Source: an uncultured Bacteroidota bacterium (lineage in GTDB: Bacteria > Bacteroidota > Bacteroidia > Chitinophagales > Chitinophagaceae). Taken from it: DNA of 64,000 bases. The stretch lies in the NCBI GenBank assembly GCA_903831575.1, contig CAIKYB010000046.1, positions 16,986 through 80,985 of the forward strand, in the 5' to 3' direction. The notes beneath the pieces are model-generated. The model had not been told where the DNA came from and searched no databases. It was given only the letters and a program-made list of their open reading frames with translations. Numbering within the stretch: position 1 is the first letter of the stretch; every line of letters starts with the position of its first letter. A program made the position numbers and the translations under genes. Positions 1 through 64,000 of the stretch are shown piece after piece.

Positions 1-588
1 CCAAATAGAAGAGGAATGCCAGGACATGGAACAGTGTGGAATGAATCTATCAGTAAAAACTGGGGCGGTCAGGTGATGAGAGATTATTTAAGCGCTATAG
101 ATGATATCAGTAAAGAAAAATACGTGGATACGGCAAAGCGCGGATGCGTTGGCGCTAGTTATGGTGGATACTCTGTTTTTTACCTTGCAGGGATTCATAA
201 TAACCGATTCAAGACATTCATTGCCCATGATGGCGTCTTTGATTTAAGAAGCATGGCTGGTACAACAGAGGAGCTTTGGTTTGTAGACTGGGAATTTGGT
301 GGAAGATATTGGGAAAGAGAAAAAATAGACGTACAAAGAGGTATGATCAGAAATAGCCCAAGTGAAATGGTGAGCAAATGGAATACCCCTATTCTTATTT
401 ATCAGGGAGGAAAAGATTATCGCGTTCCTATTGAGCAAGGGTTACAGGCTTTTCAGGCGGCTCAATTAAGAGGCATTAAAAGCAAATTGGTTTATCTGCC
501 AGACGAAAACCATTGGGTGATGAGTGCTCAAAATGCAATGGTTTGGCAGAATGAGTTTTACAAGTGGTTAGGGGAAACGTTGAAGTAG
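1..588 (+). CDS. S9 family (prolyl oligopeptidase-like) peptidase, C-terminal part; 5' end outside window
   Basis: Frame open from base 1 (PNRRGMPGHG); nucleophile motif GASYGG; catalytic Asp (DYRVP) and His (ENHWV). Confidence 0.9.
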   Translation, partial: PNRRGMPGHGTVWNESISKNWGGQVMRDYLSAIDDISKEKYVDTAKRGCVGASYGGYSVFYLAGIHNNRFKTFIAHDGVFDLRSMAGTTEELWFVDWEFGGRYWEREKIDVQRGMIRNSPSEMVSKWNTPILIYQGGKDYRVPIEQGLQAFQAAQLRGIKSKLVYLPDENHWVMSAQNAMVWQNEFYKWLGETLK

Positions 589-615
589 GGAGTTGGTTGA
601 AGGGTTGATTGGTTG

Positions 616-709
616 ATTGTTTGTTGTTTATTGTTTGTTGTTATGCGAATCATCAAATCTTCAAATCATCAAATTACCCAATCAACTTCTCAACAAATCA
701 ACTAATTAT
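616..709 (+). repeat. 94-bp composite repeat, copy A (7-mer TTGTTTR units then 8-mer ATCAAATC/AATCAAC units)
   Basis: Ungapped hand alignment to 1528-1621: 82/94 identical. Confidence 0.85.
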
Positions 710-827
710 TGCCATTAAGTCACGAAGTTGAAATCTTTATACTAGTTTAAAAGTTAAATAATTATTACATATTGTATAAATATTTTGTCTAAATGTAAAA
801 AAAACCTTACATTTATGAAAAAATATA

Positions 828-1307
828 ATGATTCAATTCAAATTTTTATTCCCAAACAAGTACAAAAAATCAGGGTGGGTGATTTTAATAATTGCTTCAA
901 TCCTTGGTATAATATTGATGTTTACGGGCTTTGAGGGTATTCCTATCCACACAAAGGCATTTGCTGTATTCAATGATGAAATATTTGGGGAAAGTCAATT
1001 TTTCACTTTCATAAATACTAATGTTACCAACACTATAGTTGGTTCTTTATTTATCATCGGAGCGATATTAGTTGGATTTTCAAAAGAAAAATATGAGGAT
1101 GAGTTTATTGCCAATATTCGTCAATCTTCACTCCTTTGGGCTGTTTTTGTAAATTATATTTTATTACTTATTTCCTTTATGTTCATCTATGGTACTGCTT
1201 TCTTAAATGTAATGCTGTATAACATGTTTACTGTATTGCTGATTTTTATTTTCAGATTCAATTTTGTTTTGTATCGTAGTTTAAAATCCAACACAGATGA
1301 AAAATAA
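828..1307 (+). CDS. Hypothetical membrane protein (about 4 TM), coupled to downstream XRE regulator
   Basis: 159 aa with hydrophobic segments; KEKYEDEFIANIRQSSL resembles proteins typically paired with small XRE regulators; overlaps next gene by 11 nt. Confidence 0.75.
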   Translation: MIQFKFLFPNKYKKSGWVILIIASILGIILMFTGFEGIPIHTKAFAVFNDEIFGESQFFTFINTNVTNTIVGSLFIIGAILVGFSKEKYEDEFIANIRQSSLLWAVFVNYILLLISFMFIYGTAFLNVMLYNMFTVLLIFIFRFNFVLYRSLKSNTDEK

Positions 1308-1497
1308 ACTCAAAGTAGAAAGGGCAATAAATAATCTTACACAAGAAGAGCTTGCAAAAAAAGTATCGGTTAGTCGGCAAACGATCAATGCGATGGAAGC
1401 CAATAAATATGTTCCTTCAACTGTATTGGCTCTTAAAATCGCACGAGTTTTCAGTAAATCTGTAGAGGATATTTTTATGCTAGATGATGAGGATTGA
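1297..1497 (+). CDS. XRE/Cro family helix-turn-helix transcriptional regulator
   Basis: 66 aa; LTQEELAKKVSVSRQTINAMEANKYVPS is a classic HTH_3 pattern. Confidence 0.93.
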   Translation: MKNKLKVERAINNLTQEELAKKVSVSRQTINAMEANKYVPSTVLALKIARVFSKSVEDIFMLDDED

Positions 1498-1527
1498 AAT
1501 GTTCAAGAGGTTCAAAATGTTTAAAAG

Positions 1528-1621
1528 ATTGTTTGTGGTTTATTGTTTGTTGTACTGAGAATCTTCAAATCAACAAATCCTCAAATTACACAATCAACCT
1601 TTCAACTAATCAACTAATTAT
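1528..1621 (+). repeat. 94-bp composite repeat, copy B
   Basis: Direct copy of 616-709 (12 mismatches, no gaps). Confidence 0.85.
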
Positions 1622-1632
1622 CCTCCCCAGGC

Positions 1633-2934
1633 TTAATGGGCAAAATCCTGATAATAATCCCCTTTGATTCTTTCCATGGATGGATTGAAATACCCGAATT
1701 TTAAATTAGGAAATTCTTCTCGAATTAATTCCATCAGTTGTTTTACGCCCATACATTCTCCGGTATCATGAACATCAATTTTTTCTAAATACCAATCGGG
1801 ATCAATATTAAAATTACGCCACTGGATCATACACAAATCCGTTTCTCTGATGAGTTTTCTTAAAGCTTCATACTCTTCAATACTGTCTGTCATTCCAGGA
1901 AAAACAAAATAGTTTATGCTTGTCCATGCGCCATAACTACGGGCAATTTTTAAACTCTCCGTCAAATCTTCAAATACATAATTATTAGGCTTGTAATAAG
2001 CTGTATAAATCTCTTTTCTTGCAGAGTTCGTGCTTACACGGATACTGTTCAAGCCTACTTCACATAAAGCTTTTACTGCATCGGGCTTACTGCCATTGGT
2101 ATTAATATTAATACTTCCTTTTTGTGTATGTTTTCTGATCTCAATGATGGAGGCTTTAATCGTTTCCCACATCAACAAGGGTTCTCCTTCACAACCTTGT
2201 CCATAACTGATAATAGGAAAAGGAGCTGATTCCAGATGGGGCACTGTAAACTCGACGATTTCTTCTGCAGTAGGCTTAAACGTTAGTCGATCTTGTGTAC
2301 TGAAAATAGTTTCTTCTTCAGGCTGAAAGGAAATACAACCAATACAATTGGCGTTACATGCAGGTGATACCGGAACAGGACATTCCCATCTGCCCAAAGC
2401 CAGATTTCTTGCAGCAGGACAAGTATAAGTCATACAGCAATTTTCCATTAAATGTTTAACCAAACGGTTATGGGGAAACGCCGCTAATAAATGATCATGC
2501 CCTTTTTCAATTTGGTCATCATCATATCCTGCAGCTTCTTGACGAATATCGATTTCAATTCTTACTGCAGGAACAAATAACTGGTCATTAAACCAACCTG
2601 CTGCAGTGTAACAAAACAAAGGCAATGTAGGCGCATCAGGCAAAGTTTCATAAGCAGCCATATACAAACCTGTGTGTGCAGGAGGAATAAAAGCTGCAAC
2701 CGCCCAACCCTTTTCGCACAAACGCATATCCCCTGTTTCCACATCAATACCAATACCTCTTCTGCCTGGCAATTCATATAATTGTCCGCCCTCTGGCAAT
2801 TCAATCCAATCTTCCACAGCAATGGGAAATGCATCCCACCCGCTTCTGCCTACAACATATAAGCTTGTATCTTCAAAAATATTACCATTACCATCAGAGT
2901 ACATCAGATAAGGAGATTCATTTAAAATGCTCAT
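1633..2934 (-). CDS. Radical SAM protein of unknown function
   Basis: CxxxCxxC motif (CNANCIGC); GQGCEGEPL SAM-binding-like loop; long N-terminal extension with extra Cys (CCMTYTC). Confidence 0.85.
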   Translation of the reverse strand: MSILNESPYLMYSDGNGNIFEDTSLYVVGRSGWDAFPIAVEDWIELPEGGQLYELPGRRGIGIDVETGDMRLCEKGWAVAAFIPPAHTGLYMAAYETLPDAPTLPLFCYTAAGWFNDQLFVPAVRIEIDIRQEAAGYDDDQIEKGHDHLLAAFPHNRLVKHLMENCCMTYTCPAARNLALGRWECPVPVSPACNANCIGCISFQPEEETIFSTQDRLTFKPTAEEIVEFTVPHLESAPFPIISYGQGCEGEPLLMWETIKASIIEIRKHTQKGSININTNGSKPDAVKALCEVGLNSIRVSTNSARKEIYTAYYKPNNYVFEDLTESLKIARSYGAWTSINYFVFPGMTDSIEEYEALRKLIRETDLCMIQWRNFNIDPDWYLEKIDVHDTGECMGVKQLMELIREEFPNLKFGYFNPSMERIKGDYYQDFAH

Positions 2935-2945
2935 GCAGGTTAAAA

Positions 2946-3512
2946 TTAAGATTGCGTGATGTTGTTTAATTGTTGTTGAACAAAAGTATTGAATGCTGTT
3001 TCATCTAAACCTTTATTTTCATTTTCATTGATGGTATGCTGAATCAATTTATTGTTTTTAAAATCGATTGTAAGAATATTGTCTTTCAAAATCAAATTAG
3101 ATACTTCATTCCATTCCATTTTTTTTCGGGGTAATGAAGGATAAGAAATAAAATCTACACAAAAATCAATTTTCAATTTCCTCATAGTAATGTAACCCAT
3201 AATCGAAAAAACTAAAAGTAAAAAGCCTATCAAATAAAACCCAACTAGCATCCAAAAAATTGAAGCTAAAAAGAAACTAAATACAATATGAAAGAAATTA
3301 GTTTCTCTGCCTTTATTGTAAAAAAAATACGAGATAAGTGGGGTAAATATTATAGCTCCTCCTATTGATGACAAGGTATGAACACTACTATCTGCAGCAA
3401 CACGGGTTGATAAGTACGTAAATCCAACAATATTAATAACGGAAATTAAAATGGTTAAAATTTTATACGTCCCTTTCTTTTCGTTAGGTAATATGATTGA
3501 AAATTTATCCAT
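2946..3512 (-). CDS. Hypothetical membrane protein
   Basis: 188 aa, several TM segments; start overlaps agmatinase stop. Confidence 0.7.
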   Translation of the reverse strand: MDKFSIILPNEKKGTYKILTILISVINIVGFTYLSTRVAADSSVHTLSSIGGAIIFTPLISYFFYNKGRETNFFHIVFSFFLASIFWMLVGFYLIGFLLLVFSIMGYITMRKLKIDFCVDFISYPSLPRKKMEWNEVSNLILKDNILTIDFKNNKLIQHTINENENKGLDETAFNTFVQQQLNNITQS

Positions 3513-4557
3513 TTACAGGATTGCTAGCGGTTAATAGATTACATAATTTATACAACACTCTGGCTCCTACATTCTCATCCCATTCATCATGACTAACTCC
3601 TACTTCATTCAAATCGAATCCGACAATTTTTTTGCCTGCCTGATGAACTTTATTCAACAGATAAAATATTTGTTCTGTCTCAAAACCGCCCTGCACAGGC
3701 GTTCCAGTATGTGGACATAATTTAGGATCCAATCCATCAATATCAAAACTTACAAAAACATGTTGTGGAAGATGACTCACTATTTCATCAACAATTTTTT
3801 TCCAACTATCGCCTTCGTATAAACGATGTTTGATATCTCGGTCGAAATAGGTAACGACTCTCCCATTGCTATTCTTAATATAATCTAACTCCTCTTCACA
3901 ATAATCTCTTATGCCAACTTGTACAAGCTTCGACAAAGCAGGAATTTTCTCCAGCGCGTTGAACATTATTGATGCATGAGAAAAATCAAATCCTTCATAC
4001 GCATTTCTCAAATCACAATGTGCATCAATTTGAAGAATGCCAAAATCAGGATATTGATCAGCAATGGCTCGGAAATAACCAAATGGCGTACTGTGATCTC
4101 CTCCCAATAAGCCAACAAGCTTCCCTTTTTTAATCAGTTCAGTAGTTTGTTCATATACCCAATCATTTAAAAAAAGACCACCCTGGTTAATTTCTTTTAA
4201 AGATTTTGTCATGAATTTATTGCTGTTCACAGACTCCCCCTGAGAGATATAATTAATATACAATTCCGCTTCTTTTCTTAGATAATCACTTTTCATGAGA
4301 ATTTTCTTATCAGGAGTTTGCATAAAAAAACCTTGTTTCCATGCATCCGTATATTCAGGGTCATAAAGATCAACTTGAAGACTTGCGGTAAAAATATGAT
4401 CTGGGGCTCTTGCTGTACCTGCATTGTAGCTAACCGTCACTTCCCATGGAATAGGAAGAATTACTAACCGTGCTTCATTTTCTGTAAATGGGAGACCAAA
4501 AATATTATTATTGGGGTTCCCTACTGAATTAGGGTCGAAATTGGAAAGATCAGCCAT
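3505..4557 (-). CDS. Agmatinase/arginase (ureohydrolase) family protein
   Basis: Mn-binding motifs GGDHS, DAHCD, SFDIDGLDP. Confidence 0.92.
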   Translation of the reverse strand: MADLSNFDPNSVGNPNNNIFGLPFTENEARLVILPIPWEVTVSYNAGTARAPDHIFTASLQVDLYDPEYTDAWKQGFFMQTPDKKILMKSDYLRKEAELYINYISQGESVNSNKFMTKSLKEINQGGLFLNDWVYEQTTELIKKGKLVGLLGGDHSTPFGYFRAIADQYPDFGILQIDAHCDLRNAYEGFDFSHASIMFNALEKIPALSKLVQVGIRDYCEEELDYIKNSNGRVVTYFDRDIKHRLYEGDSWKKIVDEIVSHLPQHVFVSFDIDGLDPKLCPHTGTPVQGGFETEQIFYLLNKVHQAGKKIVGFDLNEVGVSHDEWDENVGARVLYKLCNLLTASNPVNG

Positions 4558-4579
4558 GGGGGAATTTATAATTAGGCAA

Positions 4580-4587
4580 CAAAGATA
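4580..4587 (-). promoter_or_regulatory. Bacteroidota -7 promoter element (TATCTTTG) for agmatinase operon
   Basis: Matches TAnnTTTG 23 nt upstream of the start. Confidence 0.6.
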
Positions 4588-4650
4588 ATTGAAGATTGAT
4601 TTTATCTGCTAAAAAAATAGGGATATCTCTACTCTACAATTGTTTTGAAT

Positions 4651-4658
4651 TACCTTTG
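4651..4658 (+). promoter_or_regulatory. -7 promoter element (TACCTTTG) for ccmE-ccmF
   Basis: Matches TAnnTTTG just upstream of ccmE. Confidence 0.6.
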
Positions 4659-4674
4659 AGCATAAATTACTCAT

Positions 4675-5091
4675 ATGAAAAAAACTAGTATTATAATACT
4701 TATCGGAATTGCAGCCTTAATTGTAAGCCTATTACTCTTTTCTGTAGACTTCTCTACTTATGACACTATTGCTTCTGCAAGAAAAAAAGAGGGAAAATTT
4801 GTTCATCTCATTGCCAAATTAGATAAAACACAATCGATTACTTATGACCCCATCAACAATCCCAATTTTTTAAGTTTTTACATAGTAGATAGTTTAGGTG
4901 AGAAATCAAAAGTTGTTTACCATAATAGCAAGCCAGGTGATTTAGAAAAGAGTGAAAGAATTGTATTAAAAGGAAAAATGGGAAAAGACTATTTTGACTG
5001 CAAAGACATCTTGCTTAAATGTCCAAGTAAATACAAAGACGACAAGAAGGTTTTAGAAAAAAGCATGAAAGAACAAACAGCAAGTAATTAA
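4675..5091 (+). CDS. ccmE: Cytochrome c maturation heme chaperone CcmE (CxxxY variant)
   Basis: N-terminal TM, OB-fold-like body, C-terminal LLKCPSKY; adjacent to ccmF. Confidence 0.88.
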   Translation: MKKTSIIILIGIAALIVSLLLFSVDFSTYDTIASARKKEGKFVHLIAKLDKTQSITYDPINNPNFLSFYIVDSLGEKSKVVYHNSKPGDLEKSERIVLKGKMGKDYFDCKDILLKCPSKYKDDKKVLEKSMKEQTASN

Positions 5092-5110
5092 TACTATTTA
5101 AAAAAACAAG

Positions 5111-7672
5111 ATGATAAAATTCGAAGGCGAACATTTATTACCAGGACAACTTGGACATTTTTTCGTGATTCTTGCTCTGGTGACGTCCTTAATTTCATTG
5201 ATCTCATTTTTCAATGCAAGTCGCATTGATCAGATTGAAGAGAAAAATCAATGGTTGAAATTTGCCAGAATAAATTTCTTCATTCAAGCGTTTAGCATCA
5301 TTGCTATTTTCTCTACCATATTTTTTATTTGCTTCCATCACTATTATGAGTACATGTATGCCTACAAGCATGCGTCGAAAGAATTAGAACCCAAATTTTT
5401 ACTTGCATGTATTTGGGAAGGGCAAGAAGGAAGCTTTTTACTTTGGGCGATCTGGCATTCCTTACTGGGCGTATTCATTATCTCCATAAAAAACAAAGAT
5501 TATAAAAACACCTGGCAAGCTCCGGTATTGACCGTTATCAGTATGGCTCAATTCTTTTTGATGCTCATGATATTAGGGATTTATTTTTTCGATATCAGAA
5601 TTGGAAATAGTCCTTTCACCCTAACAAGAAACGAAATCCCCGCTCCTATTTTTTCTCAAACCAACTATCTTACTTTCCTCAAAGATGGCATGGGGTTAAA
5701 TGTCTTGTTGAGAAACTATTGGATGGTCATTCATCCTCCTATTTTATTTCTGGGTTTTGCATCAACCATTGTACCCTTTGCGTTTGCTTATGCAGGCATA
5801 CAAACTAAAAAATATGGTGAATGGATAAAGCCCGTATTACCTTGGGCCTTATTTAGCGCATGTGTTTTGGGTGTAGGCATCATGATGGGCGGAAAATGGG
5901 CTTATGAATCGTTGAGCTTCGGTGGATACTGGGCATGGGATCCTGTAGAAAATGCTTCTTTAGTTCCCTGGTTAATTCTTATAGCTGGCGTTCACACCAT
6001 GCTAATCTACAAAGCAACAGGACATTCTTTAAGAGCAAGTTATTTTTTCTCCATACTCACTTTTGTATTTGTACTCTATTCAACGTTTCTAACGCGAACG
6101 GGTATACTTGGAGATACATCCGTTCATGCATTCACAGAAGCTGGAAAAGCCATTAATGTAATGATTGGATTATTGGTCCTCTCATTTGCATTACCTATGC
6201 TTTCGCTGTTTTTTATTCACTATAAAAAAATTCCAGCCATAATCAAAGAAGAAGAAACTTCATCAAGAGAATTCTGGATGTTTATGGGCTCTTTGATCTT
6301 ATTTATTTCTTCCTTGTTCATCATCATCATCACCTCTATTCCGGTATACAGTAAAACGCCATTTTTAAAAGATCTCATTATTAAAATCCACAACGGGCCA
6401 TTGGCAATGCCTGAAGACGCTGAGTTTATTTACAATAAAGTAATGATCATGGTGGCTATTATCCTAGGCTTTATCACAGCAACGACTCAATATTTAAAAT
6501 ACAAAGCCACACCTAGTGCATACCTTATAAAAAATATTAAATACCCTTTGATAATTGCTATCATCCTTTGTATTTCAATTTCTATCCTTTATCCATTTAC
6601 TTTTCACAAACATGGCGCTGGATTTTTAGTCGCCATTTATATTGCATTTTTCTGTTCGGTTTATGCAGTTGTTGCCAATGCCATGTATATTCCATTGGTA
6701 TTGAAAAATAATTTCAAAAGTGCCAGTGCTTCTATTTCCCATATTGGATTTTCTTTAATGATTGCAGGAATGCTGATCTCCAGTAGTAATAAGCAAGTCA
6801 TCAGTGACAGCAAAGTGAACGGCATCACTCTACCCTTGAGTAATGATGCTATGGCTAAAAAACAAGATAACCCAACTGAAAACCTTACTTTAATCAGACA
6901 AATGCCTACACGAATGGGTGACTATGAGGTCACTTATTTAAAGGACTCTATGGGCAATGAAAAAGGCAGAAGTTTCTATGCTTTGCAGTTTGAGAAAAAA
7001 GAAAAAAATAATAAAAAAATTGATGAAAGTTTCAAATTGCAACCTGATGTCTACTTAATGAAAGACAACAACATGAGCAGCAATCCTGACACAAAATCAT
7101 TCTTGACAAAAGATGTGTTCACGTACATTTCTTTTGCTATGAATAAAGAGAGAAATGCAGACACCGCTCAATTTAAAGTCGTGGAAATCGGCGAAGGTGA
7201 TACAGGCTTTTATAGAAATGGATATTACATTCTTAATAAGGTTGTCAAAAATCCGAACAATGAAAAATACCATTACAATCCGAATAGTATTGCGTTAATG
7301 GCCGACATCACATTCGTGAGCAGAGACAGTATGAGATATAGATCAACGCCGCTAGTTGAAGCCGACAGCATGGGAATTTTGCAATATGACGATACCGTTT
7401 ATGCGCAGAATTTATTTGTAAAATTCGTAGGCGTAAGTGACCATCACAAAATAAAAATAGGCATCAAAGAATCTGATAGCCTGATTGATTTTGTAACGGT
7501 TAAATCCTATATCTTTCCTTATATCAATTTAGTTTGGCTCGGATTAGTAATCATGGCTTTTGGTATAATGATGAGTAGTCTGAAACGAGCTGAAATAAAT
7601 CCAAAACTCGCTTCTATAATATTGACATTGGTTTCTGCCGGCTTGATTTATATGTTTCTGTTGGCAAACTAG
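5111..7672 (+). CDS. ccmF: Cytochrome c biogenesis heme lyase CcmF/CcsA family
   Basis: 853 aa polytopic protein; WEGQEGSFLLW, IHPPILFLG and tryptophan-rich GGYWAWDPVENAS motifs. Confidence 0.92.
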   Translation: MIKFEGEHLLPGQLGHFFVILALVTSLISLISFFNASRIDQIEEKNQWLKFARINFFIQAFSIIAIFSTIFFICFHHYYEYMYAYKHASKELEPKFLLACIWEGQEGSFLLWAIWHSLLGVFIISIKNKDYKNTWQAPVLTVISMAQFFLMLMILGIYFFDIRIGNSPFTLTRNEIPAPIFSQTNYLTFLKDGMGLNVLLRNYWMVIHPPILFLGFASTIVPFAFAYAGIQTKKYGEWIKPVLPWALFSACVLGVGIMMGGKWAYESLSFGGYWAWDPVENASLVPWLILIAGVHTMLIYKATGHSLRASYFFSILTFVFVLYSTFLTRTGILGDTSVHAFTEAGKAINVMIGLLVLSFALPMLSLFFIHYKKIPAIIKEEETSSREFWMFMGSLILFISSLFIIIITSIPVYSKTPFLKDLIIKIHNGPLAMPEDAEFIYNKVMIMVAIILGFITATTQYLKYKATPSAYLIKNIKYPLIIAIILCISISILYPFTFHKHGAGFLVAIYIAFFCSVYAVVANAMYIPLVLKNNFKSASASISHIGFSLMIAGMLISSSNKQVISDSKVNGITLPLSNDAMAKKQDNPTENLTLIRQMPTRMGDYEVTYLKDSMGNEKGRSFYALQFEKKEKNNKKIDESFKLQPDVYLMKDNNMSSNPDTKSFLTKDVFTYISFAMNKERNADTAQFKVVEIGEGDTGFYRNGYYILNKVVKNPNNEKYHYNPNSIALMADITFVSRDSMRYRSTPLVEADSMGILQYDDTVYAQNLFVKFVGVSDHHKIKIGIKESDSLIDFVTVKSYIFPYINLVWLGLVIMAFGIMMSSLKRAEINPKLASIILTLVSAGLIYMFLLAN

Positions 7673-7778
7673 TTTTAAATTATTTTAACATAATATAACC
7701 CAAAATCAAATTATTTTACAGGTTACTATTCTCAATCTGAAGTATTAAACTACAATTGAATTTTGTAAATTTACAAAG

Positions 7779-8426
7779 ATGAAATTTCCTGAAGTCCACA
7801 CACCTATTTATTTACGTCATACGATTCTATTATTCTTGCTGCTGTGTATGAAACTTTCTTTTGGACAAACCAGCTTTCAAGATACCATGCGTATTCAAGC
7901 GATTATTTATCAAGGAGACACTATTCCGCTTTCTGTATTATCAAATATTTATGTTTACAATCAACTTACCACATCACAAAAACAAGCCAGAGCGAATTAC
8001 AACCGGTTGAGAAATGCAGTTTATGTTACTTACCCTTATGCCAGAAAAGCGGGAATTGTACTAAATGATATTAATCAAAAACTGTCTTTCATTTCGGACA
8101 AACCTAATAGAAGAAAATATATCAACTCAAGAGAACGCGAATTAAAAAAAGAATTCACTACTCCCCTTACAAATCTGTCTATTTACCAAGGAAAAGTATT
8201 GATGAAATTAATTAACAGAGAAACGGGTAACAATTGTTATGAAATCATCAAAGAATACCAGGGAGGGTTAACTGCAAGACTTTATCAAACCATTGCTTTC
8301 TTTTTTAACAGCAATTTAAAACAGCCATACGAATCCAAAGATCAGGATCGTGTGATTGAACAAATCGTTCGTGAAGTGCAGCGATTGTATGGTTATGCGG
8401 AGATTTCTAAATCTCAAAACCTATAA
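7779..8426 (+). CDS. DUF4294-like secreted protein
   Basis: Signal peptide ending SFGQ; YNRLRNAVYVTYPYA and QGKVLMKLINRETG match my recollection of this Bacteroidota family. Confidence 0.7.
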   Translation: MKFPEVHTPIYLRHTILLFLLLCMKLSFGQTSFQDTMRIQAIIYQGDTIPLSVLSNIYVYNQLTTSQKQARANYNRLRNAVYVTYPYARKAGIVLNDINQKLSFISDKPNRRKYINSRERELKKEFTTPLTNLSIYQGKVLMKLINRETGNNCYEIIKEYQGGLTARLYQTIAFFFNSNLKQPYESKDQDRVIEQIVREVQRLYGYAEISKSQNL

Positions 8427-8526
8427 AAGAGACTTGCACCCCCCTATAATCCACATATATTCCACATCGACCCATTTTCTAACAGTTTTGAGTTAACTTG
8501 CAATGCCTATTAAATAATAAACCTAA

Positions 8527-9255
8527 ATGAAATTAGACGTCCTCGCTTTTGGTGCACATCCAGATGATATCGAATTAAGTTGTTCGGGGCTTCTATTAGT
8601 GGAGAAATCTCAAGGAAAAAAAATTGGAGCAGTAGACTTAACAGAAGGTGAATTAGGTTCTAGAGGTGATGTTGCAACAAGATACAAAGAGGCTGAAGAT
8701 GCAAGTATAATACTAGGATTAGATGTAAGAGAAAACCTGAAATTACAAGACGGCTTCTTCAAAAACGACCAAGAAAACCAGTTGAAAGTCATTGCTCTGA
8801 TTCGAAAATACAGACCTGAAATCGTTTTATGTAATGCTACTTCAGACAGACATCCAGATCATGGCAAAGCAGCACAATTAGTTTCAGATGCATGTTTTTT
8901 AGCTGGATTAATTAAAGTAGAAACAAAAGACAACAATACCGTTCAAGAACCTTGGAGGCCTAAATATGTTTTCCACTACACACAGGACAGATATATTGAA
9001 CCAGATTTCCTGATTGACATTTCCGATGTTTTTGAAAAAAAATTAGCTTCTATAAAGGCATATAAAACACAATTTCACAACCCCGGATTTCAAGGACCTG
9101 AAACTTATATTTCAACACCTGAATTTTTAGAACAACTTATTAGTGGCAATAAGATAAATGGGAAAAAAATCGGGGTTGCATTTGCAGAAGGATATACCAG
9201 CACTAAAAAAATCGGATTAAGAAGTCTGGATGCATTAATTCAAAAAAATACTTAA
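8527..9255 (+). CDS. bshB1: Bacillithiol biosynthesis deacetylase BshB1 (PIG-L family)
   Basis: AHPDDIELSC, LTEGELGSRG, RHPDH motifs. Confidence 0.88.
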   Translation: MKLDVLAFGAHPDDIELSCSGLLLVEKSQGKKIGAVDLTEGELGSRGDVATRYKEAEDASIILGLDVRENLKLQDGFFKNDQENQLKVIALIRKYRPEIVLCNATSDRHPDHGKAAQLVSDACFLAGLIKVETKDNNTVQEPWRPKYVFHYTQDRYIEPDFLIDISDVFEKKLASIKAYKTQFHNPGFQGPETYISTPEFLEQLISGNKINGKKIGVAFAEGYTSTKKIGLRSLDALIQKNT

Positions 9256-9265
9256 TAAAATCTAC

Positions 9266-10339
9266 ATGAATATGACAACTCCTAAATTTAAAAACATCAA
9301 AGGATCCACTTTTCACCAGGAATTAAAAAAGAGGGTTCAGGAATATTTCACAGAAAATAAAATTGACCAAACAGGCAATTTCTCTTTATATTTTAAAGCT
9401 ATTTTACTTTGGACTGTTTACATCGCTTTATACGTTCATTTAGTATTCTTCACGCCTGTATCATGGATTGCTGCTTTAGAATGTCTGATAATGGGAGGAT
9501 TAACAGCAGGAATCGGATTCAATGTGATGCACGATGGCGGACATGGCAGTTTTAGTAATAGTAAATTCTGGAATAAAATTGCAGCTTTCTCTGTAAATGG
9601 TTTAGGCGCAAGCATGTTGATGTGGAATAACAAACACAATATCATTCACCATACTTATACGAATATTGATGGCGTTGACGATGACATTGAAATCAAGCCA
9701 CTACTTAGAATGTGTCCAACACAAAAAAAATATACCGTACACCGCTTTCAACATTTTTACGTTTGGTTTTTGTACAGCTTCTTGTTAATCATTTGGGTAT
9801 TTCTTACCGATTATCAAAAATATTTCAGAAAGAAAATCGGCATTGTTCCAATTAAAAAATTAAGTGCATTTGATCATTTCGCTTTCTGGATTGCAAAAAT
9901 AGGATACTATTCGATGATGATTGTATTACCTATTTATCTAGTTGGATTTATGAATTGGATGATTGGATTTTTAATCCTGAGTATGTTTGCAGGATTCGTC
10001 TTGAGTATTGTTTTCCAATTGGCACATACAGTTGAAGAAACCGCATTCCCCGTTCCACTTGACAATAATAATATTGAAAATGAATGGGCTATTCATCAAA
10101 TTGAAACAACCGCAAATTTCGCCACCAAGAATAAATTAATTTCATGGTTGGTGGGGGGATTGAATTTCCAGATAGAGCATCATCTCTTCCCTAAAATTTC
10201 TCACATCCATTATCCCGAAATCAGTAAGATTATCAAAAATACATGCGAGGAATTTGATGTGAAATACATTGAGTATAAAAGAATGAGAGATGCTATTATT
10301 TCTCACACTTTACATTTAAAGAAAATGGGTGCTGCTTAA
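9266..10339 (+). CDS. Membrane-bound fatty acid (acyl-CoA) desaturase
   Basis: Three His boxes: HDGGH, HNIIHH, QIEHH. Confidence 0.92.
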   Translation: MNMTTPKFKNIKGSTFHQELKKRVQEYFTENKIDQTGNFSLYFKAILLWTVYIALYVHLVFFTPVSWIAALECLIMGGLTAGIGFNVMHDGGHGSFSNSKFWNKIAAFSVNGLGASMLMWNNKHNIIHHTYTNIDGVDDDIEIKPLLRMCPTQKKYTVHRFQHFYVWFLYSFLLIIWVFLTDYQKYFRKKIGIVPIKKLSAFDHFAFWIAKIGYYSMMIVLPIYLVGFMNWMIGFLILSMFAGFVLSIVFQLAHTVEETAFPVPLDNNNIENEWAIHQIETTANFATKNKLISWLVGGLNFQIEHHLFPKISHIHYPEISKIIKNTCEEFDVKYIEYKRMRDAIISHTLHLKKMGAA

Positions 10340-10590
10340 TTGACTGCAGTTGCTATTTAAAATGATGCTTAGTTTAACATGACATTGCGATTGATAAATA
10401 AGTCGCTTTTTAAAAAGAAAGTCTACTCCTATTGCTCTTTTTATCGCAATATCCGTCATTTCCTCCTGTCAGTATTACTCTTCTTTATCAAAAAAAAGAG
10501 ATGCATTTTATTTTAATAACCCAAGATTATTAAGCAGTCTTCGAACTATTCCTTCCACTGTGCTCTCATTTCATTTATAAAAATCATCAA

Positions 10591-11346
10591 TTGAAAAAAA
10601 TACACTTTTTTTTAGCCACTATAGTAACTCTTTTCAGCAATATTTCTTTTTGCCAAGACAGCACAGCACATCAAATACAAAAACAACCATCTAACCTTCG
10701 TTACCATACTGTTATTATTCCAGCAGCAATGATCATATATGGAGGAATCGCCGTAAAAAATAATGAATTAAAAAAGGTAAACCAAGACATTCAAATAGGC
10801 GTAACTCCAACTGATTTAACTCAACAGATTCATCTTGACAATTATCTTCAATTTGCTCCTGCAGTAATTGCATTGGGCTTAAATACATGTGGTGTAAGAG
10901 GCAAGCATAACCTGGCAGGAGCTGCAATGATTTACGCTATGTCCAATATCTTTTTAAATGTAGTAACCATTCCAACAAAACAAATTTCTCATGAGTTAAG
11001 ACCTAATGAATTATCTTATTCCTCCTTCCCTTCAGGTCATACCGCTGAAGCTTTTGCTTCTGCAGAATTTTTACGCATGGAGTATCAGGACAAATCAATT
11101 TGGTATGGAGTTCTCGGATATTCTATGGCGTGTATGACTGGATATTTGAGAATGTATAATAACAAACATTGGTTTAGTGATGTTGCTGCAGGCGCTGGAA
11201 TTGGCATACTGTCTACCAGATTAGCGGAATATATATATTCAAAACTAGAGCCAAAATTATTCGGAAAGAGAAACAAATCCAACACCTTATTTATGCCTTT
11301 TTACAAAGATAATAACGTTGGAATAGGCCTTACTCACCAGTTTTAA
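10591..11346 (+). CDS. PAP2 family phosphatase (TTG start)
   Basis: RP, SFPSGHT and RMYNNKHWFSD PAP2 motifs; signal peptide. Confidence 0.88.
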   Translation: MKKIHFFLATIVTLFSNISFCQDSTAHQIQKQPSNLRYHTVIIPAAMIIYGGIAVKNNELKKVNQDIQIGVTPTDLTQQIHLDNYLQFAPAVIALGLNTCGVRGKHNLAGAAMIYAMSNIFLNVVTIPTKQISHELRPNELSYSSFPSGHTAEAFASAEFLRMEYQDKSIWYGVLGYSMACMTGYLRMYNNKHWFSDVAAGAGIGILSTRLAEYIYSKLEPKLFGKRNKSNTLFMPFYKDNNVGIGLTHQF

Positions 11347-11412
11347 TTTCTATCTCTTACCCTCTAATCTGAAATAGTGCAACGAATAGCCGCTATTAAA
11401 ACCCGAATGTTG

Positions 11413-11420
11413 TAAATTTG
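11413..11420 (+). promoter_or_regulatory. -7 promoter element (TAAATTTG) for glnS
   Basis: Matches TAnnTTTG 17 nt before ATG. Confidence 0.6.
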
Positions 11421-11437
11421 ACCCCACAACTAATTAT

Positions 11438-13093
11438 ATGAGTGAAGAGAAAAGCTTAAACTTTCTGGAAGAAATCGTTGAGACAGATTTAAAGAATGGC
11501 AAATACAAATCCATCATTACCAGATTCCCTCCGGAGCCAAATGGCTATTTGCATATTGGACATGCTAAAAGTATTTGTTTGAATTTCGGTCTAGCCAAAG
11601 ACTATGGCGGACGCACCAATTTACGTTTTGATGATACCAATCCTGTAACTGAGGATACCGAATATGTAGAGAGTATTAAGGAAGATATCAACTGGCTAGG
11701 CTTTGATTGGTCAAATGAATTTTACGCCTCTGATTATTTTGATCAGCTTTTTATACATGCTGTAACCCTTATCAATAAAGGCCTGGCTTATGTAGATGAC
11801 AGCAGTGCTGAAGAAATAGCCAGACTTAAAGGAACGCCCACAGAAGTAGGTAAAGACAGCACTTATCGTTCTCGTTCTATTGCTGAAAATATCGTTTTGT
11901 TTAATGAAATGAAAGAAGGCAAATACAAAGATGGGGAGAAAGTTTTACGTGCTAAAATAGACATGTCACACACCAATATGCTGATGCGTGACCCCATCAT
12001 TTATCGCATCAAGCATGCACACCACCACCGTACAGGAGACAAATGGTGTATCTATCCTATGTACGATTTTGCTCACGGGCAAAGTGATAGCATTGAAAAT
12101 ATTACGCATTCTATTTGCACGTTGGAATTCATCCCACATCGTGAATTATACGATTGGCTAATTTATCAATTAGAGACATTCCCTTCCCATCAATATGAAT
12201 TTGCCAGATTAAATATGACCTATACGGTAATGAGTAAACGAAAACTTTTACAGTTAGTAAACGAAGAGCATGTATCAGGATGGGATGACCCAAGAATGCC
12301 TACCATCTGTGGTTTTAGAAGAAAAGGATACACTCCATTAAGTATCAGGAATTTCTGCGAAAAAATCGGAGTGGCTAAAAGAGAGAATTTAATAGACTTA
12401 AGTTTATTGGAATTTTGCGTTCGCGAAGATTTAAATGAAACTGCAAAAAGAGTGATGGTTGTATTAGATCCTATAAAATTAATCATTACCAATTACGAGG
12501 AGGGCAAAACAGAAGAACTACATAGCGAGAATGGCCCTGATGAAACCATGGGAAGCAGAGCCCTTCCATTTGGCCGCGAGTTATGGATTGAAAGAGAAGA
12601 TTTCATGGAGGAGCCTGCTAAAAAATGGTTCAGATTGGCTCCTGGTGCTGCAGTAAGATTAAAAAGTGCGTATATCGTTAAGTGTGAGTCTTTTGAAAAA
12701 GATGATTTTGGAAAAATAATTTCTATCCATTGTAGCTATTTCCCTGATAGCAAGAGTGGTAACGATACCAGCGGTATTGCTGTAAAAGGAACCATACATT
12801 GGGTAAGTGTTGCTCATGCTAAAACTGCAGAAGTCAGACTTTACGATCGATTATTTCAGGTAGAAAATCCCTCAGCCGAAGAAGGAGATTTTAAAGAATA
12901 TATTAACCCTAATTCATTAGAAATAATTTCTCAAGCCTTTATAGAGCCTTCTTTGGAAAAAGCAGCCAAAGATGATCGCTTCCAATTTATTAGAAAAGGA
13001 TATTTCTGCTTAGATAAAGATGCTACCGCAGATAAGCTTGTTTTCAACAGAACCGTTACTTTGAAAGATGCATGGGGTAAGATGAAGATTTAA
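11438..13093 (+). CDS. glnS: Glutamine--tRNA ligase
   Basis: [15 protein letters not shown] (HIGH) and VMSKR (KMSKS-like) motifs. Confidence 0.97.
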
Positions 13094-13162
13094 TTGATTT
13101 GAGGTTGATTAGTTGATTGTCTGATGTCTTAGCGTAACTCCATTTTATCCTGTTCTCTGCGG
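13093..13162 (+). repeat. G/T-rich 8-mer tract plus CTTAGCG...TTCTCTGCGG module after glnS
   Basis: GGTTGATT AGTTGATT units; TTAGCGTAAC and TTCTCTGCGG also occur in the ychF-trhO spacer. Confidence 0.6.
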
Positions 13163-13227
13163 CTATACTTTTACTACTCTTATAGAAGAACGCTAGCTAG
13201 TTCAGTACGATCTATGCAAATCAATAC

Positions 13228-13614
13228 TCATTTTTTCAATTTCAAATCTGGGAATAGTGCATTTGCAAAAGAAAGTATGGAGAGCAGGAGTAAAAAATAA
13301 ATCCCTGCTTGTTTTTCAGGAGTGTAGGCATTGTAAGAGGATGTAAACAAATGATACGTTTTTAAAGCATAGGCAAGAATAATACCTGCAAAAAAAATAT
13401 GAACAAATTTCGCCCATACTTTATCTACAAATAACATCGTTATACAAACCAGTGAAAAAATAATAAAAAACTTTCCTGGCTTTCCATAAACATCTTTCTC
13501 AGAAAAAAAACCAGTGAAATATTTATTCACATCAGCATGGTATGTCCAAGGCAGAAAGCAAACAATAATCAATCCGACATATATTCCTAATCCAATCCAT
13601 TTACTGTATTTCAT
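13228..13614 (-). CDS. Hypothetical membrane protein (about 4 TM)
   Basis: 128 aa hydrophobic ORF filling the gap between glnS and tRNA-Cys. Confidence 0.7.
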   Translation of the reverse strand: MKYSKWIGLGIYVGLIIVCFLPWTYHADVNKYFTGFFSEKDVYGKPGKFFIIFSLVCITMLFVDKVWAKFVHIFFAGIILAYALKTYHLFTSSYNAYTPEKQAGIYFLLLLSILSFANALFPDLKLKK

Positions 13615-13713
13615 CTGTTAATATTTTTTTAGTTTGGCAACATCTTATAGTCCTTTACAAGTTGAAATGAGCCAAATCGTAGCGCTATTTCATAAACCAG
13701 AAGACCATTTATT

Positions 13714-13743
13714 AAAAAAGCCTGTCTGGTTATCCAAACAGGC
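13714..13743 (-). terminator. Intrinsic terminator after tRNA-Cys
   Basis: Minus strand GCCTGTTTGG-ATAA-CCAGACAGGC followed by T6. Confidence 0.8.
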
Positions 13744-13754
13744 CTATATTTTAG

Positions 13755-13826
13755 AGGTCCCTAGCGGATTCGAACCGCTGTGGAAGCTTTTGCAGAGCTT
13801 TGCCTAAGCCACTCGGCCAAAGGACC
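13755..13826 (-). tRNA. tRNA-Cys (anticodon GCA), CCA not encoded
   Basis: Minus strand GGTCCTT acceptor, AAGCT-CTGCAAA-AGCTT anticodon arm, AGCGG-TTCGAAT-CCGCT T arm, U73 discriminator. Confidence 0.97.
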
Positions 13827-13935
13827 TTTTTTTACAACATTCTATAAATGTTATAATTATTGTCACAAAATAAGGTATTTTTATTGATAATATAAAATCC
13901 AAATTTTCATTTTATTCATCTAAAAAAAATAATAA

Positions 13936-14814
13936 ATGAGAACGATTGAAGCTTCTGAACTAATTATCAATAATCGCGGAGCTGTTTACCATGTAAATTG
14001 TCGCCCAGAAGAAATTGCAGATACCATAATTACAGTAGGCGATCCCGACAGAGTAAAGGAAGTGAGCAAATATTTTGATCGAATAGAATTCAAAAATCAT
14101 CATCGTGAATTCAATACCCATACAGGCTATATTGGCAAAAAAAGAATCTCTGTAACGAGTACAGGAATTGGGCCAGACAATATTGATATTGTAATCAATG
14201 AACTTGATGCATTGGTAAATATCGATCTTGAATCTAGAACTGTCAAGGAAAATATCACGTCGTTGAACATCATTAGAGTTGGAACTTGTGGATCTTTACA
14301 AAAAGAAATTCCTGTAGATAGTTTTGTGGCAAGCACCCACGGCTTAGGTTTAGATAACCTAATGCATTTTTACAGTACTCAACCCACACATGAAGATTCG
14401 CAGCTTCTTCATGCTTTCAATAACCATACACAATTAAATGAAGCCTCTATTGTTCCATACGTAAATGGAGCGAGTTCAAAATTACTCAAAGAATTTGTAG
14501 AAGACTTTCATCATGGCATCACCGTTACTTGCCCGGGCTTCTATGGACCACAGGGACGTGTATTGAGAATGGGGCTTGCTCAGCCAAACCTTATTGACCA
14601 ACTAACTAGTTTTAGTTTTGGACAACACCGAATCAGCAACTTCGAAATGGAGACCTCTGCAATTTATGGGATGGGGAAAATACTTGGCCACCATTGTTTA
14701 TCACTTAGTGCAATCGTTGCAAATAGAATTACAAAAGAATTCAGTTCGGATGGAAATGCAGCGGTAGAGAAATTAATATTAATCACTTTAGAAAATATAG
14801 CGGCTTCATTATAA
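13936..14814 (+). CDS. Nucleoside phosphorylase (uridine phosphorylase-like)
   Basis: VGDPDRV, STGIGPDNIDIV, RVGTCG, FYGPQGR, NFEMETS motifs. Confidence 0.9.
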   Translation: MRTIEASELIINNRGAVYHVNCRPEEIADTIITVGDPDRVKEVSKYFDRIEFKNHHREFNTHTGYIGKKRISVTSTGIGPDNIDIVINELDALVNIDLESRTVKENITSLNIIRVGTCGSLQKEIPVDSFVASTHGLGLDNLMHFYSTQPTHEDSQLLHAFNNHTQLNEASIVPYVNGASSKLLKEFVEDFHHGITVTCPGFYGPQGRVLRMGLAQPNLIDQLTSFSFGQHRISNFEMETSAIYGMGKILGHHCLSLSAIVANRITKEFSSDGNAAVEKLILITLENIAASL

Positions 14815-14903
14815 TAAATTGCTAATATAAATATCAAAAAACCAATCAGGAATAAAGATTCAGGAAGGTAGAGCTGAAAAAAGGTAACAATAATTATTAA
14901 GAC

Positions 14904-15692
14904 ATGACCCTATTTTTTTACAAATATCAAGGCACTGGAAACGACTTTATCATCATAGACAACAGAGACAATAAATTTGACAACATCAACTCCAAACAGA
15001 TTCAAAAATTTTGCGACAGAAAGTTTGGCATAGGCGCGGATGGGCTGATGTTGATGAACAAAAAAGAGGGTTATGATTTTGAAATGAAATATTTCAATGC
15101 CGACGGCCATGCAAGCTCGATGTGCGGAAATGGTGGCCGATGTATGATTAAATTTGCATTTCACATGGGGATTCATAAATACACTTATCATTTTATTGCA
15201 GTTGATGGAGAGCATGAAGCAGAAATTGACAACCAGAATTTGATACGACTGAAAATGAATGATGTAAAAAATATTGAATTGAATAATGGTTATGCGATTT
15301 TGAATACAGGATCTCCGCATTTTGTTAAACATGTTACGGACATCATGAAAGTAGACGTTGTTGAAACCGGAAGAGAAATCAGAGAAAGTGACTCTTTTGC
15401 AAAAGAAGGCATCAATGTAAATTTCGTTGAGTCGGTTGATAATGACACCATCTTTGTAAGAACCTACGAGCGTGGTGTAGAAGATGAAACGCTTAGTTGT
15501 GGTACAGGTGTAACTGCCTCAGCACTAATAGCGGCACATAATGAAAAAGGATTCAATCGTGTTGAGGTTAAAACACTTGGTGGAAACTTAAGCGTAGAGT
15601 ACAATAAAATTAGTGACACAGCATTTGATAACATTTGGTTATGTGGTCCTGCAGAGCTAGTCTTTAAAGGAGAAGTCGAGTTGATTGACTAG
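14904..15692 (+). CDS. dapF: Diaminopimelate epimerase
   Basis: KYQGTGNDF, MCGNGGRC, ERGVEDETLSCGTG. Confidence 0.97.
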   Translation: MTLFFYKYQGTGNDFIIIDNRDNKFDNINSKQIQKFCDRKFGIGADGLMLMNKKEGYDFEMKYFNADGHASSMCGNGGRCMIKFAFHMGIHKYTYHFIAVDGEHEAEIDNQNLIRLKMNDVKNIELNNGYAILNTGSPHFVKHVTDIMKVDVVETGREIRESDSFAKEGINVNFVESVDNDTIFVRTYERGVEDETLSCGTGVTASALIAAHNEKGFNRVEVKTLGGNLSVEYNKISDTAFDNIWLCGPAELVFKGEVELID

Positions 15693-15754
15693 TTGATTTG
15701 ATGATTGGTTAGTTGATTTAACCAAAAATTTAAAACCTTAAAACCATTTAAAAC

Positions 15755-16693
15755 TTGATTCAATATTTCAAAATAGTAGACCAGCAAACTATTGCCATAG
15801 ACAAACCAATTGTGGGCTCATGGGTAAATATATTGCCTCCACTAAAACAGGAAGAATTTTCGGAATTGAGCAGTATACTTAATATTCCCATTGATTTCCT
15901 GAAAGACTCTCTGGATATAGATGAAAGAAGTAGATACGAAACTGAAAATGATGTAAAATTAATTGTAATCAAAACACCAACAGAAAACAATTCGTTTAAT
16001 GAAAGTGATGCGTTTTATATAACAATTCCTATTTGTATTATCTTAACAGATGGTCAAATTGTAACAGTAAACTCCTTTGAAAATGAAGCCATAAAAAAAT
16101 TCCTAAATAGCTTTCAAAATCGTCACCCTGATAAAAAAAATATGATGGTGCTGAAGATATTTGAAAAAATAACTACCAATTTTCAGGAATATCTAAAAGA
16201 AATCAATCACAGAAGAAATGCATTGGAACAGAAACTATATGATGCTAACAGAAATGAAGAACTACTTCAATTGATGCGAATTCAAAAAAGTCTAGTTTAT
16301 TTTGTTACCGCACTTAGAAGCAATGAACTTTTGATGATGAAAATGGCTCGGACTAATTTTTTAAATTTAAATGAAGAGGAAAAAGATTTCCTGGATGATT
16401 TAGTTATTGAAACGTCTCAAGCACTTGAAACTGCAAATACTTACACGAATATCTTAAGCAGTACATTGGATGCCTTCGCTAGCATTATTAGCAATAATCA
16501 GAATGAAGTATTAAAAAGGTTAACGACACTTACTATATTTTTAAGCATCCCAGTTTTAATTGCCAGCATTTATGGTATGAATGTTCCGCTCCCCTTTCAG
16601 CATTCTCCATATGCATTTTGGATTCCTGTTTTAATTTGTTTTTTAATCCTTGGATTTGCATTGTATAATTATTTGAGAAGAATAAAAAAATAA
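15755..16693 (+). CDS. CorA family Mg2+/divalent cation transporter (TTG start)
   Basis: C-terminal IYGMN signature with two TM helices. Confidence 0.92.
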   Translation: MIQYFKIVDQQTIAIDKPIVGSWVNILPPLKQEEFSELSSILNIPIDFLKDSLDIDERSRYETENDVKLIVIKTPTENNSFNESDAFYITIPICIILTDGQIVTVNSFENEAIKKFLNSFQNRHPDKKNMMVLKIFEKITTNFQEYLKEINHRRNALEQKLYDANRNEELLQLMRIQKSLVYFVTALRSNELLMMKMARTNFLNLNEEEKDFLDDLVIETSQALETANTYTNILSSTLDAFASIISNNQNEVLKRLTTLTIFLSIPVLIASIYGMNVPLPFQHSPYAFWIPVLICFLILGFALYNYLRRIKK

Positions 16694-17178
16694 TGATGTT
16701 TAATATCAGAGTATATGGATTGCTCCTCAATATAAACAACGAGGTATTAGTGAGTGATGAACTTGTCAAGGGAAAGTATTTTACAAAGTTTTGTGGAGGC
16801 GGATTAGAGCATGGCGAAGGTACTATCGATTGTTTAAAGCGAGAATTCATGGAAGAAATGAATCTAGAAGTGGATATTATTGAGCATTTGTATACTACAG
16901 ATATTTACCAGAAGAGTGCCTTTAATCCTGAACATCAATTGATCTCCATTTATTACGAAGTAAAAGCTTTACATGAAATAAGCATTCCTATCAAACAAAA
17001 TCCATTTGATTTTAGTGATGAACAACTACGAACGCATGAGTTAAGCGGACAAACAGAGTCATTTAGATTTATAAAATGGGAAGAATTTTCAGCAGAGTCA
17101 CTCACTTTTCCCATTGATAAAATTGCTGCAACAGCATTTAAAAGAAAAAAACTATCAGCCATAAGCCGGATTCTGTAA
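16693..17178 (+). CDS. NUDIX hydrolase
   Basis: GGGLEHGEGTIDCLKREFMEE Nudix box. Confidence 0.9.
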   Translation: MMFNIRVYGLLLNINNEVLVSDELVKGKYFTKFCGGGLEHGEGTIDCLKREFMEEMNLEVDIIEHLYTTDIYQKSAFNPEHQLISIYYEVKALHEISIPIKQNPFDFSDEQLRTHELSGQTESFRFIKWEEFSAESLTFPIDKIAATAFKRKKLSAISRIL

Positions 17179-17530
17179 CCATTATGTTTCCATAACAGCG
17201 GCCATCATTTATCTGGCTGTACTATTACTAGCACAATCTTGCTGCCTACCCTTCAATGCATCAGATAAATCTGATTCGGACGAGCCGCCCTCAAACATTG
17301 ATTTACGTGGCATTACAGCACACAAGGTTTACCCATAATGATTATTACTAACCATTCCCGTGAGCTCTTACCTCACATTTTCACCCTCACCACGATTTCT
17401 CGAGGCAGTTATTTTCTGTGGCACTTTCTCTTTCTCTGACTACTCAAAGAAGCCGGAAATTAACCGGTGTGTCGCCCTTTGCTGTCCGGACTTTCCTCTT
17501 CAATTGAATGAAGCGATAGCCGGCTGATAG
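17152..17530 (-). ncRNA. rnpB: RNase P RNA (bacterial type A)
   Basis: Minus strand GAGGAAAGTCC near the 5' end and AGAATCCGGCTTAT near the 3' end (P4); P1 CTATCAGCC/GGCTGATAG; TAATTTTG promoter at 17535-17542. Confidence 0.96.
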
Positions 17531-17624
17531 GCTGCAAAATTAATCTTATTTATTGGGTTTTAATAACTCGGTTAAAAATATGAGTATGAATGATTATTTT
17601 TAAACTCATAAAAGTAGCTTACTA

Positions 17625-18758
17625 ATGGTTAGCAAATTGTTCAAAGACTTCTTCAACAGCGAAAAAACAGGTGGATTCATACTGATATTTTGCACAGCTT
17701 TATCATTGCTACTTTCCAACAGCAGTTTTGGAATCGGATATATCAACTTTTGGGAAACCCCATTTCAGGGGCACTCATTAACCCATTGGATCAACGATGG
17801 ATTGATGGCAATCTTTTTTTTGTTGATAGGCTTAGAACTGGAGCGTGAAGTTTATGTGGGAGAATTGTCGAATTTCAAAAATGCATTGTTCCCGGTTTTA
17901 AGTGCTTTTGGTGGAGTAATTGTTCCCGCCTGTATATTTTTATTTTTTAATTACAATACACCGGAACAATCAGGAGCAGGAATTCCCATGGCAACGGATA
18001 TTGCTTTTGCAATTGGCATGCTGGCGCTTTTAGGAAAAAGAGTTCCGCCTTCATTAAAAATATTTTTAACCGCATTGGCTGTGATTGATGATTTATGTGC
18101 TATTATCATTATCGCATTGTTTTATACCAGCAGCATTTCATTTATGTATCTGAGTTTATCGCTCGGCATTTTTGTGATATTGCTAATATTAAATAAACTG
18201 AAAGTAAATGTGCTAACTCCTTATATTATTGGAGGAATTTTGATGTGGTATTTCATGTTGCATTCAGGAGTGCACGCTACCCTTTCGGGCGTGCTTCTGG
18301 CGTTTGCTATACCTTTTCAAAAAGGAGAAGAAAATTCGATTTCATACCAACTGCAACATCATCTTCACAAACCAGTTGCTTTTATAATCGTTCCTTTATT
18401 TGCTTTAGCCAACACCTGTATTTTATTTAGTAACAACTGGCAACACAGCTTGCTCTCTCGTGAAGCGATTGGAATTATTATCGGATTAGTTATTGGTAAA
18501 CCTTTGGGTATTTTACTTTTCAGTGGCATTGCTGTACTATTGGGCTTTTGTGTATTACCTCATCCACTCAAATGGAAACATATTTTCGGAGCGGGGTTAT
18601 TAGCCGGTATAGGTTTTACGATGAGTATTTTCATTACGATGCTTGCTTACAATCAGGCTGATCAAATCAACATCGGAAAAATGGCGATACTGACTGCCTC
18701 TGCCATTGCGGCGATTTTAGGATTGGGTGTATTGAGATTTATTCTTAAAAGGAATTGA
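17625..18758 (+). CDS. nhaA: Na+/H+ antiporter NhaA
   Basis: WINDGLMAIFF, IPMATDIAFA, LAVIDDL, GIGFTMSIFI motifs. Confidence 0.96.
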   Translation: MVSKLFKDFFNSEKTGGFILIFCTALSLLLSNSSFGIGYINFWETPFQGHSLTHWINDGLMAIFFLLIGLELEREVYVGELSNFKNALFPVLSAFGGVIVPACIFLFFNYNTPEQSGAGIPMATDIAFAIGMLALLGKRVPPSLKIFLTALAVIDDLCAIIIIALFYTSSISFMYLSLSLGIFVILLILNKLKVNVLTPYIIGGILMWYFMLHSGVHATLSGVLLAFAIPFQKGEENSISYQLQHHLHKPVAFIIVPLFALANTCILFSNNWQHSLLSREAIGIIIGLVIGKPLGILLFSGIAVLLGFCVLPHPLKWKHIFGAGLLAGIGFTMSIFITMLAYNQADQINIGKMAILTASAIAAILGLGVLRFILKRN

Positions 18759-18787
18759 TTAAAATAAAACACTCTTTATTATTCATA

Positions 18788-19036
18788 CTAAAAAGAATAC
18801 AAACTTTTGAAATATTTAAACCTTGCTCCGGGTATTAATAATTTCCAGAAGTCCTTTTTTTCAATGGCATTTCTACTTAAAAGTCTGTAATAATCTGTTA
18901 TCATTCTGTAAATAAAAGCATATGCGAATATGGAGATTACAAACCATGTTGCATCTATGCTGTCTGATTGTAAAAGATTGTATAAAATAATCAGTGGTAT
19001 AAAAATGGTCAGATAATAAACGAATGAATTTTTCAT
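18788..19036 (-). CDS. Small hypothetical membrane protein
   Basis: 82 aa, two TM segments, A-rich upstream region. Confidence 0.6.
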   Translation of the reverse strand: MKNSFVYYLTIFIPLIILYNLLQSDSIDATWFVISIFAYAFIYRMITDYYRLLSRNAIEKKDFWKLLIPGARFKYFKSLYSF

Positions 19037-19077
19037 TTTTTTGATTTTAAGTTTCTCTAATGTATATCGATTTGTGT

Positions 19078-19290
19078 TTATTTCTGAATTTTATCTATTT
19101 TAAAAAACATGTTCAGCAAGCCCAAGATAGCTCCTGTAATAACTGCAGTTGCCAAAGACTTTAATATCATACGGATCATTGCATCTTTGTTTGAAAAATC
19201 CGCATCAAATAATCTGTATACTACTATCCCTGCAAAAAGACCTGCCGACACAGACAAAAAAGTAATTTTAAAGTAATGGAATCTTTTCAT
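19078..19290 (-). CDS. Small hypothetical membrane protein
   Basis: 70 aa, two TM segments. Confidence 0.55.
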   Translation of the reverse strand: MKRFHYFKITFLSVSAGLFAGIVVYRLFDADFSNKDAMIRMILKSLATAVITGAILGLLNMFFKIDKIQK

Positions 19291-19320
19291 GACAGTAATT
19301 TTTCCCTAGGACAAAGTGTA

Positions 19321-20337
19321 TCAATAACTAAAATAAATCTCCGTAGCCCCATACCCATACAAAGAATGGAACTGGTTCACAAAAGATTTGACATTTGACT
19401 TTTGCTTTAATCGCTCATGAATTTCAGTTCTCAGTTTCCCCTCTCCTATTCCGTGAATCACAATTAAAGTATTGGCCTTATTTAAAACAGAAAGTTCGAA
19501 ATATTTTTCAAAAGTATTAAGTTGTAAATCCAACATTTCATAGCTTGATAAATATTCGGGTGTATCAGTCAGTTTTTCAATATGTAAATCAACTACAGAC
19601 CTTGCTGGCGGCAAATGTTCTTTAGCACGCGAGGCTTCATACAAACGGAATCCAGCATTACCTAATTTAGACAAATCAACCTTTTCTGCTTCTTCAATTT
19701 TATCGGGATAAATTAAAAAAAGCTCGAATGAAAATGAGGGCTGGTTCCTAGATTGCAATTCCTCAATTTTTTTAAATAATTGCTTGCCCCTTAATTTGAA
19801 AGCCCTTTCATAATAGGGGGCTTTCTTTTTATCTTCTTTAGACAAGGAAAATTCAAACTCAAAAGATGGAGCATCACTCAAATCCTCAAAGATGATATCA
19901 TGCAAATAAAAATCGCTAAGCCCTCTCAACTCACTGTTTAAGTCAAAATGAGTATGGTTATCAAAAACTAATTTGTATTTGAAGGTATAATCTTCCTCAT
20001 TATAATTAATGAGAAAAACTTTAACCTTTTCTACAACATCATCATCAAAAATATCTTTATCAAAAATGGGTATAAAATTTAAAAAAACACCGTCTGCTAT
20101 TTTTTTCTTTGTTATTGGCTTTTCTTTTCTGACTTCATCAATATAAATTTTCTTTTTTTCTACAACCTTTTTTTGAGTAAACATTTTAAAGTACGGAAAA
20201 TCGATCTGATCCATGTAGGCCGGAAACTTTACACCTCTTACTTCAATCAGAACCATTTTATCATTGATAATTTCTATCACTTTACCTTCTTCATCAGAAT
20301 GCAACACAATAATCTTATCGCCTATCTCATACTTCAT
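19321..20337 (-). CDS. Smr/MutS2 C-terminal domain protein
   Basis: C-terminal VDLHIEKL...VIHGIGEGKLR Smr motif; N-terminal KOW/SH3-like segment. Confidence 0.85.
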   Translation of the reverse strand: MKYEIGDKIIVLHSDEEGKVIEIINDKMVLIEVRGVKFPAYMDQIDFPYFKMFTQKKVVEKKKIYIDEVRKEKPITKKKIADGVFLNFIPIFDKDIFDDDVVEKVKVFLINYNEEDYTFKYKLVFDNHTHFDLNSELRGLSDFYLHDIIFEDLSDAPSFEFEFSLSKEDKKKAPYYERAFKLRGKQLFKKIEELQSRNQPSFSFELFLIYPDKIEEAEKVDLSKLGNAGFRLYEASRAKEHLPPARSVVDLHIEKLTDTPEYLSSYEMLDLQLNTFEKYFELSVLNKANTLIVIHGIGEGKLRTEIHERLKQKSNVKSFVNQFHSLYGYGATEIYFSY

Positions 20338-20366
20338 ATTGATACCATCACTTTATAAATTCCGAA

Positions 20367-22067
20367 TTATGCTAAATTGCTTTTTTTATACCCGTAAAGC
20401 AGATAAATAATTAACCCTATTAAAAGCCACCCCCCAAACCAAGCCCAATTCATCGCAGTCATTCCTGTAAGCAGATATAGGCAAGTTGTCAATCCCATCA
20501 ATGGAATCAATGACCAGTTCTTTATAAACGCTCCTATTGAAAGCAAGATGCAAATTGACCAAAACAACAACGCAGATACATTATAAGTTAAGGCTGTTGC
20601 ATCGACATCAAAATGTAATAACCCAGAAAAATAATTTTCTGTAAAGACACTCAATAATACTATTGACAGAATAATCAACGAAGGGAAAATATATTTCGAA
20701 GAGACGAAAGGCAGATGAAACTTCCCCTTTTCTTTAGCAATCCGGGGTAATAACAATACGCCACCACACACTAGCACAAATGCGAATAAGGTTGCTATAC
20801 TTGTAAAGTCGAGTACAAAAGTTTTATCCGTAAATAAAATTGGAACGCCGACAACTAATCCTGTTACAATTGTAGAAAAAGATGGTGTTTGAAATCTGGG
20901 ATGAATTTTTTGAAAAACCGATGGCAATAAACCATCTCTGCTCATGCTCATCCATATTCTTGGTTGGCCCATTTGAAAAACCAGCAATACACTTGTCATA
21001 GCTACAACAGCACAAACTGCAACGAGCAATTGCATCCAAGCAACATTTAAATTTTGTTTTTCAAAAATAAAGGCAAGGGGATCTCCTACATTTTCAAACT
21101 TCTGATAATGAACAGCGCCAGTTAAAACCAAGGTCAATAAAATATAAATCACTGTACAAATCACTAAGGAATAAATCATGCCGCGAGGTAAATCTCTTTG
21201 AGGATTTTTACTTTCCTCAGCCAATACACTAACAGCATCAAATCCAATATAGGCAAAGAATACACCGGCAACTGCTGCCATTACTCCTTTAAATCCATTA
21301 GGCATAAATGACTTAACACCTTCAGGATTTTCAGGCAACCAATTCGACGTAAGACCATTATGCATTACGAGATAGCCCCCCACAATTAGTATTAATAAAA
21401 CAACCCCTAATTTTAAAATCACCATGATATTACTAAAGTTCTTACTCTCCTTTACACCTCTATACACCAGATAAGTAATCATGATATTAATAACCAAAGC
21501 AGGCAAATCTATTATAAATCTAACTCCAGCAAAAACGGGAGAACTATTCCAGGCCGAAATTAGTTCTTCATTTTTTGTACCAGCAGCAATGGCATGTTTT
21601 GCTTCCATATAACTTGTAGATAAATAAGCAGGAATGTGCACATTCATCCTTTCCATAAAAGAAGTAAAATAATCACTCCAACTATAGGCTACATAAATAT
21701 TACCTATAGAGTATTCCATAATTAATGCCCAGCCAATAATCCAGGCAAACAATTCTCCAAAACTGGCATACGCATAAGTATACGCACTACCGGCAACTGG
21801 TATACGACTTGCGAAATCAGAATAACAAAAAGCAGTAAACGCGCAGGCAATACCTGTGATAATAAACAAAACAATAACACCAGGACCACCGCTAAATACA
21901 GCACCTCCCAAACTACTAAAACTCCCAGCTCCAAGAATAGCAGCTATACCAAAAAAAGTGAGGTCCTTTACAGTCAATACTCTTTTTAAACCTACGCCAT
22001 GTGTACCATCAGATGCTTCTGTAATAATCTTGTCGATATTTTTTTTTCTGAATAATGGATTACTCAT
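20367..22067 (-). CDS. APC superfamily amino acid permease
   Basis: GIAAILGAG, GSAYTYAY, FFAYIGFDAVS, EESKNPQRDLP. Confidence 0.93.
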   Translation of the reverse strand: MSNPLFRKKNIDKIITEASDGTHGVGLKRVLTVKDLTFFGIAAILGAGSFSSLGGAVFSGGPGVIVLFIITGIACAFTAFCYSDFASRIPVAGSAYTYAYASFGELFAWIIGWALIMEYSIGNIYVAYSWSDYFTSFMERMNVHIPAYLSTSYMEAKHAIAAGTKNEELISAWNSSPVFAGVRFIIDLPALVINIMITYLVYRGVKESKNFSNIMVILKLGVVLLILIVGGYLVMHNGLTSNWLPENPEGVKSFMPNGFKGVMAAVAGVFFAYIGFDAVSVLAEESKNPQRDLPRGMIYSLVICTVIYILLTLVLTGAVHYQKFENVGDPLAFIFEKQNLNVAWMQLLVAVCAVVAMTSVLLVFQMGQPRIWMSMSRDGLLPSVFQKIHPRFQTPSFSTIVTGLVVGVPILFTDKTFVLDFTSIATLFAFVLVCGGVLLLPRIAKEKGKFHLPFVSSKYIFPSLIILSIVLLSVFTENYFSGLLHFDVDATALTYNVSALLFWSICILLSIGAFIKNWSLIPLMGLTTCLYLLTGMTAMNWAWFGGWLLIGLIIYLLYGYKKSNLA

Positions 22068-22118
22068 GATATCTAGTTTAATTATTGGATAAAATTGTAC
22101 AATTCGATTTTGAAGAAA

Positions 22119-23084
22119 TTAGGATTCTCTTTGTAATAAATATCTTGCCAAGTTTTCTATTTCCACTTTTCTGGAATGCAAAACAGCAGTCTCTTCAAGG
22201 TGTTTTATTGCCTTATCCAAACAGGTTTGCTTTAAAGTTGACGCCCATTCTCCTACTTTACAAGCTGAATATATTTTTAATACTCGTTCTATCTTATCTT
22301 CACTATTGCCATTCAACAATAAAGTCAATTCTTTTTTTTGCGCTTCATCTACTACAGATAAAGCATGAATTAATAAAAAGGTTTTTTTGTTTGCCAAAAT
22401 ATCACCACCTATTTGTTTGCCAAATTTTTCCGGATCACCAAAAGCGTCCAGATAATCATCCTGCACTTGAAATGCAATGCCAAGATACTTTCCTACTTCA
22501 TATAAATGATCTTGATTGCCAGCGCTTGCTCCACCGAGGATGGCGCCTAATTTAAAACTTGCTGCCAATAATACAGATGTTTTCAGCGTAATCATTTGCA
22601 GATAATCATCAAAAATTACGCTCTCTTGCTTTTCGAAATCCATATCCAATTGCTGTCCTTCACAAACCTCTCTTGCCGTTTTACTAAATAATTTAAGTAT
22701 GTCGTGAAGTTTGGAATGGCTAATATTATTCAATTGTTCATAAGCCGCTACAAGCATCACATCTCCTGCTAACAAAGCTGTAGCATCTCCATATTTTGTA
22801 TGAACAGTTTCCATCCCTCTTCGTAAGGGAGCTTTATCCATAATATCATCATGAATCAAACTAAAATTATGAAACAACTCAATAGCAAGAGCAACAGAAT
22901 AAGCATCTGCTGTAATTTCGCCAAATAACTCATTGGCCATAAGTACACTAACAGGCCTGACTCTTTTACCGCCAATTCTTAAAATATATTGAGCCGCATC
23001 ATATAATGTTGCAGGAGTATCTGGGAAATGTCTTTTGTTGAAATAAGTTTCAAACTTAGCAGATAATTCAGCAAAGGAATGCAT
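22119..23084 (-). CDS. Short-chain polyprenyl diphosphate synthase (FPP/GGPP synthase-like)
   Basis: GGKRVRP, DDIMD and QVQDDYLD aspartate-rich motifs. Confidence 0.92.
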   Translation of the reverse strand: MHSFAELSAKFETYFNKRHFPDTPATLYDAAQYILRIGGKRVRPVSVLMANELFGEITADAYSVALAIELFHNFSLIHDDIMDKAPLRRGMETVHTKYGDATALLAGDVMLVAAYEQLNNISHSKLHDILKLFSKTAREVCEGQQLDMDFEKQESVIFDDYLQMITLKTSVLLAASFKLGAILGGASAGNQDHLYEVGKYLGIAFQVQDDYLDAFGDPEKFGKQIGGDILANKKTFLLIHALSVVDEAQKKELTLLLNGNSEDKIERVLKIYSACKVGEWASTLKQTCLDKAIKHLEETAVLHSRKVEIENLARYLLQRES

Positions 23085-23158
23085 GTGTTATGTAAATTTT
23101 TAAAATAAATTAATTAAAAATGTAAAATTCAAAATCATCTAATCAAACTAACCGCCAA

Positions 23159-25159
23159 TTACTTCTTCTTCACTTTTGAATTTTTACTTTTCACTTTTGA
23201 ATTAACCCCCTCTTCCATCACCCATTCATAATCTAATTGACGCTTCGTAAGATTTGCAGCAACAACTCTGATATTTATTTTATCGCCCATTCTAAATTTC
23301 TTCTTAGTACGATTACCAACTAATGAATAATCCGATTCATCGTGCCAGAATTCATCGTAGGTATTCAAATCTTTGATACTGATAAGCCCTTCACATTTGT
23401 GATCTACAGTTTCCACCCAAAAACCAAAAGCTGCTACACCAGAAATAATCCCTTTAAATTCATCTCCTAAATACTGCTTCATAAATTCCACTTGCTTGTA
23501 TTTATTCCCAGCTCTTTCCGCTTCCATTGCACCTCTTTCCCTGTCACTGCAGTGCTTACAGCGTTCTTCCATTTTCTTTTCGGGCTTCAGATTTTTTTCC
23601 AAACACTCCTGAAGAATCCGGTGAACCATCACATCAGGATACCTTCTAATAGGCGATGTGAAATGACAATAATTTTCAAATCCTAATCCGTAGTGCCCAA
23701 TATTTTTTGAGGTATAAATTGCCTTGGCCATTGTTCTGATACCCAACTGCTCCAGCACATGCTGTTCTGGTTTTCCATTCACATCATTTAGCAATTGATT
23801 GAAAGAAGATGCCACTTCTTTTTCATTATTCACATCAAATGTATACCCGAATTTTTTTGCGAAAGCAGCAAATGGTTTTAATTTTTCCTCATTAGGCTTA
23901 TCATGAATGCGATAAGGGAATGGGATAGCTTCTTTATTGATTTTTATTTTTGAAACATGTTCTGCAACGGCTTGGTTAGCCAAAAGCATAAACTCTTCAA
24001 TTAATTTATGGGCTTCTTTACTTTCTTTCACTACAATGCCAATTGGCTTTCCTTTTTCGTCCAATTTGAATCTTACCTCAGTGGAAGAAAAATTAATTGC
24101 TCCATTATCGAATCTTTTTTTACGGAATTGCTGAGCCAGATTATTCAACAATAAAATGGCTTTATTTTGAAGTCCGTCTTTTGTTTCAATAGTTTGCTGA
24201 ACTTCTTCGTAAGTAAAACGATGGTTACTGTGAATCAATGTTTTCCCAATCCATTTGTGTTTAATCTCTGCTCTGTTGGTGATTTGAAAGATAACAGAGA
24301 AGGTATATTTGTCTTCATTCGGCCTTAGTGAACACAATTCATTGGATATTTTTTCTGGAAGCATTGGATTTACTCTGTCAGGAAGATAAACGCTGGTAGC
24401 TCTTGCATACGCTGATTTGTCCAGCAATGAGTTAGGTTTCAAAAAGTGACTAACGTCTGCAATATGAACACCTATTTCATAATTGCCATTATCAAGATTT
24501 CTGATTGAAATAGCATCATCAAAATCTTTAGCATCTACAGGATCAATAGTAAAAGTAAGAATATCTCTGCAGTCTTTGCGCTTAGATGTTTCTTCTCGTG
24601 TAATCTTCCCCGATAGTTGTTCTGCTTCTTTCATCACATCGGCATCAAAGCCTAACGAAAATCCAGCTTCAATCAGGATTTCTTTCATGGCCATATCTGC
24701 ATCATCTTGTGCAGTAATTACAGATTCAATTTCCCCTTGTGGCTTTCTGTCATCTTTATCCCATTTCACCAGTTTAGCTATAACACGATCACCATCTTGC
24801 GCACCATTTAATTTTTCTATAGGAATATAAAAATCAGGAATAGGCTTATCACCAGAAACTACAAAAAAAGCAACATTATTTTTAACCTGAACATTTCCAA
24901 CAAAAGTAGTTTGCTTCCTTTCTACAACATCTACAATTTTACCTTCTGCCCTTTTTATAGTAGAGCCTCCTTTTGCTACCTGAACTCTAACAATATCACC
25001 ATTAAAAGCTTTGCCAAAATCATTTGGTTTTACCAATATATCTTTCTCTTGATGTTCAACAATAACAAACCCCATACCACTCCTGCTGATTTCAAGCTTC
25101 CCTTTCAACAATTGAACCTGAGAAGATTTCTTCATCCCAACTTTCTCCTTTTTACTCAT
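23159..25159 (-). CDS. rnr: Ribonuclease R
   Basis: TIDPVDAKDFDDAIS, HFTSPIRRYPD, C-terminal S1 domain and basic tail. Confidence 0.95.
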   Translation of the reverse strand: MSKKEKVGMKKSSQVQLLKGKLEISRSGMGFVIVEHQEKDILVKPNDFGKAFNGDIVRVQVAKGGSTIKRAEGKIVDVVERKQTTFVGNVQVKNNVAFFVVSGDKPIPDFYIPIEKLNGAQDGDRVIAKLVKWDKDDRKPQGEIESVITAQDDADMAMKEILIEAGFSLGFDADVMKEAEQLSGKITREETSKRKDCRDILTFTIDPVDAKDFDDAISIRNLDNGNYEIGVHIADVSHFLKPNSLLDKSAYARATSVYLPDRVNPMLPEKISNELCSLRPNEDKYTFSVIFQITNRAEIKHKWIGKTLIHSNHRFTYEEVQQTIETKDGLQNKAILLLNNLAQQFRKKRFDNGAINFSSTEVRFKLDEKGKPIGIVVKESKEAHKLIEEFMLLANQAVAEHVSKIKINKEAIPFPYRIHDKPNEEKLKPFAAFAKKFGYTFDVNNEKEVASSFNQLLNDVNGKPEQHVLEQLGIRTMAKAIYTSKNIGHYGLGFENYCHFTSPIRRYPDVMVHRILQECLEKNLKPEKKMEERCKHCSDRERGAMEAERAGNKYKQVEFMKQYLGDEFKGIISGVAAFGFWVETVDHKCEGLISIKDLNTYDEFWHDESDYSLVGNRTKKKFRMGDKINIRVVAANLTKRQLDYEWVMEEGVNSKVKSKNSKVKKK

Positions 25160-25430
25160 AATATATTTTTAGTGCAAATGCCATTTTTCAGTACTGCTCA
25201 TGCTGTACTTTTTTACTATATGCAATGTACGTAATCTATTTGTTTTTAGGCGAATACAATCTTGATGTACCCCATTAATTTAATCAATCTTTTAAACATA
25301 CCATAAAATTATGCCATTAAGTAAATCTTAAGACAAACAAATCGCATTTTAAGGATTTATAGATATCATATAAATTCATGACCCAAGGCTTATATATCGT
25401 TGCAAAATGAATATAATTTAAACACAAAAA

Positions 25431-25736
25431 ATGAAAACTTTCGATACTGTAGTAGAGGCCATCAATGAATTGAAAAAAAATGGATTCTCAATAGATTTAA
25501 ATATTTCTTTCGATGCCAAGATATGTAGTGAAAATGGAAATTGTTTGGACCCAGCCAAATTCGAAATAATAGAAACGTACCGATTTGAAGGCGATACAAA
25601 CCCATCAGATGAAGATATCGTTTATGCATTAGCCAGTAAAGATGGAAAAATAAAAGGCATTTTTACTGGCGCTTTTGGAATGTATGCAAATGCCATTTGT
25701 TCCGAAAGTATCAGCCATTTATCAAACCACAAATAA
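25431..25736 (+). CDS. Conserved small hypothetical protein
   Basis: 101 aa; YRFEGDTNPSDEDIVYA motif typical of a common Bacteroidota small-protein family. Confidence 0.75.
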   Translation: MKTFDTVVEAINELKKNGFSIDLNISFDAKICSENGNCLDPAKFEIIETYRFEGDTNPSDEDIVYALASKDGKIKGIFTGAFGMYANAICSESISHLSNHK

Positions 25737-25779
25737 TAAGTTTGTACATTCATACTTTTAATGACCATCCCAAAAATAT

Positions 25780-26517
25780 ATGAATTTCAAATTAGAAGTA
25801 ATTGCATTCAATATCGAAAGTTGTATTGCTGCAAGCTCAAGCGGAGCAAATCGAATAGAATTATGCGACAATCAAAATGAAGGCGGAACGACACCTTCTT
25901 ATGGACTTATTAAACTGGCAAGAGCTAAAACTTCCCTTGATTTATTCCCTATTATTCGACCAAGAGGCGGAGACTTTTTATATTCAACAGATGAATTTGA
26001 GATTATGAAAACTGATGTACTCACTTGCAAGAATCTAGGCTGTGACGGAGTAGTGACGGGCATTTTAAATCAAGATGGCACAATAGACAAAAAAAGGACA
26101 GCTCTACTCGTGAGCTTAGCCTACCCTATGAGTGTAACGTTTCATCGGGCATTTGACCGAACCAATAATCCGTTTATTGCATTAGAAGATCTCATTGAAA
26201 TTGGATGCGAAAGAATTCTTACCAGCGGACAAAAACCAACTGCAATGGAAGGATTAAAATTGATTAGTGAATTAATAACAACATCAAATAACCGCATCAT
26301 CATCATGCCCGGCAGTGGTATTAAATCTGATAATATTATTGAAATTGCAAACAAAACAAAAGCAACTGAATTTCACAGTTCCTCTAGAACATTCGTTGAG
26401 TCCGAAATGACCTTTCATCAACCTGAAATGATTGAAGCACTGAAAAAAGTAACCCTTGATGAGAAAGAAGTAAAACTAATAATGAATAAATTAGCTGAAA
26501 TAAAATCCAACTCTTAA
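25780..26517 (+). CDS. cutC: Copper homeostasis protein CutC family
   Basis: RIELC...EGGTTPS, IIRPRGGDF, TFHRAFD, RILTSG. Confidence 0.93.
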   Translation: MNFKLEVIAFNIESCIAASSSGANRIELCDNQNEGGTTPSYGLIKLARAKTSLDLFPIIRPRGGDFLYSTDEFEIMKTDVLTCKNLGCDGVVTGILNQDGTIDKKRTALLVSLAYPMSVTFHRAFDRTNNPFIALEDLIEIGCERILTSGQKPTAMEGLKLISELITTSNNRIIIMPGSGIKSDNIIEIANKTKATEFHSSSRTFVESEMTFHQPEMIEALKKVTLDEKEVKLIMNKLAEIKSNS

Positions 26518-27752
26518 TACAAAATTCTTACTTTAATAGAATGCTTCACTTTACGAAGCAGCTCCACTGCATTTTTACTAATGCTCTTATCAATATCTAA
26601 TACTACATAACCGATACGTTCATTGGTTTTCAAGTATTGTCCTAGTATGTTGATGTTATTTTTACTTAAGGTAGCATTGATCTGACTCATTACACCTGGC
26701 ACATTTTCATGAATATGCAAAATACGATGAGCACCTTCCTGAGGAGGTAATGCCAATGCAGGAATCGAATGAGATCCAGTGCTGATACCTTTTTCAAGAT
26801 AATTAAATAACTTAGAGCTGACATCTAATCCTATATTATTTTGAGCTTCTTGTGTGCTTCCCCCAATATGAGGAGTGAGTAATACATTGGATAAACCTTG
26901 TAATGGCGACTTGAAAACATCTCCATTCTTTTCGGGCTCAACAGGGAATACATCTATTGCCGCACCACCTAAATGACCAGATTCCAAAGCTTGTTTTAAT
27001 GCATTAATATCCACCACTTCTCCTCTTGCATAATTAATCAATACAGCACCTTGTTTAAAAAACCTCAACGTTATTTTATTGATTACATTTTTTGTGCTGC
27101 TTAATTCTGGAACATGAAGGGTTACTACATCACTTTGTTTTAATAATTCTTTCAATGACTTACTATCAGAAGCATTTCCAAGCGGCAACTTTGTTTCTAC
27201 ATCATAAAAAACAACTTTCATTCCTAATGCTTCAGCCAGTACACTCACCTGACTTCCAATATTGCCATATCCGATGATTCCTAAAGTTTTGCCTCTTAAT
27301 TCATGACTTCCTTTTGCATCCTTCATCCATGAACCTTCATGCGCTGCTTTATTTTTATCAATAATTTTTCTGACCAACATAATCGAAGAACCAATAACCA
27401 ATTCCGCAACACTTCTTGTATTACTGTAAGGTGCATTAAATACAGCAACGCCTGCTTGTGTAGCCGCTTTCAAATCTATCTGATTAACTCCAATACAAAA
27501 ACAACCAATGGCCTGAAGTTTTGGCGCAGCATCTAATACTTTTTTTGTAATCATTGTTTTACTTCTGATTCCAAGAATATGTACGCTTTTAATTTCCTTT
27601 ATTAGTTCTTCTTCACTTAAGGCTCCTGTCAACTTCTTCACATTAGCATATCCAGCGCCTACAAATTGTGCAATTGCTGCGTCACTGATATTTTCTAAAA
27701 AAAGAATATTGATTTTTTCTTTAGGATAACTGGTATTTTTTTTCTCTGCCAT
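26514..27752 (-). CDS. serA: D-3-phosphoglycerate dehydrogenase
   Basis: FCIGVNQIDL, GIIGYGNIG, TPHIGGST, C-terminal ACT domain; TATATTTG promoter at 27775-27782. Confidence 0.96.
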   Translation of the reverse strand: MAEKKNTSYPKEKINILFLENISDAAIAQFVGAGYANVKKLTGALSEEELIKEIKSVHILGIRSKTMITKKVLDAAPKLQAIGCFCIGVNQIDLKAATQAGVAVFNAPYSNTRSVAELVIGSSIMLVRKIIDKNKAAHEGSWMKDAKGSHELRGKTLGIIGYGNIGSQVSVLAEALGMKVVFYDVETKLPLGNASDSKSLKELLKQSDVVTLHVPELSSTKNVINKITLRFFKQGAVLINYARGEVVDINALKQALESGHLGGAAIDVFPVEPEKNGDVFKSPLQGLSNVLLTPHIGGSTQEAQNNIGLDVSSKLFNYLEKGISTGSHSIPALALPPQEGAHRILHIHENVPGVMSQINATLSKNNINILGQYLKTNERIGYVVLDIDKSISKNAVELLRKVKHSIKVRILY

Positions 27753-27802
27753 GATATTATCACCTTATTTTGCACAAATATATTCCATAAGTAATAATAT
27801 AG

Positions 27803-29062
27803 ATGAAAAAAAAACATACGGAACAGTTTGTTCAAAATATAGGCTCAGGATTAAATACCATAAAAAGCCCCTTTAAATGTGGGATTACAGCGTATTTTGA
27901 GAAGTACTTTTTAAAATCCGGCATCATATTAACAATAGTAGTACTGACCTTATGTCAATGTAAATCTCATACAAAAAAAACAACCGCTTTAATAAAATAC
28001 GAATTACCCATTCCTGAAAAACTGCCTTCAGCATACATCGACACCATTAATAAAATCACTAATTTCTGGTACGAAAGTTTCTTAAAAAGATCAGGCTTTA
28101 ATGGAGGAATATTAGTAGCAAAAAATGGGAATATTATTTTTGAAAAATACAATGGAGTAGCGCATTTCCGTTCAACAGATTCCATAAATTCCAGCACACC
28201 GCTTCACATTGCCTCTGTCAGCAAAACGTTTACCGCCATGGCTGTTTTGAAATTATGGCAAGATCATCTATTGAATATTGACGATGAGCTGTCAAAGTAT
28301 TTCCCAGGATTTGATTACCCGGGTGTGACCATCAAAACATTACTCAATCACAGAAGTGGATTACCCAACTATGTTTATTTTATTGATGAATTGGGATTTG
28401 ACAGGAAATCCCCAGTCACAAATCAAGATGTTTTGAATTGTTTAATCAGCAGAAAAAATGAAATAAAAAACATCAACCCCTCCAACCGGCATTTTTCGTA
28501 TTGCAATACCAACTTTGCACTATTAGCATTATTGATTGAAAAAATAACCAAAACCCCTTATCCTGAATATCTTAAAAGAAGCATTTTTGAGCCGGCGGGC
28601 ATGACCCATACTTTTGTATTTACGCCACAGGAAGTGGCAAGGGCAATCCCAAGCTATGACTGGAAAGGAATGGAGATAGGCAATTCAAATCTAGAATTGG
28701 TTTATGGAGATAAAAACATCTATTCCACACCTCAAGATTTATTAAAATGGGATCTACTGCTTTCAAGCAACCAGTATTTATCAAAAGTCACATTAGAAGA
28801 AGCGTATAAGCCTTACAGTAATGAAAAGGCCGGAATTAGAAATTATGGTTTAGGATGGAGGATGTATAATTTCCCTAACGACTACAAAATCATTTATCAC
28901 AACGGCTGGTGGCATGGAAGCAATGCAGTGTTTATCAGAATGATCAAAGAAGATGCCACCATCATTGTAATTGGAAATAAGTACAATAGAAATATCTACA
29001 AAGCAAAGGAACTCATCGGTCTCTTCAGCCAATTAAATTCGACTGAAGATGAAGAGGAATAA
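27803..29062 (+). CDS. Serine hydrolase, beta-lactamase/PBP-like family (start may be downstream)
   Basis: SxxK (SVSK), YxN (YCN), HNG motifs; LLNHRSGL. Confidence 0.88.
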   Translation: MKKKHTEQFVQNIGSGLNTIKSPFKCGITAYFEKYFLKSGIILTIVVLTLCQCKSHTKKTTALIKYELPIPEKLPSAYIDTINKITNFWYESFLKRSGFNGGILVAKNGNIIFEKYNGVAHFRSTDSINSSTPLHIASVSKTFTAMAVLKLWQDHLLNIDDELSKYFPGFDYPGVTIKTLLNHRSGLPNYVYFIDELGFDRKSPVTNQDVLNCLISRKNEIKNINPSNRHFSYCNTNFALLALLIEKITKTPYPEYLKRSIFEPAGMTHTFVFTPQEVARAIPSYDWKGMEIGNSNLELVYGDKNIYSTPQDLLKWDLLLSSNQYLSKVTLEEAYKPYSNEKAGIRNYGLGWRMYNFPNDYKIIYHNGWWHGSNAVFIRMIKEDATIIVIGNKYNRNIYKAKELIGLFSQLNSTEDEEE

Positions 29063-29077
29063 GATCAACATTACTCT

Positions 29078-30478
29078 TTATCCAAAGAACAAATATGTAA
29101 GCAATATTGACGTAATAATTCCCACCAGATCAGCCAATAACATAGACCAAACTGCGTAGCGGGTATTCTTAATAGATACTGCGCCAAAATATACAGCTAT
29201 TACATATAAAGTAGTATCTGAAGATCCCTGTAAAATACAAGCCAGTCTACCCGGAAAAGAATCTGCACCAAATGTTCTCATCGTATCTACCATCATGCCT
29301 CTTGCACCTCCTCCACTAAATGGTTTAATTAATGCCGTTGGCAACCCATCGACAAATCTCGTATCAGCACCAAACATGGCGAAAATACTTTTGATGCCTC
29401 CAATAAATGTATCGAAAGTGCCACTTGTACGAAGCAAACTAATCGCAACTAACATCCCAACTAAATAAGGAATGATACGAACCGCGGTTTCAAATCCACC
29501 TCTTGCCCCTTCTATAAAAGAATCAAAAACATCCACCTTTTTATACAAGCCACCCAAGACGATAGCAATAAAAATAAATAAAATCAATCCACTGCTTAAG
29601 GAGCTGGAAAAAATTTGTACAGCATCTGGTTCAAGTGAATGAATATATAATACAATCGATGCGATCAACGCAGAAATGCCTAAAATCCATGCAAGAATTA
29701 CAGGCTGGAAAACATTGATCTTTTGTTTGAAACTTACAATCAACATGGATGCCACTGTTGCAATAAAAGTTGCGATCATACAAGGAATGAAAATATCCAT
29801 CGGATTAGCAGACTTCGCAGCAGAGCGCAATGCAATAATACTCACTGGTATCATCGTCATGCCTGATGCGTGCAAACACAGGAACATAATTTGTGGATTC
29901 GAAGCTGTCGACTTATCGGGATTAATTTCCTGTAAACTCTCCATGGCTTTCAATCCAAATGGCGTTGCCGCATTATCCAATCCTAATAAATTTGCAGAGA
30001 AGTTCATCATCATGTGTCCAATAGCAGGATGCCCTTTCGGAACATCGGGGAATATTTTAGAAAAAAACGGCCCTATAATTCTTGATAAAAATCTTATCCC
30101 GCCCGCTTTCTCTGCAATCGACAAAAACCCCATAAACAAAGCCAGGAAGCCAATTAATTTCAAACAAAGCGCTACTGCAGTTTGACAAGTTTCAATCACA
30201 CCATCAGCGTTCGATATTTTGAAAGTTGTGAATTGATTGTCGCTGCTGCGAATCGTTTTTCGATCTCCATTTACATAAATTTTATTGCTGTCAATTTCCG
30301 CCACCATTTGCTTGTCAGCTTCTAAGACATTTATAGTTTTTAATTTAATTGTATCTCCAGATTTCCCCGTAACCATATTAGAAAATATAGTACGGCTTTC
30401 CGTAGACACCGCCAGCTTAATACTTGCAGTTAAAATAGCTATGATGATAAATGCTGACCAAATACGACTTAATACCAT
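29078..30478 (-). CDS. Nucleoside-recognition (SpmA/SpmB fusion) membrane protein
   Basis: ANLLGLDNAATPFGLKAM; KPFSGGGARG; GSSDTTLYVIAVYFG. Confidence 0.88.
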   Translation of the reverse strand: MVLSRIWSAFIIIAILTASIKLAVSTESRTIFSNMVTGKSGDTIKLKTINVLEADKQMVAEIDSNKIYVNGDRKTIRSSDNQFTTFKISNADGVIETCQTAVALCLKLIGFLALFMGFLSIAEKAGGIRFLSRIIGPFFSKIFPDVPKGHPAIGHMMMNFSANLLGLDNAATPFGLKAMESLQEINPDKSTASNPQIMFLCLHASGMTMIPVSIIALRSAAKSANPMDIFIPCMIATFIATVASMLIVSFKQKINVFQPVILAWILGISALIASIVLYIHSLEPDAVQIFSSSLSSGLILFIFIAIVLGGLYKKVDVFDSFIEGARGGFETAVRIIPYLVGMLVAISLLRTSGTFDTFIGGIKSIFAMFGADTRFVDGLPTALIKPFSGGGARGMMVDTMRTFGADSFPGRLACILQGSSDTTLYVIAVYFGAVSIKNTRYAVWSMLLADLVGIITSILLTYLFFG

Positions 30479-30514
30479 GATGAAATAGTTTTTATAATGG
30501 ATGAAAATAAGAAA

Positions 30515-30650
30515 AAATCAACAAACCATTCAACTAATCAACCTTTCAACCACATTCAACCCTTTAGACACCTTTCAACCCTTCAACAACTTTCAACAAC
30601 TTTTCAACCATATTAAACCATTCAACCAATCAACTTTTCAACTAATCAAC
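30515..30650 (+). repeat. C/A-rich mosaic tract of 8-10 nt units ending at the ychF promoter
   Basis: About 14 TCAAC/TTAAAC-cored units (AATCAAC, CTTTCAAC, CCATTCAAC); TATATTTG at 30652-30659 follows immediately. Confidence 0.8.
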
Positions 30651-30682
30651 TTATATTTGCACTCGTTTAAAAAATCAAAAAA

Positions 30683-31783
30683 ATGGCATTACAAGCAGGA
30701 ATTGTGGGATTACCCAACGTAGGAAAATCAACTCTTTTTAACGCAGTGAGCAGCAGTGCAAAAGCACAGGCGAGCAATTACAGATTCTGCACGATAGAAC
30801 CCAATACTGGTTTGGTGAATGTGCCCGATCCAAGACTAAACAAATTAGAAGAATTGGTTAAGCCCAATCGTACGGTACCTACGCAGATAGAAATTGTAGA
30901 TATAGCCGGCCTTGTAAGAGGTGCTAGTAAAGGGGAAGGTTTGGGAAATAAATTTCTTGCTAATATCAGAGAAGTTGACGCCATCATTCATGTAATCCGC
31001 TGTTTTGAAGATGATAATATTTTAAGAGATGAAGGGCCTATAAATCCTGTTGGTGACAAAGAAATTATCGAAACAGAATTGCAATTAAAAGATCTGGAAA
31101 GTGTAGAGAAAAAAATACAACGTACAGAAAAACTATTAAAACAAGGTGACGCTAAATTAAAAGCCGAATACGAGGTACTGAAAGCATGCAAAGAACACCT
31201 TGATAAAGGAAAGAATATTTTATCTCTTGGGTTAAGCAAAGATGACAAATCTGCTATTGCTGATATTTTCTTACTAACGGATAAGCCTATTTTGTATGTG
31301 GCAAATGTTGATGAAGCTTCTATGCATACAGGCAATAAATTTTCTAACGCTTTAATTGAAGCTGTTAGAAATGAAGGCAATGAAGTTATTGTAATGACCA
31401 ATGCCATCGAGGCGCAGATTGCAGAATTTGATAATGAAGATGACAAACACATGTTCATGGAAGAGTATAAAATGGTGGAACCTGCATTAGACAGGTTGAT
31501 TCACTCTACTTATAAATTATTAAACTTATCGACATACTTTACCGCTGGAGTTCAGGAAGTAAGAGCCTGGACGATTCAACAAGGATGGAAAGCTCCTCAG
31601 GCAGCAAGTGTCATCCATACAGATTTTGAAAAAGGATTCATCAAAGCTGAAGTAATCGCCTATGATGACTTTGTGCATTATGGATCAGAAGCGGCATGCA
31701 GAGACAACGGCAGATTGCGTATAGAAGGAAAAGAATACTTAGTTCATGATGGCGATGTGATGCATTTTAGGTTTAATGTATAG
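30683..31783 (+). CDS. ychF: Redox-regulated ATPase YchF (Obg family)
   Basis: [36 protein letters not shown]. Confidence 0.97.
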
Positions 31784-31793
31784 TCATGAGGAG

Positions 31794-31982
31794 GTTTCAG
31801 AGGTTTCAAATCGCTGCGCTTGTTTAATGAGTTCAAAACGTTTAAATCAAATTCATCAAAACTAATTTTAAAACAGAATTAAGCGAATCTTAGCGTTCTT
31901 ATTTCTCTGCGGTGATAAATAAACCTTAAGGCGTTTCAAAGGTTTCAATCGCTGCGCTAGTTTAATGAGTTCAAAATGTTTA
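31794..31982 (+). repeat. Two ~51-bp direct repeats (31794-31844; 31933-31982) with TCGCTGCGCT core
   Basis: 47 of 51 positions identical by hand alignment; 88-nt spacer. Confidence 0.85.
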
Positions 31983-32038
31983 GCGTAACCACATAATATC
32001 AAATCCAACCTATTCAACCTTTTCAACCTATTCCCTAA

Positions 32039-33067
32039 TCAACCAAGATTCGGCCTTCTTCTTCTCGACTTATTAAAAACCATCATCCCTTTGTCAATTC
32101 CTTTTCTGAGTTGCTTTTGTTCTTCTTCGGGAAGATTAATGATATCATGACATTCATTACTACAAGTGCCATTAAATTGTTTTGCACAGGTTTCGCATTG
32201 AATAAAAAGCAAATGGCAACCTTCATTTTTACAATTAGTATGTGTATCAGCTGGATTACCACACTGATGGCACTTAGCGATAATTTCGTCTGTAATCCGC
32301 TCTCCTAGTCTGTCATCAAAAACGAAATTTTTTCCATGAAATTTATTGGAAAGTTGTTGTTCCTTAACCTTGTTGGCATAATGAATAATCCCCCCTTCTA
32401 AATGAAATACATTTTTAAATCCACGATGCAGCATATACGCACTTGCTTTTTCACATCTGATGCCTCCGGTGCAATACATGATGATGTTCTTGTCTTTTTG
32501 ATCACCCAATAGCTTAGCAGCCATAGGCAATTGCTCTCTGAAGGTATCACTTGGAACCTCTATGGCATTTTCGAAATGACCAACTTCATATTCGTAATGG
32601 TTGCGCATATCAACAACAACCGTATCGGGATCTTCGGTTAACTTATTAAATTCATCAGCATTTACATATTGTCCTTTATTCGCCATACTGAATTCGGGAT
32701 CTTTAATCCCATCAGCAACGATTTTATCTCTCAATTTCACTTTAAGTACCCAGAAAGATTTCCCATCATTATCAACGGCAATGTTTAGACGAAGTCCATT
32801 TAATGTTGGATAATTATATAAATAACTTTTAAATGCTTCGAAATTTTCTTCAGGAACACTTACCTGTGCATTGATGCCTTCAGTAGCAATATAAATCCTA
32901 CCAAACACATTCAACTCTGCTAACCCTTTATAAAATTCATCTCTGAACTCTTGTGGATTTTCAATAAAAAAATATTGATAAAAGGAAATGGTGATTCTGT
33001 AGAATGTTTCTTCATACAAGCGATTTTTAAGCTCCGCCTGTGAAACGCGATTGTGTAATACTGCCAT
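32039..33067 (-). CDS. trhO: Rhodanese-domain tRNA U34 hydroxylase (UPF0176)
   Basis: [42 protein letters not shown]-terminal Cys cluster; TACTTTTG promoter at 33145-33152. Confidence 0.9.
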
Positions 33068-33169
33068 AGTAAAATATTTGACTCCAAATGAATGGAGAAT
33101 CTAAAAAAGATTGGATGCTTGCAGGGCAAACCAAATTGTCATAGCAAAAGTAGAGTTTTATACGTTTAC

Positions 33170-35737
33170 TCAAAAATTAATTCCAATGGAACGCTTTCTT
33201 GAAAGGCCATTTCCCCTATTATTTAGCCCTCCGCTTAAAACACCTCCAGCGCCGAAAACTAATGCAGAATTGACATACCGGCCATTTTGATAAGCACTTA
33301 CAAAATCAACTCTCATTAATTTAAATATATTTTCGAGACCAACATATAACTCTTCGTAATGATTAGCATTACTGATATAATAAGAATGCATGCCCGTTAT
33401 TAAACCCCAATTCCATTTCTTTATTAATGGGATTTTATTAGTAATGAATCCATTAAAATGGTGCTCCACATGACATGATAAATACAATTTGTCTGTATTA
33501 GAATTAAGGTAAGAACCCATTAGTTGAAAACTCGTTTCATTGTCCAAAGATGCCTTTAATGGATTTCCAAAAAAATGGGTATAATCCTGAATGAAAACTT
33601 TATTCGCATTCAAAAATCCTCCGACAGATAATTTATATTTAAATAGTCCGCCCAATTTAAAATTCATATCATCCTTAATATCTAGATTCCATTTATCAAA
33701 ATCAGCATCACTGCCCAAAACGGTTGCAATACCTTTTGTATAATTCAAAGTAAATAGTGGATATTTTGAACCTAAAGGCATTCTTTGATCGGGGAATTGA
33801 ATGTAACGTTGACCAGGCCTAAAACTAATTTCAATATTGGCTAAAAGTGCCTGATGATGAAATACTTCGTTCAATGAAACTCTGTCAACAGGATAATTTT
33901 CTGTAAGCTTTATGCTGTCTGCTTTTTTAAAAGTGTAAGTGCTTGAATTGAAAAGTGGTGCACGATCTTCAAACGTAGCTTTTAGGGTAAAACTTAACCC
34001 CGATTCATAACGTTTTCTAAAAGCAAGTCCGCCATAATATTTTTCATAGGTCTTCATTACATTTTTACCACTAAATAAAGTACTGAAGGAATTCAATAAG
34101 GGCTCCACAGGATTTTCATTATTATACTGCGATACACGTTTACCGCCAGATAAAAACCATGCAATATGTTTGTTTTGATGCATTTTATTTTTACCATTGG
34201 GCCTTATAGCAATATCTACCCAGCTATTCAAATGTGTATTCGCAAAACCATACCTGATATTGGGCTGAACAAATAATTTGTATTTGCGTTTGGGATTATT
34301 TTGTTCGTAATAACCTCCCAATTGTCCTACCACACCTTCAGCTGTATTATATTGCAGATTTCCGATTAAAGATTCTATTCCCCATTGATAAGGATTGGTT
34401 TTACTGAAATGATTTCTATTGATATTTGAAAGGAAGATTTTTTGAATTTTAAATTTTCCCTGCTTTTTTTTAAGTGAATCAATATTATTATAAACAGAAT
34501 TTGAATCTGATCTTAAAACGAATAAACTGTCCTTAATTCTATAATCATCCTTTTCCTCTAACTCAAGCGGGACAGGCCTTACAGAATCCCAATATTGCCT
34601 CATTTTTTTATTAACTCCTGTGTCATATTTTATTACAATACGATCAAAAAACTTTTTATCAAAATTCCTGTTGATGTTATAATTGGAATAAACTGTAAGA
34701 AAATGACCAATCACATCTATTTTAAACATGTTGAAATTAAAATAAAGCAGTTGATCTTTCACTCTCCAGATATCATTACTAACGGGAATGTGCAACTGTG
34801 TTATTTTCAACGTATCCAAGAATTCAAGTTGCGACTGTTTGGTTAAGGTCAGATCAAAACTTTGAATCCGCCAATCTTCATCTGTAATATTGATGATGCC
34901 TGAAAAAAGTGGTTCATAATTTCTACGCGGTATCACTTTAATAGCATTAACTACTTTTCCGTTTTCCATAAACGTGCCTAAAATCTTGTATTTATAAAAC
35001 CGCAAAGCCCCATCTGCAATTGGCGAAACATATCCTCTGGTACCAAAGCTGCCATTGAAAATACTTACATTATTTTCATACAAATTAATAAAAGCAGGAA
35101 AAGTAAATCCGAAACTATTACTGCCACTCACTCTGCTGCTTTTAACATCCAGCTTGAATTTATCAGGTTGCTGCACATAGACTTTTGAAATCGCTTCAGA
35201 CAAATAAATAATCCCCTTCCCGGATGAATCCAAACCCATTGTTTTTCTGTCTTCTTCCGGCATCTTTTTACCCATAATTTTATTAGGCAAATTTCTTAAT
35301 TTGATTAAATCTTTACTATACAAATCGCAATCAAAAGACTTTACCAGATTATTATAATAATTTCTTTTTTTAATCGCTTGTCTGATGATTTCATATGCGG
35401 GATTATCTTCGCCACTTTTTATAATAAGTTCTTTCAATAATAGTTGTTGTTTATGGAGCGTAAAATTCAATTCCATATCAGCGGACAATTCTACACTCTT
35501 TTCAATAGATTCATAACCAACATGCTGACAAACCAAAATGTATTTACCCGGTGGTAAGAAAAAGGAATAGTCAGCTTTATTATTGGCGGTAACACCTGAA
35601 GAAGTTCCTTTAATAACGATTGAGGCATAAGGAAGTAAACTCCCATTGTCATCGCGAACAACGCCATATAATTTCTGAGCATCTAGTTCAGAACAAAAGA
35701 TTAATAATAAAAGTATGGTGAAAATCGGCTTATTCAT
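33170..35737 (-). CDS. Outer-membrane protein with N-terminal carboxypeptidase-regulatory-like domain (DUF5686-like)
   Basis: Start moved to MNKPIF (signal peptide ending LDAQ); G.VRDD..G..LPYASI domain; C-terminal Phe. Confidence 0.8.
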   Translation of the reverse strand: MNKPIFTILLLLIFCSELDAQKLYGVVRDDNGSLLPYASIVIKGTSSGVTANNKADYSFFLPPGKYILVCQHVGYESIEKSVELSADMELNFTLHKQQLLLKELIIKSGEDNPAYEIIRQAIKKRNYYNNLVKSFDCDLYSKDLIKLRNLPNKIMGKKMPEEDRKTMGLDSSGKGIIYLSEAISKVYVQQPDKFKLDVKSSRVSGSNSFGFTFPAFINLYENNVSIFNGSFGTRGYVSPIADGALRFYKYKILGTFMENGKVVNAIKVIPRRNYEPLFSGIINITDEDWRIQSFDLTLTKQSQLEFLDTLKITQLHIPVSNDIWRVKDQLLYFNFNMFKIDVIGHFLTVYSNYNINRNFDKKFFDRIVIKYDTGVNKKMRQYWDSVRPVPLELEEKDDYRIKDSLFVLRSDSNSVYNNIDSLKKKQGKFKIQKIFLSNINRNHFSKTNPYQWGIESLIGNLQYNTAEGVVGQLGGYYEQNNPKRKYKLFVQPNIRYGFANTHLNSWVDIAIRPNGKNKMHQNKHIAWFLSGGKRVSQYNNENPVEPLLNSFSTLFSGKNVMKTYEKYYGGLAFRKRYESGLSFTLKATFEDRAPLFNSSTYTFKKADSIKLTENYPVDRVSLNEVFHHQALLANIEISFRPGQRYIQFPDQRMPLGSKYPLFTLNYTKGIATVLGSDADFDKWNLDIKDDMNFKLGGLFKYKLSVGGFLNANKVFIQDYTHFFGNPLKASLDNETSFQLMGSYLNSNTDKLYLSCHVEHHFNGFITNKIPLIKKWNWGLITGMHSYYISNANHYEELYVGLENIFKLMRVDFVSAYQNGRYVNSALVFGAGGVLSGGLNNRGNGLSRKRSIGINF

Positions 35738-35805
35738 TTTAAAATAAATTTGAAAAAGCAAAGTAAAGGGATTTTTATTTGATGTAAAATTCAATTGCAT
35801 TTTCA

Positions 35806-35960
35806 TTGCCGTGGTTCGTACCTGGTTCGTACCATCGTATTAAGTCGGTAGTTCACACCAAACGATGAATTTCTGATTCTCGCCATGGCATTGGATTTCA
35901 TAAGCAAATGCCCAACAATGTGGTTCATACCTGGTTCGTACCATGGCAATACCACGGCAA
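35806..35960. repeat. 155-bp element with 10-bp terminal inverted repeats and internal 25-bp direct repeats
   Basis: TTGCCGTGGT (35806-35815) / ACCACGGCAA (35951-35960); GTGGTTCRTACCTGGTTCGTACCAT at 35811-35835 and 35920-35944. Confidence 0.8.
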
Positions 35961-35989
35961 GCGAGCATATTCATAAGAAAGTAATAATA

Positions 35990-36021
35990 AAACAAAACCC
36001 TTCTCTATTAGGAGAAGGGTT
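35990..36021 (-). terminator. Intrinsic terminator of the alpha operon
   Basis: AACCCTTCTC-N6-GAGAAGGGTT stem followed on minus strand by TTGTTT. Confidence 0.75.
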
Positions 36022-36045
36022 AGTAAAATGTAATTCGTTTATGAA

Positions 36046-36567
36046 TTAAGCTTCTGGTGTTTCTTCTACCACTTCTGCTTCTGTAATTGCATCATCTGTT
36101 GCTGCTTCTGCATCAGCTTTTTTCTTGCTGCCACCAGCACGACGTGTTTTCTTAACTGTTTCTGTAGCTTGACCAATTCCTTTGCCGTAAATTTCATTAA
36201 AATCTACCAATTCAATCATAGCCATTTCAGCATTATCACCAATACGAGCACCTAATTTAATGATACGTGTATATCCTCCTGGACGATCAGCAACTTTAGG
36301 TGCAACCACTGTAAATAATTCTTTTACAGCTTCTTTATCGTTTAAGTAACTAAACACAATACGATGGTTATGCATAATCGCTTCTTTGCTCGAATTAGCC
36401 TTTGTTTTAGTAATCAATGGCTCAATAAAAGTACGAAGTGCCTTAGCTTTTGCTACAGTTGTAGTGATTCTTTTGTAAGTAATCAACTGGCAGCTTAGAT
36501 TCATAAGTAGTGCTTTTCTGTGAGAAGCAGTTCTACTTAAATTGTTTTTTTTGTTTCCGTGACGCAT
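36046..36567 (-). CDS. rplQ: 50S ribosomal protein L17 with Bacteroidota-type C-terminal extension
   Basis: [29 protein letters not shown]. Confidence 0.97.
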
Positions 36568-36632
36568 GACTTTTTGTTTTATACCCTGTACCGTGTCAGG
36601 AATTACAGAGTTTGTTTATAAAAATTCTTTCC

Positions 36633-36720
36633 GATTTAGTGATTTGATGATTTGATGATTTGATGATTTGAATGCTATTGACATCTTTAAATGGACAAAT
36701 CAACTCCTCTTCAAATCAAT
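36633..36720. repeat. 8-mer repeat tract inside the rpoA-rplQ spacer
   Basis: (GATTTGAT)x3 plus a partial unit at 36641-36671; complementary CAAATCA units at 36697-36720. Confidence 0.8.
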
Positions 36721-37715
36721 TACTCGTCATCTAATTTTAATTTGCTTAAATCCATTCCAAAGCTCAAGCCTCTTTCGTGAAGAACCTGATCGATTTCACT
36801 CAATGATTTTTGTCCGAAGTTTCTGAATTTCATCAAATCTTCTTGCTCATATTGAACCAACTCACTCAATGAATTAATTTTAGCTGCTTTCAAACAATTG
36901 AATGCACGAACAGATAAATCTAAGTCTTCAAGCGGCGTTTTCAACATCTTACGAAGTTGTAAGGTTTGCTCGTCAACTAAATCTTCTTTCTTATCTTCTT
37001 TTGTATCGAAAGTGATATTTTCATCAGTAATGATCATCAAATGCTGGATCAAAATACGGCTAGCTTGTTTAACCGCTTCTTCAGGATGAATAGTTCCATC
37101 AGTAATAACTTCCATTATTAATTTTTCGAAGTCTGTACGTTGTTCTACCCTTGTATTCTCAATCAAATACTTAACATTTTTGATTGGAGTATAAATAGCA
37201 TCAACAGGAATGTACCCAAAATGAGAGCTCTTTTCTTTTTGCTCTTCAGCTGGAACGTAACCACGACCTTTTCCAATAGTGATTTCTATATCCAATTTTG
37301 CACTGTTATCTAAAGTACAAATCATCAATTCCGGATTCATTACTTCGAAAGATGGAGTAGCTTCTCCAATCATTCCTGCATTAAATTCGGTCTTGTTTTT
37401 TATAGAAAGGGAAATCTTTTCGGTAGTTACATCATGATCAACTATAGATTTAAAACGTACTTGCTTTAAATTCAAAATCATTTCAGTTACATCTTCAGTT
37501 ACACCTTTAAGTGTAGCAAATTCATGATCCGCTCCTACGATGTTGATTCCGATGATTGCATGTCCTTCCAAAGAATTAAGTAATACTCTGCGAAGAGCAT
37601 TGCCAATTGTTACGCCATATCCTGGCTCTAAAGGACGAAATTCGAATTGTGCTTCAAAATCATTTGCTTTTTGTAGTACAATTTTATCTGGTTTAACAAA
37701 ATTAAAAATAGCCAT
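36720..37715 (-). CDS. rpoA: RNA polymerase subunit alpha
   Basis: PLEPGYGVTIGNALRRVLL; alpha-CTD LSVRAFNCL...NFGQKS. Confidence 0.98.
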   Translation of the reverse strand: MAIFNFVKPDKIVLQKANDFEAQFEFRPLEPGYGVTIGNALRRVLLNSLEGHAIIGINIVGADHEFATLKGVTEDVTEMILNLKQVRFKSIVDHDVTTEKISLSIKNKTEFNAGMIGEATPSFEVMNPELMICTLDNSAKLDIEITIGKGRGYVPAEEQKEKSSHFGYIPVDAIYTPIKNVKYLIENTRVEQRTDFEKLIMEVITDGTIHPEEAVKQASRILIQHLMIITDENITFDTKEDKKEDLVDEQTLQLRKMLKTPLEDLDLSVRAFNCLKAAKINSLSELVQYEQEDLMKFRNFGQKSLSEIDQVLHERGLSFGMDLSKLKLDDE

Positions 37716-37801
37716 CTGTATTTTGTTGTTTTAATTTAGTGTTTAAAATATGTCGTTTATCCCGACGTTTATTTATTAAAAAAGTAGAATAAGAATCAAG
37801 A

Positions 37802-38407
37802 TTACTTACTGTACAATTCCACAATCAATTGCTCCTTAATATTTTCAGGAACACTTTCTCTTTCAGGATAAGCAATAAATGTACCTTTCAATTCTGATTC
37901 GCTCCAATCCAACCAACTGAATTTAGGATTCTTGCCGCGAACGCTTCCTGTGATAGCAACATTTGCAGCACTTTTGTTTTTCAATCCAACTACATCACCT
38001 GGTTTGCAGCTATAAGAAGGAATGTTAAGGATATCTCCATTAACAGTTACATGCTTGTGACTTACCATCTGACGAGCAGCTTGACGACTTGGTGCAATAC
38101 CCATTCTGAAAACAGTATTATCCAAACGAGCTTCTAATAATTTGATTAAGTTTTCACCAGTTACCCCTTTTCTGCGAGCAGCTTCTTCGAAAGTTTTACG
38201 GAATTGTTTTTCTAACAAGCCATAAGTGTACTTCGCTTTTTGCTTTTCTTTCAACTGAACACCATACTCACTTAAAGTTTTACGCTTTTTAGTGCCGCCA
38301 TGCTGTCCTGGAGGATTACTGTTTTTAGTTAACCACTTGCCGTTTCCTGTAATAGGTTCTCCAAATCGGCGGGAGATTTTTGTTTTGGGGCCTGTATAAC
38401 GTGCCAT
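37802..38407 (-). CDS. rpsD: 30S ribosomal protein S4
   Basis: [34 protein letters not shown]. Confidence 0.98.
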
Positions 38408-38495
38408 AATGTTGTTGGTGACCTTTTAGTGTCGATGCATCATCAGTAAGGTCTTTAAAATAAATGATGCACCCGTTAATAAATAGTGTTATAAA

Positions 38496-38906
38496 TTATA
38501 CTCTTCTTTTCTTTGGAGGGCGACAACCATTGTGAGGCATTGGAGTAATATCTTTAATCATTGATACTTCCAATCCACTTTGAGAAAGTGAACGAATAGC
38601 TCCTTCACGTCCGCTACCAGGGCCTTTTACAAATACGTCAACTCTTTTCAATCCTGCATCAATAGCAGTTTTTGCCGCATCAGCACCAGCCATCTGAGCT
38701 GCATAAGGTGTATTTTTCTTACTTCCTTTGAAACCCATTTTACCAGCAGATGACCAAGAAATTACCTGACCATTTTTGTTGGTTAAACTGATAATAATGT
38801 TGTTGAATGTAGCAGAGATATGAGCATCCCCATAGCTGTCTACTTTTACTACACGCTTTTTTGCTGCAGCTTTTGCGCTTTGCGCTTTTTGTTGTGCCTT
38901 TGCCAT
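38496..38906 (-). CDS. rpsK: 30S ribosomal protein S11
   Basis: [34 protein letters not shown]. Confidence 0.98.
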
Positions 38907-39046
38907 TTTTTAATTAAATAGGTGATCTTAAAAAAATTACTCGGTTGCCCGAGGCTGAACCAACCCTCCTGCTGACTTAAAAAGCTATCCGGCGTTGATT
39001 CAAAAAAATAAGTCGATATACTTTATACTCCGTTAAGGAACATTAA

Positions 39047-39424
39047 TTACTTCGTTACTTTTTTCTTACCTGCTACTGTCTTACGCTTTCCTTTTCTTGT
39101 ACGACTGTTAGTACGAGTACGTTGACCACGAACAGGCAATCCTTTACGATGGCGCAACCCACGATAACAAGCGATATCAAGCAAACGCTTAATATTCATT
39201 TGAGTTTCACTACGTAAAGCTCCTTCTGTTTTGAATTCGTTGTTGATAACATTACGAATAGCGGTTTGTTCGTCATCATTCCACTGGTTTACTTTTTTAT
39301 TCAAATCTATTCCAGACTTGGTTAAAATGTATTGAGCAGTAGAGCGACCAATACCATAAATATAGGTAAGACCGATTTCTCCTCTTTTGTTCTTTGGTAA
39401 ATCTATACCGGCAATACGTGCCAT
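39047..39424 (-). CDS. rpsM: 30S ribosomal protein S13
   Basis: [27 protein letters not shown]. Confidence 0.98.
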
Positions 39425-39459
39425 AGAAGTGTTTTATTTTTAGTTTTAAAATTAGTTGA

Positions 39460-39576
39460 TTACCCTTGTTTTTGCTTAAAACGAGGATTCTTTTTGTTGA
39501 TTACATATAAACGTCCTTTTCTTCTCACGATTTTGCAATCAACGCTGCGTTTTTTAATTGAAGCTCTAACCTTCAT
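39460..39576 (-). CDS. rpmJ: 50S ribosomal protein L36 (not in ORF track; Zn-ribbon-less form)
   Basis: Translated by hand: [38 protein letters not shown]. Confidence 0.97.
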
Positions 39577-39623
39577 CTTTTTTTAGTTTTATCTATTTGA
39601 TAATTGCTGATTATTCAGCTTTT

Positions 39624-39842
39624 TTATTTGTATCTAAATATGATTCGACCCCTTGTCAAATCGTATGGACTCATCTCTACACCTACTTTGTCTCCTGGTA
39701 GAATACGGATATAATGCATCCTCATTTTACCAGAAATCGTAGCCAATATTTCATGACCATTTTCTAATTTAACCTTGAACATAGCATTGCTCAGCGCCTC
39801 TACTATCGAACCATCTTGTTTTATTAATGCTTGCTTAGCCAT
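39624..39842 (-). CDS. infA: Translation initiation factor IF-1
   Basis: [31 protein letters not shown]. Confidence 0.98.
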
Positions 39843-39924
39843 AAATTTAGGAGCGCGAAGATAGGAGAAATAAATTACTTTTTAAAGAAAATTTAGTAAT
39901 ATTACTTTTTAAAACTTTAAAATC

Positions 39925-40731
39925 ATGAAAAAAACACTCTTTTTAGGACTTTTTATCAGCATTTTTGTTATTTCTTGCAAAAAAGACGACTCCAACGCTA
40001 ACAACTCAGGTAATGGCGGAAATAATTCAGGTGCTACTCCATTATTTTTCAGTTTTAATAGTGGTGATTATTGGGATTATAAAACCGATTCGGCAAATTT
40101 AACACTGTCACTGTTTACACTTACTTCTACAAACAAAGACACTACTTTCCCTTCTATACCTTCCAAACAATTTCACATATTCGAATCTTATGATGGGACT
40201 ACTATTACAGAAGAGTATTATAATGCAAATGGAAACAATTATTATCAATTGGTTAGTCTAACAAACCTATTGCCTACTCTTGACTTGAAATATCTTGTAA
40301 CCAATGCCCCAGCAAATACTTATTGGGACACGACAATAAATGCAATAATCCCCATATTGACTTATAACTTTAATCTCACCGCAAAAATCAGACAAACCAT
40401 TGAACAAACTAATACATCAATAGTAGTAAATGGCACTTCATATGATAGTGTCATCAAATTGAAAACTGAAATATTAAATGCAACTGCATCAAGCCAGATT
40501 CAACTTCTGCCAGCCCCTTTTCCTGCAACAACAATTAATCTTCCTATAGATATTGCCCAAGACATACACACTTTTTATGCTCCAAGAGTTGGGGAAGTAC
40601 AAAGAAATTATGCAATAAATGCAACAGCAAATCTCAGAAGCTTAAGCGCTTTAATAACTACACTACCAGATTCAATTAGTTTGATAAATACTAATAGGAC
40701 AACGACTTTGTTAAACTCAAATGTTCATTAA
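39925..40731 (+). CDS. Hypothetical lipoprotein
   Basis: Lipobox VISC followed by KKDDS and an N/G-rich linker. Confidence 0.8.
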   Translation: MKKTLFLGLFISIFVISCKKDDSNANNSGNGGNNSGATPLFFSFNSGDYWDYKTDSANLTLSLFTLTSTNKDTTFPSIPSKQFHIFESYDGTTITEEYYNANGNNYYQLVSLTNLLPTLDLKYLVTNAPANTYWDTTINAIIPILTYNFNLTAKIRQTIEQTNTSIVVNGTSYDSVIKLKTEILNATASSQIQLLPAPFPATTINLPIDIAQDIHTFYAPRVGEVQRNYAINATANLRSLSALITTLPDSISLINTNRTTTLLNSNVH

Positions 40732-40751
40732 TTCCTTAAAAAATTATCAAT

Positions 40752-40786
40752 AAAAAAAAGAGCGAGAAAATCTCGCTCTTTTTTTT
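40752..40786. terminator. Bidirectional intrinsic terminator
   Basis: A8-GAGCGAGA-AAA-TCTCGCTC-T8 between convergent genes. Confidence 0.9.
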
Positions 40787-41492
40787 ATTCCAATATTGTA
40801 ACTTCCGTCCTTCTATTCTCCGCCCTTCCTGCGACGGTACTATTTGACTCCAAAGGCTTTGTACTTCCATATCCTTTAATTATTAATCTCGCTGAATCAA
40901 TCCCATTTGTAATCAAATATTCTCTGACTGCATTAGCTCTTTCTTCAGAAAGCTTCAAATTACTTTTTGCATTACCCACATTATCAGTATGTCCTCCGAT
41001 TTCAATTCTATCGTCATCTTTTCTTTTCATGTATTCAACCAGATTATCTAAAACAGGATATGCCGATTCCTGAAAAGTAAATTTACCATTATCGAAATTC
41101 AACCCTTCCAAAATAAAATTCTTAGGAGGTTCCAAATAATAAGAAAGAATAAAAGGTGCTTTATAAGAGAAATTTTCTTTTAATGCAGGAATGTCCAACT
41201 CTTTATATTGAGTAGAATCTAATGTATTCAAAGTATAATATTGGTAAACATCTCCAGCGGGTAATCTCAACGTAAACTTACCCATTGAGTCAGACAATCC
41301 CTGGTATTCTTTATGAAAATTCTTGCCCTTGAAAATCATGATCTCGTGAGCTACGGGAACCGACTTGAAATCAAGCATTGTTACATCAACTTTAGCATCT
41401 TTTGGAGAATTGCCATTTGATGTTTGTGCTTGAGTAATCGAAAAAAGGTTTAAGAAAAAACAAATTACAATAGAGAACTTTACCGATTTCAT
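40785..41492 (-). CDS. OmpA family protein
   Basis: Signal peptide (TQAQ); IEIGGHTDNVG, LSEERANAV, NRRTEV. Confidence 0.92.
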   Translation of the reverse strand: MKSVKFSIVICFFLNLFSITQAQTSNGNSPKDAKVDVTMLDFKSVPVAHEIMIFKGKNFHKEYQGLSDSMGKFTLRLPAGDVYQYYTLNTLDSTQYKELDIPALKENFSYKAPFILSYYLEPPKNFILEGLNFDNGKFTFQESAYPVLDNLVEYMKRKDDDRIEIGGHTDNVGNAKSNLKLSEERANAVREYLITNGIDSARLIIKGYGSTKPLESNSTVAGRAENRRTEVTILE

Positions 41493-41517
41493 TTTTTATT
41501 ATTTTTTATGATGCAAT

Positions 41518-42657
41518 TTATAACTTTTGTTGCATTTGTAAGACCATTGTATTTTTCCAGGACACAAAATCTCCAGCTATTATATGCTTTCTTGCTTCTT
41601 TTACCAACCATAAATAAAAAGCCAGATTGTGAACACTTGCAATCGTTAATCCTAAAAATTCCTTTGCTTTTAATAAATGTTTCAAATAAGCTTTGGAATA
41701 ATAAGCGCTCATGTCACAACCAATAGTTTCGTCAATTGGAGAGAAATCATTTTCCCATTTTTTATTATCTATATTAATAATGCCATTCGCCGTAAATAGC
41801 ATCGCATTTCTTCCATTACGGGTAGGCATCACACAATCAAACATATCGATTCCCATTTCTATACATTCTAAAATATTCCATGGCGTGCCCACTCCCATTA
41901 AATACCTTGGTTTGTCTTTAGGTAAATGGTCGCAACATAAAGCACAGATTTCATACATTTTATCAATCGGCTCGCCAACACTTAAACCTCCAATGGCATT
42001 GCCGGGTGCATTTTGACTTGAGATGTGTTCGCAAGATGCCTTACGCAAATCATGATGGATGCCTCCCTGAACAATTGGAAAAAGATTTTGTGTATAGCCA
42101 TATTTATCCCCTGTACTATTAAATCTATCAACACAACGATCTAACCAACGGTGAGTTAATTCCATTGATTTTTTTGCATATGCATATTCACTTCCCCCGG
42201 GCGGACATTCATCGAATGCCATAATAATATCACCACCAATAATGCGCTGTGTATCCATAACATTTTCGGGCGTGAACAAATGTTTACTCCCATCAATATG
42301 CGATTGGAACACCACCCCTTCTTCCGTAATCTTCCTGCTTTTTGCCAATGAAAAAACCTGAAACCCGCCACTGTCTGTTAATATAGGCCTATCCCACCCA
42401 TTAAATTTATGCAAGCCTCCTGCCGCTTCTAAAATTTTCAATCCCGGCCTGAGGTATAAATGATAGGTATTTCCTAAAATAATCTGAGCACCCACTTCTT
42501 CTTTTAATTGTTGTTGAGAAACTGCTTTCACACTGCCTACCGTTCCTACAGGCATAAAAATCGGCGTTTCGATTTCACCATGATCCGTAACTATTTTCCC
42601 AGCCCTTGCCTTTGAATGAACATCAGTATTTTCTACTGCGAATTTCAACAATGCCAT
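41518..42657 (-). CDS. tgt: tRNA-guanine transglycosylase
   Basis: ETPIFMPVGT, NTYHL, TDSGGFQ, DCVMPTR; TATATTTG promoter at 42681-42688. Confidence 0.97.
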   Translation of the reverse strand: MALLKFAVENTDVHSKARAGKIVTDHGEIETPIFMPVGTVGSVKAVSQQQLKEEVGAQIILGNTYHLYLRPGLKILEAAGGLHKFNGWDRPILTDSGGFQVFSLAKSRKITEEGVVFQSHIDGSKHLFTPENVMDTQRIIGGDIIMAFDECPPGGSEYAYAKKSMELTHRWLDRCVDRFNSTGDKYGYTQNLFPIVQGGIHHDLRKASCEHISSQNAPGNAIGGLSVGEPIDKMYEICALCCDHLPKDKPRYLMGVGTPWNILECIEMGIDMFDCVMPTRNGRNAMLFTANGIINIDNKKWENDFSPIDETIGCDMSAYYSKAYLKHLLKAKEFLGLTIASVHNLAFYLWLVKEARKHIIAGDFVSWKNTMVLQMQQKL

Positions 42658-42731
42658 AAAAAAATTAAATTTAATTAGTGCAAATATAAATTTTTAAAAG
42701 TGCATACAAGCTATATCCTATTTTTGCAGGA

Positions 42732-43868
42732 ATGAACATCAATTTATTACTTGAACATTGGAAGTTAGTTTTATTTGTATTTTTTTCTGCAATCGCCGGC
42801 ATCCAAATCTTTTATTACCTCTTCTTTTTTAGCAGATTGGCTTTATATAAAGCAAAAGCCGAATCATCTAGCCAAACCCATCCCGTAAGTGTGGTCATAT
42901 GTGCAAGAGACGAGGCTGCTAATCTGGCTGATCATCTTCCAGGTGTACTTGTTCAAGATTACCAAACAACGCATGAAGTGATTGTTGTAAATGACAATTC
43001 TTATGACGACAGCAAATATTTACTGGAAGAACTTAAAAAATCATTTCGTCAATTACAAGTGATTGAATTAAAGCAAGAGGCAAAAATGATTCCAGGGAAA
43101 AAATTTCCCTTGGGAGTGGGCATCAAATCCACAAAACACGAAATCATTTTGCTGACAGATGCAGATTGTATTCCTGCGAGCGAATTCTGGATTCAAAGCA
43201 TGCAAAGTAGTTACGAAAACGACAATACAGAAATCGTATTGGGCTACAGCCCTTACCACAAAAAGAAAAGCTTACTGAATAAGCTTATTCGTTGGGAAAC
43301 TTTTCATTCTGCACTACAATACTTAAGTTATGCACTCGCAGGAATTCCATACATGGGCGTAGGCAGAAATTTGAGTTATAAAAAAGCGGTCTTCTTCAGA
43401 CATAAAGGCTTTTCCTCTCATCATAATATTCCTGGTGGAGATGATGATCTGTTTATTAATATGGCCGCGAATAAAAAAAACACTACAATTAATATTGATC
43501 AGGAAGCTTTCACCTTAAGCAGGCCAGTCAATACTTGGAAGCAATGGCTCAATCAAAAAAGAAGACATTATACAACAGGAAAATATTATAAGAAAATTCA
43601 CCAATTCTTACTGGGAACTTATTCAATGTCACACTTTTTATTTTACCCTTTATTAATAACAAGCTGTTGGTTCTATAACTGGAAATACGGATTGATTATT
43701 TTTGGAGTGCGATTTATTATACAATTCATTGTATACTCTATAACGTTGAAGAAACTCAATGAGAAAGACCTCTTACCTTTGTTTTTACTTTTCGATGTAT
43801 GGATGTTTTTTTACTACCTGATCTTTGCTCCGGCATTATTAAGGAAGCCAAAACCATCCTGGAAGTAA
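42732..43868 (+). CDS. Glycosyltransferase family 2, membrane-bound
   Basis: VSVVICARDE, VVNDNSYD, LTDADC, GGDDDLF; TATTTTTG promoter at 42719-42726. Confidence 0.92.
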   Translation: MNINLLLEHWKLVLFVFFSAIAGIQIFYYLFFFSRLALYKAKAESSSQTHPVSVVICARDEAANLADHLPGVLVQDYQTTHEVIVVNDNSYDDSKYLLEELKKSFRQLQVIELKQEAKMIPGKKFPLGVGIKSTKHEIILLTDADCIPASEFWIQSMQSSYENDNTEIVLGYSPYHKKKSLLNKLIRWETFHSALQYLSYALAGIPYMGVGRNLSYKKAVFFRHKGFSSHHNIPGGDDDLFINMAANKKNTTINIDQEAFTLSRPVNTWKQWLNQKRRHYTTGKYYKKIHQFLLGTYSMSHFLFYPLLITSCWFYNWKYGLIIFGVRFIIQFIVYSITLKKLNEKDLLPLFLLFDVWMFFYYLIFAPALLRKPKPSWK

Positions 43869-43940
43869 ATACAATGATTTGGCAATTTGAAAATGTGCTA
43901 AATACAGAATTCCCAATTTTACAAACCAATCAACCAATCC

Positions 43941-44573
43941 ATGGAAATTTTAGAAAAATACTTTACAGATTTTACAGCAACTCAACTTCAGCAATTCGGC
44001 ATGCTGAAAGAATTGTATAATGACTGGAATGGAAAAATAAATGTCATCAGCAGAAAAGACATGGACAACTTTTACATTCATCATGTGTTGCACTCCTTAA
44101 CAATTGCTACTCAATTTGAATTCCAGCCCAATACTTCCATTATGGATCTTGGCTGTGGCGGTGGATTTCCAGGCATCCCTTTGGCCATTTTATTTCCTGA
44201 AACACAATTCCATTTGGTGGATAGTATAAATAAAAAATTATTAGTGGTAAAGGAAATCGCAGCAGCTGCAGGATTAAATAATATAGCGGTACAGCATAGC
44301 CGCGCAGAAGAAATAAAAAACAGAAAATTCGATACTGTAATTTCAAGAGCAGTTGCCCCTTTAAAAGACCTTTGGCATTGGAGCAAACCATTGCTTAAAA
44401 AAAGTCCACTCAAAAATGAACAAACCCCAAATGGACTTATCTGCTTAAAAGGCGGTGACCTTACTAATGAAATACAGGAGAGTAGTTGCAAACCTTATGT
44501 CTGGGAGATTGATAAAATTTTCCCTGAGGCCCATTTCAAAGACAAGTTTTTACTATACCAGCCATTTAAATAG
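43941..44573 (+). CDS. rsmG: 16S rRNA m7G527 methyltransferase
   Basis: INVISRKD, DLGCGGGFPGIPLA, SRAVA, LKGG. Confidence 0.95.
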   Translation: MEILEKYFTDFTATQLQQFGMLKELYNDWNGKINVISRKDMDNFYIHHVLHSLTIATQFEFQPNTSIMDLGCGGGFPGIPLAILFPETQFHLVDSINKKLLVVKEIAAAAGLNNIAVQHSRAEEIKNRKFDTVISRAVAPLKDLWHWSKPLLKKSPLKNEQTPNGLICLKGGDLTNEIQESSCKPYVWEIDKIFPEAHFKDKFLLYQPFK

Positions 44574-44581
44574 TGACTTTA

Positions 44582-46522
44582 TTACCATTTCAATTCTATA
44601 CTATTATTACTTCTCTGTACATCTGCCATTCGTTTTGACGGATCTATTTCGGCTTTAAGCAATTCGGAAAGTTTTTTATTGAAGCTAATGGTAAATGTAG
44701 GGTGTGTCCAGCGCCATTCTTCGTCAACAATAGTTTTTGCAGACAGGTCTTCCTGAGACTTATTGCCAAACATTAGATTTAAAGGAATATTATGCATTTC
44801 TGTTGACCCATCTTTGAAAGTTAATTGTAAATCAATCGGCATCGGCATTTGACCGATTCTTTTCAATCGTATTTTAGACACCCCATTTTCTTCCCATAGA
44901 CTGTCTATACTGTAATCAATTGTTTTAGTGGTTTGGGTCCAGTATTCTTTATACCAATCTAATTTAATGCCGCTTCTTTTTTCAGCAATATTGATAAAGT
45001 CCTGTGCATTGGGATGCTTGAATTTCCAAACCTTGTAGTAATCAAGTAAAACTTTATCTCTTGTTGATGCCCCAATAATATACCCCAATTGCTCCATGAA
45101 TATTTCGCCTTTAGAATAAGCATCCACGCTATACGAAAAATTATTATTGTAATGATCTGCATGAGTTGACATCGGTTCTTCTAAACCACTTTTTACCAAA
45201 GAAAAATAACTTGCATAAGAGCCTGCATGATCTTCTGGCAATGAAGCCAATAAGTCTTTAAGTCGGCTATTATTAGGATCGGTTTTAAGAGCATCTTTAT
45301 ACTCTTGAATGGAAGATGCATTGTTATAAAACTTACTAACTAAATCCTCGGCAAAACTAGTAAACCCTTCATCCATCCAGGCATACATGCTTTCATTCGT
45401 TGCTAGCATCATCTGGTACCAACTGTGCATCCATTCATGAAAAACCGTGCCTACTGAAGGTCCGCTGATAAGAGTAGCCATAGGATATTCCATTCCGCCA
45501 TCCCCGCCCTGAATAAAAGAGTATTGAGGATAAGTATATTTTCCAAAATTTTTCTCCATAAAAGGCAAAACTTTAACTGCTGCATTTGCAACTTTCGTCC
45601 ATGCTGTATCGTTATAAGCATTCCCAGGTAATTCATTATAAATAACATGTAATACAGGACCATTTGCCACATTTCTAACAAGATGTTTATAATCAGGATC
45701 TGCTGCCCATACAAAATCATGGATTCGCTCTCCTTTGAAATGCCATGTTCTTTTAGATGTAAGACAATACTTCAATGCTGTATTTGGTTTATCATAGCCC
45801 CAACCAATGTCCGCAGCATTTATCAACACTCCTGTTCCTCCTAATTTATAGGATTTATCAATATTTATAGTGACATCATAATCTCCCCAAACACCATAGA
45901 ATTCTCTTGCAACATACGGCGTAGGATGCCAGCCCTCATTATCATACTCGCAGATTTTTGGATACCATTGACTCATGCTGTAACGAACTCCAGTTTGCGG
46001 ATTATCCCTTCCACTCCTTCTTACTTGTAAAGGAATCTGTGCTTCGAATTCCATGTCAATTTCCACAGCAGTTTTTGGGAGAATAGCTTGCGTAAGATTA
46101 ACTTCTACAATCGTTTCATGGTATTTAAAGGGCTGAGCAACTCCATTAATTTTTAGTGATATTATTTTTTGATACCCAATTTCATTTTCTTTCAAATGCA
46201 GGATCCTGTCTCTAACCCTTCCATCCCAATCTTGCCTGCCATTAATCAATTGCTTGCCCAATTCTCTGCTTCGCACATCCATGCTGCTATTGGGCTGAAA
46301 GGCATTCCAATATAAATGATAAAAAACTCTGTCTAATTTATCTGATGAATTATTTTGATAAATCAGTTGCTGACTTCCTTTTATTTTATTAGAAAAAGTA
46401 TCAACGTCAATTACCATGGTGTATTTGACAGCTTGTTGCCATTTTTCAGATTGGGCTTCCACTTTTATAAAAAGTGAAAAGTAAAAAGTGAAAAGTAAAA
46501 ATATTATTCTCATATGTAACAA
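44582..46522 (-). CDS. M1 family metallopeptidase, secreted
   Basis: GGMEY exopeptidase motif, HEWMH zinc motif with downstream DEG; signal peptide ending EAQ. Confidence 0.92.
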   Translation of the reverse strand: MLHMRIIFLLFTFYFSLFIKVEAQSEKWQQAVKYTMVIDVDTFSNKIKGSQQLIYQNNSSDKLDRVFYHLYWNAFQPNSSMDVRSRELGKQLINGRQDWDGRVRDRILHLKENEIGYQKIISLKINGVAQPFKYHETIVEVNLTQAILPKTAVEIDMEFEAQIPLQVRRSGRDNPQTGVRYSMSQWYPKICEYDNEGWHPTPYVAREFYGVWGDYDVTINIDKSYKLGGTGVLINAADIGWGYDKPNTALKYCLTSKRTWHFKGERIHDFVWAADPDYKHLVRNVANGPVLHVIYNELPGNAYNDTAWTKVANAAVKVLPFMEKNFGKYTYPQYSFIQGGDGGMEYPMATLISGPSVGTVFHEWMHSWYQMMLATNESMYAWMDEGFTSFAEDLVSKFYNNASSIQEYKDALKTDPNNSRLKDLLASLPEDHAGSYASYFSLVKSGLEEPMSTHADHYNNNFSYSVDAYSKGEIFMEQLGYIIGASTRDKVLLDYYKVWKFKHPNAQDFINIAEKRSGIKLDWYKEYWTQTTKTIDYSIDSLWEENGVSKIRLKRIGQMPMPIDLQLTFKDGSTEMHNIPLNLMFGNKSQEDLSAKTIVDEEWRWTHPTFTISFNKKLSELLKAEIDPSKRMADVQRSNNSIELKW

Positions 46523-46560
46523 TTAAACATTAACCTTTATAATTTACTGCCTTATTTTTT

Positions 46561-46630
46561 CAACCAATCAACCAATCAACCAATCAACCAATCAACCAAT
46601 CAACCAATCAACCCTTCAACCCTTCAACCA
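46561..46630 (+). repeat. Tandem 8-mer (CAACCAAT)x6 + (CAACCCTT)x2 overlapping the rsmI 3' end
   Basis: Read directly from the sequence. Confidence 0.95.
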
Positions 46631-47276
46631 CAATTACAATTTCCCCTTTAACAGTTTTTGCATTAAAATAATCGTGCACTTCGTGTAGCGTCCCTCTTTT
46701 ATTTTCCTCGAATTTTTTAGTCAGTTCTCTACTCACACAACACTTTCTATCCGGACCAAAATACTCGATAAAATTATTCAAGGTTTTAACCAATCTCATT
46801 GGACTTTCATAAAAAATCATCGTCCTTTCTTCTAATGCCATTCTCTTCAAAAATGTTTGCCGACCTTTTTTCAATGGCAAAAAACCTTCAAAACAAAAAC
46901 TGTTTGTAGGCAAGCCGCTATTCACCAAAGCCGGAACAAAAGCCGTTGCGCCAGGCAAACAATTCACTTCGATATTATTTTCCGTACAAGCTTTTACTAA
47001 TAAATAAGCAGGATCGCTAATGCCAGGAGTTCCTGCATCTGTGAGTAATGCCATAGATTTCCCTGCAGACAACTGATCTATCAAATGAGCTACAATTTTA
47101 TGTTCATTGTGTTGGTGATATGAGGATAAGGGTTTGTTGATAGCATAATGATTCAGCAATACAGAAGAGGTTCGTGTATCTTCTGCCAGAATCAAATCCA
47201 CTGATTTTAATACTTCAATAGCCCTGATGGTTATGTCTGAAAGATTTCCAATCGGCGAAGGAATAAGATAAAGCAT
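46608..47276 (-). CDS. rsmI: 16S rRNA C1402 2'-O-methyltransferase
   Basis: PIGNLSDIT, AEDTR, DAGTPGISDPA, RELTKKFEE, KGEIVIVV. Confidence 0.96.
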   Translation of the reverse strand: MLYLIPSPIGNLSDITIRAIEVLKSVDLILAEDTRTSSVLLNHYAINKPLSSYHQHNEHKIVAHLIDQLSAGKSMALLTDAGTPGISDPAYLLVKACTENNIEVNCLPGATAFVPALVNSGLPTNSFCFEGFLPLKKGRQTFLKRMALEERTMIFYESPMRLVKTLNNFIEYFGPDRKCCVSRELTKKFEENKRGTLHEVHDYFNAKTVKGEIVIVVEGLKG

Positions 47277-47329
47277 AATTGAATGAGATAAAATAATAAA
47301 ACAGGAGGTCTACAATTTCCTGATTTTTT

Positions 47330-48094
47330 TTAGGATAACCTTCTTTTAAAAATGAGAGAAACAATAACGTAGAGCATAAAAATCATTGGGATGGCTACCC
47401 ATTGAAACAAGATCATCAATACCATTGAAAGTCCTACAAACAAAAGCAGATGCACATTATCTTTGAGATTTTTAGACTTAACCTTAAATGACATCATAGG
47501 CAAGTTACTCACCATAAGAAAGCTCAATAGCACTATCAATCCATACAAGAACCACTTACTAGCCAATAACTGGTATACAACATCATAATGACCATACCAA
47601 TAAATAAGCGGGAACGACGCTACCAACAAACCTATTGCCGGAGTTGGAACACCTTTAAAATTTACCCGTTGTGTGGTATCTAAATTAAATTTTGCCAATC
47701 TATATGCTGCAGCTGCTACAATTAAAAAAGCTGGAGACAGGAGTAGTATTGAGGTCGTAATACCATCTTCTGCTGAAGCAAAACTCATCCTCAAAAACTG
47801 AAATAAAATCATTGAAGGAGCTACACCAAAACTAACCACATCAGCCAGTGAATCCAGTTGTTCTCCCATTCCTGAAGTTGCATTAAATAGCCTTGCCACA
47901 AAACCATCAAGAAAATCTACTACTGCTGAAAGCCCTATGAATAGTGATGCCATCCAGATTTTTTCAGGAATATCTATTATTTGACTTCCTTCTGCATTGT
48001 ATTGAATGGTAATTCCATTTTGCAACACAAACACAATAGCCATACAACCAAAAACAAGATTCAGTAAAGTAAAAAGATTCGGGATTTGCTTCAT
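47330..48094 (-). CDS. pssA: CDP-alcohol phosphatidyltransferase (phosphatidylserine synthase-like)
   Basis: DFLDGFVAR...GEQLDSLADVVSFG signature; RLAKFN. Confidence 0.85.
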   Translation of the reverse strand: MKQIPNLFTLLNLVFGCMAIVFVLQNGITIQYNAEGSQIIDIPEKIWMASLFIGLSAVVDFLDGFVARLFNATSGMGEQLDSLADVVSFGVAPSMILFQFLRMSFASAEDGITTSILLLSPAFLIVAAAAYRLAKFNLDTTQRVNFKGVPTPAIGLLVASFPLIYWYGHYDVVYQLLASKWFLYGLIVLLSFLMVSNLPMMSFKVKSKNLKDNVHLLLFVGLSMVLMILFQWVAIPMIFMLYVIVSLIFKRRLS

Positions 48095-48145
48095 TTAATA
48101 GCAGTTTTATTTTTTTAGACTGACTTGTTTTAGATTAATCAAAAA

Positions 48146-49435
48146 TTATCTTTTCATCATGGCTTCGATTTCCTCTACAGTAATAGGAATATTTTTCATC
48201 AGATCTTTGTTTCCATTTTTTGTGATCCAAAAATTATTTTCGATACGAATACCCATTTGTTCTTCTTCAATATAAATGCCAGGCTCAATTGTAAACACCA
48301 TTCCAGCTTTTATGGATGAAGTACGAGTACCCAAATCATGTACATCAATTCCTAGATGATGAGAAATACCATGATATAAATATTGCGTATACGCTCTGTT
48401 ATCCGGATCTTCATTTTTAATATCCGATTTTTTAATCAGCCCAATTTTATGAAATACAATCGTTGCCTCATCTCCTATTTTCTTTGTATAATCAACAATA
48501 CTGATACCAGGCTTTAAAATACTTGCTGCGTAATGATGCAAATGCAAACAAGCATTATAAACAATTTTTTGTCTGCTGGTAAACTTTCCGTTAACAGGGA
48601 TTGTTCTTGTTAAATCTGCGCAATAATTGCCATATTCAGCACCAAAATCCATCAGCAATAAATCGCCGTTTTTGCACTCTTTATTATTTTCAACATAATG
48701 CAATGTTCTTGCGTTATCTCCTGAAGCGATAATAGATCCATAAGCAGGACCAGTAGCACGTTGCGACAAGAAAGAATGCCATATTTCAGCTTCGATTTCA
48801 TGCTCCATTACACCTGGCTTAATAAATTTCAACAACCTTCTAAAAGTAATATCTGTGATGTCAATGGCCTTTTGCATTACTTCGATTTCTTCCGGAGTTT
48901 TGATGGCTCTTAACTCTTTTAAAATCCTTGCACTTCTTTCATAACAATGAAGTGGATACCTTTCTCTCATCATTTGAGCATATCTATAATCTCTTACTGC
49001 AATATCATTTGATTTTCTATCATTTTCATTTGTGTTGAGATAAATAGTATTGGCCAGATGAACCCATGGCTGTAACATTCCATCAAGCATATCTAACCAA
49101 ATAATGGTTTGTATGCCAGAAATATTTTGCGCCTCTTGCTTTCTTAAACGACGTCCATCCCATTTCTCTTTATTTTCATTAGGTCTCACTAAAACAAGCA
49201 CCTCTCTATACTTCGGATCTGGATTATCAGGAAATAAAATCAACATGGAATCTTCCTGTTCAATACCTGTCAACCATAATAAATCTGAATTCTGTTTGAA
49301 TTTATACAATTGATCGCCGTTAGTAGGCAACTCATCATTACTATTAAAAATGGCGATAGCATGACTGCCCATTTTATCTAGAAATCGCTTACGGTTATTT
49401 ACAAAAATCTTAGGGTTTAAAGTATGATATTTCAT
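48146..49435 (-). CDS. Xaa-Pro aminopeptidase (M24B)
   Basis: MDFGAE..YCADLTRT, HHLGIDVHD, TIEPGIY, GIRIEN. Confidence 0.93.
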   Translation of the reverse strand: MKYHTLNPKIFVNNRKRFLDKMGSHAIAIFNSNDELPTNGDQLYKFKQNSDLLWLTGIEQEDSMLILFPDNPDPKYREVLVLVRPNENKEKWDGRRLRKQEAQNISGIQTIIWLDMLDGMLQPWVHLANTIYLNTNENDRKSNDIAVRDYRYAQMMRERYPLHCYERSARILKELRAIKTPEEIEVMQKAIDITDITFRRLLKFIKPGVMEHEIEAEIWHSFLSQRATGPAYGSIIASGDNARTLHYVENNKECKNGDLLLMDFGAEYGNYCADLTRTIPVNGKFTSRQKIVYNACLHLHHYAASILKPGISIVDYTKKIGDEATIVFHKIGLIKKSDIKNEDPDNRAYTQYLYHGISHHLGIDVHDLGTRTSSIKAGMVFTIEPGIYIEEEQMGIRIENNFWITKNGNKDLMKNIPITVEEIEAMMKR

Positions 49436-49794
49436 AAGTAAGTTAGTTTTATGTTTTGGTCACCTGTTATAGTCTTTATGATTATTCTTGATCGACAGTA
49501 AGACAATATTATAGATGTTTAATTAATTAAATTTAATTGACATGTATTTTTCGAAACGGATTACAATATACGGCATTATCAAATACTGAAAATTGAAGGA
49601 AGAATACTAGATAAATATTTCAAAAATAATCTGCATTCAAGTTTACAAGTATTTTGATAAACCCAAACAACCATTTTTTAAATATTTTTCAAACAATACT
49701 AAAATTAAAGACTTCTAATTAGATATTTTTTAATTTTTACTGATATTAATTTGTTTCCTATAAAAAACGAAACGCTATTTTTGGCCACCACAAC

Positions 49795-51408
49795 TTGAAT
49801 ATTATGTCAACACTTACAAGAAGTAAAGCGCCAAGCATAGCTTTATCATCGATTGGATTGAATACAAATAATGAAATTCATTATCAACTACTCCCCGAAG
49901 AATTAACACAACAAACCATTGCAAGAAAAGAAGGTTTATTAAATGATACTGGTGCACTTGTAATTAAAACTGGAGAATTCACTGGAAGAAGTCCGAAGGA
50001 TAAATTCATCGTAAAAGATGAAATTACCGCAAATAGTGTATTCTGGAATGATTTTAATCTTCCTATAGATGCAGCACATTTTGACAGCATTTATAAAAAA
50101 ATGATGGCTCATCTTTCTAAAGAAGAATTATGGGTAAGAGATGCTTATGCATGCTCGGACAATAATTATCGTTTACGCATTAGAGTTATCAATGAAAATC
50201 CATGGAGTAACTTGTTTGCCTATAACATGTTTTTAAGACCCGCTGAAAATGAATTATACAATTTTACTCCAGACTGGCATATCATTCAAGCTCCCAGTTT
50301 TAATGCAGATCCAAAAACTGATGGAACACGTCAGCATAACTTTGCAATTGTGAATTTCACTAAGAAGATGATTTTAATAGGTGGTACGGGATACACTGGA
50401 GAAATGAAAAAAGGCATCTTTACCATATTAAATTACATTCTGCCATTTGAAAAGCAGGTATTGAGTATGCATTGCTCCGCTAATATGGGCAAAGATGGAG
50501 ATACGGCCATTTTCTTTGGCCTAAGCGGTACAGGCAAAACAACTTTAAGCGCTGATCCACATAGAAGTCTGATTGGTGATGACGAGCATGGATGGACGAA
50601 CACTAGTGTATTTAATTTTGAAGGAGGATGCTATGCCAAAACTATTGACTTAAGTGAAGAGAAAGAACCCGAAATATTTCATGCCATAAAACCGGGCGCA
50701 TTAGTTGAAAATGTAACTTTTTTTCCAGGTACTAATAAGATTGATTTTTCGAGTAAGGAAATAACAGAAAATACCAGGGTTAGTTATCCGCTCTCTTTTA
50801 TCAGCAATGCCCTTGAGCCATCAATAGGTAAAACACCCAAAAATATTTTCTTTTTAACTGCAGATGCATATGGCATTCTTCCTCCTATTAGCAAATTAAC
50901 AGCAGGTCAGGCCATGTATCAATTCATCAGTGGCTATACTGCAAAAGTGGCGGGAACTGAAGCGGGTATCATTGAACCTAAGTCTACTTTCAGCGCTTGT
51001 TTTGGCGCTCCATTCCTTCCCCTTCATCCCGGATATTATGCAGAAATGCTCGGAAAGAAAATGAAGGAACATAACGTTAACGTATGGATGATAAATACAG
51101 GATGGAGCGGAGGACCTTATGGAATTGGTCATCGCATGAACTTGCCTTATACTAGAGCGATGATTACAGCAGCATTGGAAGGAAAATTAGACCATGTTAG
51201 TTATGAAGCGCATGAAGTGTTTGGAATGATGATGCCTACAACTTGTCCTGATGTACCGGCTGATATTTTAAATCCAAGAAATACCTGGGCAGATAAAAAT
51301 GCTTACGATAATAAAGCCGTTGAATTAGCCAAACAATTTGTAAAGAATTTCGAAAAATATGCAGCTGGTGTGAATGAGGAAACTATAAATGCAGCACCTA
51401 AGTGTTGA
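49795..51408 (+). CDS. pckA: Phosphoenolpyruvate carboxykinase (ATP); true start may be ATG at 49804
   Basis: TGRSPKDK, GLSGTGKTTLS, IGDDEHGW, FEGGCYAK; TATTTTTG promoter at 49776-49783. Confidence 0.97.
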   Translation: MNIMSTLTRSKAPSIALSSIGLNTNNEIHYQLLPEELTQQTIARKEGLLNDTGALVIKTGEFTGRSPKDKFIVKDEITANSVFWNDFNLPIDAAHFDSIYKKMMAHLSKEELWVRDAYACSDNNYRLRIRVINENPWSNLFAYNMFLRPAENELYNFTPDWHIIQAPSFNADPKTDGTRQHNFAIVNFTKKMILIGGTGYTGEMKKGIFTILNYILPFEKQVLSMHCSANMGKDGDTAIFFGLSGTGKTTLSADPHRSLIGDDEHGWTNTSVFNFEGGCYAKTIDLSEEKEPEIFHAIKPGALVENVTFFPGTNKIDFSSKEITENTRVSYPLSFISNALEPSIGKTPKNIFFLTADAYGILPPISKLTAGQAMYQFISGYTAKVAGTEAGIIEPKSTFSACFGAPFLPLHPGYYAEMLGKKMKEHNVNVWMINTGWSGGPYGIGHRMNLPYTRAMITAALEGKLDHVSYEAHEVFGMMMPTTCPDVPADILNPRNTWADKNAYDNKAVELAKQFVKNFEKYAAGVNEETINAAPKC

Positions 51409-51456
51409 TTGGTTGAAGGGTGGTTGAAGATGGTTGATTTTAAGATTAAGGAGCTA

Positions 51457-52113
51457 TCAAAAAATCATTTCCGGAATCTCTCCCTCAATAATCAACTTGC
51501 CTGATGTTTTAGCTGCAATTTCTTCTACAGATACTCCAGGAGCTCGCTCCAGCAATTTAAATCCTTGATCCGTCACGTCCATTACAGCAAGATCAGTTAC
51601 GACTTTTTTCACACAGCCTACGCCCGTTAATGGCAACGAACATGTTTTCAATAATTTACTCTCCCCTTTTGGATTAGTGTGCATCATAGCCACAATAATA
51701 TTTTTTGCACTAGCGACAAGATCCATGGCGCCGCCCATTCCCTTAACCATTTTTCCGGGGATTTTCCAATTGGCAATATCTCCATTTTCACTTACTTCCA
51801 TAGCGCCCAAAACTGTCAAATTAACCTTCCCGGATCTGATCATTCCAAAACTCATAGCACTATCAAAAAAAGCTGAACCTGGGACAGTTGTAATAGTTTG
51901 TTTCCCTGCATTAATCAAATCGGGATCTTCCTGCCCTGCTATTGGGAATGGTCCCATTCCTAATAACCCATTTTCACTTTGCAAAACAACATTAACCCCT
52001 TCCGGAATATAATTAGCCACTAAAGTAGGGATGCCAATGCCAAGATTAACATAATAGCCATCTTTTAATTCCTTTGCAATACGTTTCGCTATTTGAAATT
52101 TATCTAAAGCCAT
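51457..52113 (-). CDS. scoB: 3-oxoacid CoA-transferase subunit B
   Basis: [15 protein letters not shown] (catalytic Glu), GMGGAMDL. Confidence 0.94.
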
Positions 52114-52147
52114 TTGGTAATTTATAATAAATAAAAATAAAACCCAA

Positions 52148-52840
52148 CTACTTCCTTACAGTAAGATTCTCGATTCTCTTTTGATAATTTGCTCCTTTAA
52201 AAATACGATTCACATAAATTCCGGGAGTATGGATTTCATTAGGGTCAAGCTCACCAGCAGGCAATAATTCTTCTACCTCAGCAATCGTAATCTTTCCCGC
52301 CATTGCCATAAGTGGGTTAAAATTACGTGCGGTTCCTTTGAAAATAAGATTACCCATCATATCGCCCTTCCATGCTTTTACAAATGCAAAATCAGCATCA
52401 AATGCCATTTCCAATAAATAATCTTTCCCATTAAAATTCCTCACTTCTTTTCCTTCAGCCACTTCTGTACCTACACCTGCAGGCGTAAAGATAGCAGGTA
52501 ATCCATACCCTGCTGCCATACAACGAGTCGCCAATGTCCCTTGTGGAATCAACTCTACATCTAACTCTCCGCTCAATAATTGCCTTTCAAATTCAGCATT
52601 TTCCCCAACATAGGAGGATATCATTTTTTTTACCTGCTTTTGGTGAAGCATCAAGCCAATTCCAAAATCATCAACTCCTGCATTATTTGAAATGCAAGTC
52701 AGATTCATTACTTTTTTTTCAACCAATGCAGTAATGCAATTCTCCGGAATGCCGCACAATCCAAAGCCGCCAAACATGATAACAGCGCCGTCCTGGACAT
52801 CTTCTACTGCATGTGTAGCATTGTTAAATAACTTATTCAT
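52148..52840 (-). CDS. scoA: 3-oxoacid CoA-transferase subunit A
   Basis: [30 protein letters not shown]. Confidence 0.94.
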
Positions 52841-53204
52841 TATTTCTGAAAATATTAAGTTTACGCTTTTTATTAAACCTTACGCTGTTTTGCTGTACAG
52901 ATAAACTATCCAAAATACCCGTCATCATCTCTCCATGTGTATTATAATAATCAAAACTTTCATAGAAATCTGTTTTTGATATGCTGTATTTTTTGAAAAT
53001 TTTATTTTGCAATTTTATATTTTCAATGGTATCATTCTTAGTGCTGTCATACTTAAGTATCTGACTAGAGTAAACTTCAGCATTGATATAATCAAGCATT
53101 ATGGATTGCATCTTTTTAGGCTCAATCAAGTTTTTCGGAACTTGGTCCTTTTGATTGCAAGCAAAAAAGAAAAAAGAAATCAGCAATGTAAAGACGATTC
53201 TCAT
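52833..53204 (-). CDS. DUF4296-like lipoprotein
   Basis: Lipobox FFAC; short helical protein in the typical coaBC-porD context. Confidence 0.7.
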   Translation of the reverse strand: MRIVFTLLISFFFFACNQKDQVPKNLIEPKKMQSIMLDYINAEVYSSQILKYDSTKNDTIENIKLQNKIFKKYSISKTDFYESFDYYNTHGEMMTGILDSLSVQQNSVRFNKKRKLNIFRNNE

Positions 53205-54118
53205 TTTAGTTCATCTTTATATTTTGATAAATTGGTAATATCAAGCTTTGATAAAATTTCGATAGCTTTTGCTTTTTCAGGAGGAGTTGCTTTCGATAAT
53301 ATTTTTACCAACTCATTAGATTTTCCTTGAAAGAAAAACTGATTAATCATCGTATTCGGATTTTCAACATTAAACGTATTTAACTTTTCCAATACATTAA
53401 ATAATGTGGCTCTTGCAACTTTCTCATCATCATATAATTTATCCATCACCGATCTATAGTAATCATAATAAATTTCATTAAATGCCGCATAACGGGAATT
53501 GAGGATATTTTCAACAAGCCAATACCTGTTCCTTACTCCATCAAATGGCTTCCATCCCGTAATGTCATTACCATCTGGTGCATTATTTACAATATTCTGA
53601 GCTTTTTGAAAATACACATCGCCTCCGTTCTTAGAAAAAGAGGCTGCATCAAAGCCTATAATCATATAAACATAATAAGCCACAACTGCAGTAAGATTTG
53701 AAACAAGACCGTCATTACCCGAAACACGATTCTCATTAAAATCCAACTGTTGAAATTCCTGATATTTAAACTTTATTTTATCATCCTTGTAATTTACGAT
53801 TGGGGCGAGATAAGAAGAGTTGAATACAGGCCTTGCTGCTTGAATAATTAATGAAGCTGAATAAACATTAGTCTCATCCGTGGGCTCCAATGTTAATAGG
53901 AAATTACATTCTATCCTTTCATTTTGAGTAAATGTCTCATTCGTCCATTTTCTGTTATTTAAAAAATTCACTAAAGAGGTTTGTAATGTTTGAAAAGTAT
54001 TCTTACTGACATTAGACCCGACTTTTGAAGAAACGATATTGACATTTGCTTTCAATTCCTGTGCAATAAGTGAATCCGATAAAACTAATGAGATAAATAG
54101 AATAAATAATTTACGCAT
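53201..54118 (-). CDS. porD: DUF4835 family / type IX secretion protein PorD
   Basis: AQELKANVNI, FLNNRKWT, NLTAVVAYYVY, RYWLVEN; position after coaBC. Confidence 0.75.
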   Translation of the reverse strand: MRKLFILFISLVLSDSLIAQELKANVNIVSSKVGSNVSKNTFQTLQTSLVNFLNNRKWTNETFTQNERIECNFLLTLEPTDETNVYSASLIIQAARPVFNSSYLAPIVNYKDDKIKFKYQEFQQLDFNENRVSGNDGLVSNLTAVVAYYVYMIIGFDAASFSKNGGDVYFQKAQNIVNNAPDGNDITGWKPFDGVRNRYWLVENILNSRYAAFNEIYYDYYRSVMDKLYDDEKVARATLFNVLEKLNTFNVENPNTMINQFFFQGKSNELVKILSKATPPEKAKAIEILSKLDITNLSKYKDELK

Positions 54119-55304
54119 AAGAATGGTTAAGGATGGTGTTGATAATATCGAAAGCTACTTCTTTTTTAGATTTCATGTCAAAAGTAAATTCGCGGCCTGA
54201 TTTATCAAAAATAGCAACTTTATTGGTATCTAGTCCAAAGCCAGCGCCAGCATCATTTAACGAATTCAAAACGATAAAATCAGCATGTTTTGAATGCAAT
54301 TTTGATAGTGCATTTTCTTTTTCATGATCCGTTTCCAATGCAAATCCAACTACTATTTGATGGCTGCCTTTTTTTTCACCTAATGATTTCAAGATGTCTT
54401 TTGTTTTTGTTAAATGAATATCTAAATCATCGGAAGCTTTTTTTATTTTATTTGCTGCAGGAGTAGCAATACTATAGTCGGCTACAGCAGCACTCATAAT
54501 AGCAATATCCATTTTGTCGAAATTATCTGTACAGGCATTGTACATTTCTGCAGCAGTAGTCACTTTGATTAGTGAGATATTTGTTGGAATAGAAATAGCT
54601 GTAGGTCCGCAAACAAGCGTAACATTTGCACCTCTTCTTTTACATTCTACAGCCAATGCAATTCCCATTTTACCAGAAGAGTGATTTCCTATAAACCTTA
54701 CAGCGTCTATAGGTTCATATGTTGGACCTGCCGTGATTAAAACATTTTTCCCTTTAAGTTGAAGCCCTTCTTCAAAATAATTCTTGAGCCAATCAATAAT
54801 ATTTTCCGGCTCTGCCATTCTTCCGGGACCAATTAAACCACTTGCTAATTCACCATGTTCAACAGGTATCAGGTGATTTCCATAAGATTTTATTTTGAGT
54901 AAATTTTCTTGTGTTGAAGGATGCATCCACATATCCTCATCCATTGCAGGCGCCACCACTACAGGACAGGTTGCAGATAAATAAACAGCCATCAATAAGT
55001 TGTCGCAATTTCCATTTGCCATTTTAGCAAGGGAATTACAACTGAGTGGTGCAATCAACATTACATCTGCCCATCTTCCTAAAGAAACATGATTGGACCA
55101 AGTTTCATTATCAAACAAAGCCGAAAGTACTGGATTTTTTGAAAGAGTGGAAAGTGTTAAGGAGGAAATGAAATCAAGAGAAGCAGGCGTCATGATAACC
55201 TTTACATCTGCGCCAGCTTTTTTTAATAGTCTCACCAATACTGCAGACTTATAAGCCGCAATACTTGCTGTAATTCCTATTAATATTTTTTTCCCTTTTA
55301 ACAT
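54111..55304 (-). CDS. coaBC: Bifunctional phosphopantothenoylcysteine decarboxylase/ligase
   Basis: SIAAYKS, APAMDEDM, ITAGPTYEPIDAVRFIGNHSSGKMG, VGFALET. Confidence 0.96.
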   Translation of the reverse strand: MLKGKKILIGITASIAAYKSAVLVRLLKKAGADVKVIMTPASLDFISSLTLSTLSKNPVLSALFDNETWSNHVSLGRWADVMLIAPLSCNSLAKMANGNCDNLLMAVYLSATCPVVVAPAMDEDMWMHPSTQENLLKIKSYGNHLIPVEHGELASGLIGPGRMAEPENIIDWLKNYFEEGLQLKGKNVLITAGPTYEPIDAVRFIGNHSSGKMGIALAVECKRRGANVTLVCGPTAISIPTNISLIKVTTAAEMYNACTDNFDKMDIAIMSAAVADYSIATPAANKIKKASDDLDIHLTKTKDILKSLGEKKGSHQIVVGFALETDHEKENALSKLHSKHADFIVLNSLNDAGAGFGLDTNKVAIFDKSGREFTFDMKSKKEVAFDIINTILNHSYA

Positions 55305-55333
55305 AAAAAAAAGACCCCGCAGTTGTGCGGGGT
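55305..55333 (-). terminator. Terminator-like hairpin whose U-tract abuts the coaBC ATG
   Basis: Minus strand ACCCCGCA-CAAC-TGCGGGGT-C-T8-ATG. Confidence 0.65.
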
Positions 55334-55386
55334 AAAATTATAACAAGTATTCTATATCAAAGCGTAAAATTCGTCCTAAGATAGAA

Positions 55387-55728
55387 TTAACTAAATAAAT
55401 TTTCATCATTCCTGCGAAAGTAAACCTTGTCTTCCAGGAACTCAGTAGTTGCCAACAAAGAAGGATTGGGCATTCTCTCGTATGCTCTTGAAATTTCAAT
55501 CTGCTCCTTATTTTCATGAATTTCTTCTAAACTATCTGTATGGCTTGCAAATTCTTCCAGTTTATTATGAAGTTCTTCTTTAATAGTAATGTTTATTTGA
55601 TTAGCTCTTTTTGCGATTACAGCAATAGACTCATATAAATTGCCGGATTTTTCTTTCAAATCAGCTAGTTTCTTTGGTTCAACAGAACTACTTGTATTAC
55701 CGCTTAGATGACGACGAAGTTTGCTCAT
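55387..55728 (-). CDS. rpoZ: RNA polymerase subunit omega (Bacteroidota type)
   Basis: GNLYESIAVIAKRANQI, ENKEQIEISRAYERMPNP; between bamD and coaBC. Confidence 0.88.
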   Translation of the reverse strand: MSKLRRHLSGNTSSSVEPKKLADLKEKSGNLYESIAVIAKRANQINITIKEELHNKLEEFASHTDSLEEIHENKEQIEISRAYERMPNPSLLATTEFLEDKVYFRRNDENLFS

Positions 55729-56527
55729 TTTTTATGATTTTTAATTGATTTTGACTTAATATACTATATGTTTCTGCTACTTTTAATATTTTACTTTCGG
55801 GATATCTATCAATGAAATCTTCATACTCTGCTATTACTTTCAAATAACGCTCCTCTTGCTTTTCAAAAATGCTCATTTTGGCAAACTTGAAATAAGACTT
55901 AACTACCATCAGTTTATAATTTTCACCTGACAGAGATTCCGGGTAGTTATTCATCAACATTGAAAACGCTATTGCTGATGCCCTATATTCACCTAAATTA
56001 TAGTATAACTGAGCAGTTTTAAATTCTTTCGACTCTAATTTAGCTCTTGATTTATCTATAATTTCTGTTGCTTCTTTTATACGTGCAGAACCAGGATGTA
56101 TATTAATGAAAGTCTGCATCATATTCATCGCCTTTAAAGTAGTGGTTTGATCCAATTCCAATTTTGGCGATTGCTTGAAATAACAAACTCCTCTCATGAA
56201 ATCCAGCTCTTCTGTTTTCTTACTATTGGGAAAAACTTCCAAATATCCCTTAAATAGATTCTCGGCATCTTTATATAACCCATCGTAAAAAAAACAATAA
56301 GCATATTTATAATACAAATCTTCAAATTTAGCCGTCCCTTTGAATACAGGGAATAACTCTTCGTATAATTGTTGTGAAAACTTATACTTTTTTTCACTAA
56401 AATATTCGTCTGCTTTTACCAGTTTATACTCAAAATCTTTACTTTTTTGAATTTTACTGAACTTATTGCATGAAATTGTAGTAACCCATACAATCAAAAA
56501 AGTAAATATTATTATTAAGTACCGCAT
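55697..56527 (-). CDS. bamD: Outer membrane protein assembly factor BamD (lipoprotein)
   Basis: Lipobox TISC; TPR-like helices; SPKLELDQT; start moved to ATG 56527 because the TAGTTTTG promoter (56537-56544) overlaps the longer start. Confidence 0.9.
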   Translation of the reverse strand: MRYLIIIFTFLIVWVTTISCNKFSKIQKSKDFEYKLVKADEYFSEKKYKFSQQLYEELFPVFKGTAKFEDLYYKYAYCFFYDGLYKDAENLFKGYLEVFPNSKKTEELDFMRGVCYFKQSPKLELDQTTTLKAMNMMQTFINIHPGSARIKEATEIIDKSRAKLESKEFKTAQLYYNLGEYRASAIAFSMLMNNYPESLSGENYKLMVVKSYFKFAKMSIFEKQEERYLKVIAEYEDFIDRYPESKILKVAETYSILSQNQLKIIKNEQTSSSSKR

Positions 56528-56819
56528 AAAGAGTCGCAAAACTAATGGATTTTTCTCAAATAATAACAGATTGATTTAGATTTTAGTCCAAATGAATTTG
56601 TTAAAAACCTATTGTAATAACCGTTAAATCACTTTTCAGATAGTACAATTCCCGATATATCATTGGAGATATGCTTTAGGAATAGGTTCGTACCAATAAA
56701 TAAGTATAAGATTTGGGAGTATTTATTTGAAGAGGCAGTTTGGAGATTACAAATATTTACAACTGCTGACTATTCAATGTAATTGCATTGAAATTATTTA
56801 GATTATACTAATTAAAAAA

Positions 56820-56848
56820 AATAAACCCTCCATTTTGGAGGGCTTATT
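56820..56848 (-). terminator. Intrinsic terminator after the large OmpA gene
   Basis: CCCTCCA/TGGAGGG stem followed on minus strand by TTTATTTTTTTT. Confidence 0.75.
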
Positions 56849-56870
56849 TAAAGTTATATCTTAAAAATTA

Positions 56871-58496
56871 CTAGTTAGATTTTATATCTACTGTATTTTT
56901 GTCTCCAGCACCTACTTCACATTTAGTCGTTATTCTATCCGCACTAATGCCTTCTTTTTGAACCAATTGCATTTTAACTGCATCTACTCTTTGCTGACAT
57001 AATGCTTGTGACCCTTTTGAAGCCTCAGGATAACCATTAATTACAATCGTACAAGTAGGATGAGCTTTCATTTTAGTTGCAACTGCATTAAGCATTGTTT
57101 TTAAATCCTTAGTTAATCTTGAATTGCTTCCACCGAATGATAAACTTGGGTAATCTGCTGGGCAAGGATTTGCAAGTTCTGAAGGCTTCATGTTTTTACA
57201 ACATTCAGGATCAGGACATTTCCCAACACCATCTGCATTAACTGGCTGACACTCAGAAGGCGTTATTAATTGCTTATCCATATAATCAGGAACACCATCA
57301 CCATCAGTATCTCTTGATACTCCATGAGTATCAACTGAAGCACCTGCAGGAGTACCCGGCTCACGATCTAATTGATCAAGAACGCCATCGCCATCAGCAT
57401 CTTCATAAACCGGTTTAGGGAATTTCGTATGTCTAGGATTGTTCAATTCTCCGTAAACATAATCCAAAGGATTAATCCACCATAATGGTTCAATTGCTTT
57501 TGATCCTAAATTGAAATTCAATCCTAATGATAAGTAATTATACGAATCCCAATTGCTAGTCATCGCTGCATCACCCATAGGATGTTCTTGCCATTGTTGA
57601 CCATCAAGCAAATCATCTTTTATGAAAGTGTGACGATTCTCAAGTGATATATTGATTCTTTTTGCCAATTTGTAACTAGCCCCAAATAATACTGTTGTAG
57701 AGAATTGTAAGGTTTGACTACCTAATTTAGCTCTGCGTTCTCCATTATTTTGTGCATCAGTTTCGTATGTATTATCCATACCCGCTTTTAAAGCCTTTAC
57801 AATGGCTTTTCTATTTTTATATTTATTCCCCTCATTTGTAAACACATCAGCATACAACTTAGAATAGGTTTCCCCTGTTGACTCATTATATGCGTTTATT
57901 TTAGTCTCGTAAGCGGTTGCACCAATTCCTGCACCACCATAGAAAACAAATTTAGTTTTGTTCTTGTGAAATCTAATGTTGTTTAATGTAAAAATACCTT
58001 GTAGACTCAAATCTTGAGTTTTGTTTTTGTAATTATAATACACTAACTCAGCTGCTTGACCTGGAATTGTGGTGCCACCTGGAAAATTATTTGAAGGGGC
58101 ACTATAATATTGATTTAATGCTGTATTGTTACCGAAGTTTTCAGCAGCATTCCAATTCAATCCTTTTGCAGTTCCATATAAATATTGTAATCTTAAAGAA
58201 ACAACATAACCGATAGCTTTTCTTACATGTGCAGAAAACCCGAAAGTTGGTAAAACAGTAGAAACATCACCTGAAACATTAAACATACCTCCAGAAACCC
58301 CAATTTCCCACATATTGCGTGGTTTAGCAGGGAAATTATAAGAATTGTTTAGGAATTCATTATGTTGTGGTCTTCCCTTACGTGTAACAACAGAAGAGTC
58401 ATAAACACTGTAACCACTATTGGATTGTTGTGCGAATGTTGAACCCAAAACTGTGATAATTAAGACTAGTAATAGACTGTACTTTTTACTTTGCAT
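56871..58496 (-). CDS. OmpA family outer membrane protein with thrombospondin type 3-like repeats
   Basis: Signal peptide (TFAQ), beta-barrel-like N-terminus, DADGDGVLD/DTDGDGVPD repeats, C-terminal OmpA-like domain; TAGATTTG promoter at 58543-58550. Confidence 0.85.
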   Translation of the reverse strand: MQSKKYSLLLVLIITVLGSTFAQQSNSGYSVYDSSVVTRKGRPQHNEFLNNSYNFPAKPRNMWEIGVSGGMFNVSGDVSTVLPTFGFSAHVRKAIGYVVSLRLQYLYGTAKGLNWNAAENFGNNTALNQYYSAPSNNFPGGTTIPGQAAELVYYNYKNKTQDLSLQGIFTLNNIRFHKNKTKFVFYGGAGIGATAYETKINAYNESTGETYSKLYADVFTNEGNKYKNRKAIVKALKAGMDNTYETDAQNNGERRAKLGSQTLQFSTTVLFGASYKLAKRINISLENRHTFIKDDLLDGQQWQEHPMGDAAMTSNWDSYNYLSLGLNFNLGSKAIEPLWWINPLDYVYGELNNPRHTKFPKPVYEDADGDGVLDQLDREPGTPAGASVDTHGVSRDTDGDGVPDYMDKQLITPSECQPVNADGVGKCPDPECCKNMKPSELANPCPADYPSLSFGGSNSRLTKDLKTMLNAVATKMKAHPTCTIVINGYPEASKGSQALCQQRVDAVKMQLVQKEGISADRITTKCEVGAGDKNTVDIKSN

Positions 58497-58738
58497 ATAT
58501 TTAATGGTTAATAGTTTTCTAAATATAAAAAATTCCGCATCGCAAATCTATTCAAGAAATACGCAATCACCAAAAAAAAGGCCTTTTATTTAAAAAAAAC
58601 ACTAATAAACCAGTGTTTTTAAAATAATCTAGCCGATTTATGATTGAAATAAGAAACCCTTAATTAAATACGCCCCGAATAGGGCTATAATTATTTCTTT
58701 GATTGGTTTGTAAGCTTCGTTATCTTGCCAATTGTAAT

Positions 58739-59701
58739 ATGAAACTAAATACAACCTGCATAGCTGAGGAATTAAGCATCTTTGAGAAAAAATTTGCGGA
58801 GTCCATGAAAAGCCAGACTCCATTGCTCGACCTCGTTATGAAATACATTATAAAAAGGAAAGGAAAGCAAATTCGCCCGATGTTTATTTTTCTTTGTGCA
58901 AAACTTCACGGCGAAGTCAATGAAAGTACCTACAGAGCTGCTTCATTAGTTGAATTGCTTCATACAGCAACACTTGTGCACGATGATGTCGTGGATGAAT
59001 CTTTAGAACGAAGAGGTTTTTTTTCAATAAATGCTATCTGGAAAAACAAAATCGCTGTTTTGGTCGGTGATTATTTATTATCTAAAGGACTTTTGTTATC
59101 TACCTCTAATAATGACTTTCAACATCTTCACATTCTTTCTGAAGCTGTAAAGCAAATGAGTGAAGGCGAATTGCTTCAAATGGAAAAATCAAGGAAGTTA
59201 AATTTAAGCGAAGAGATTTATTTTGAAATTGTAAAAAACAAAACGGCTTCTTTACTTTCTTCAGCTTGCGCAGTTGGTGCCTACAGCACAAGTAATGATT
59301 CGAATATTACAGCACAAATGAAAATATTTGGTGAAAAAGTAGGGATTGCATTTCAAATCAAAGATGATTTATTTGACTATGGTAAGGATAAAATTGGCAA
59401 GCCAACCGGAAACGATATCAAGGAAAAAAAATTAACACTTCCGTTGATTTACACCTTAAATAAAGTTGATAAAACAACTAAAAGGAAGTTGATTTACATC
59501 ATCAAAAATGAAAACAAAAAAACCGTATCCGTTAATTTTGTATTGAAGTGTGTTGAAGAAAATGGTGGCATTGAGTATGCCGTAATCAAAATGAACCAAT
59601 ACAGAGATGAAGCAATTTCAATACTTAACCAATTCAATGATTCCCCTGTAAGAAAAGCGCTGGAGGAATTAGTGAGATTTACTACCGACCGAAAATACTG
59701 A
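58739..59701 (+). CDS. ispB: Long-chain polyprenyl (octaprenyl-like) diphosphate synthase
   Basis: KGKQIRP, LVHDDVVD, FQIKDDLFD, GKPTGND; ATG at 58739 preferred over the TTG at 58703. Confidence 0.85.
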   Translation: MKLNTTCIAEELSIFEKKFAESMKSQTPLLDLVMKYIIKRKGKQIRPMFIFLCAKLHGEVNESTYRAASLVELLHTATLVHDDVVDESLERRGFFSINAIWKNKIAVLVGDYLLSKGLLLSTSNNDFQHLHILSEAVKQMSEGELLQMEKSRKLNLSEEIYFEIVKNKTASLLSSACAVGAYSTSNDSNITAQMKIFGEKVGIAFQIKDDLFDYGKDKIGKPTGNDIKEKKLTLPLIYTLNKVDKTTKRKLIYIIKNENKKTVSVNFVLKCVEENGGIEYAVIKMNQYRDEAISILNQFNDSPVRKALEELVRFTTDRKY

Positions 59702-59703
59702 TA

Positions 59704-61407
59704 GTGGAAAAAAGATGGACTATTTTACCCGAACAAAAGCTGGAAACTGCACAATTAATTGACTCTTTAAAAATCAGCGCCCCTCTTTGTACCATTCTTG
59801 CTCAGAGAGGGTTTTCGAATTTTGATTTAGCGAAAAATTTCTTCAGGCCATCATTGCAAGCGCTCCATAGTCCCTGGCTGATGAAGGATATGGAAAAAGC
59901 TGTATCAAGAATAATAGCTGCTACTACCAATAAAGAAAAAATACTCGTCTTCGGAGATTACGACGTTGATGGCACTACTTCCGTTGCTTCTTTTTATCAA
60001 TTTCTTTCAAGCATTTACGATAAAGATTTCCTGGATTTTTATATCCCACACAGATACAAAGAAGGTTACGGTGTGAGTAAAATAGGAATTGATTTTGCTG
60101 CAGCAAATAATTTCACCTTGATTGTTTGTTTGGATTGCGGAATCAAATCTGTAGAACTTATCGGCTACGCGAAATCGTTAGGCATTGACTTTGTTATCTG
60201 CGACCATCATCTTCCAGGGAATATATTGCCCGACGCAAGTGCTATATTGAATCCTAAACAATCAGATTGCAATTACCCTTTCAAAGATTTATGTGGATGT
60301 GGTATAGGTTTTAAATTAATGATGGCGCTTACCGAAGAACTTGGTCTCGATGAGTCCTATTATTTGCAATATCTGGATCTGGTAGCCATTGCAATTGCAG
60401 CAGACATTGTCTCCATGAGTGGAGAAAATAGAATCCTAGCTTACTTCGGACTAGAGAAAATAAACAGTAATCCATCTTTGGGAATTAAAACCCTTATAAA
60501 ACTTGGAAGCCTTGAAAAGAAATTAACCATCCATAATGTTGTCTTTGTAATAGCCCCAAGAGTCAACGCTGCGGGAAGAATGGATGATGCCAAAAAAGCG
60601 GTTCAATTATTTATTGAACAAGACGAAGAAACATCACTGCTGCTTGGAGAACAACTTCAATCAGATAATACAGATCGAAAAGAAGCGGATAGTAGTATTA
60701 CTGAGGAAGCACTGGCTATCATAAACGAAAGCGAGGAATTGAAAAATAAAAAATCAAACGTTCTTTATCGGGAGAACTGGCATAAAGGAGTGGTGGGCAT
60801 TGTAGCATCAAGAGTTATCGAGCATTATTATAAGCCAACAATTGTACTTACAAAAAGTGATGGCATTGTTACAGGAAGTGCGAGAAGTGTAAAAGGATTT
60901 AATTTGTATGAAGCCATTTATGAATGTAAATCTTTACTCACAGTATTTGGCGGGCACTTTGCCGCAGCAGGACTTTCTATGTTACCGGAAAATGTAGAAG
61001 CATTCACCAATAAATTTGAAGAGGTAGTCAGCTCTATTATTACAGATGATTTACTCACACCTGAAATCGTAATTGATACTGTTGTCGAATTGAAGGAGCT
61101 GACAGAAAGTTTTTATAATATACTTTGTCAGATGGAACCTTTCGGACCAGATAATATGAGGCCGGTATTTATGTTGAAAAATGTCGTAGACTCTGGCTAT
61201 TCCGCTTTATTAAAAGACAAACATATTAAGTTCAGCATCCGTCAAGGAAATTATTCTATTTCAGGCATCGCATTCAATATGCTTGAAAAATTTCATGTTG
61301 TAAAATCAAAACAACCCTTTGATATCGTTTTCACACTTGATGAAAATGAATGGAATGGTAATAAAAAACTACAATTAATGGTGATAGATTGTAGAGTTAG
61401 CGAATAA
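59704..61407 (+). CDS. recJ: Single-stranded-DNA exonuclease RecJ
   Basis: GDYDVDG, DHH, PRVNAAGR, GSARS, GGHFAAAG. Confidence 0.96.
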   Translation: MEKRWTILPEQKLETAQLIDSLKISAPLCTILAQRGFSNFDLAKNFFRPSLQALHSPWLMKDMEKAVSRIIAATTNKEKILVFGDYDVDGTTSVASFYQFLSSIYDKDFLDFYIPHRYKEGYGVSKIGIDFAAANNFTLIVCLDCGIKSVELIGYAKSLGIDFVICDHHLPGNILPDASAILNPKQSDCNYPFKDLCGCGIGFKLMMALTEELGLDESYYLQYLDLVAIAIAADIVSMSGENRILAYFGLEKINSNPSLGIKTLIKLGSLEKKLTIHNVVFVIAPRVNAAGRMDDAKKAVQLFIEQDEETSLLLGEQLQSDNTDRKEADSSITEEALAIINESEELKNKKSNVLYRENWHKGVVGIVASRVIEHYYKPTIVLTKSDGIVTGSARSVKGFNLYEAIYECKSLLTVFGGHFAAAGLSMLPENVEAFTNKFEEVVSSIITDDLLTPEIVIDTVVELKELTESFYNILCQMEPFGPDNMRPVFMLKNVVDSGYSALLKDKHIKFSIRQGNYSISGIAFNMLEKFHVVKSKQPFDIVFTLDENEWNGNKKLQLMVIDCRVSE

Positions 61408-61480
61408 TGATGAGGTGAAACATTTTAATTTGATTTTTTTTAAGGCCTCAAAGTAAAATATTTTACCCCATCTTAAAGCA

Positions 61481-63298
61481 TTATACTAACATCAAATCTA
61501 CACTTCTCGAAATAAAGCTTGTCAAATTATTCCCAGTTAATAACCCTTGCGACAACAACGCCAAATCAGATAAATTCTTCGCTAATTTTTCCTGCTTTGC
61601 TGCATCTTGCTCAGCTAGAATGGTCTTCAAAATAGGATGATTCCCATTAATCGTTAAATTAACCTCATCAGGCATTTGTGCATACCAAGAGCCCATTCCA
61701 CCACCCATCGATGCCATATCTTTCATTCTTCTCATCAACTCTGGTCGTGTAGCCGTAACAGGTACGGTATCCTGACTCAATCCTTTTATTTCCACATGCA
61801 ATTGCAACCCATCTAATGGCTTATCAAACAATGTTTTTATTTTTTCTGTCTCTTCCTTTGTTAAAACACTTTCATTTGACTCCGATTTATCAATCAGATT
61901 ATCCACGATATCCGAATCCACTCTTACGAATTGCGAATTCTCCCACTTCATTTCTACGTTATTGATAAAGGCAGCATCTACAAGTGTTTCCATCTTCACG
62001 ACAACATAACCCCGTGCAGTAGCCTGTTGAATAAAGGCATCTTGTTGAACAGGATTAGTAGTATACAAAACAATCTGCTTGCCTTCTTTGTTTTTTTGCA
62101 AAGTTTCTGTTGCCATTTTGTATTCATCCATGGTATAAAATTTACCAGCGGAATCTTCCATTACAAAAAACTTATTCGCCTTATCCAAAAACTTATCATC
62201 AGTCATCATACCGTACTTCACAAACAACCCCAGACTTTCCCATTTCTCTTCAAATGATTTTCTGTCATTATTAAAAATCTCTTCTAATTTATCTGCAACT
62301 TTTTTAGTGATGTGGGCATTTATTTTTTTGACATTTGGATCACCTTGCAAATAACTTCTGCTGACATTTAACGGAATATCCGGACTGTCAATTACGCCGT
62401 GTAGTAACATTAAAAATTCAGGAACAATACCTTTTACCTCATCAGTTACAAATACCTGGTTGCAATACAATTGAATTTTATCTTTTTGTATTTCGTGGCT
62501 CTGTTTGATTTTAGGAAAGTATAAAACACCTGTAAGATTAAATGGATAATCTACATTGAGGTGAATCCAAAACAACGGCGCTTCTCCAAATGGATAAAGT
62601 TCTTTGTAAAAAGACTGGTAATCTTCTATTGTTAATTCGGATGGCTTTTTAGTCCAGGCCGGAACAGGATTATTAATTTGTTTATCTTCAAAAAAGATAG
62701 GTACAGGTAAGAATTTACAAAACTTTTCCAATACTGTCCTCACTCTATCTGCTTCTAAAAATTCAAGACTTTCTTCATTAAGATGCATTACAATTGTGGT
62801 GCCTCTGTCTTCTTTAGAGGTCTCTTCTAATACAAATTCAGGGCTGCCATCACACTCCCACTTTACAGCCTTTGTATCTTCTTTAAAACTTTTTGTTATT
62901 ACTTCTACTTTACTACTCACCATAAATGAGCTATAGAAACCAAGTCCGAAATGACCAATAATATTGGCTTCATTTTGACCTTTATATTTCTCCAGGAATT
63001 CTTCAGCACCACTAAATGCCACCTGGTTCAAATATTTATCAACCTCTTCTTCAGTCATCCCAATACCTCTATCTGCAATACTTAATGTTTTTTTATCCTT
63101 ATCAATAGTAATATCAATTCTCAACTCTCCAACATCCCCTTTCATTTCTCCTATCGAAGAAAGTGTTTTTAGTTTCTGTGTGGCATCAACTGCATTACTG
63201 ACAAGTTCTCTGATAAAAATGTCATGTTCACTGTAAAGAAACTTTTTAATTATTGGAAAAATATTTTCCGTTTGTACTCTTATACTTCCCTTTTGCAT
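61481..63298 (-). CDS. htpG: Molecular chaperone HtpG (Hsp90)
   Basis: FIRELVSNAVDA, DRGIGM, IGHFGLGFYS, PLNVSRSYLQ. Confidence 0.96.
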   Translation of the reverse strand: MQKGSIRVQTENIFPIIKKFLYSEHDIFIRELVSNAVDATQKLKTLSSIGEMKGDVGELRIDITIDKDKKTLSIADRGIGMTEEEVDKYLNQVAFSGAEEFLEKYKGQNEANIIGHFGLGFYSSFMVSSKVEVITKSFKEDTKAVKWECDGSPEFVLEETSKEDRGTTIVMHLNEESLEFLEADRVRTVLEKFCKFLPVPIFFEDKQINNPVPAWTKKPSELTIEDYQSFYKELYPFGEAPLFWIHLNVDYPFNLTGVLYFPKIKQSHEIQKDKIQLYCNQVFVTDEVKGIVPEFLMLLHGVIDSPDIPLNVSRSYLQGDPNVKKINAHITKKVADKLEEIFNNDRKSFEEKWESLGLFVKYGMMTDDKFLDKANKFFVMEDSAGKFYTMDEYKMATETLQKNKEGKQIVLYTTNPVQQDAFIQQATARGYVVVKMETLVDAAFINNVEMKWENSQFVRVDSDIVDNLIDKSESNESVLTKEETEKIKTLFDKPLDGLQLHVEIKGLSQDTVPVTATRPELMRRMKDMASMGGGMGSWYAQMPDEVNLTINGNHPILKTILAEQDAAKQEKLAKNLSDLALLSQGLLTGNNLTSFISRSVDLMLV

Positions 63299-63385
63299 AT
63301 TTTTTTAATTTGGATAACATAAAGTCAAATACAATACCATTTATTAATTTCTGTCAGCTTGACACAATAATTTTTATGGGGGCAC

Positions 63386-63413
63386 AAAAAAGGCCCTGCA
63401 TTTGCAGAGCCTT
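63386..63413 (-). terminator. Probable intrinsic terminator
   Basis: Minus strand AAGGCTCTGC-AAAT-GCAGGGCCTT followed by T-run. Confidence 0.7.
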
Positions 63414-63441
63414 GAAGATATTTTAATATTATGAGGAATAA

Positions 63442-64000
63442 CTAAAATGGTCTCCAGCCAAAAGGACCAGTATAATCGGCGATAAGAACCATTTTTTGAA
63501 TTCTGAATTCCGGACTTACTACTTGAAAAGAATACACACCACAAGATAATGTTGAAGGAAGAACAAAATTATCATCTATAAAATTAACGCCAAGCTGATA
63601 ATAAAGTGGCTTACTAAAAACTAATCTTCCAGAGATATCATAAATCCTAACTAGATAATGATCGGTTAAATTTATACCACTTAAAGTATAGTGAACAGAA
63701 CGACCACGAATCAATGGGTTGGAATAAATTGTTAAGCCAGTTGGAATAGCAGAAGTAATGAATAGTTTTTGCTCCCCATAAACTGTACTTGCATTATTAG
63801 AAACATAAGCTCTGTAATAATATGCAGTGTTCTGTACTAATCCAGAAAGGGTACTTGAGAAAGTAGAATCATTTGTATTTAAATTAGTTGAAGCCACTTT
63901 AATACCTGTTCCCAAAACAAAATTTTGGAAACTACTATACTCAATACCATATGATACGACCGGAGAACATCCTGCATCATCAATTTTACCTTTTATAATT
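63442..64000 (-). CDS. C-terminal part of a secreted protein with a fibronectin III-like domain and probable T9SS C-terminal sorting domain; 5' end outside window
   Basis: Frame open to window end; LVQNTAYYYRAYVSN..YG FN3-like motif; IYSNP...VRIYDISGRLV...L..GVY CTD pattern. Confidence 0.75.
   Translation of the reverse strand, partial: IIKGKIDDAGCSPVVSYGIEYSSFQNFVLGTGIKVASTNLNTNDSTFSSTLSGLVQNTAYYYRAYVSNNASTVYGEQKLFITSAIPTGLTIYSNPLIRGRSVHYTLSGINLTDHYLVRIYDISGRLVFSKPLYYQLGVNFIDDNFVLPSTLSCGVYSFQVVSPEFRIQKMVLIADYTGPFGWRPF

Follow-up and report, generated by a model that had tools for sequence, protein, structure and literature searches.

A 64-kb stretch of DNA (hereafter the window) from an uncultured lake bacterium, a Ferruginibacter-like member of the Chitinophagaceae, carries tracts of short G/T-rich or C/A-rich units at the boundaries of its genes. 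A sequence-only reading had proposed that the strand of each tract is tied to the neighbouring stop or start codon, which raises the question of what these tracts are and what fixes their orientation.

Short tandem arrays at the gene boundaries of the window

All tracts listed in that reading were real, each being found at the position given or a few nucleotides off, and the adjoining genes had been named correctly (Dpp5-like S9 peptidase, radical SAM, glnS, dapF, RNase R, trhO, rpoA, rsmI, pckA, ychF, rsmG and rplQ). With at most one mismatch, TCAACNNNTCAAC has 28 matches in the window where 5.05 were expected, about five times chance; none of 100 shuffles gave 28 matches, and 26 of the 28 fall inside the listed tracts. 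The core pattern covers about 680 nt, nearly all intergenic, or roughly one tenth of the non-coding DNA of the window. The tracts are short-unit tandem arrays (8 nt, some 7 nt), that is, long simple-sequence repeats. In an Rfam search of the whole window RNase P RNA and tRNA-Cys were the sole matches, none of the tracts matching a curated covariance model, and positions 36500–39500 gave no match at E≤1.

The first tract begins 1 nt past the stop codon (586–588) of the Dpp5-like peptidase gene. Its G/T-rich 5′ arm (589–647, + strand) is made of GGTTGAAG/GGTTGATT octamers with TTGTTTG heptamers after them, and its C/A-rich 3′ arm (648–709, + strand), of AATCATCA/AATCAACN octamers, is the complement of the 5′ arm and lies upstream of an ORF at 828. 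The two fold as a single long hairpin (−34.3 kcal/mol, z −3.3). Alignment showed a second copy of 615–709 with 86% identity, composed of a G/T heptamer arm of the TTGTTTG type (1526–1557, + strand), which lies in a convergent spacer after an XRE-family gene (1297–1497), and an octamer array with G/T on the − strand (1560–1621), just past the radical-SAM stop (1633–1635). The other paired tract is the hairpin of the rpoA-rplQ spacer (36640–36720, − strand), with a G/T arm (36720–36695) directly 3′ of the rpoA stop on the sense (−) strand, followed by a (TCAAATCA)4 C/A arm (36671–36640); it folds at −20.1 kcal/mol (z −2.0). The suggestion that the two arms of one spacer are inverted and could pair agrees with the folding.

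G/T arrays on the + strand stand immediately 3′ of the glnS stop (13093–13120, TTGATTTGAGGTTGATTAGTTGATTG) and overlap the stops of dapF (15683–15720, stop 15690–15692) and pckA (51403–51442, stop 51406–51408), the pckA array occupying a 48-nt convergent spacer. Arrays with G/T on the − strand are found immediately 3′ of the RNase R stop (23130–23158), a weak, degenerate tract for which folding gave no significant structure, across the trhO stop (32000–32045, stop 32039–32041) and at the end of rsmI (46560–46630). The last, (GGTTGAAG)2(GGTTGATT)6, holds the final rsmI residues and the TGA stop (46608–46610), continues into the spacer and has the highest copy number reported by TRF in the window (8.9 copies, 95% match), a head-to-tail repeat longer than chance with a unit in the 5–11-nt range. 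The stop codons of rsmI, dapF, pckA and trhO hence lie inside their own tracts. The rsmI tract folds at −16.4 kcal/mol in its G/U form, compared with 0 for the C/A form; the dapF tract folds weakly on itself via G·U pairs.

Upstream of ychF (ATG 30683), a divergent spacer contains a 135-nt C/A array nearly without G (30515–30650, + strand; TTCAACC/ATCAACT units), with TCAAC occurring 13 times and GTTGA not at all. If transcribed, this tract would be a strong Rho-loading site. Just after it lies TATATTTG (30652–30659), by its sequence a candidate promoter box. Two AACCAATC units (43921–43940, + strand) abut the rsmG ATG (43941), a weak tract of only these two units. Judged by the nearest gene end, 13 of 13 arms in the window fit the proposed polarity: the sense strand is G/T after nine stops and C/A before the starts of ychF, rsmG, rplQ and the ORF at 828.

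Seven assemblies of the species, made independently, all contain the tracts, with differences of whole 8-nt units, and this rules out an assembly artefact. The rsmI tract has six units in the window and four in other same-species assemblies, and in another same-species assembly, L288, the 5′ arm of hairpin 589–709 is one unit shorter and the 3′ arm two (8- and 16-nt indels), so that both tracts change length by whole units between strains or populations of the species. The rsmG tract was unchanged in two other assemblies. At a larger distance the tracts turn over: in most of the approximately 60 related species with the spacer read, the orthologous spacer has no tract, the rpoA-rplQ hairpin varies across 75 relatives, and L207, a congener, retains a short GGTTGAAT tract behind rsmI and lacks the rpoA-rplQ hairpin. 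Unit families are common to unlinked loci of one genome and replaced between species, several coexisting per genome, which makes the units hypervariable and specific to a lineage. Unlinked loci of a genome have unit 7-mers in common at 0.22, versus 0.045 with shuffled genome pairings, and no permutation was as high. For one unit family to recur at many loci, arrays would have to be copied from locus to locus or a factor would have to act in trans.

Orientation and arm order in related genomes

Orientation was further assessed in a family set of 160 related Chitinophagaceae loci (1.75 Mb, 317 arrays), drawn from just two genomic neighbourhoods and therefore not independent, with crude longest-ORF gene calls. 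Among these arrays 90% are intergenic, and periods 8 and 7 predominate among the short tandem repeats. The polarity holds here as well: on the sense strand, start-adjacent arrays are C>G in 84:18 and stop-adjacent arrays G>C in 83:48, the latter count being inflated because G-sense arrays terminate any ORF that meets them. About 95 of 138 single arrays lie nearer the gene end expected from the rule, a tendency seen in all four spacer types. Arrays begin a median of 6 nt past stops, and the median distance from array to start in divergent spacers is also 6 nt. Before starts, C-sense arrays stand at 15:4 in Bacteroidota, compared with 3:4 elsewhere among the phyla. Similar arrays with other unit sequences are found in many Bacteroidota and in some phyla besides.

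A point overlooked earlier is that the G/T form has TGA in all three frames and thus partly makes the stops that arrays appear to follow. Stops in all three frames are found on 56% of G strands and 16% of C strands, and arrays overlapping stop codons are G-sense in 31:7. Per 100 nt, the C strand has 1.2 start codons and the G strand 10.6, with background spacers at 4.4. In array-free leaders G makes up 0.10 and A 0.43 of positions −20 to −1, and array-free spacers show no G/C skew past stops.

Where two arrays share a spacer, the G/T arm invariably precedes the loop and the C/A arm follows it: the family set gives 41:0 and a cross-phylum sample 32:0, with eight of these 32 in convergent spacers. 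For convergent spacers the count is about 11:0 over both samples, and a targeted search of the whole genome collection gave only four reversed palindromes. Arms in the same spacer are complementary in 25 of 45 cases, compared to 5.7% with shuffled partners. Control hairpins not built of arrays are symmetric (89:100), and pairs keep to their rule more strictly than single arrays do to theirs (63–82%). The deeper regularity belongs to the palindrome itself and is strand-symmetric, the G/T arm coming first on either strand. As an inverted repeat is identical on both strands, this order places G/T after stops and C/A before starts in co-directional, convergent and divergent spacers.

Explanations for the fixed order

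The explanation that we favour, and to which we give an even chance, is that the arrays are extragenic, REP-like and driven by slippage, with the constraints of translation and transcription in hosts that do not use Shine-Dalgarno pairing acting as a filter on their orientation. Replication slippage would create and alter the arrays, with occasional copying between loci, and expression constraints would then filter their orientation. Bacteroidetes make no use of Shine-Dalgarno sequences, favour unstructured initiation regions and are depleted in AUG near starts (PMC6847099). Leaders would have to be G-poor, unstructured and low in alternative start codons, which the C/A form would suit and the G/T form would violate. 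Past genes, the stops in all three frames would confine the G/T form to gene ends or beyond, where it may often supply the stop. For pairs, G/T-first is the reverse of terminator polarity (an A-rich arm, then a U-rich arm), and the C-rich, Rho-attractive arm would enter a duplex immediately upon its synthesis; a hairpin of this kind would be silent to transcription from either side. The predicted outcome is a REP/BIME-like extragenic hairpin right past stop codons, including within operons, with mRNA 3′-end protection, insulation of cistrons and provision of a leader as candidate positive roles. Against this constraint model, the pairs of convergent spacers, which have no start nearby, are G/T-first as well, which the model alone does not explain, and neither does it explain why pairs obey their rule more strictly than single arrays; the unit family common to many loci, the putative Rho-loading tract before ychF and the four reversed palindromes also go against it.

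The order in convergent spacers, for which local constraint gives no explanation, is one of the points in favour of non-autonomous mobile palindromes (REPIN/MITE-like), copied into spacers by a trans-acting enzyme encoded elsewhere. G/T-first would then be a trait of the family, retained because copies of this kind alone do no harm at any landing site. Also consistent with this are the two copies of about 97 nt, 86% identical including the loop, which flank a two-gene cassette, the unit families shared by unlinked loci, the presence or absence at one spacer among congeners, and the several unrelated hairpin families that hold the post-stop niche of relatives. Against it, comparison of the window with L207 shows neither a target-site duplication nor a sharp insertion boundary, the L207 rsmI tract is orthologous and not a new insertion, and within-species variation is by whole units, as slippage predicts. 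A REP-like element, one of three options put forward beforehand, came nearest of the three, but the GTAG/CGTC tag of REPs is absent from either end of all 38 array hairpins, a scan of 30 window ORFs, the neighbours of the tracts among them, found no transposase, and the small genes suggested to co-occur were not found in the window. We consider this origin improbable, though the strongest of the competing readings.

Somewhat less probable still is that the arrays are multi-site platforms for a protein binding single-stranded RNA or DNA (S1, cold-shock or other), forming a post-transcriptional regulon as proposed for TAACTGA heptamers. The core GTTGA/TCAAC is conserved at regular 8-nt spacing at no fewer than seven window loci, a period that would fit single-strand better than duplex recognition, and arrays lie a few nucleotides from starts and stops; comparable proposals have been published (PMC4679880; bioRxiv 10.1101/2022.06.06.494920). 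The differing units between species, the several unit families in one genome, the polymorphic copy number at housekeeping genes, the occurrence of both strand forms and the lack of a candidate protein all argue against such platforms, and sense and antisense RNA fold equally, giving no sign of strand-specific RNA selection. At the same low level of confidence, G/T-first (‘keto-first’) tandem-array palindromes might be a widespread class of extragenic elements in their own right among bacteria, transcription-transparent intercistronic RNA structures with a genome-specific 7–8-nt unit set by a dedicated trans-acting partner. This partner could be a protein with unit-level single-strand specificity or a copying enzyme, and the hairpins may join a stop to the next start, or insulate cistrons, without Shine-Dalgarno pairing.

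E. coli REP elements stabilise upstream mRNA. This precedent, the arrays beginning a median of 6 nt beyond stops and the stable folding of many tracts (−20 to −70 kcal/mol) speak for transcription terminators or signals of RNA processing or stability at gene 3′ ends, a reading that we regard as quite unlikely. The arms are AT-rich (GC 0.27), the loops measure about 46 nt, and T after the 3′ arm is at background (2.76 per 8 nt), with five or more T in only 5 of 38 hairpins. In convergent spacers hairpins with an A-rich and then a T-rich arm dominate (27:10), and array hairpins have the opposite polarity. Hairpins occur between S11 and S4, S4 and rpoA, and rpoA and L17, and one RNA contig from a relative, among public RNA data made up of fragmentary contigs, covers rpoA, hairpin and rplQ. 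Intrinsic terminators, among the roles suggested beforehand, were rejected on the missing U tract, the arm polarity opposite to that of terminator-like hairpins of the same genomes and the location inside the S11-S4-rpoA-L17 operon; the hairpins may still stabilise mRNA.

That the tracts are neutral microsatellites with a strand bias from replichore or transcription-linked GC skew is very improbable: genes at 19–58 kb are mostly on the − strand and + strand GC skew is negative there, but arms of opposite skew adjoin within 100 nt, the pckA tract is G/T on the + strand in a negative-skew region and the radical-SAM tract C/A on the + strand in a positive-skew one, array-free spacers and non-array hairpins show no such bias, and replichore skew does not account for the strand-symmetric order of paired arrays, in line with the earlier claim.

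Relation to known extragenic repeats

Scattered reports of short-unit intergenic repeats in cyanobacteria, Beggiatoaceae and a few Bacteroidetes go back 30 years, and to our knowledge neither a rule nor a function had been attached to them. The rule found here is simple, with the G/T arm first on both strands, C/A before starts and G/T after stops or supplying them, and extends over a bacterial family and, in the sample, over phyla. It links the repeats to non-Shine-Dalgarno translation, all-frame stop codons and avoidance of termination, and is relevant to expression design in Bacteroidota. In annotation the tracts make gene ends and keep spurious reading frames open; for strain typing they are natural variable-number repeats of uncultured lake bacteria.

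Intrinsic (Rho-independent) terminators are likewise hairpins downstream of a gene, with a G+C-rich stem and a U tract behind it; the window-type hairpins have AT-rich arms, big loops, opposite polarity and no U tract. REP, BIME and REPIN elements are, like these arrays, extragenic, palindromic, species-specific and present or absent among relatives, and are sited just past stops, in convergent spacers and within operons (PMC3733652, PMC3116915). REPs are imperfect palindromes with many copies in a genome, and the arrays, judged from 64 kb, may be multi-copy as well. A REP bears the tetranucleotide GTAG or CGTC at one of its ends (PMC3733652), and its cognate enzyme is a RAYT (Y1 transposase). 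The elements of the window are extragenic and palindromic too, with tandem arrays as arms and not a single REP. A REP arm is a unique 20–40-bp palindrome and window-type arms are arrays of 7–8-nt units, which lack the tag, vary by unit slippage and have no RAYT among the scanned window ORFs.

Closer relatives are the long simple sequence repeats (LSSR) of Mrazek et al. 2007, prokaryotic repeats with 5–11-nt units, as summarised in PMC4679880. According to that summary they are short-unit direct tandems longer than chance, mostly intergenic and patchy in phylogenetic distribution, with whole-unit changes ascribed to polymerase slippage; in the arrays described here, units of 8 nt predominate and not units of 7 nt. 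Unlike LSSR, window-type arrays form complementary pairs in fixed G/T-first order and obey the start/stop orientation rule. We know of no description of either regularity for LSSR.

TAACTGA heptamer direct repeats occur in Beggiatoaceae, cyanobacteria and five Bacteroidetes (MacGregor 2015, PMC4679880). They too lie a few nucleotides upstream of start codons in a single ‘forward’ orientation, with one Flexibacter litoralis case in reverse orientation immediately after a stop, and they show whole-unit indels between strains, are missing in close relatives and are found in ribosomal-protein operons (PMC4679880). The window has seven single copies of TAACTGA and none in tandem, and the fixed orientation near starts (C>G 84:18) is shared by analogy, with a different unit. 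TAACTGA is not G/C-skewed and window-type units are; palindromic pairing and a G/T-first rule are not reported for it, only one indirect repeat being noted (PMC4679880). Cyanobacterial STRR or heptamers, such as TTTTGAA/TTCAAAA near starts in Nostoc, are also lineage-specific short tandem units by start codons or promoters, and their deletion alters reporter output (bioRxiv 10.1101/2022.06.06.494920). They differ in belonging to a Shine-Dalgarno-using phylum and in being heptamers, not octamers, with arm order undocumented. The arrays of the window belong with LSSR, STRR and TAACTGA-type repeats, and what appears to be new about them is the arm order together with the start/stop rule.

Repeat tracts in the window and their turnover

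The source organism of the window is an uncultured freshwater member of the Chitinophagaceae near Ferruginibacter, with a G+C content of about 35%. Its RsmI protein recurs unchanged in lake-metagenome assemblies and in the two MAGs GCA_947458015.1 and GCA_947468605.1, and the best species representatives are 88–97% identical at the protein level. The gene names given in the sequence-only reading were found to be correct when checked on the window genes, and all 12 groups of tracts, intergenic runs of 7–8-nt tandem units (with GGUUGAUU and AAUCAACC among the unit names), were present. TCAACNNNTCAAC, with at most one mismatch, matched 28 times in the window against 5.05 expected (28 was reached in 0 of 100 shuffles), and 26 of these matches fall inside the tracts, which total about 680 nt or roughly a tenth of the non-coding DNA. 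A keto-skew window scan was dropped as a tract definition, being too unspecific because A-rich coding stretches were also picked up.

The tracts are slippage-prone tandem arrays. Six GGTTGATT units follow rsmI in the window and four in six other same-species assemblies. For the hairpin at 589–709, another assembly of the same species has a 5′ arm one unit shorter and a 3′ arm two units shorter, 24 nt in total, every change being a multiple of 8. Among the short tandem repeats of the window and 80 rsmI loci of related species, periods of 8 (53 arrays) and 7 (34 arrays) predominate. The unit sequence is lineage-specific: the tract is absent from the post-rsmI spacer in most relatives, a congener (approximately 80% nucleotide identity) has a shorter GGTTGAAT tract there, and TTTGGAAA, TTAGCTAA, GTGAAAAT, TTAGATTG and others serve as units in other species. 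Unlinked loci of one genome show a 7-mer overlap of their units of 0.22 versus 0.045 between genomes, a value that no permutation reached. A separate 7-nt repeat (CTTTTTA/CTTTTCA, 4.9 copies) lies at 46468–46501 (−) in the signal-peptide coding start of an M1-family peptidase (ATG at 46513) and varies among same-species assemblies (L085 versus the others).

Orientation and pairing of the arrays

The proposal that the G/T form follows stops on the sense strand and the complementary C/A form precedes starts was followed by 13 of 13 arms in the window, scored by nearest gene end. Replichore GC skew, put forward with it as the refuting explanation, does not account for the orientation, since arms of opposite skew adjoin and the tracts at pckA and radical SAM oppose the local skew.

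The rule was then examined in a family set of 1.75 Mb (the window, 80 rsmI loci and 80 rpoA loci, with crude longest-ORF gene calls), which contained 317 arrays, 90% of them intergenic. These loci are not independent, as two neighbourhoods were sampled across species, and degenerate arms escape the TRF thresholds. Arrays no further than 50 nt from a start had C in excess of G on the sense strand in a ratio of 84:18. Adjoining a stop, G exceeded C by 83:48 on the crude ORF calls, an adjacency inflated because any ORF running into a G-sense array is ended by it. Single arrays were nearer to the rule-fitting gene end in about 95 of 138 cases, a tendency seen in all four spacer types, with median distances of 6 nt both from the stop for G-sense arrays and from the start for C-sense arrays in divergent spacers.

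Array pairs followed the order far more strictly, with 41 G-rich then C-rich, none in reverse and one ‘CGC’ case. A cross-phylum sample of 120 loci came from scanning for four TCAAC cores at period 8; 69 belong to Bacteroidota and the remainder to PVC, Ignavibacteria/Chlorobi, Desulfobacterota and other groups. Here 32 of 116 arrays had a complementary arm no more than 200 nt away, with the C/A arm downstream of the G/T arm in all 32, eight of which are in convergent spacers. As an inverted repeat that is G/T-first (G/T arm, loop, C/A arm) on one strand is also G/T-first on the other, the rule comes down to a single binary trait of the palindrome, symmetric between strands. The control was an unbiased inverted-repeat scan: non-array hairpins were symmetric (89 G/T-first and 100 C/A-first), array hairpins were G/T-first by 38 to 9, and the nine exceptions were A-run...T-run heptamers of the TTTTTAC type, devoid of G/C polarity. 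Searching the whole collection for the reversed order turned up four loci, one being an alternating GT-CA-GT-CA array; the G/T-first rule is thus very strong, not absolute. Viral contigs contributed one G/T-first and no C/A-first case.

Arms within one spacer usually are complementary and fold into long hairpins, as had been suggested: a match at no fewer than 14 of 16 positions was seen for 25 of 45 pairs, versus 5.7% for shuffled partners. The predicted fold of 586–715 has −34.3 kcal/mol (z −3.3), those of relatives lie between −20 and −70 kcal/mol, and the C/A RNA form by itself is unstructured at 0 kcal/mol. Sense RNA was the more stable in 19 spacers and antisense in 18, which gives no sign of strand-specific RNA selection, and selection through G·U pairs was rejected.

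Explanations for the polarity

Integron attC sites (GTTRRRY core), Chi/KOPS-like polar 8-mers and uptake sequences were dropped on sequence grounds, because the core does not fit or the elements are dispersed single copies and not tandem tracts. Rfam gave no match at the tracts over the whole window or in a permissive run over 36.5–39.5 kb. A classical REP is rejected as well, the GTAG/CGTC tag being found in 0 of 38 array hairpins. Neither are the tracts the termination signal considered in the sequence-only reading. The arms are AT-rich (27% G+C), loops measure about 46 nt, a U tract is lacking after the 3′ arm, and in convergent spacers terminator-like hairpins show the opposite polarity, A-then-T, by 27:10. 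Array hairpins also occur between S11/S4, S4/rpoA and rpoA/L17 in many species, with the upstream stop immediately before them and conserved leader structures following. One RNA contig of a relative traverses the rpoA-rplQ hairpin, the public RNA data being fragmentary Logan contigs from lake metatranscriptomes, without ends or depth. A clean deletion was rejected for the ‘skips 105’ joint, which proved to be a divergent spacer.

Filters acting on where each form is tolerated may explain the polarity. Bacteroidetes lack Shine-Dalgarno pairing, prefer unstructured initiation regions and are depleted of AUG near starts (PMC6847099). In array-free genes, the 20 nt before starts had G at 0.10 and A at 0.43, and no skew was present after stops. 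Background spacers had 4.4 start codons per 100 nt, the C-rich array strand 1.2 and the G-rich strand 10.6, and 77% of C strands contained none. C-sense arrays before starts stood at 15:4 in Bacteroidota versus 3:4 in other phyla, small numbers from the cross-phylum sample that are in keeping with a leader constraint without Shine-Dalgarno sites.

At the other gene end, repeated GGTTGATT units put TGA into each of the three frames over a length of 24 nt, and stops in all frames are present in 56% of G strands versus 16% of C strands, which confines the G/T form to gene ends or the sequence beyond them. Often it creates the gene end (rsmI, dapF, pckA, trhO). Arrays overlapping a stop codon were G-sense by 31:7, and those inside ORFs were C-sense in 18 of 18 cases of the cross-phylum sample and 21 of 28 skewed cases of the family set.

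C-rich, G-poor RNA is the kind bound by Rho. The G/T-first order, the reverse of terminator polarity, would leave such an arm paired once transcribed from either direction. Combining the leader constraint, the all-frame stops and this reversed-terminator order with its paired C-rich arm, we infer that G/T-first may be the only arrangement harmless at any location.

These filters do not fully account for an absolute rule in convergent spacers or for the sharing of units among loci. That strict order and unit sharing could reflect array hairpins being mobile elements, which we consider rather unlikely; no target-site duplications were seen at the rpoA-rplQ hairpin on comparison of the window with the congener. 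A protein binding the arrays could produce the same two features and seems more doubtful.

Neighbouring elements and known systems

Positions 615–709 and 1528–1621 contain an element of about 97 nt in two copies with 86% identity. As direct repeats (589–1621) the copies flank a cassette of two genes, which encode a 159-aa membrane protein without family match (828–1307) and a 66-aa XRE-type HTH protein (1297–1497), a layout shared with L288, a same-species locus from another assembly. A metagenome scan with the heptamer arm TTGTTTGTNGTTTATTGTTTGTTGT, aimed at the copy count of this element, yielded generic TTGTTTG arrays of many unrelated organisms, and the arm was therefore ruled out as a mobile-element marker. 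At least 11 contigs of metagenome Ga0099797 (L299, L307, L314, L323, L328, L329, L366, L367, L381, L403, L405) carry a near-identical element of about 200 nt around a TTGTTTG array, with conserved flanks GCACATGTATTGGCTCAATGTGCAAGGATTAAGGGTTAAGGC and GGGACATTCGTGCCGGAGTACAG; it appears to be a dispersed repeat present at high copy in some unrelated organism.

A second dispersed family, with GGTTTCA/GTTCAAA units (AGGTTTCAAATCGCTGCGCTTGTTTAATGAGTTCAAAACGTTTA), lies at 31791–31850 and 31930–31990 in the convergent ychF-trhO spacer, with a related stretch at 1497–1526, and a TCTCTGCGG motif is common to 13150–13170 and 31900–31915. G+C-rich mini-hairpins (CCCCTnAAGGGG, C arm first) occupy post-stop sites in relatives that array hairpins use elsewhere (L028, L031, L032 and L055 at about 2870–3000; after rpoA in L242, L264, L270 and L283).

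A conserved stem-loop precedes rplQ at 36584–36610 (−), with a 7-bp stem and a nearly invariant 13-nt loop (AWUCCUGACACGG, fixed at 10 of its 13 positions). In each of 36 distinct relatives the stem is paired, and all seven pairs covary, with 82 double changes, a count reached in 0 of 500 shuffles. It has no Rfam match and is a candidate autoregulatory leader of L17. Before rpsD, a structured segment (38408–38495, −, S11-S4 spacer) is conserved in about 60 relatives (e.g. AACGGGTGCATCATTCATTTTAAAAGGTCTTTATAATGATGCATCGTCACTAAAAGACC; L207–L260 around 9240–9320). Its helices appear to covary, Rfam gave no match at E≤1, and it is a candidate S4 leader. The class A RNase P RNA (17147–17531, −, 226.6 bits) and tRNA-Cys(GCA) (13754–13826, −) are ordinary.

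A literature search for the 14-/16-mer repeat strings returned none, and no published description was found of the 8-nt period, complementary pairing and G/T-first rule, or of a self-terminating G/T form and a link to translation without Shine-Dalgarno sites. REP/BIME/REPIN palindromes, whose tag the tracts lack, and cyanobacterial STRR/heptamer repeats are among the nearest known systems. TAACTGA heptamers, a sequence different from the window tracts, are found shortly before starts in Beggiatoaceae, cyanobacteria and five Bacteroidetes, and one Flexibacter litoralis set is in reverse orientation straight after a stop (PMC4679880). Also among the nearest, as cited in that paper, are the long simple-sequence repeats with 5–11-nt units (Mrazek 2007), a definition under which the tracts fall.

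Follow-up and report, generated by a model that had tools for sequence, protein, structure and literature searches.

Duplicated REP-like gene-end hairpins around a membrane-protein/XRE operon in a Chitinophagaceae genome, and an apparent module-less allele in lakes

Introduction

How does a small regulatory operon come to lie between two similar repeats at the junction of two convergent genes, and are the repeats a site at which such operons come and go? The question is raised by positions 616-1621 of the 64-kb stretch of freshwater Chitinophagaceae DNA analysed here (the window). The original prediction for this locus proposed that the repeat acts as a landing or recombination site for small accessory cassettes, without a linked transposase or integrase. 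Here we describe the repeats and the enclosed module, the wider class of hairpins to which the repeats belong, the locus in relatives and in lake metagenomes, and the explanations that may account for it.

Results

The repeat pair and the enclosed module

We identified the following features at the locus (window coordinates, strand in parentheses):

16-588 (+): 3' end of a gene of the S9 prolyl-oligopeptidase family (Pfam Peptidase_S9, E=3e-40)
589-615 (+): outer G/T arm of hairpin 1, made of GGTTGA-type 8-mers and outside the 94-nt duplication
616-709 (+): repeat copy 1, with a 7-mer G/T block (616-641), the loop TATGCG (642-647) and a C/A arm (648-709)
710-827 (+): upstream region of the module, with a palindrome and a -7-like TTTG box
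828-1307 (+): gene for a 159-aa membrane protein of an uncharacterised family
1297-1497 (+): gene for a 66-aa XRE/Cro-type HTH regulator (Pfam HTH_3; HTH_26, E=2e-6)
1498-1527 (+): G/T-rich 9-mer arm of AAATGTTCA-type units directly after the XRE stop, the left arm of hairpin 2
1528-1621 (+): repeat copy 2, with a 7-mer G/T block (1528-1553), the loop ACTGAG (1554-1559) and a C/A arm (1560-1621)
1622-1632 (+): spacer CCTCCCCAGGC, preceding the radical-SAM stop
1633-2934 (-): radical-SAM gene, 433 aa (Pfam Radical_SAM, E=1.5e-13), convergent with the module

The two 94-nt copies align without gaps at 82 of 94 positions with their units in the same order, the value originally reported and now recomputed. 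A repeat search extends the pair to 95 nt at 87% identity (615-709 and 1527-1621). On re-reading, the layout is also as first described: a shared 7-mer block of 26 nt (ATTGTTTGTNGTTTATTGTTTGTTGT), a variable 6-nt junction (TATGCG in copy 1, ACTGAG in copy 2), and, in matching register, a run of seven C/A 8-mers followed by AATTAT. When the C/A units of copy 2 were permuted, the observed 48 matches out of 56 were reached in 32 of 5040 orders (p=0.006), and the next best ungapped 94-nt match to copy 1 on either strand of the window is 57/94. Chance similarity of the copies is ruled out by these two results. The original prediction had named one outcome that would count against it, two neighbours no more alike than a shuffled-unit null allows, and the copies exceed that null.

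Only the membrane-protein and XRE genes lie between the copies, with the 3' ends of the S9 and radical-SAM genes outside, as had been stated. The S9 stop (TAG, 586-588) abuts hairpin 1, and the complete gene (637 aa) is present on a conspecific contig (L083). The radical-SAM gene ends a conserved block (arginase-family gene, gene for a 188-aa protein, radical SAM) that is syntenic in 160 related loci. By visual inspection of the alignment, the 159-aa protein has about four hydrophobic helices, and its family shares an invariant motif, SKEKxEDE..R..S. It has 970 homologues at 60-84% identity, mostly in Chitinophagaceae. The protein itself has no Pfam or NCBIfam match and none in a profile search of PDB sequences, and Pfam scans of 20 family members gave only faint DUF6442 matches in three (E about 0.03). 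The XRE gene overlaps the membrane-protein gene by 11 nt, and an XRE gene follows the membrane-protein gene in all ten contexts inspected. The XRE product of the window is confidently assigned to HTH_3 (PF01381; E=1.1e-12, 48 bits, cutoff 23).

The region upstream of the module (710-827) contains a perfect palindrome, TAAATGTAA (790-798) with TTACATTTA (807-815), which is likely the operator for the XRE regulator. The same region has a -7-like TTTG box of Bacteroidota type, a candidate promoter element. The sequence TTTTTGTCTAAATGTAAAA is kept upstream of homologous modules in three relatives (L093, L098 and L193), and from the conserved palindrome the module apparently carries its own promoter and operator. 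The start of the upstream region (TGCCATTAAGTCACGAAG) recurs downstream of the XRE gene in L093, where 4723-4763 and 3858-3898 match at 78%.

No recombinase, transposase or integrase was identified by Pfam scan of essentially all of the ~60 proteins encoded in the 64 kb, and the expectation that the window holds no such enzyme was borne out.

Hairpins directly downstream of stop codons

Each 94-nt copy is the core of a hairpin directly 3' of a stop codon. The GGTTGA-type arm (589-615) can pair with the outer C/A arm of either copy. With copy 1 it gives a hairpin of ~115 nt immediately 3' of the S9 stop, for which the predicted fold of 586-715 has -34.3 kcal/mol (z=-3.3); folded alone, copy 2 is not significant (z=-1.2). 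The same arm pairs better with copy 2 plus CCTCCC (1622-1627) than with copy 1, the CTCCC of the spacer (1622-1632) pairs with GGGAG at 588-592, and joining 586-615 to 1528-1635 in silico gives a hairpin of -50.8 kcal/mol. The complementarity between the G/T arm and the distant C/A arm, noted in the original prediction as what a single empty-site hairpin would look like, is real (79% across 28 nt, 593-620 with 1590-1617).

There is no U tract 3' of 709 or 1621 of the kind found in intrinsic (Rho-independent) terminators. Canonical terminators with a G+C-rich stem and U tract occur elsewhere in the window (e.g., 40731-40785). An Rfam E-value scan of 400-1800 returned only two sub-threshold chance matches (snoU19 and Pseudomonadales-1). 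The normal role of the hairpins is probably REP-like, in 3'-end protection or partial termination of the upstream transcript. As a terminator or stabiliser each hairpin would be no more than a candidate, because the rpoA-rplQ operon has an array within it and terminators of the canonical form are present elsewhere.

A genome-wide class of tandem-unit hairpins

The repeats belong to a clade-wide class of low-complexity intergenic palindromes with a common layout: G/T-rich tandem 7-9-mers running from a stop codon, a short loop, and C/A-rich tandem 8-mers that pair back. About 10 arrays occur in the window, all intergenic, and most start at a stop codon. Their units are TTGGTTGA, TTGTTTG, GTTCAAAAG and similar 7-, 8- and 9-mers. 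The G/T strand is the mRNA side, and it begins at or over the stops of the genes for S9, GlnRS, DapF, a rhodanese-family protein, RpoA, a TP_methylase protein and PEPCK. Most arrays are beside core genes (glnS, dapF, ychF, rpoA/rplQ, pckA), including a hairpin between rpoA and rplQ (36622-36720), and only 30513-30654 and 43924-43939 are ahead of start codons. Stop codons are frequent on the G/T strand, where most arrays have them in every frame, and nearly absent from the C/A strand.

In 1.34 Mb of relatives' loci we identified 147 arrays of period 7-10 versus one in shuffled sequence, i.e., about 11 per 100 kb, and two thirds of them are strand-asymmetric. Units differ between loci and species, with some common across species. 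In metagenomes, the GGTTGA-type G/T arm reaches 20-30x single-copy depth, whereas copies of the C/A arm at >=85% identity are few (depth about 1.5-3x).

The module and the junction in relatives

The module is present at the S9/radical-SAM junction in three species-level lineages (the window, L093 and L193), each time with flanking repeat copies, and absent from this junction in the 160 related loci. The L093 and L193 modules have co-diverged with that of the window (membrane protein 83-84% amino acid identity, region about 80-83% nucleotide identity). In all ten inspected contigs of other genera (L095-L100, L194-L197) the module is in a different gene neighbourhood, and the two of these whose flanks were read (L095 and L098) have no such arrays beside it. 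The XRE C-terminus and stop in the window are native, as the protein is of equal length in L095 and L098. Among JGI metagenome contigs, where closer relatives were sought, the best match is 91% and none carries the module.

The content downstream of the radical-SAM gene is very different among relatives. Hairpins built from other units occur at the same junction in five of them (L015, L016, L017, L019 and L066). Flanking repeats around other inserts were not found in ten relatives, except for a 53-nt repeat in L075, and no alternative cassette was seen between the repeats described here. The original prediction looked for different cassettes between the same repeats; what we found is one and the same module in the window, L093 and L193.

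Exchange and slippage between the copies

The loop and C/A arm of copy 1 are identical to those of the left copy of L093 (60/60) apart from one 8-nt unit, beside an S9 3' end that is 87% identical. Window copy 2 is 91-94% identical to the left copy of L193, whose C/A arm is of the right-copy type. Among the lineages, identity in flanking coding sequence is 81-88%. The two copies have exchanged sequence and are partly homogenised in each lineage.

The ancestral duplication is longer than 94 nt, at about 130-170 nt. Window 1490-1621 matches the left copy of L093, including its 9-mer arm, over 138 nt at 75%, and the 9-mer arm (1498-1527) has homologues in the arms beside S9 in L093, L193 and the module-less allele described below. 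In L093 and L193 the repeat runs on into TGCC..CACGAAG, and L093 has a second partial unit (C/A arm plus TGCC..CACGAAG) after the XRE gene.

Conspecific contigs differ by whole units on both arms. Arm 589-615 has one unit fewer, the same number or one more than in the window, and an 18-nt (two-unit) indel in arm 1498-1527 distinguishes strains. Comparison of four metagenome runs over 30001-50000 revealed 8-nt unit insertions in another array (32027/32032). Other joints in that comparison were mostly cross-mapping between arrays and divergent spacers of other species.

An apparent module-less allele in lake metagenomes

In five of the eight metagenome runs compared at this junction (X1, X3, X5, X7 and X8), contigs have the S9 end joined to the 9-mer arm, a join with 23 novel nt. 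Two of these runs, from different studies (X5 and X8), have the join on an identical 266-nt contig. In the X5 assembly graph, flows of 13.7 and 5.9 enter a shared node (depth 18.8) and flows of 14.2 and 6.7 leave it, and both exits have copy-2-type loops (A/CCTGAG), never TATGCG. From these depth-matched contigs, there is apparently a conspecific allele without the module, with one hairpin between the S9 and radical-SAM genes. A shared node of 36 nt carries the link, which was made by matching depths, and in X8 and X10 the depths do not sum cleanly. We also considered that the contig could represent an L193-like left arm still in front of the module. This is disfavoured by the exits, which have only copy-2-type loops, and by the pairing of depths (13.7 with 14.2, 5.9 with 6.7).

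The empty site with one repeat anticipated by the original prediction has thus apparently been found, in the sense of depth-matched lake contigs; no single contig spans it, and exact-protein look-ups of the radical-SAM protein, CcmE and the 188-aa protein led to short or repeat-ending contigs. The opposite outcome, a module in all relatives with no empty site, does not hold if, as it seems, this allele exists. No circle junction was recognisable among the assembled contigs.

In the empty allele, 81 nt of unread letters replace 1622-1629. Its G/T arm is left-type at the 5' end and identical to the right type over the last 21 nt, so the hairpin arm looks chimeric between left and right types, a call based on about 40 nt of low-complexity sequence. 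The GGTTGA arm (590-615) is missing and the 9-mer arm is in its place. Because the GGTTGA arm is absent, recombination between the present-day 94-mers cannot have produced the empty allele, whose origin requires an older left copy in which the 9-mer arm was still present. An S9-adjacent 9-mer arm was not found on cassette-bearing contigs of this species. There is an AGG microhomology at the junction (AGGAT-GAAA), and an illegitimate deletion or insertion could explain the junction equally. The empty allele could also be the ancestral state, kept as an old polymorphism, and not a loss.

Discussion

Comparison with known systems

The hairpins resemble the REP/BIME elements of Enterobacteria and Pseudomonas in being multi-copy, extragenic and hairpin-forming, and in their positions after stops, between convergent genes and inside operons. 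The window arrays are mostly at gene 3' ends or between convergent genes. REPs have been proposed to act as 3'-UTR regulators and as hot spots for recombination or IS insertion (PMC1525189; PMC3733652; bioRxiv 10.64898/2026.03.23.713779). However, a REP is a 20-40-nt G+C-rich palindrome with a conserved head, whereas the arms here are 30-60 nt of A/T-rich tandem 7-9-mers. The arrays are also strictly strand-asymmetric (G/T versus C/A), with species-dependent units and whole-unit copy variation like that of a VNTR. The REP head (GTAG/CGTC) is absent, GTAG at 585-588 being the S9 stop context, and no RAYT (Y1 HUH transposase) was found among the ~60 window proteins.

Intergenic tandem repeats of the TAACTGA heptamer type are known from Beggiatoaceae, Cyanobacteria and some Bacteroidetes, and a possible role in gene rearrangement has been raised for them (MacGregor 2015; PMC4679880). 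Like these, the window arrays are short tandem direct repeats (7-, 8- and 9-mers) confined to intergenic DNA, also in ribosomal-protein operons, with close relatives that have shorter, repeat-free spacers and with contigs that break in the repeats. Most TAACTGA sets, however, lie immediately 5' of start codons, and pairing into hairpins is not described for them. The G/T arrays here abut stops, often followed by a complementary C/A array, and their units differ; they neither contain the TAACTGA unit nor favour start codons.

An integron cassette, like the module, is a small gene unit bounded by similar imperfect hairpin sites (~60-140 nt), and an empty and an occupied state are conceivable for both. 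Unlike in an integron, IntI, attI and Pc are absent (no tyrosine recombinase was identified in the 64-kb window), and there is one fixed module that probably has its own promoter. The sites, low-complexity arrays, occur beside core genes across the genome and do not conform to the R/L core consensus. The nearest approaches to the attC cores (RYYYAAC...GTTRRRY), AATCAAC and GTTGATT, each have one mismatch and recur every 8 nt, so they are not unique cores. Nor are there promoterless, interchangeable cassettes; the same module, with palindrome and -7-like box, is in the window, L093 and L193. An IS, MITE or transposon is not indicated either: the flanks are long direct repeats, the indel ends have only the 3-nt AGG in common, and there is no transposase. 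A further parallel is deletion between direct repeats or Campbell-type integration (RecA-dependent or by slippage). Here, too, direct repeats of ~100-170 nt flank the segment, the apparent empty allele has one chimeric-looking copy, gene conversion acts between the copies and no element-encoded enzyme is necessary. The favoured mechanism would be no different from this. The unusual feature is the nature of the repeats, which are palindromes resembling terminators and belong to a genome-wide class.

Origin and loss of the module

On balance, we favour the view that a REP-like hairpin at a gene 3' end became duplicated long ago on both sides of an inserted operon, and that the pair later served as a substrate for homologous recombination. 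The 94-nt copies would then be the cores that have survived best from this direct duplication of a gene-end hairpin. The common ancestor of three Ferruginibacter-like species-level lineages would have acquired the autonomous module at the convergent S9/radical-SAM junction, with one hairpin copy ending up on either side, possibly through a single crossover that integrated a circle with a homologous hairpin on it, or through insertion into the hairpin with target duplication. Afterwards the copies would have acted like any pair of direct repeats, without a dedicated enzyme, gaining and losing whole units by slippage and exchanging sequence by gene conversion. A crossover between them may have removed the module in part of today's lake population, leaving one chimeric hairpin. 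Homologous recombination between direct repeats of about 100-170 nt accounts for all of the observations, and the locus looks like ordinary repeat-mediated gain and loss and not a new cassette-capture system. The repeat, its hairpin context, the abundance of the class, the distribution of the module among lineages and the conservation and conversion of the copies were observed directly. We infer loss as the direction of change, RecA-type recombination, and a function at the RNA level.

If the empty allele were ancestral, the window allele would be the outcome of one insertion event of ~903 nt (from 590 to about 1492) at the AGG microhomology, comprising hairpin 1, the promoter and both genes, and the copies would be alike since the inserted fragment had brought a related hairpin with it from its donor locus. 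We consider this combination unlikely, although several features fit it. AGG is present at both junctions (GTAGG/GAGTTGG and GATGAGG/ATTGAAATG), the indel is one complete unit of hairpin plus operon, and composites of GGTTGA arm and 7-mer block occur at other loci (e.g., on a 1635-nt contig in X7), so hairpin 1 could have come from elsewhere. However, the module with the same right junction (GAGGATTGAAA) is common to L093 and L193, lineages at a much greater divergence than the empty-allele strain, and the empty-allele flanks share k-mers with the window allele; thus, the insertion is older than the species. Also against it are the specific relatedness of the two C/A arms, in a setting where few others reach 85% (the depth of about 1.5-3x noted above), and the native XRE C-terminus and stop. 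It is extremely unlikely that the copies are alike through family resemblance, with every gene end carrying arrays of the same few units. There are indeed ~10 arrays per 64 kb, G/T arms at 20-30x depth and units common across species, but the unit-order test, the shared 7-mer block and junction position, the gap to the next best window match and the persistence of an orthologous pair in three lineages all contradict this.

The original prediction, in its stronger form, makes the repeat a dedicated, attC-like landing site at which various small cassettes are captured and released by an unlinked, possibly unknown recombinase. A small accessory module does lie between hairpin-forming repeats, a single-repeat empty site apparently exists, and junction content varies greatly across relatives. 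The second partial unit after the XRE gene in L093 appears as if arrayed, the C/A arms are more conserved than adjoining coding sequence, and the rearrangement role suggested for heptamer repeats in Bacteroidetes (MacGregor 2015; PMC4679880) would fit. We nevertheless regard such a site as very unlikely: three lineages have one and the same module and no other cassette, neither flanking repeats nor split hairpins accompany other inserts at the junction, and the module probably has its own promoter and operator and elsewhere is not beside such arrays. Further, arrays mostly flank core genes, no integrase is encoded in the 64 kb, and the units miss the attC core consensus and form tandem arrays everywhere. 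What survives of the prediction is recombination without a linked enzyme, to which the apparent empty allele, the exchange between copies and the lack of a recombinase in the window point; the capture of varied cassettes does not, given the single module and the repeat-free inserts. Nor is the repeat a site of its own kind, as it belongs to an abundant class that abuts stop codons, mostly beside core genes.

A related reading, which we consider rather improbable, is that the hairpins of Ferruginibacter-like Chitinophagaceae are a distinct, actively maintained class and serve genome-wide as docking points at which circular units of hairpin plus operon integrate and later excise, with no enzyme or an unknown one. 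Were this so, their similarity would be kept by conversion or an unknown propagation mechanism, and they would constitute a chromosomal, integrase-less analogue of attC-based cassette exchange.

Significance

Because the mechanism that fits the data, repeat-mediated recombination, is an ordinary one, the value of this locus is in its description and not in a new concept. It provides a natural example, apparently still polymorphic in lakes, of a small regulator/membrane-protein operon gained and lost at a gene-end hairpin without a nearby mobile-element enzyme. The hairpins themselves seem to represent an undescribed variety of REP-like element in this family, namely long structures of G/T 7-9-mers and complementary C/A 8-mers that run from the stop codon, with VNTR-like variation and, in this case, stronger conservation than the adjacent coding sequence. 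If such hairpins generally mark recombination-prone boundaries of modules, they would help explain small-scale variation in gene content in the Chitinophagaceae, an abundant family of freshwater and soil, and also the frequent breaks of MAG contigs at hairpins.

A duplicated repeat around a two-gene module

The two copies of the composite repeat lie between the convergent S9 peptidase (+) and radical-SAM (-) genes. The 3' ends of these genes flank a module of two genes:

616-709, copy 1: 26-nt block of 7-mers (TTGTTTG/TTGTTTA), variable 6-nt junction TATGCG, C/A arm (seven C/A-rich 8-mers and AATTAT)
828-1307, 159-aa membrane protein
1297-1497, 66-aa HTH_3/XRE protein
1528-1621, copy 2: the same block, variable junction ACTGAG, C/A arm in the same register

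This arrangement, which the original prediction described, was confirmed. The copies are identical at 82 of 94 positions in a gap-free alignment (a repeat search of the window gives 95 nt at 87%). When the unit order of copy 2 was permuted, the 48/56 matches of the real order were reached by 32 of 5040 orders (p = 0.006), and the next-best ungapped 94-nt match to copy 1 on either strand of the whole window is 57/94. Thus, the similarity exceeds that due to low complexity, and the repeat pair is real and non-random. The proposed complementarity of the G/T arm to the distal C/A arm was also found (593-620 against 1590-1617, 79%). In Pfam scans of essentially every window protein, all functions identified were housekeeping ones; no transposase, integrase or other recombinase was among them, as had been claimed.

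The membrane protein has 970 homologues (60-84% identity, chiefly in Chitinophagaceae), and its family has no match in Pfam, NCBIfam or PDB. The XRE gene is 3' of the membrane-protein gene in all 10 contexts inspected. In other genera the pair occurs in other neighbourhoods (e.g., with BlaI/BlaR or DUF3347/TonB-dependent receptor genes), and no 7-9-mer arrays flank it in L095 and L098, the two contigs from other genera whose flanks were read. A perfect palindrome, TAAATGTAA-N8-TTACATTTA (790-815), is located just 5' of the membrane-protein start codon. The palindrome and the adjoining TTTTTGTC box are kept across the module contexts compared, and from this conservation we infer that the module is probably a self-contained, autoregulated operon. 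In L095, four tandem copies of a ~120-nt repeat (CCCCCGGGGCTGCCGCCCCTTACCCCC...) occur 3' of the pair (4700-5110). L096, which encodes an identical membrane protein, has one copy (4700-4830), followed by wholly different genes.

Hairpins and arrays of short units

Beginning at the S9 stop codon, the G/T arm at 589-615 and copy 1 form a ~115-nt hairpin (-34.3 kcal/mol, z = -3.3). The G/T arm before copy 2 differs, being made of 9-mers (1498-1527), and the fold of copy 2 alone is no more stable than that of shuffled sequence (z = -1.2). Other arrays of 7-9-nt units are present at 13094, 15682, 30513-30654, 31999-32043, 36622-36720, 43924, 46560-46630 and 51400-51440. In nearly all arrays the mRNA strand is the G/T-rich strand, starting at or over a stop codon (those of the S9, GlnRS, DapF, rhodanese-family, RpoA, TP_methylase and PEPCK genes), and in some cases a complementary C/A array follows to form a hairpin. 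Stop codons are frequent on the G/T strand, and in most arrays they occur in all three frames. The C/A strand is almost stop-free, which accounts for a spurious 73-aa ORF call at 30501-30722. The stop codon of the TP_methylase ORF (46608-47276) is supplied from inside an array. C/A-strand arrays also occur directly 5' of starts, ~30 nt before ychF (30513-30654) and abutting the rsmG ATG (43924-43939).

The conserved ribosomal operon contains one array hairpin (36622-36720), which separates rpoA (36720-37715, -) from rplQ (36046-36567, -). Its mRNA strand consists of a G/T arm followed by (TCAAATCA)x4 (-28.7 kcal/mol, z = -2.5). Canonical terminators with a G+C stem and U-tract are present elsewhere in the window (e.g., 40731-40785). 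Thus, the array elements are not simply the terminators of this organism, and they look more like REP/BIME elements. Their position and conservation suggest that at the RNA level they may protect 3' ends or partially terminate transcription. The rpoA-rplQ spacer is swapped for different sequence in other lake strains or species.

In 1.34 Mb from the loci of 160 relatives we identified 147 arrays of period 7-10, compared with one in shuffled sequence, and two thirds of the 147 show strict strand asymmetry. The array class is clade-wide. At the S9/radical-SAM junction, the hairpins of relatives consist of different units (GTTTGGG/CTAAACT, AAGGAATAAG/CTTATTCC and GATTTGGA/TCCAAATC), and no Rfam family matches the junction hairpin elements.

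A second short repeat, AGCGT(A/T)..TTCT(C/T)TGCGG, occurs beside arrays at 13128-13165 and 31880-31915 (examples are TCTTAGCGTAACTCC..GTTCTCTGCGG and TCTTAGCGTTCTTATTTCTCTGCGG) and may represent a separate REP/MITE-like family. In several metagenome runs, one contig matches the copy-2 C/A arm as far as 1615 and continues as TCGCGTAACTCAGCGTTCTTATTTCTCCGC. A 36-nt direct repeat (31809-31844 and 31947-31982; 94% identity, 138 nt apart) was found beside the array at 31999-32043, in the 255-nt spacer of the convergent ychF and rhodanese-family genes.

The junction in related genomes

Searches with the radical-SAM protein recovered Ferruginibacter/Chitinophagaceae MAGs at 82-91% identity. The arginase-family gene, the gene for a 188-aa protein (2946-3512, -) and the radical-SAM gene form a conserved block in that order. 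The 188-aa protein, which has no family in Pfam or NCBIfam, keeps only 25-54% identity in relatives, against 72-91% for the neighbouring genes, and is a fast-evolving member of the block. A variant of 186 aa is encoded on conspecific contigs. Past the radical-SAM stop, the sequence differs widely.

Sequence past the radical-SAM stop in related loci (L-numbers)
L011: 3 bp
L003, L004: ~50 bp, repeat-free
Some relatives: a hairpin
Unrelated genes: 149-aa uncharacterised protein and HigA-like HTH protein with toxin remnant (both assigned by eye from their translations); 285-aa protein; second peptidase pair
L006, L009, L010, L014: methylmalonyl-CoA mutase gene, directly convergent; S9 gene absent

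As the mutase gene lies directly at the junction in four loci, the S9 gene is itself a variable occupant. In L014, 9-mers (GAGGTTTAA and GTTCAAAAG) and GTTTGGT 7-mers take up the spacer. In L075, another small insertion at the S9/radical-SAM junction has a long direct duplication: the final 53 nt of the radical-SAM gene, stop codon included (7250-7302), recur 363 nt downstream (7613-7665, 85%), bracketing a 67-aa hydrophobic ORF.

At this junction, all 160 related loci lack the membrane/XRE module. It is present at exactly this position in L093/L094 (JGI 3300043372; for L093, S9 95%, radical SAM 92% and membrane protein 83% aa identity to the window) and in L193 (ENA GROS21-1; S9 3' end 81% and radical-SAM 3' end 88% nt identity, membrane protein 84% aa identity). 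The whole region is collinear at ~80-83% nt identity, including the surroundings of the XRE stop (GAGGATTGAAA), which points to a single old insertion shared by the three lineages, not recent transfer. The repeat arms are conserved equally to or better than neighbouring coding sequence (81-88% identical).

Window positions 1490-1621 align with the L093 left copy, 9-mer arm included, and in L093 and L193 the repeat extends into TGCC..CACGAAG; the original duplication was longer than 94 nt. The L193 left arm consists of GGTTGA units, 9-mers and 7-mers. This order is ancestral, the window having lost the 9-mers and L093 the GGTTGA units. The copy-1 loop and C/A arm match the L093 left copy at 60/60 positions, one 8-nt unit aside. 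The left copy of L193, in spite of its type-1-like loop, shares 94% identity with window copy 2. Judging from these alignments, the two repeat types are older than the lineage split, and the L193 left copy carries a gene-conversion tract between flanking copies. The S9-side G/T arm of L093 and L193 can pair with a C/A arm next to the radical-SAM stop at a distance of 1.1 kb (77% complementarity over 53 nt, 88-93% in sub-blocks), and window 586-615 joined in silico to 1528-1635 folds at -50.8 kcal/mol. Thus, the module lies inside an older, larger hairpin.

An apparent allele without the module

The identical membrane protein is encoded on 22 contigs, and all 10 inspected place it at this locus. 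Conspecific contigs differ by whole units: the G/T arm is 8 nt longer or shorter, the copy-1 C/A arm 16 nt shorter, and the 9-mer arm has an 18-nt indel. Other conspecific differences are a nonsense mutation in XRE codon 24 (TCG>TAG, L091), loss of 30 nt from the promoter region (L089), and 41 initial nt unlike the window upstream of ~753 (L090; possibly another context or a chimera).

Lake and freshwater metagenome assemblies (X-numbers) point to a second allele. Runs X5 and X8, from different studies, contain an identical 266-nt contig that joins 388-589 (1-3 differences), 23 novel nt (ATGAAAATGTTTGGGAGGTTTGG) and 1507-1547. The joint is the same in X3, is present as loose ends in X1 and is one 9-mer unit shorter in X7. 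In the X5 graph, a shared 36-nt node (1518-1553, depth 18.8) is entered from the joint contig at depth 13.7 and from the contig with the module at 5.9, and it exits to a copy-2 variant (14.2) and window-type copy 2 (6.7). The variant has six substitutions (among them A1554C, T1578A, C1579T and C1589A), and 81 extra nt, counted but not read as letters, replace 1622-1629 before the radical-SAM end. The copy-1 loop TATGCG is in neither exit. In X3, the depth at the S9 end (16.2) equals the sum for the module (9.5) and the joint contig (5.9). For X8 and X10 the depths do not sum cleanly. We read these contigs, which are linked by depth and none of which spans the site, as a conspecific, module-less allele: S9 stop, one hairpin, radical-SAM stop. 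The predicted empty site with one repeat is in this sense apparent, as an allele pieced together from contigs.

The G/T arm of the empty allele starts left-type (TTTGGGAGGTTTGGGAGG; compare TTTAGTAGGTTTGGTAGG in L193) and ends exactly as right-type arms (TTCAAAATGTTTAAAAGATTG), as a crossover between left and right copies would give. The allele could also have come from an AGG-microhomology event at 589/1492, or could be an old retained polymorphism. The module is common to more diverged lineages and the empty-allele flanks share k-mers with the window allele, so that loss is the more parsimonious direction of change.

Known systems and possible mechanism

The elements resemble REP/BIME in position, hairpin, multiplicity and recombination-proneness, but are not short G+C-rich palindromes with a conserved head. 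No RAYT gene is among the proteins of the window. Intergenic heptamer repeats with a possible role in gene rearrangement occur in Beggiatoaceae, Cyanobacteria and some Bacteroidetes (MacGregor, 2015; PMC4679880). The arrays resemble these, although the unit differs, and they follow stops rather than precede starts and are paired into hairpins. Unlike integron attC sites, they miss the core consensus and are accompanied by no IntI, and the module has its own putative promoter. IS or MITE ends were rejected as the identity of the repeats. Literature searches returned no description of tandem-unit hairpins in Chitinophagaceae, a weak indication of novelty.

The suggestion that the repeat may be a landing site for small accessory cassettes gained no support. 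Only one module was ever found between these repeats, other junction inserts, compared in ten relatives, lack them, as does the module in L095 and L098, and the arrays chiefly flank core genes. A general cassette-exchange site is not supported, and we consider a genome-wide docking system without integrase improbable. What stands of the earlier interpretation is presence or absence with one repeat left and no linked enzyme, which ordinary recombination between duplicated REP-like hairpins fits.

We lean towards a mechanism in which entry of the operon into the junction was accompanied by duplication of the REP-like hairpin at the gene end. Homologous recombination and replication slippage, both functions of the cell itself, would thereafter have acted on the two copies, varying their unit numbers, converting one copy to the sequence of the other and, in part of the strains, deleting the operon.
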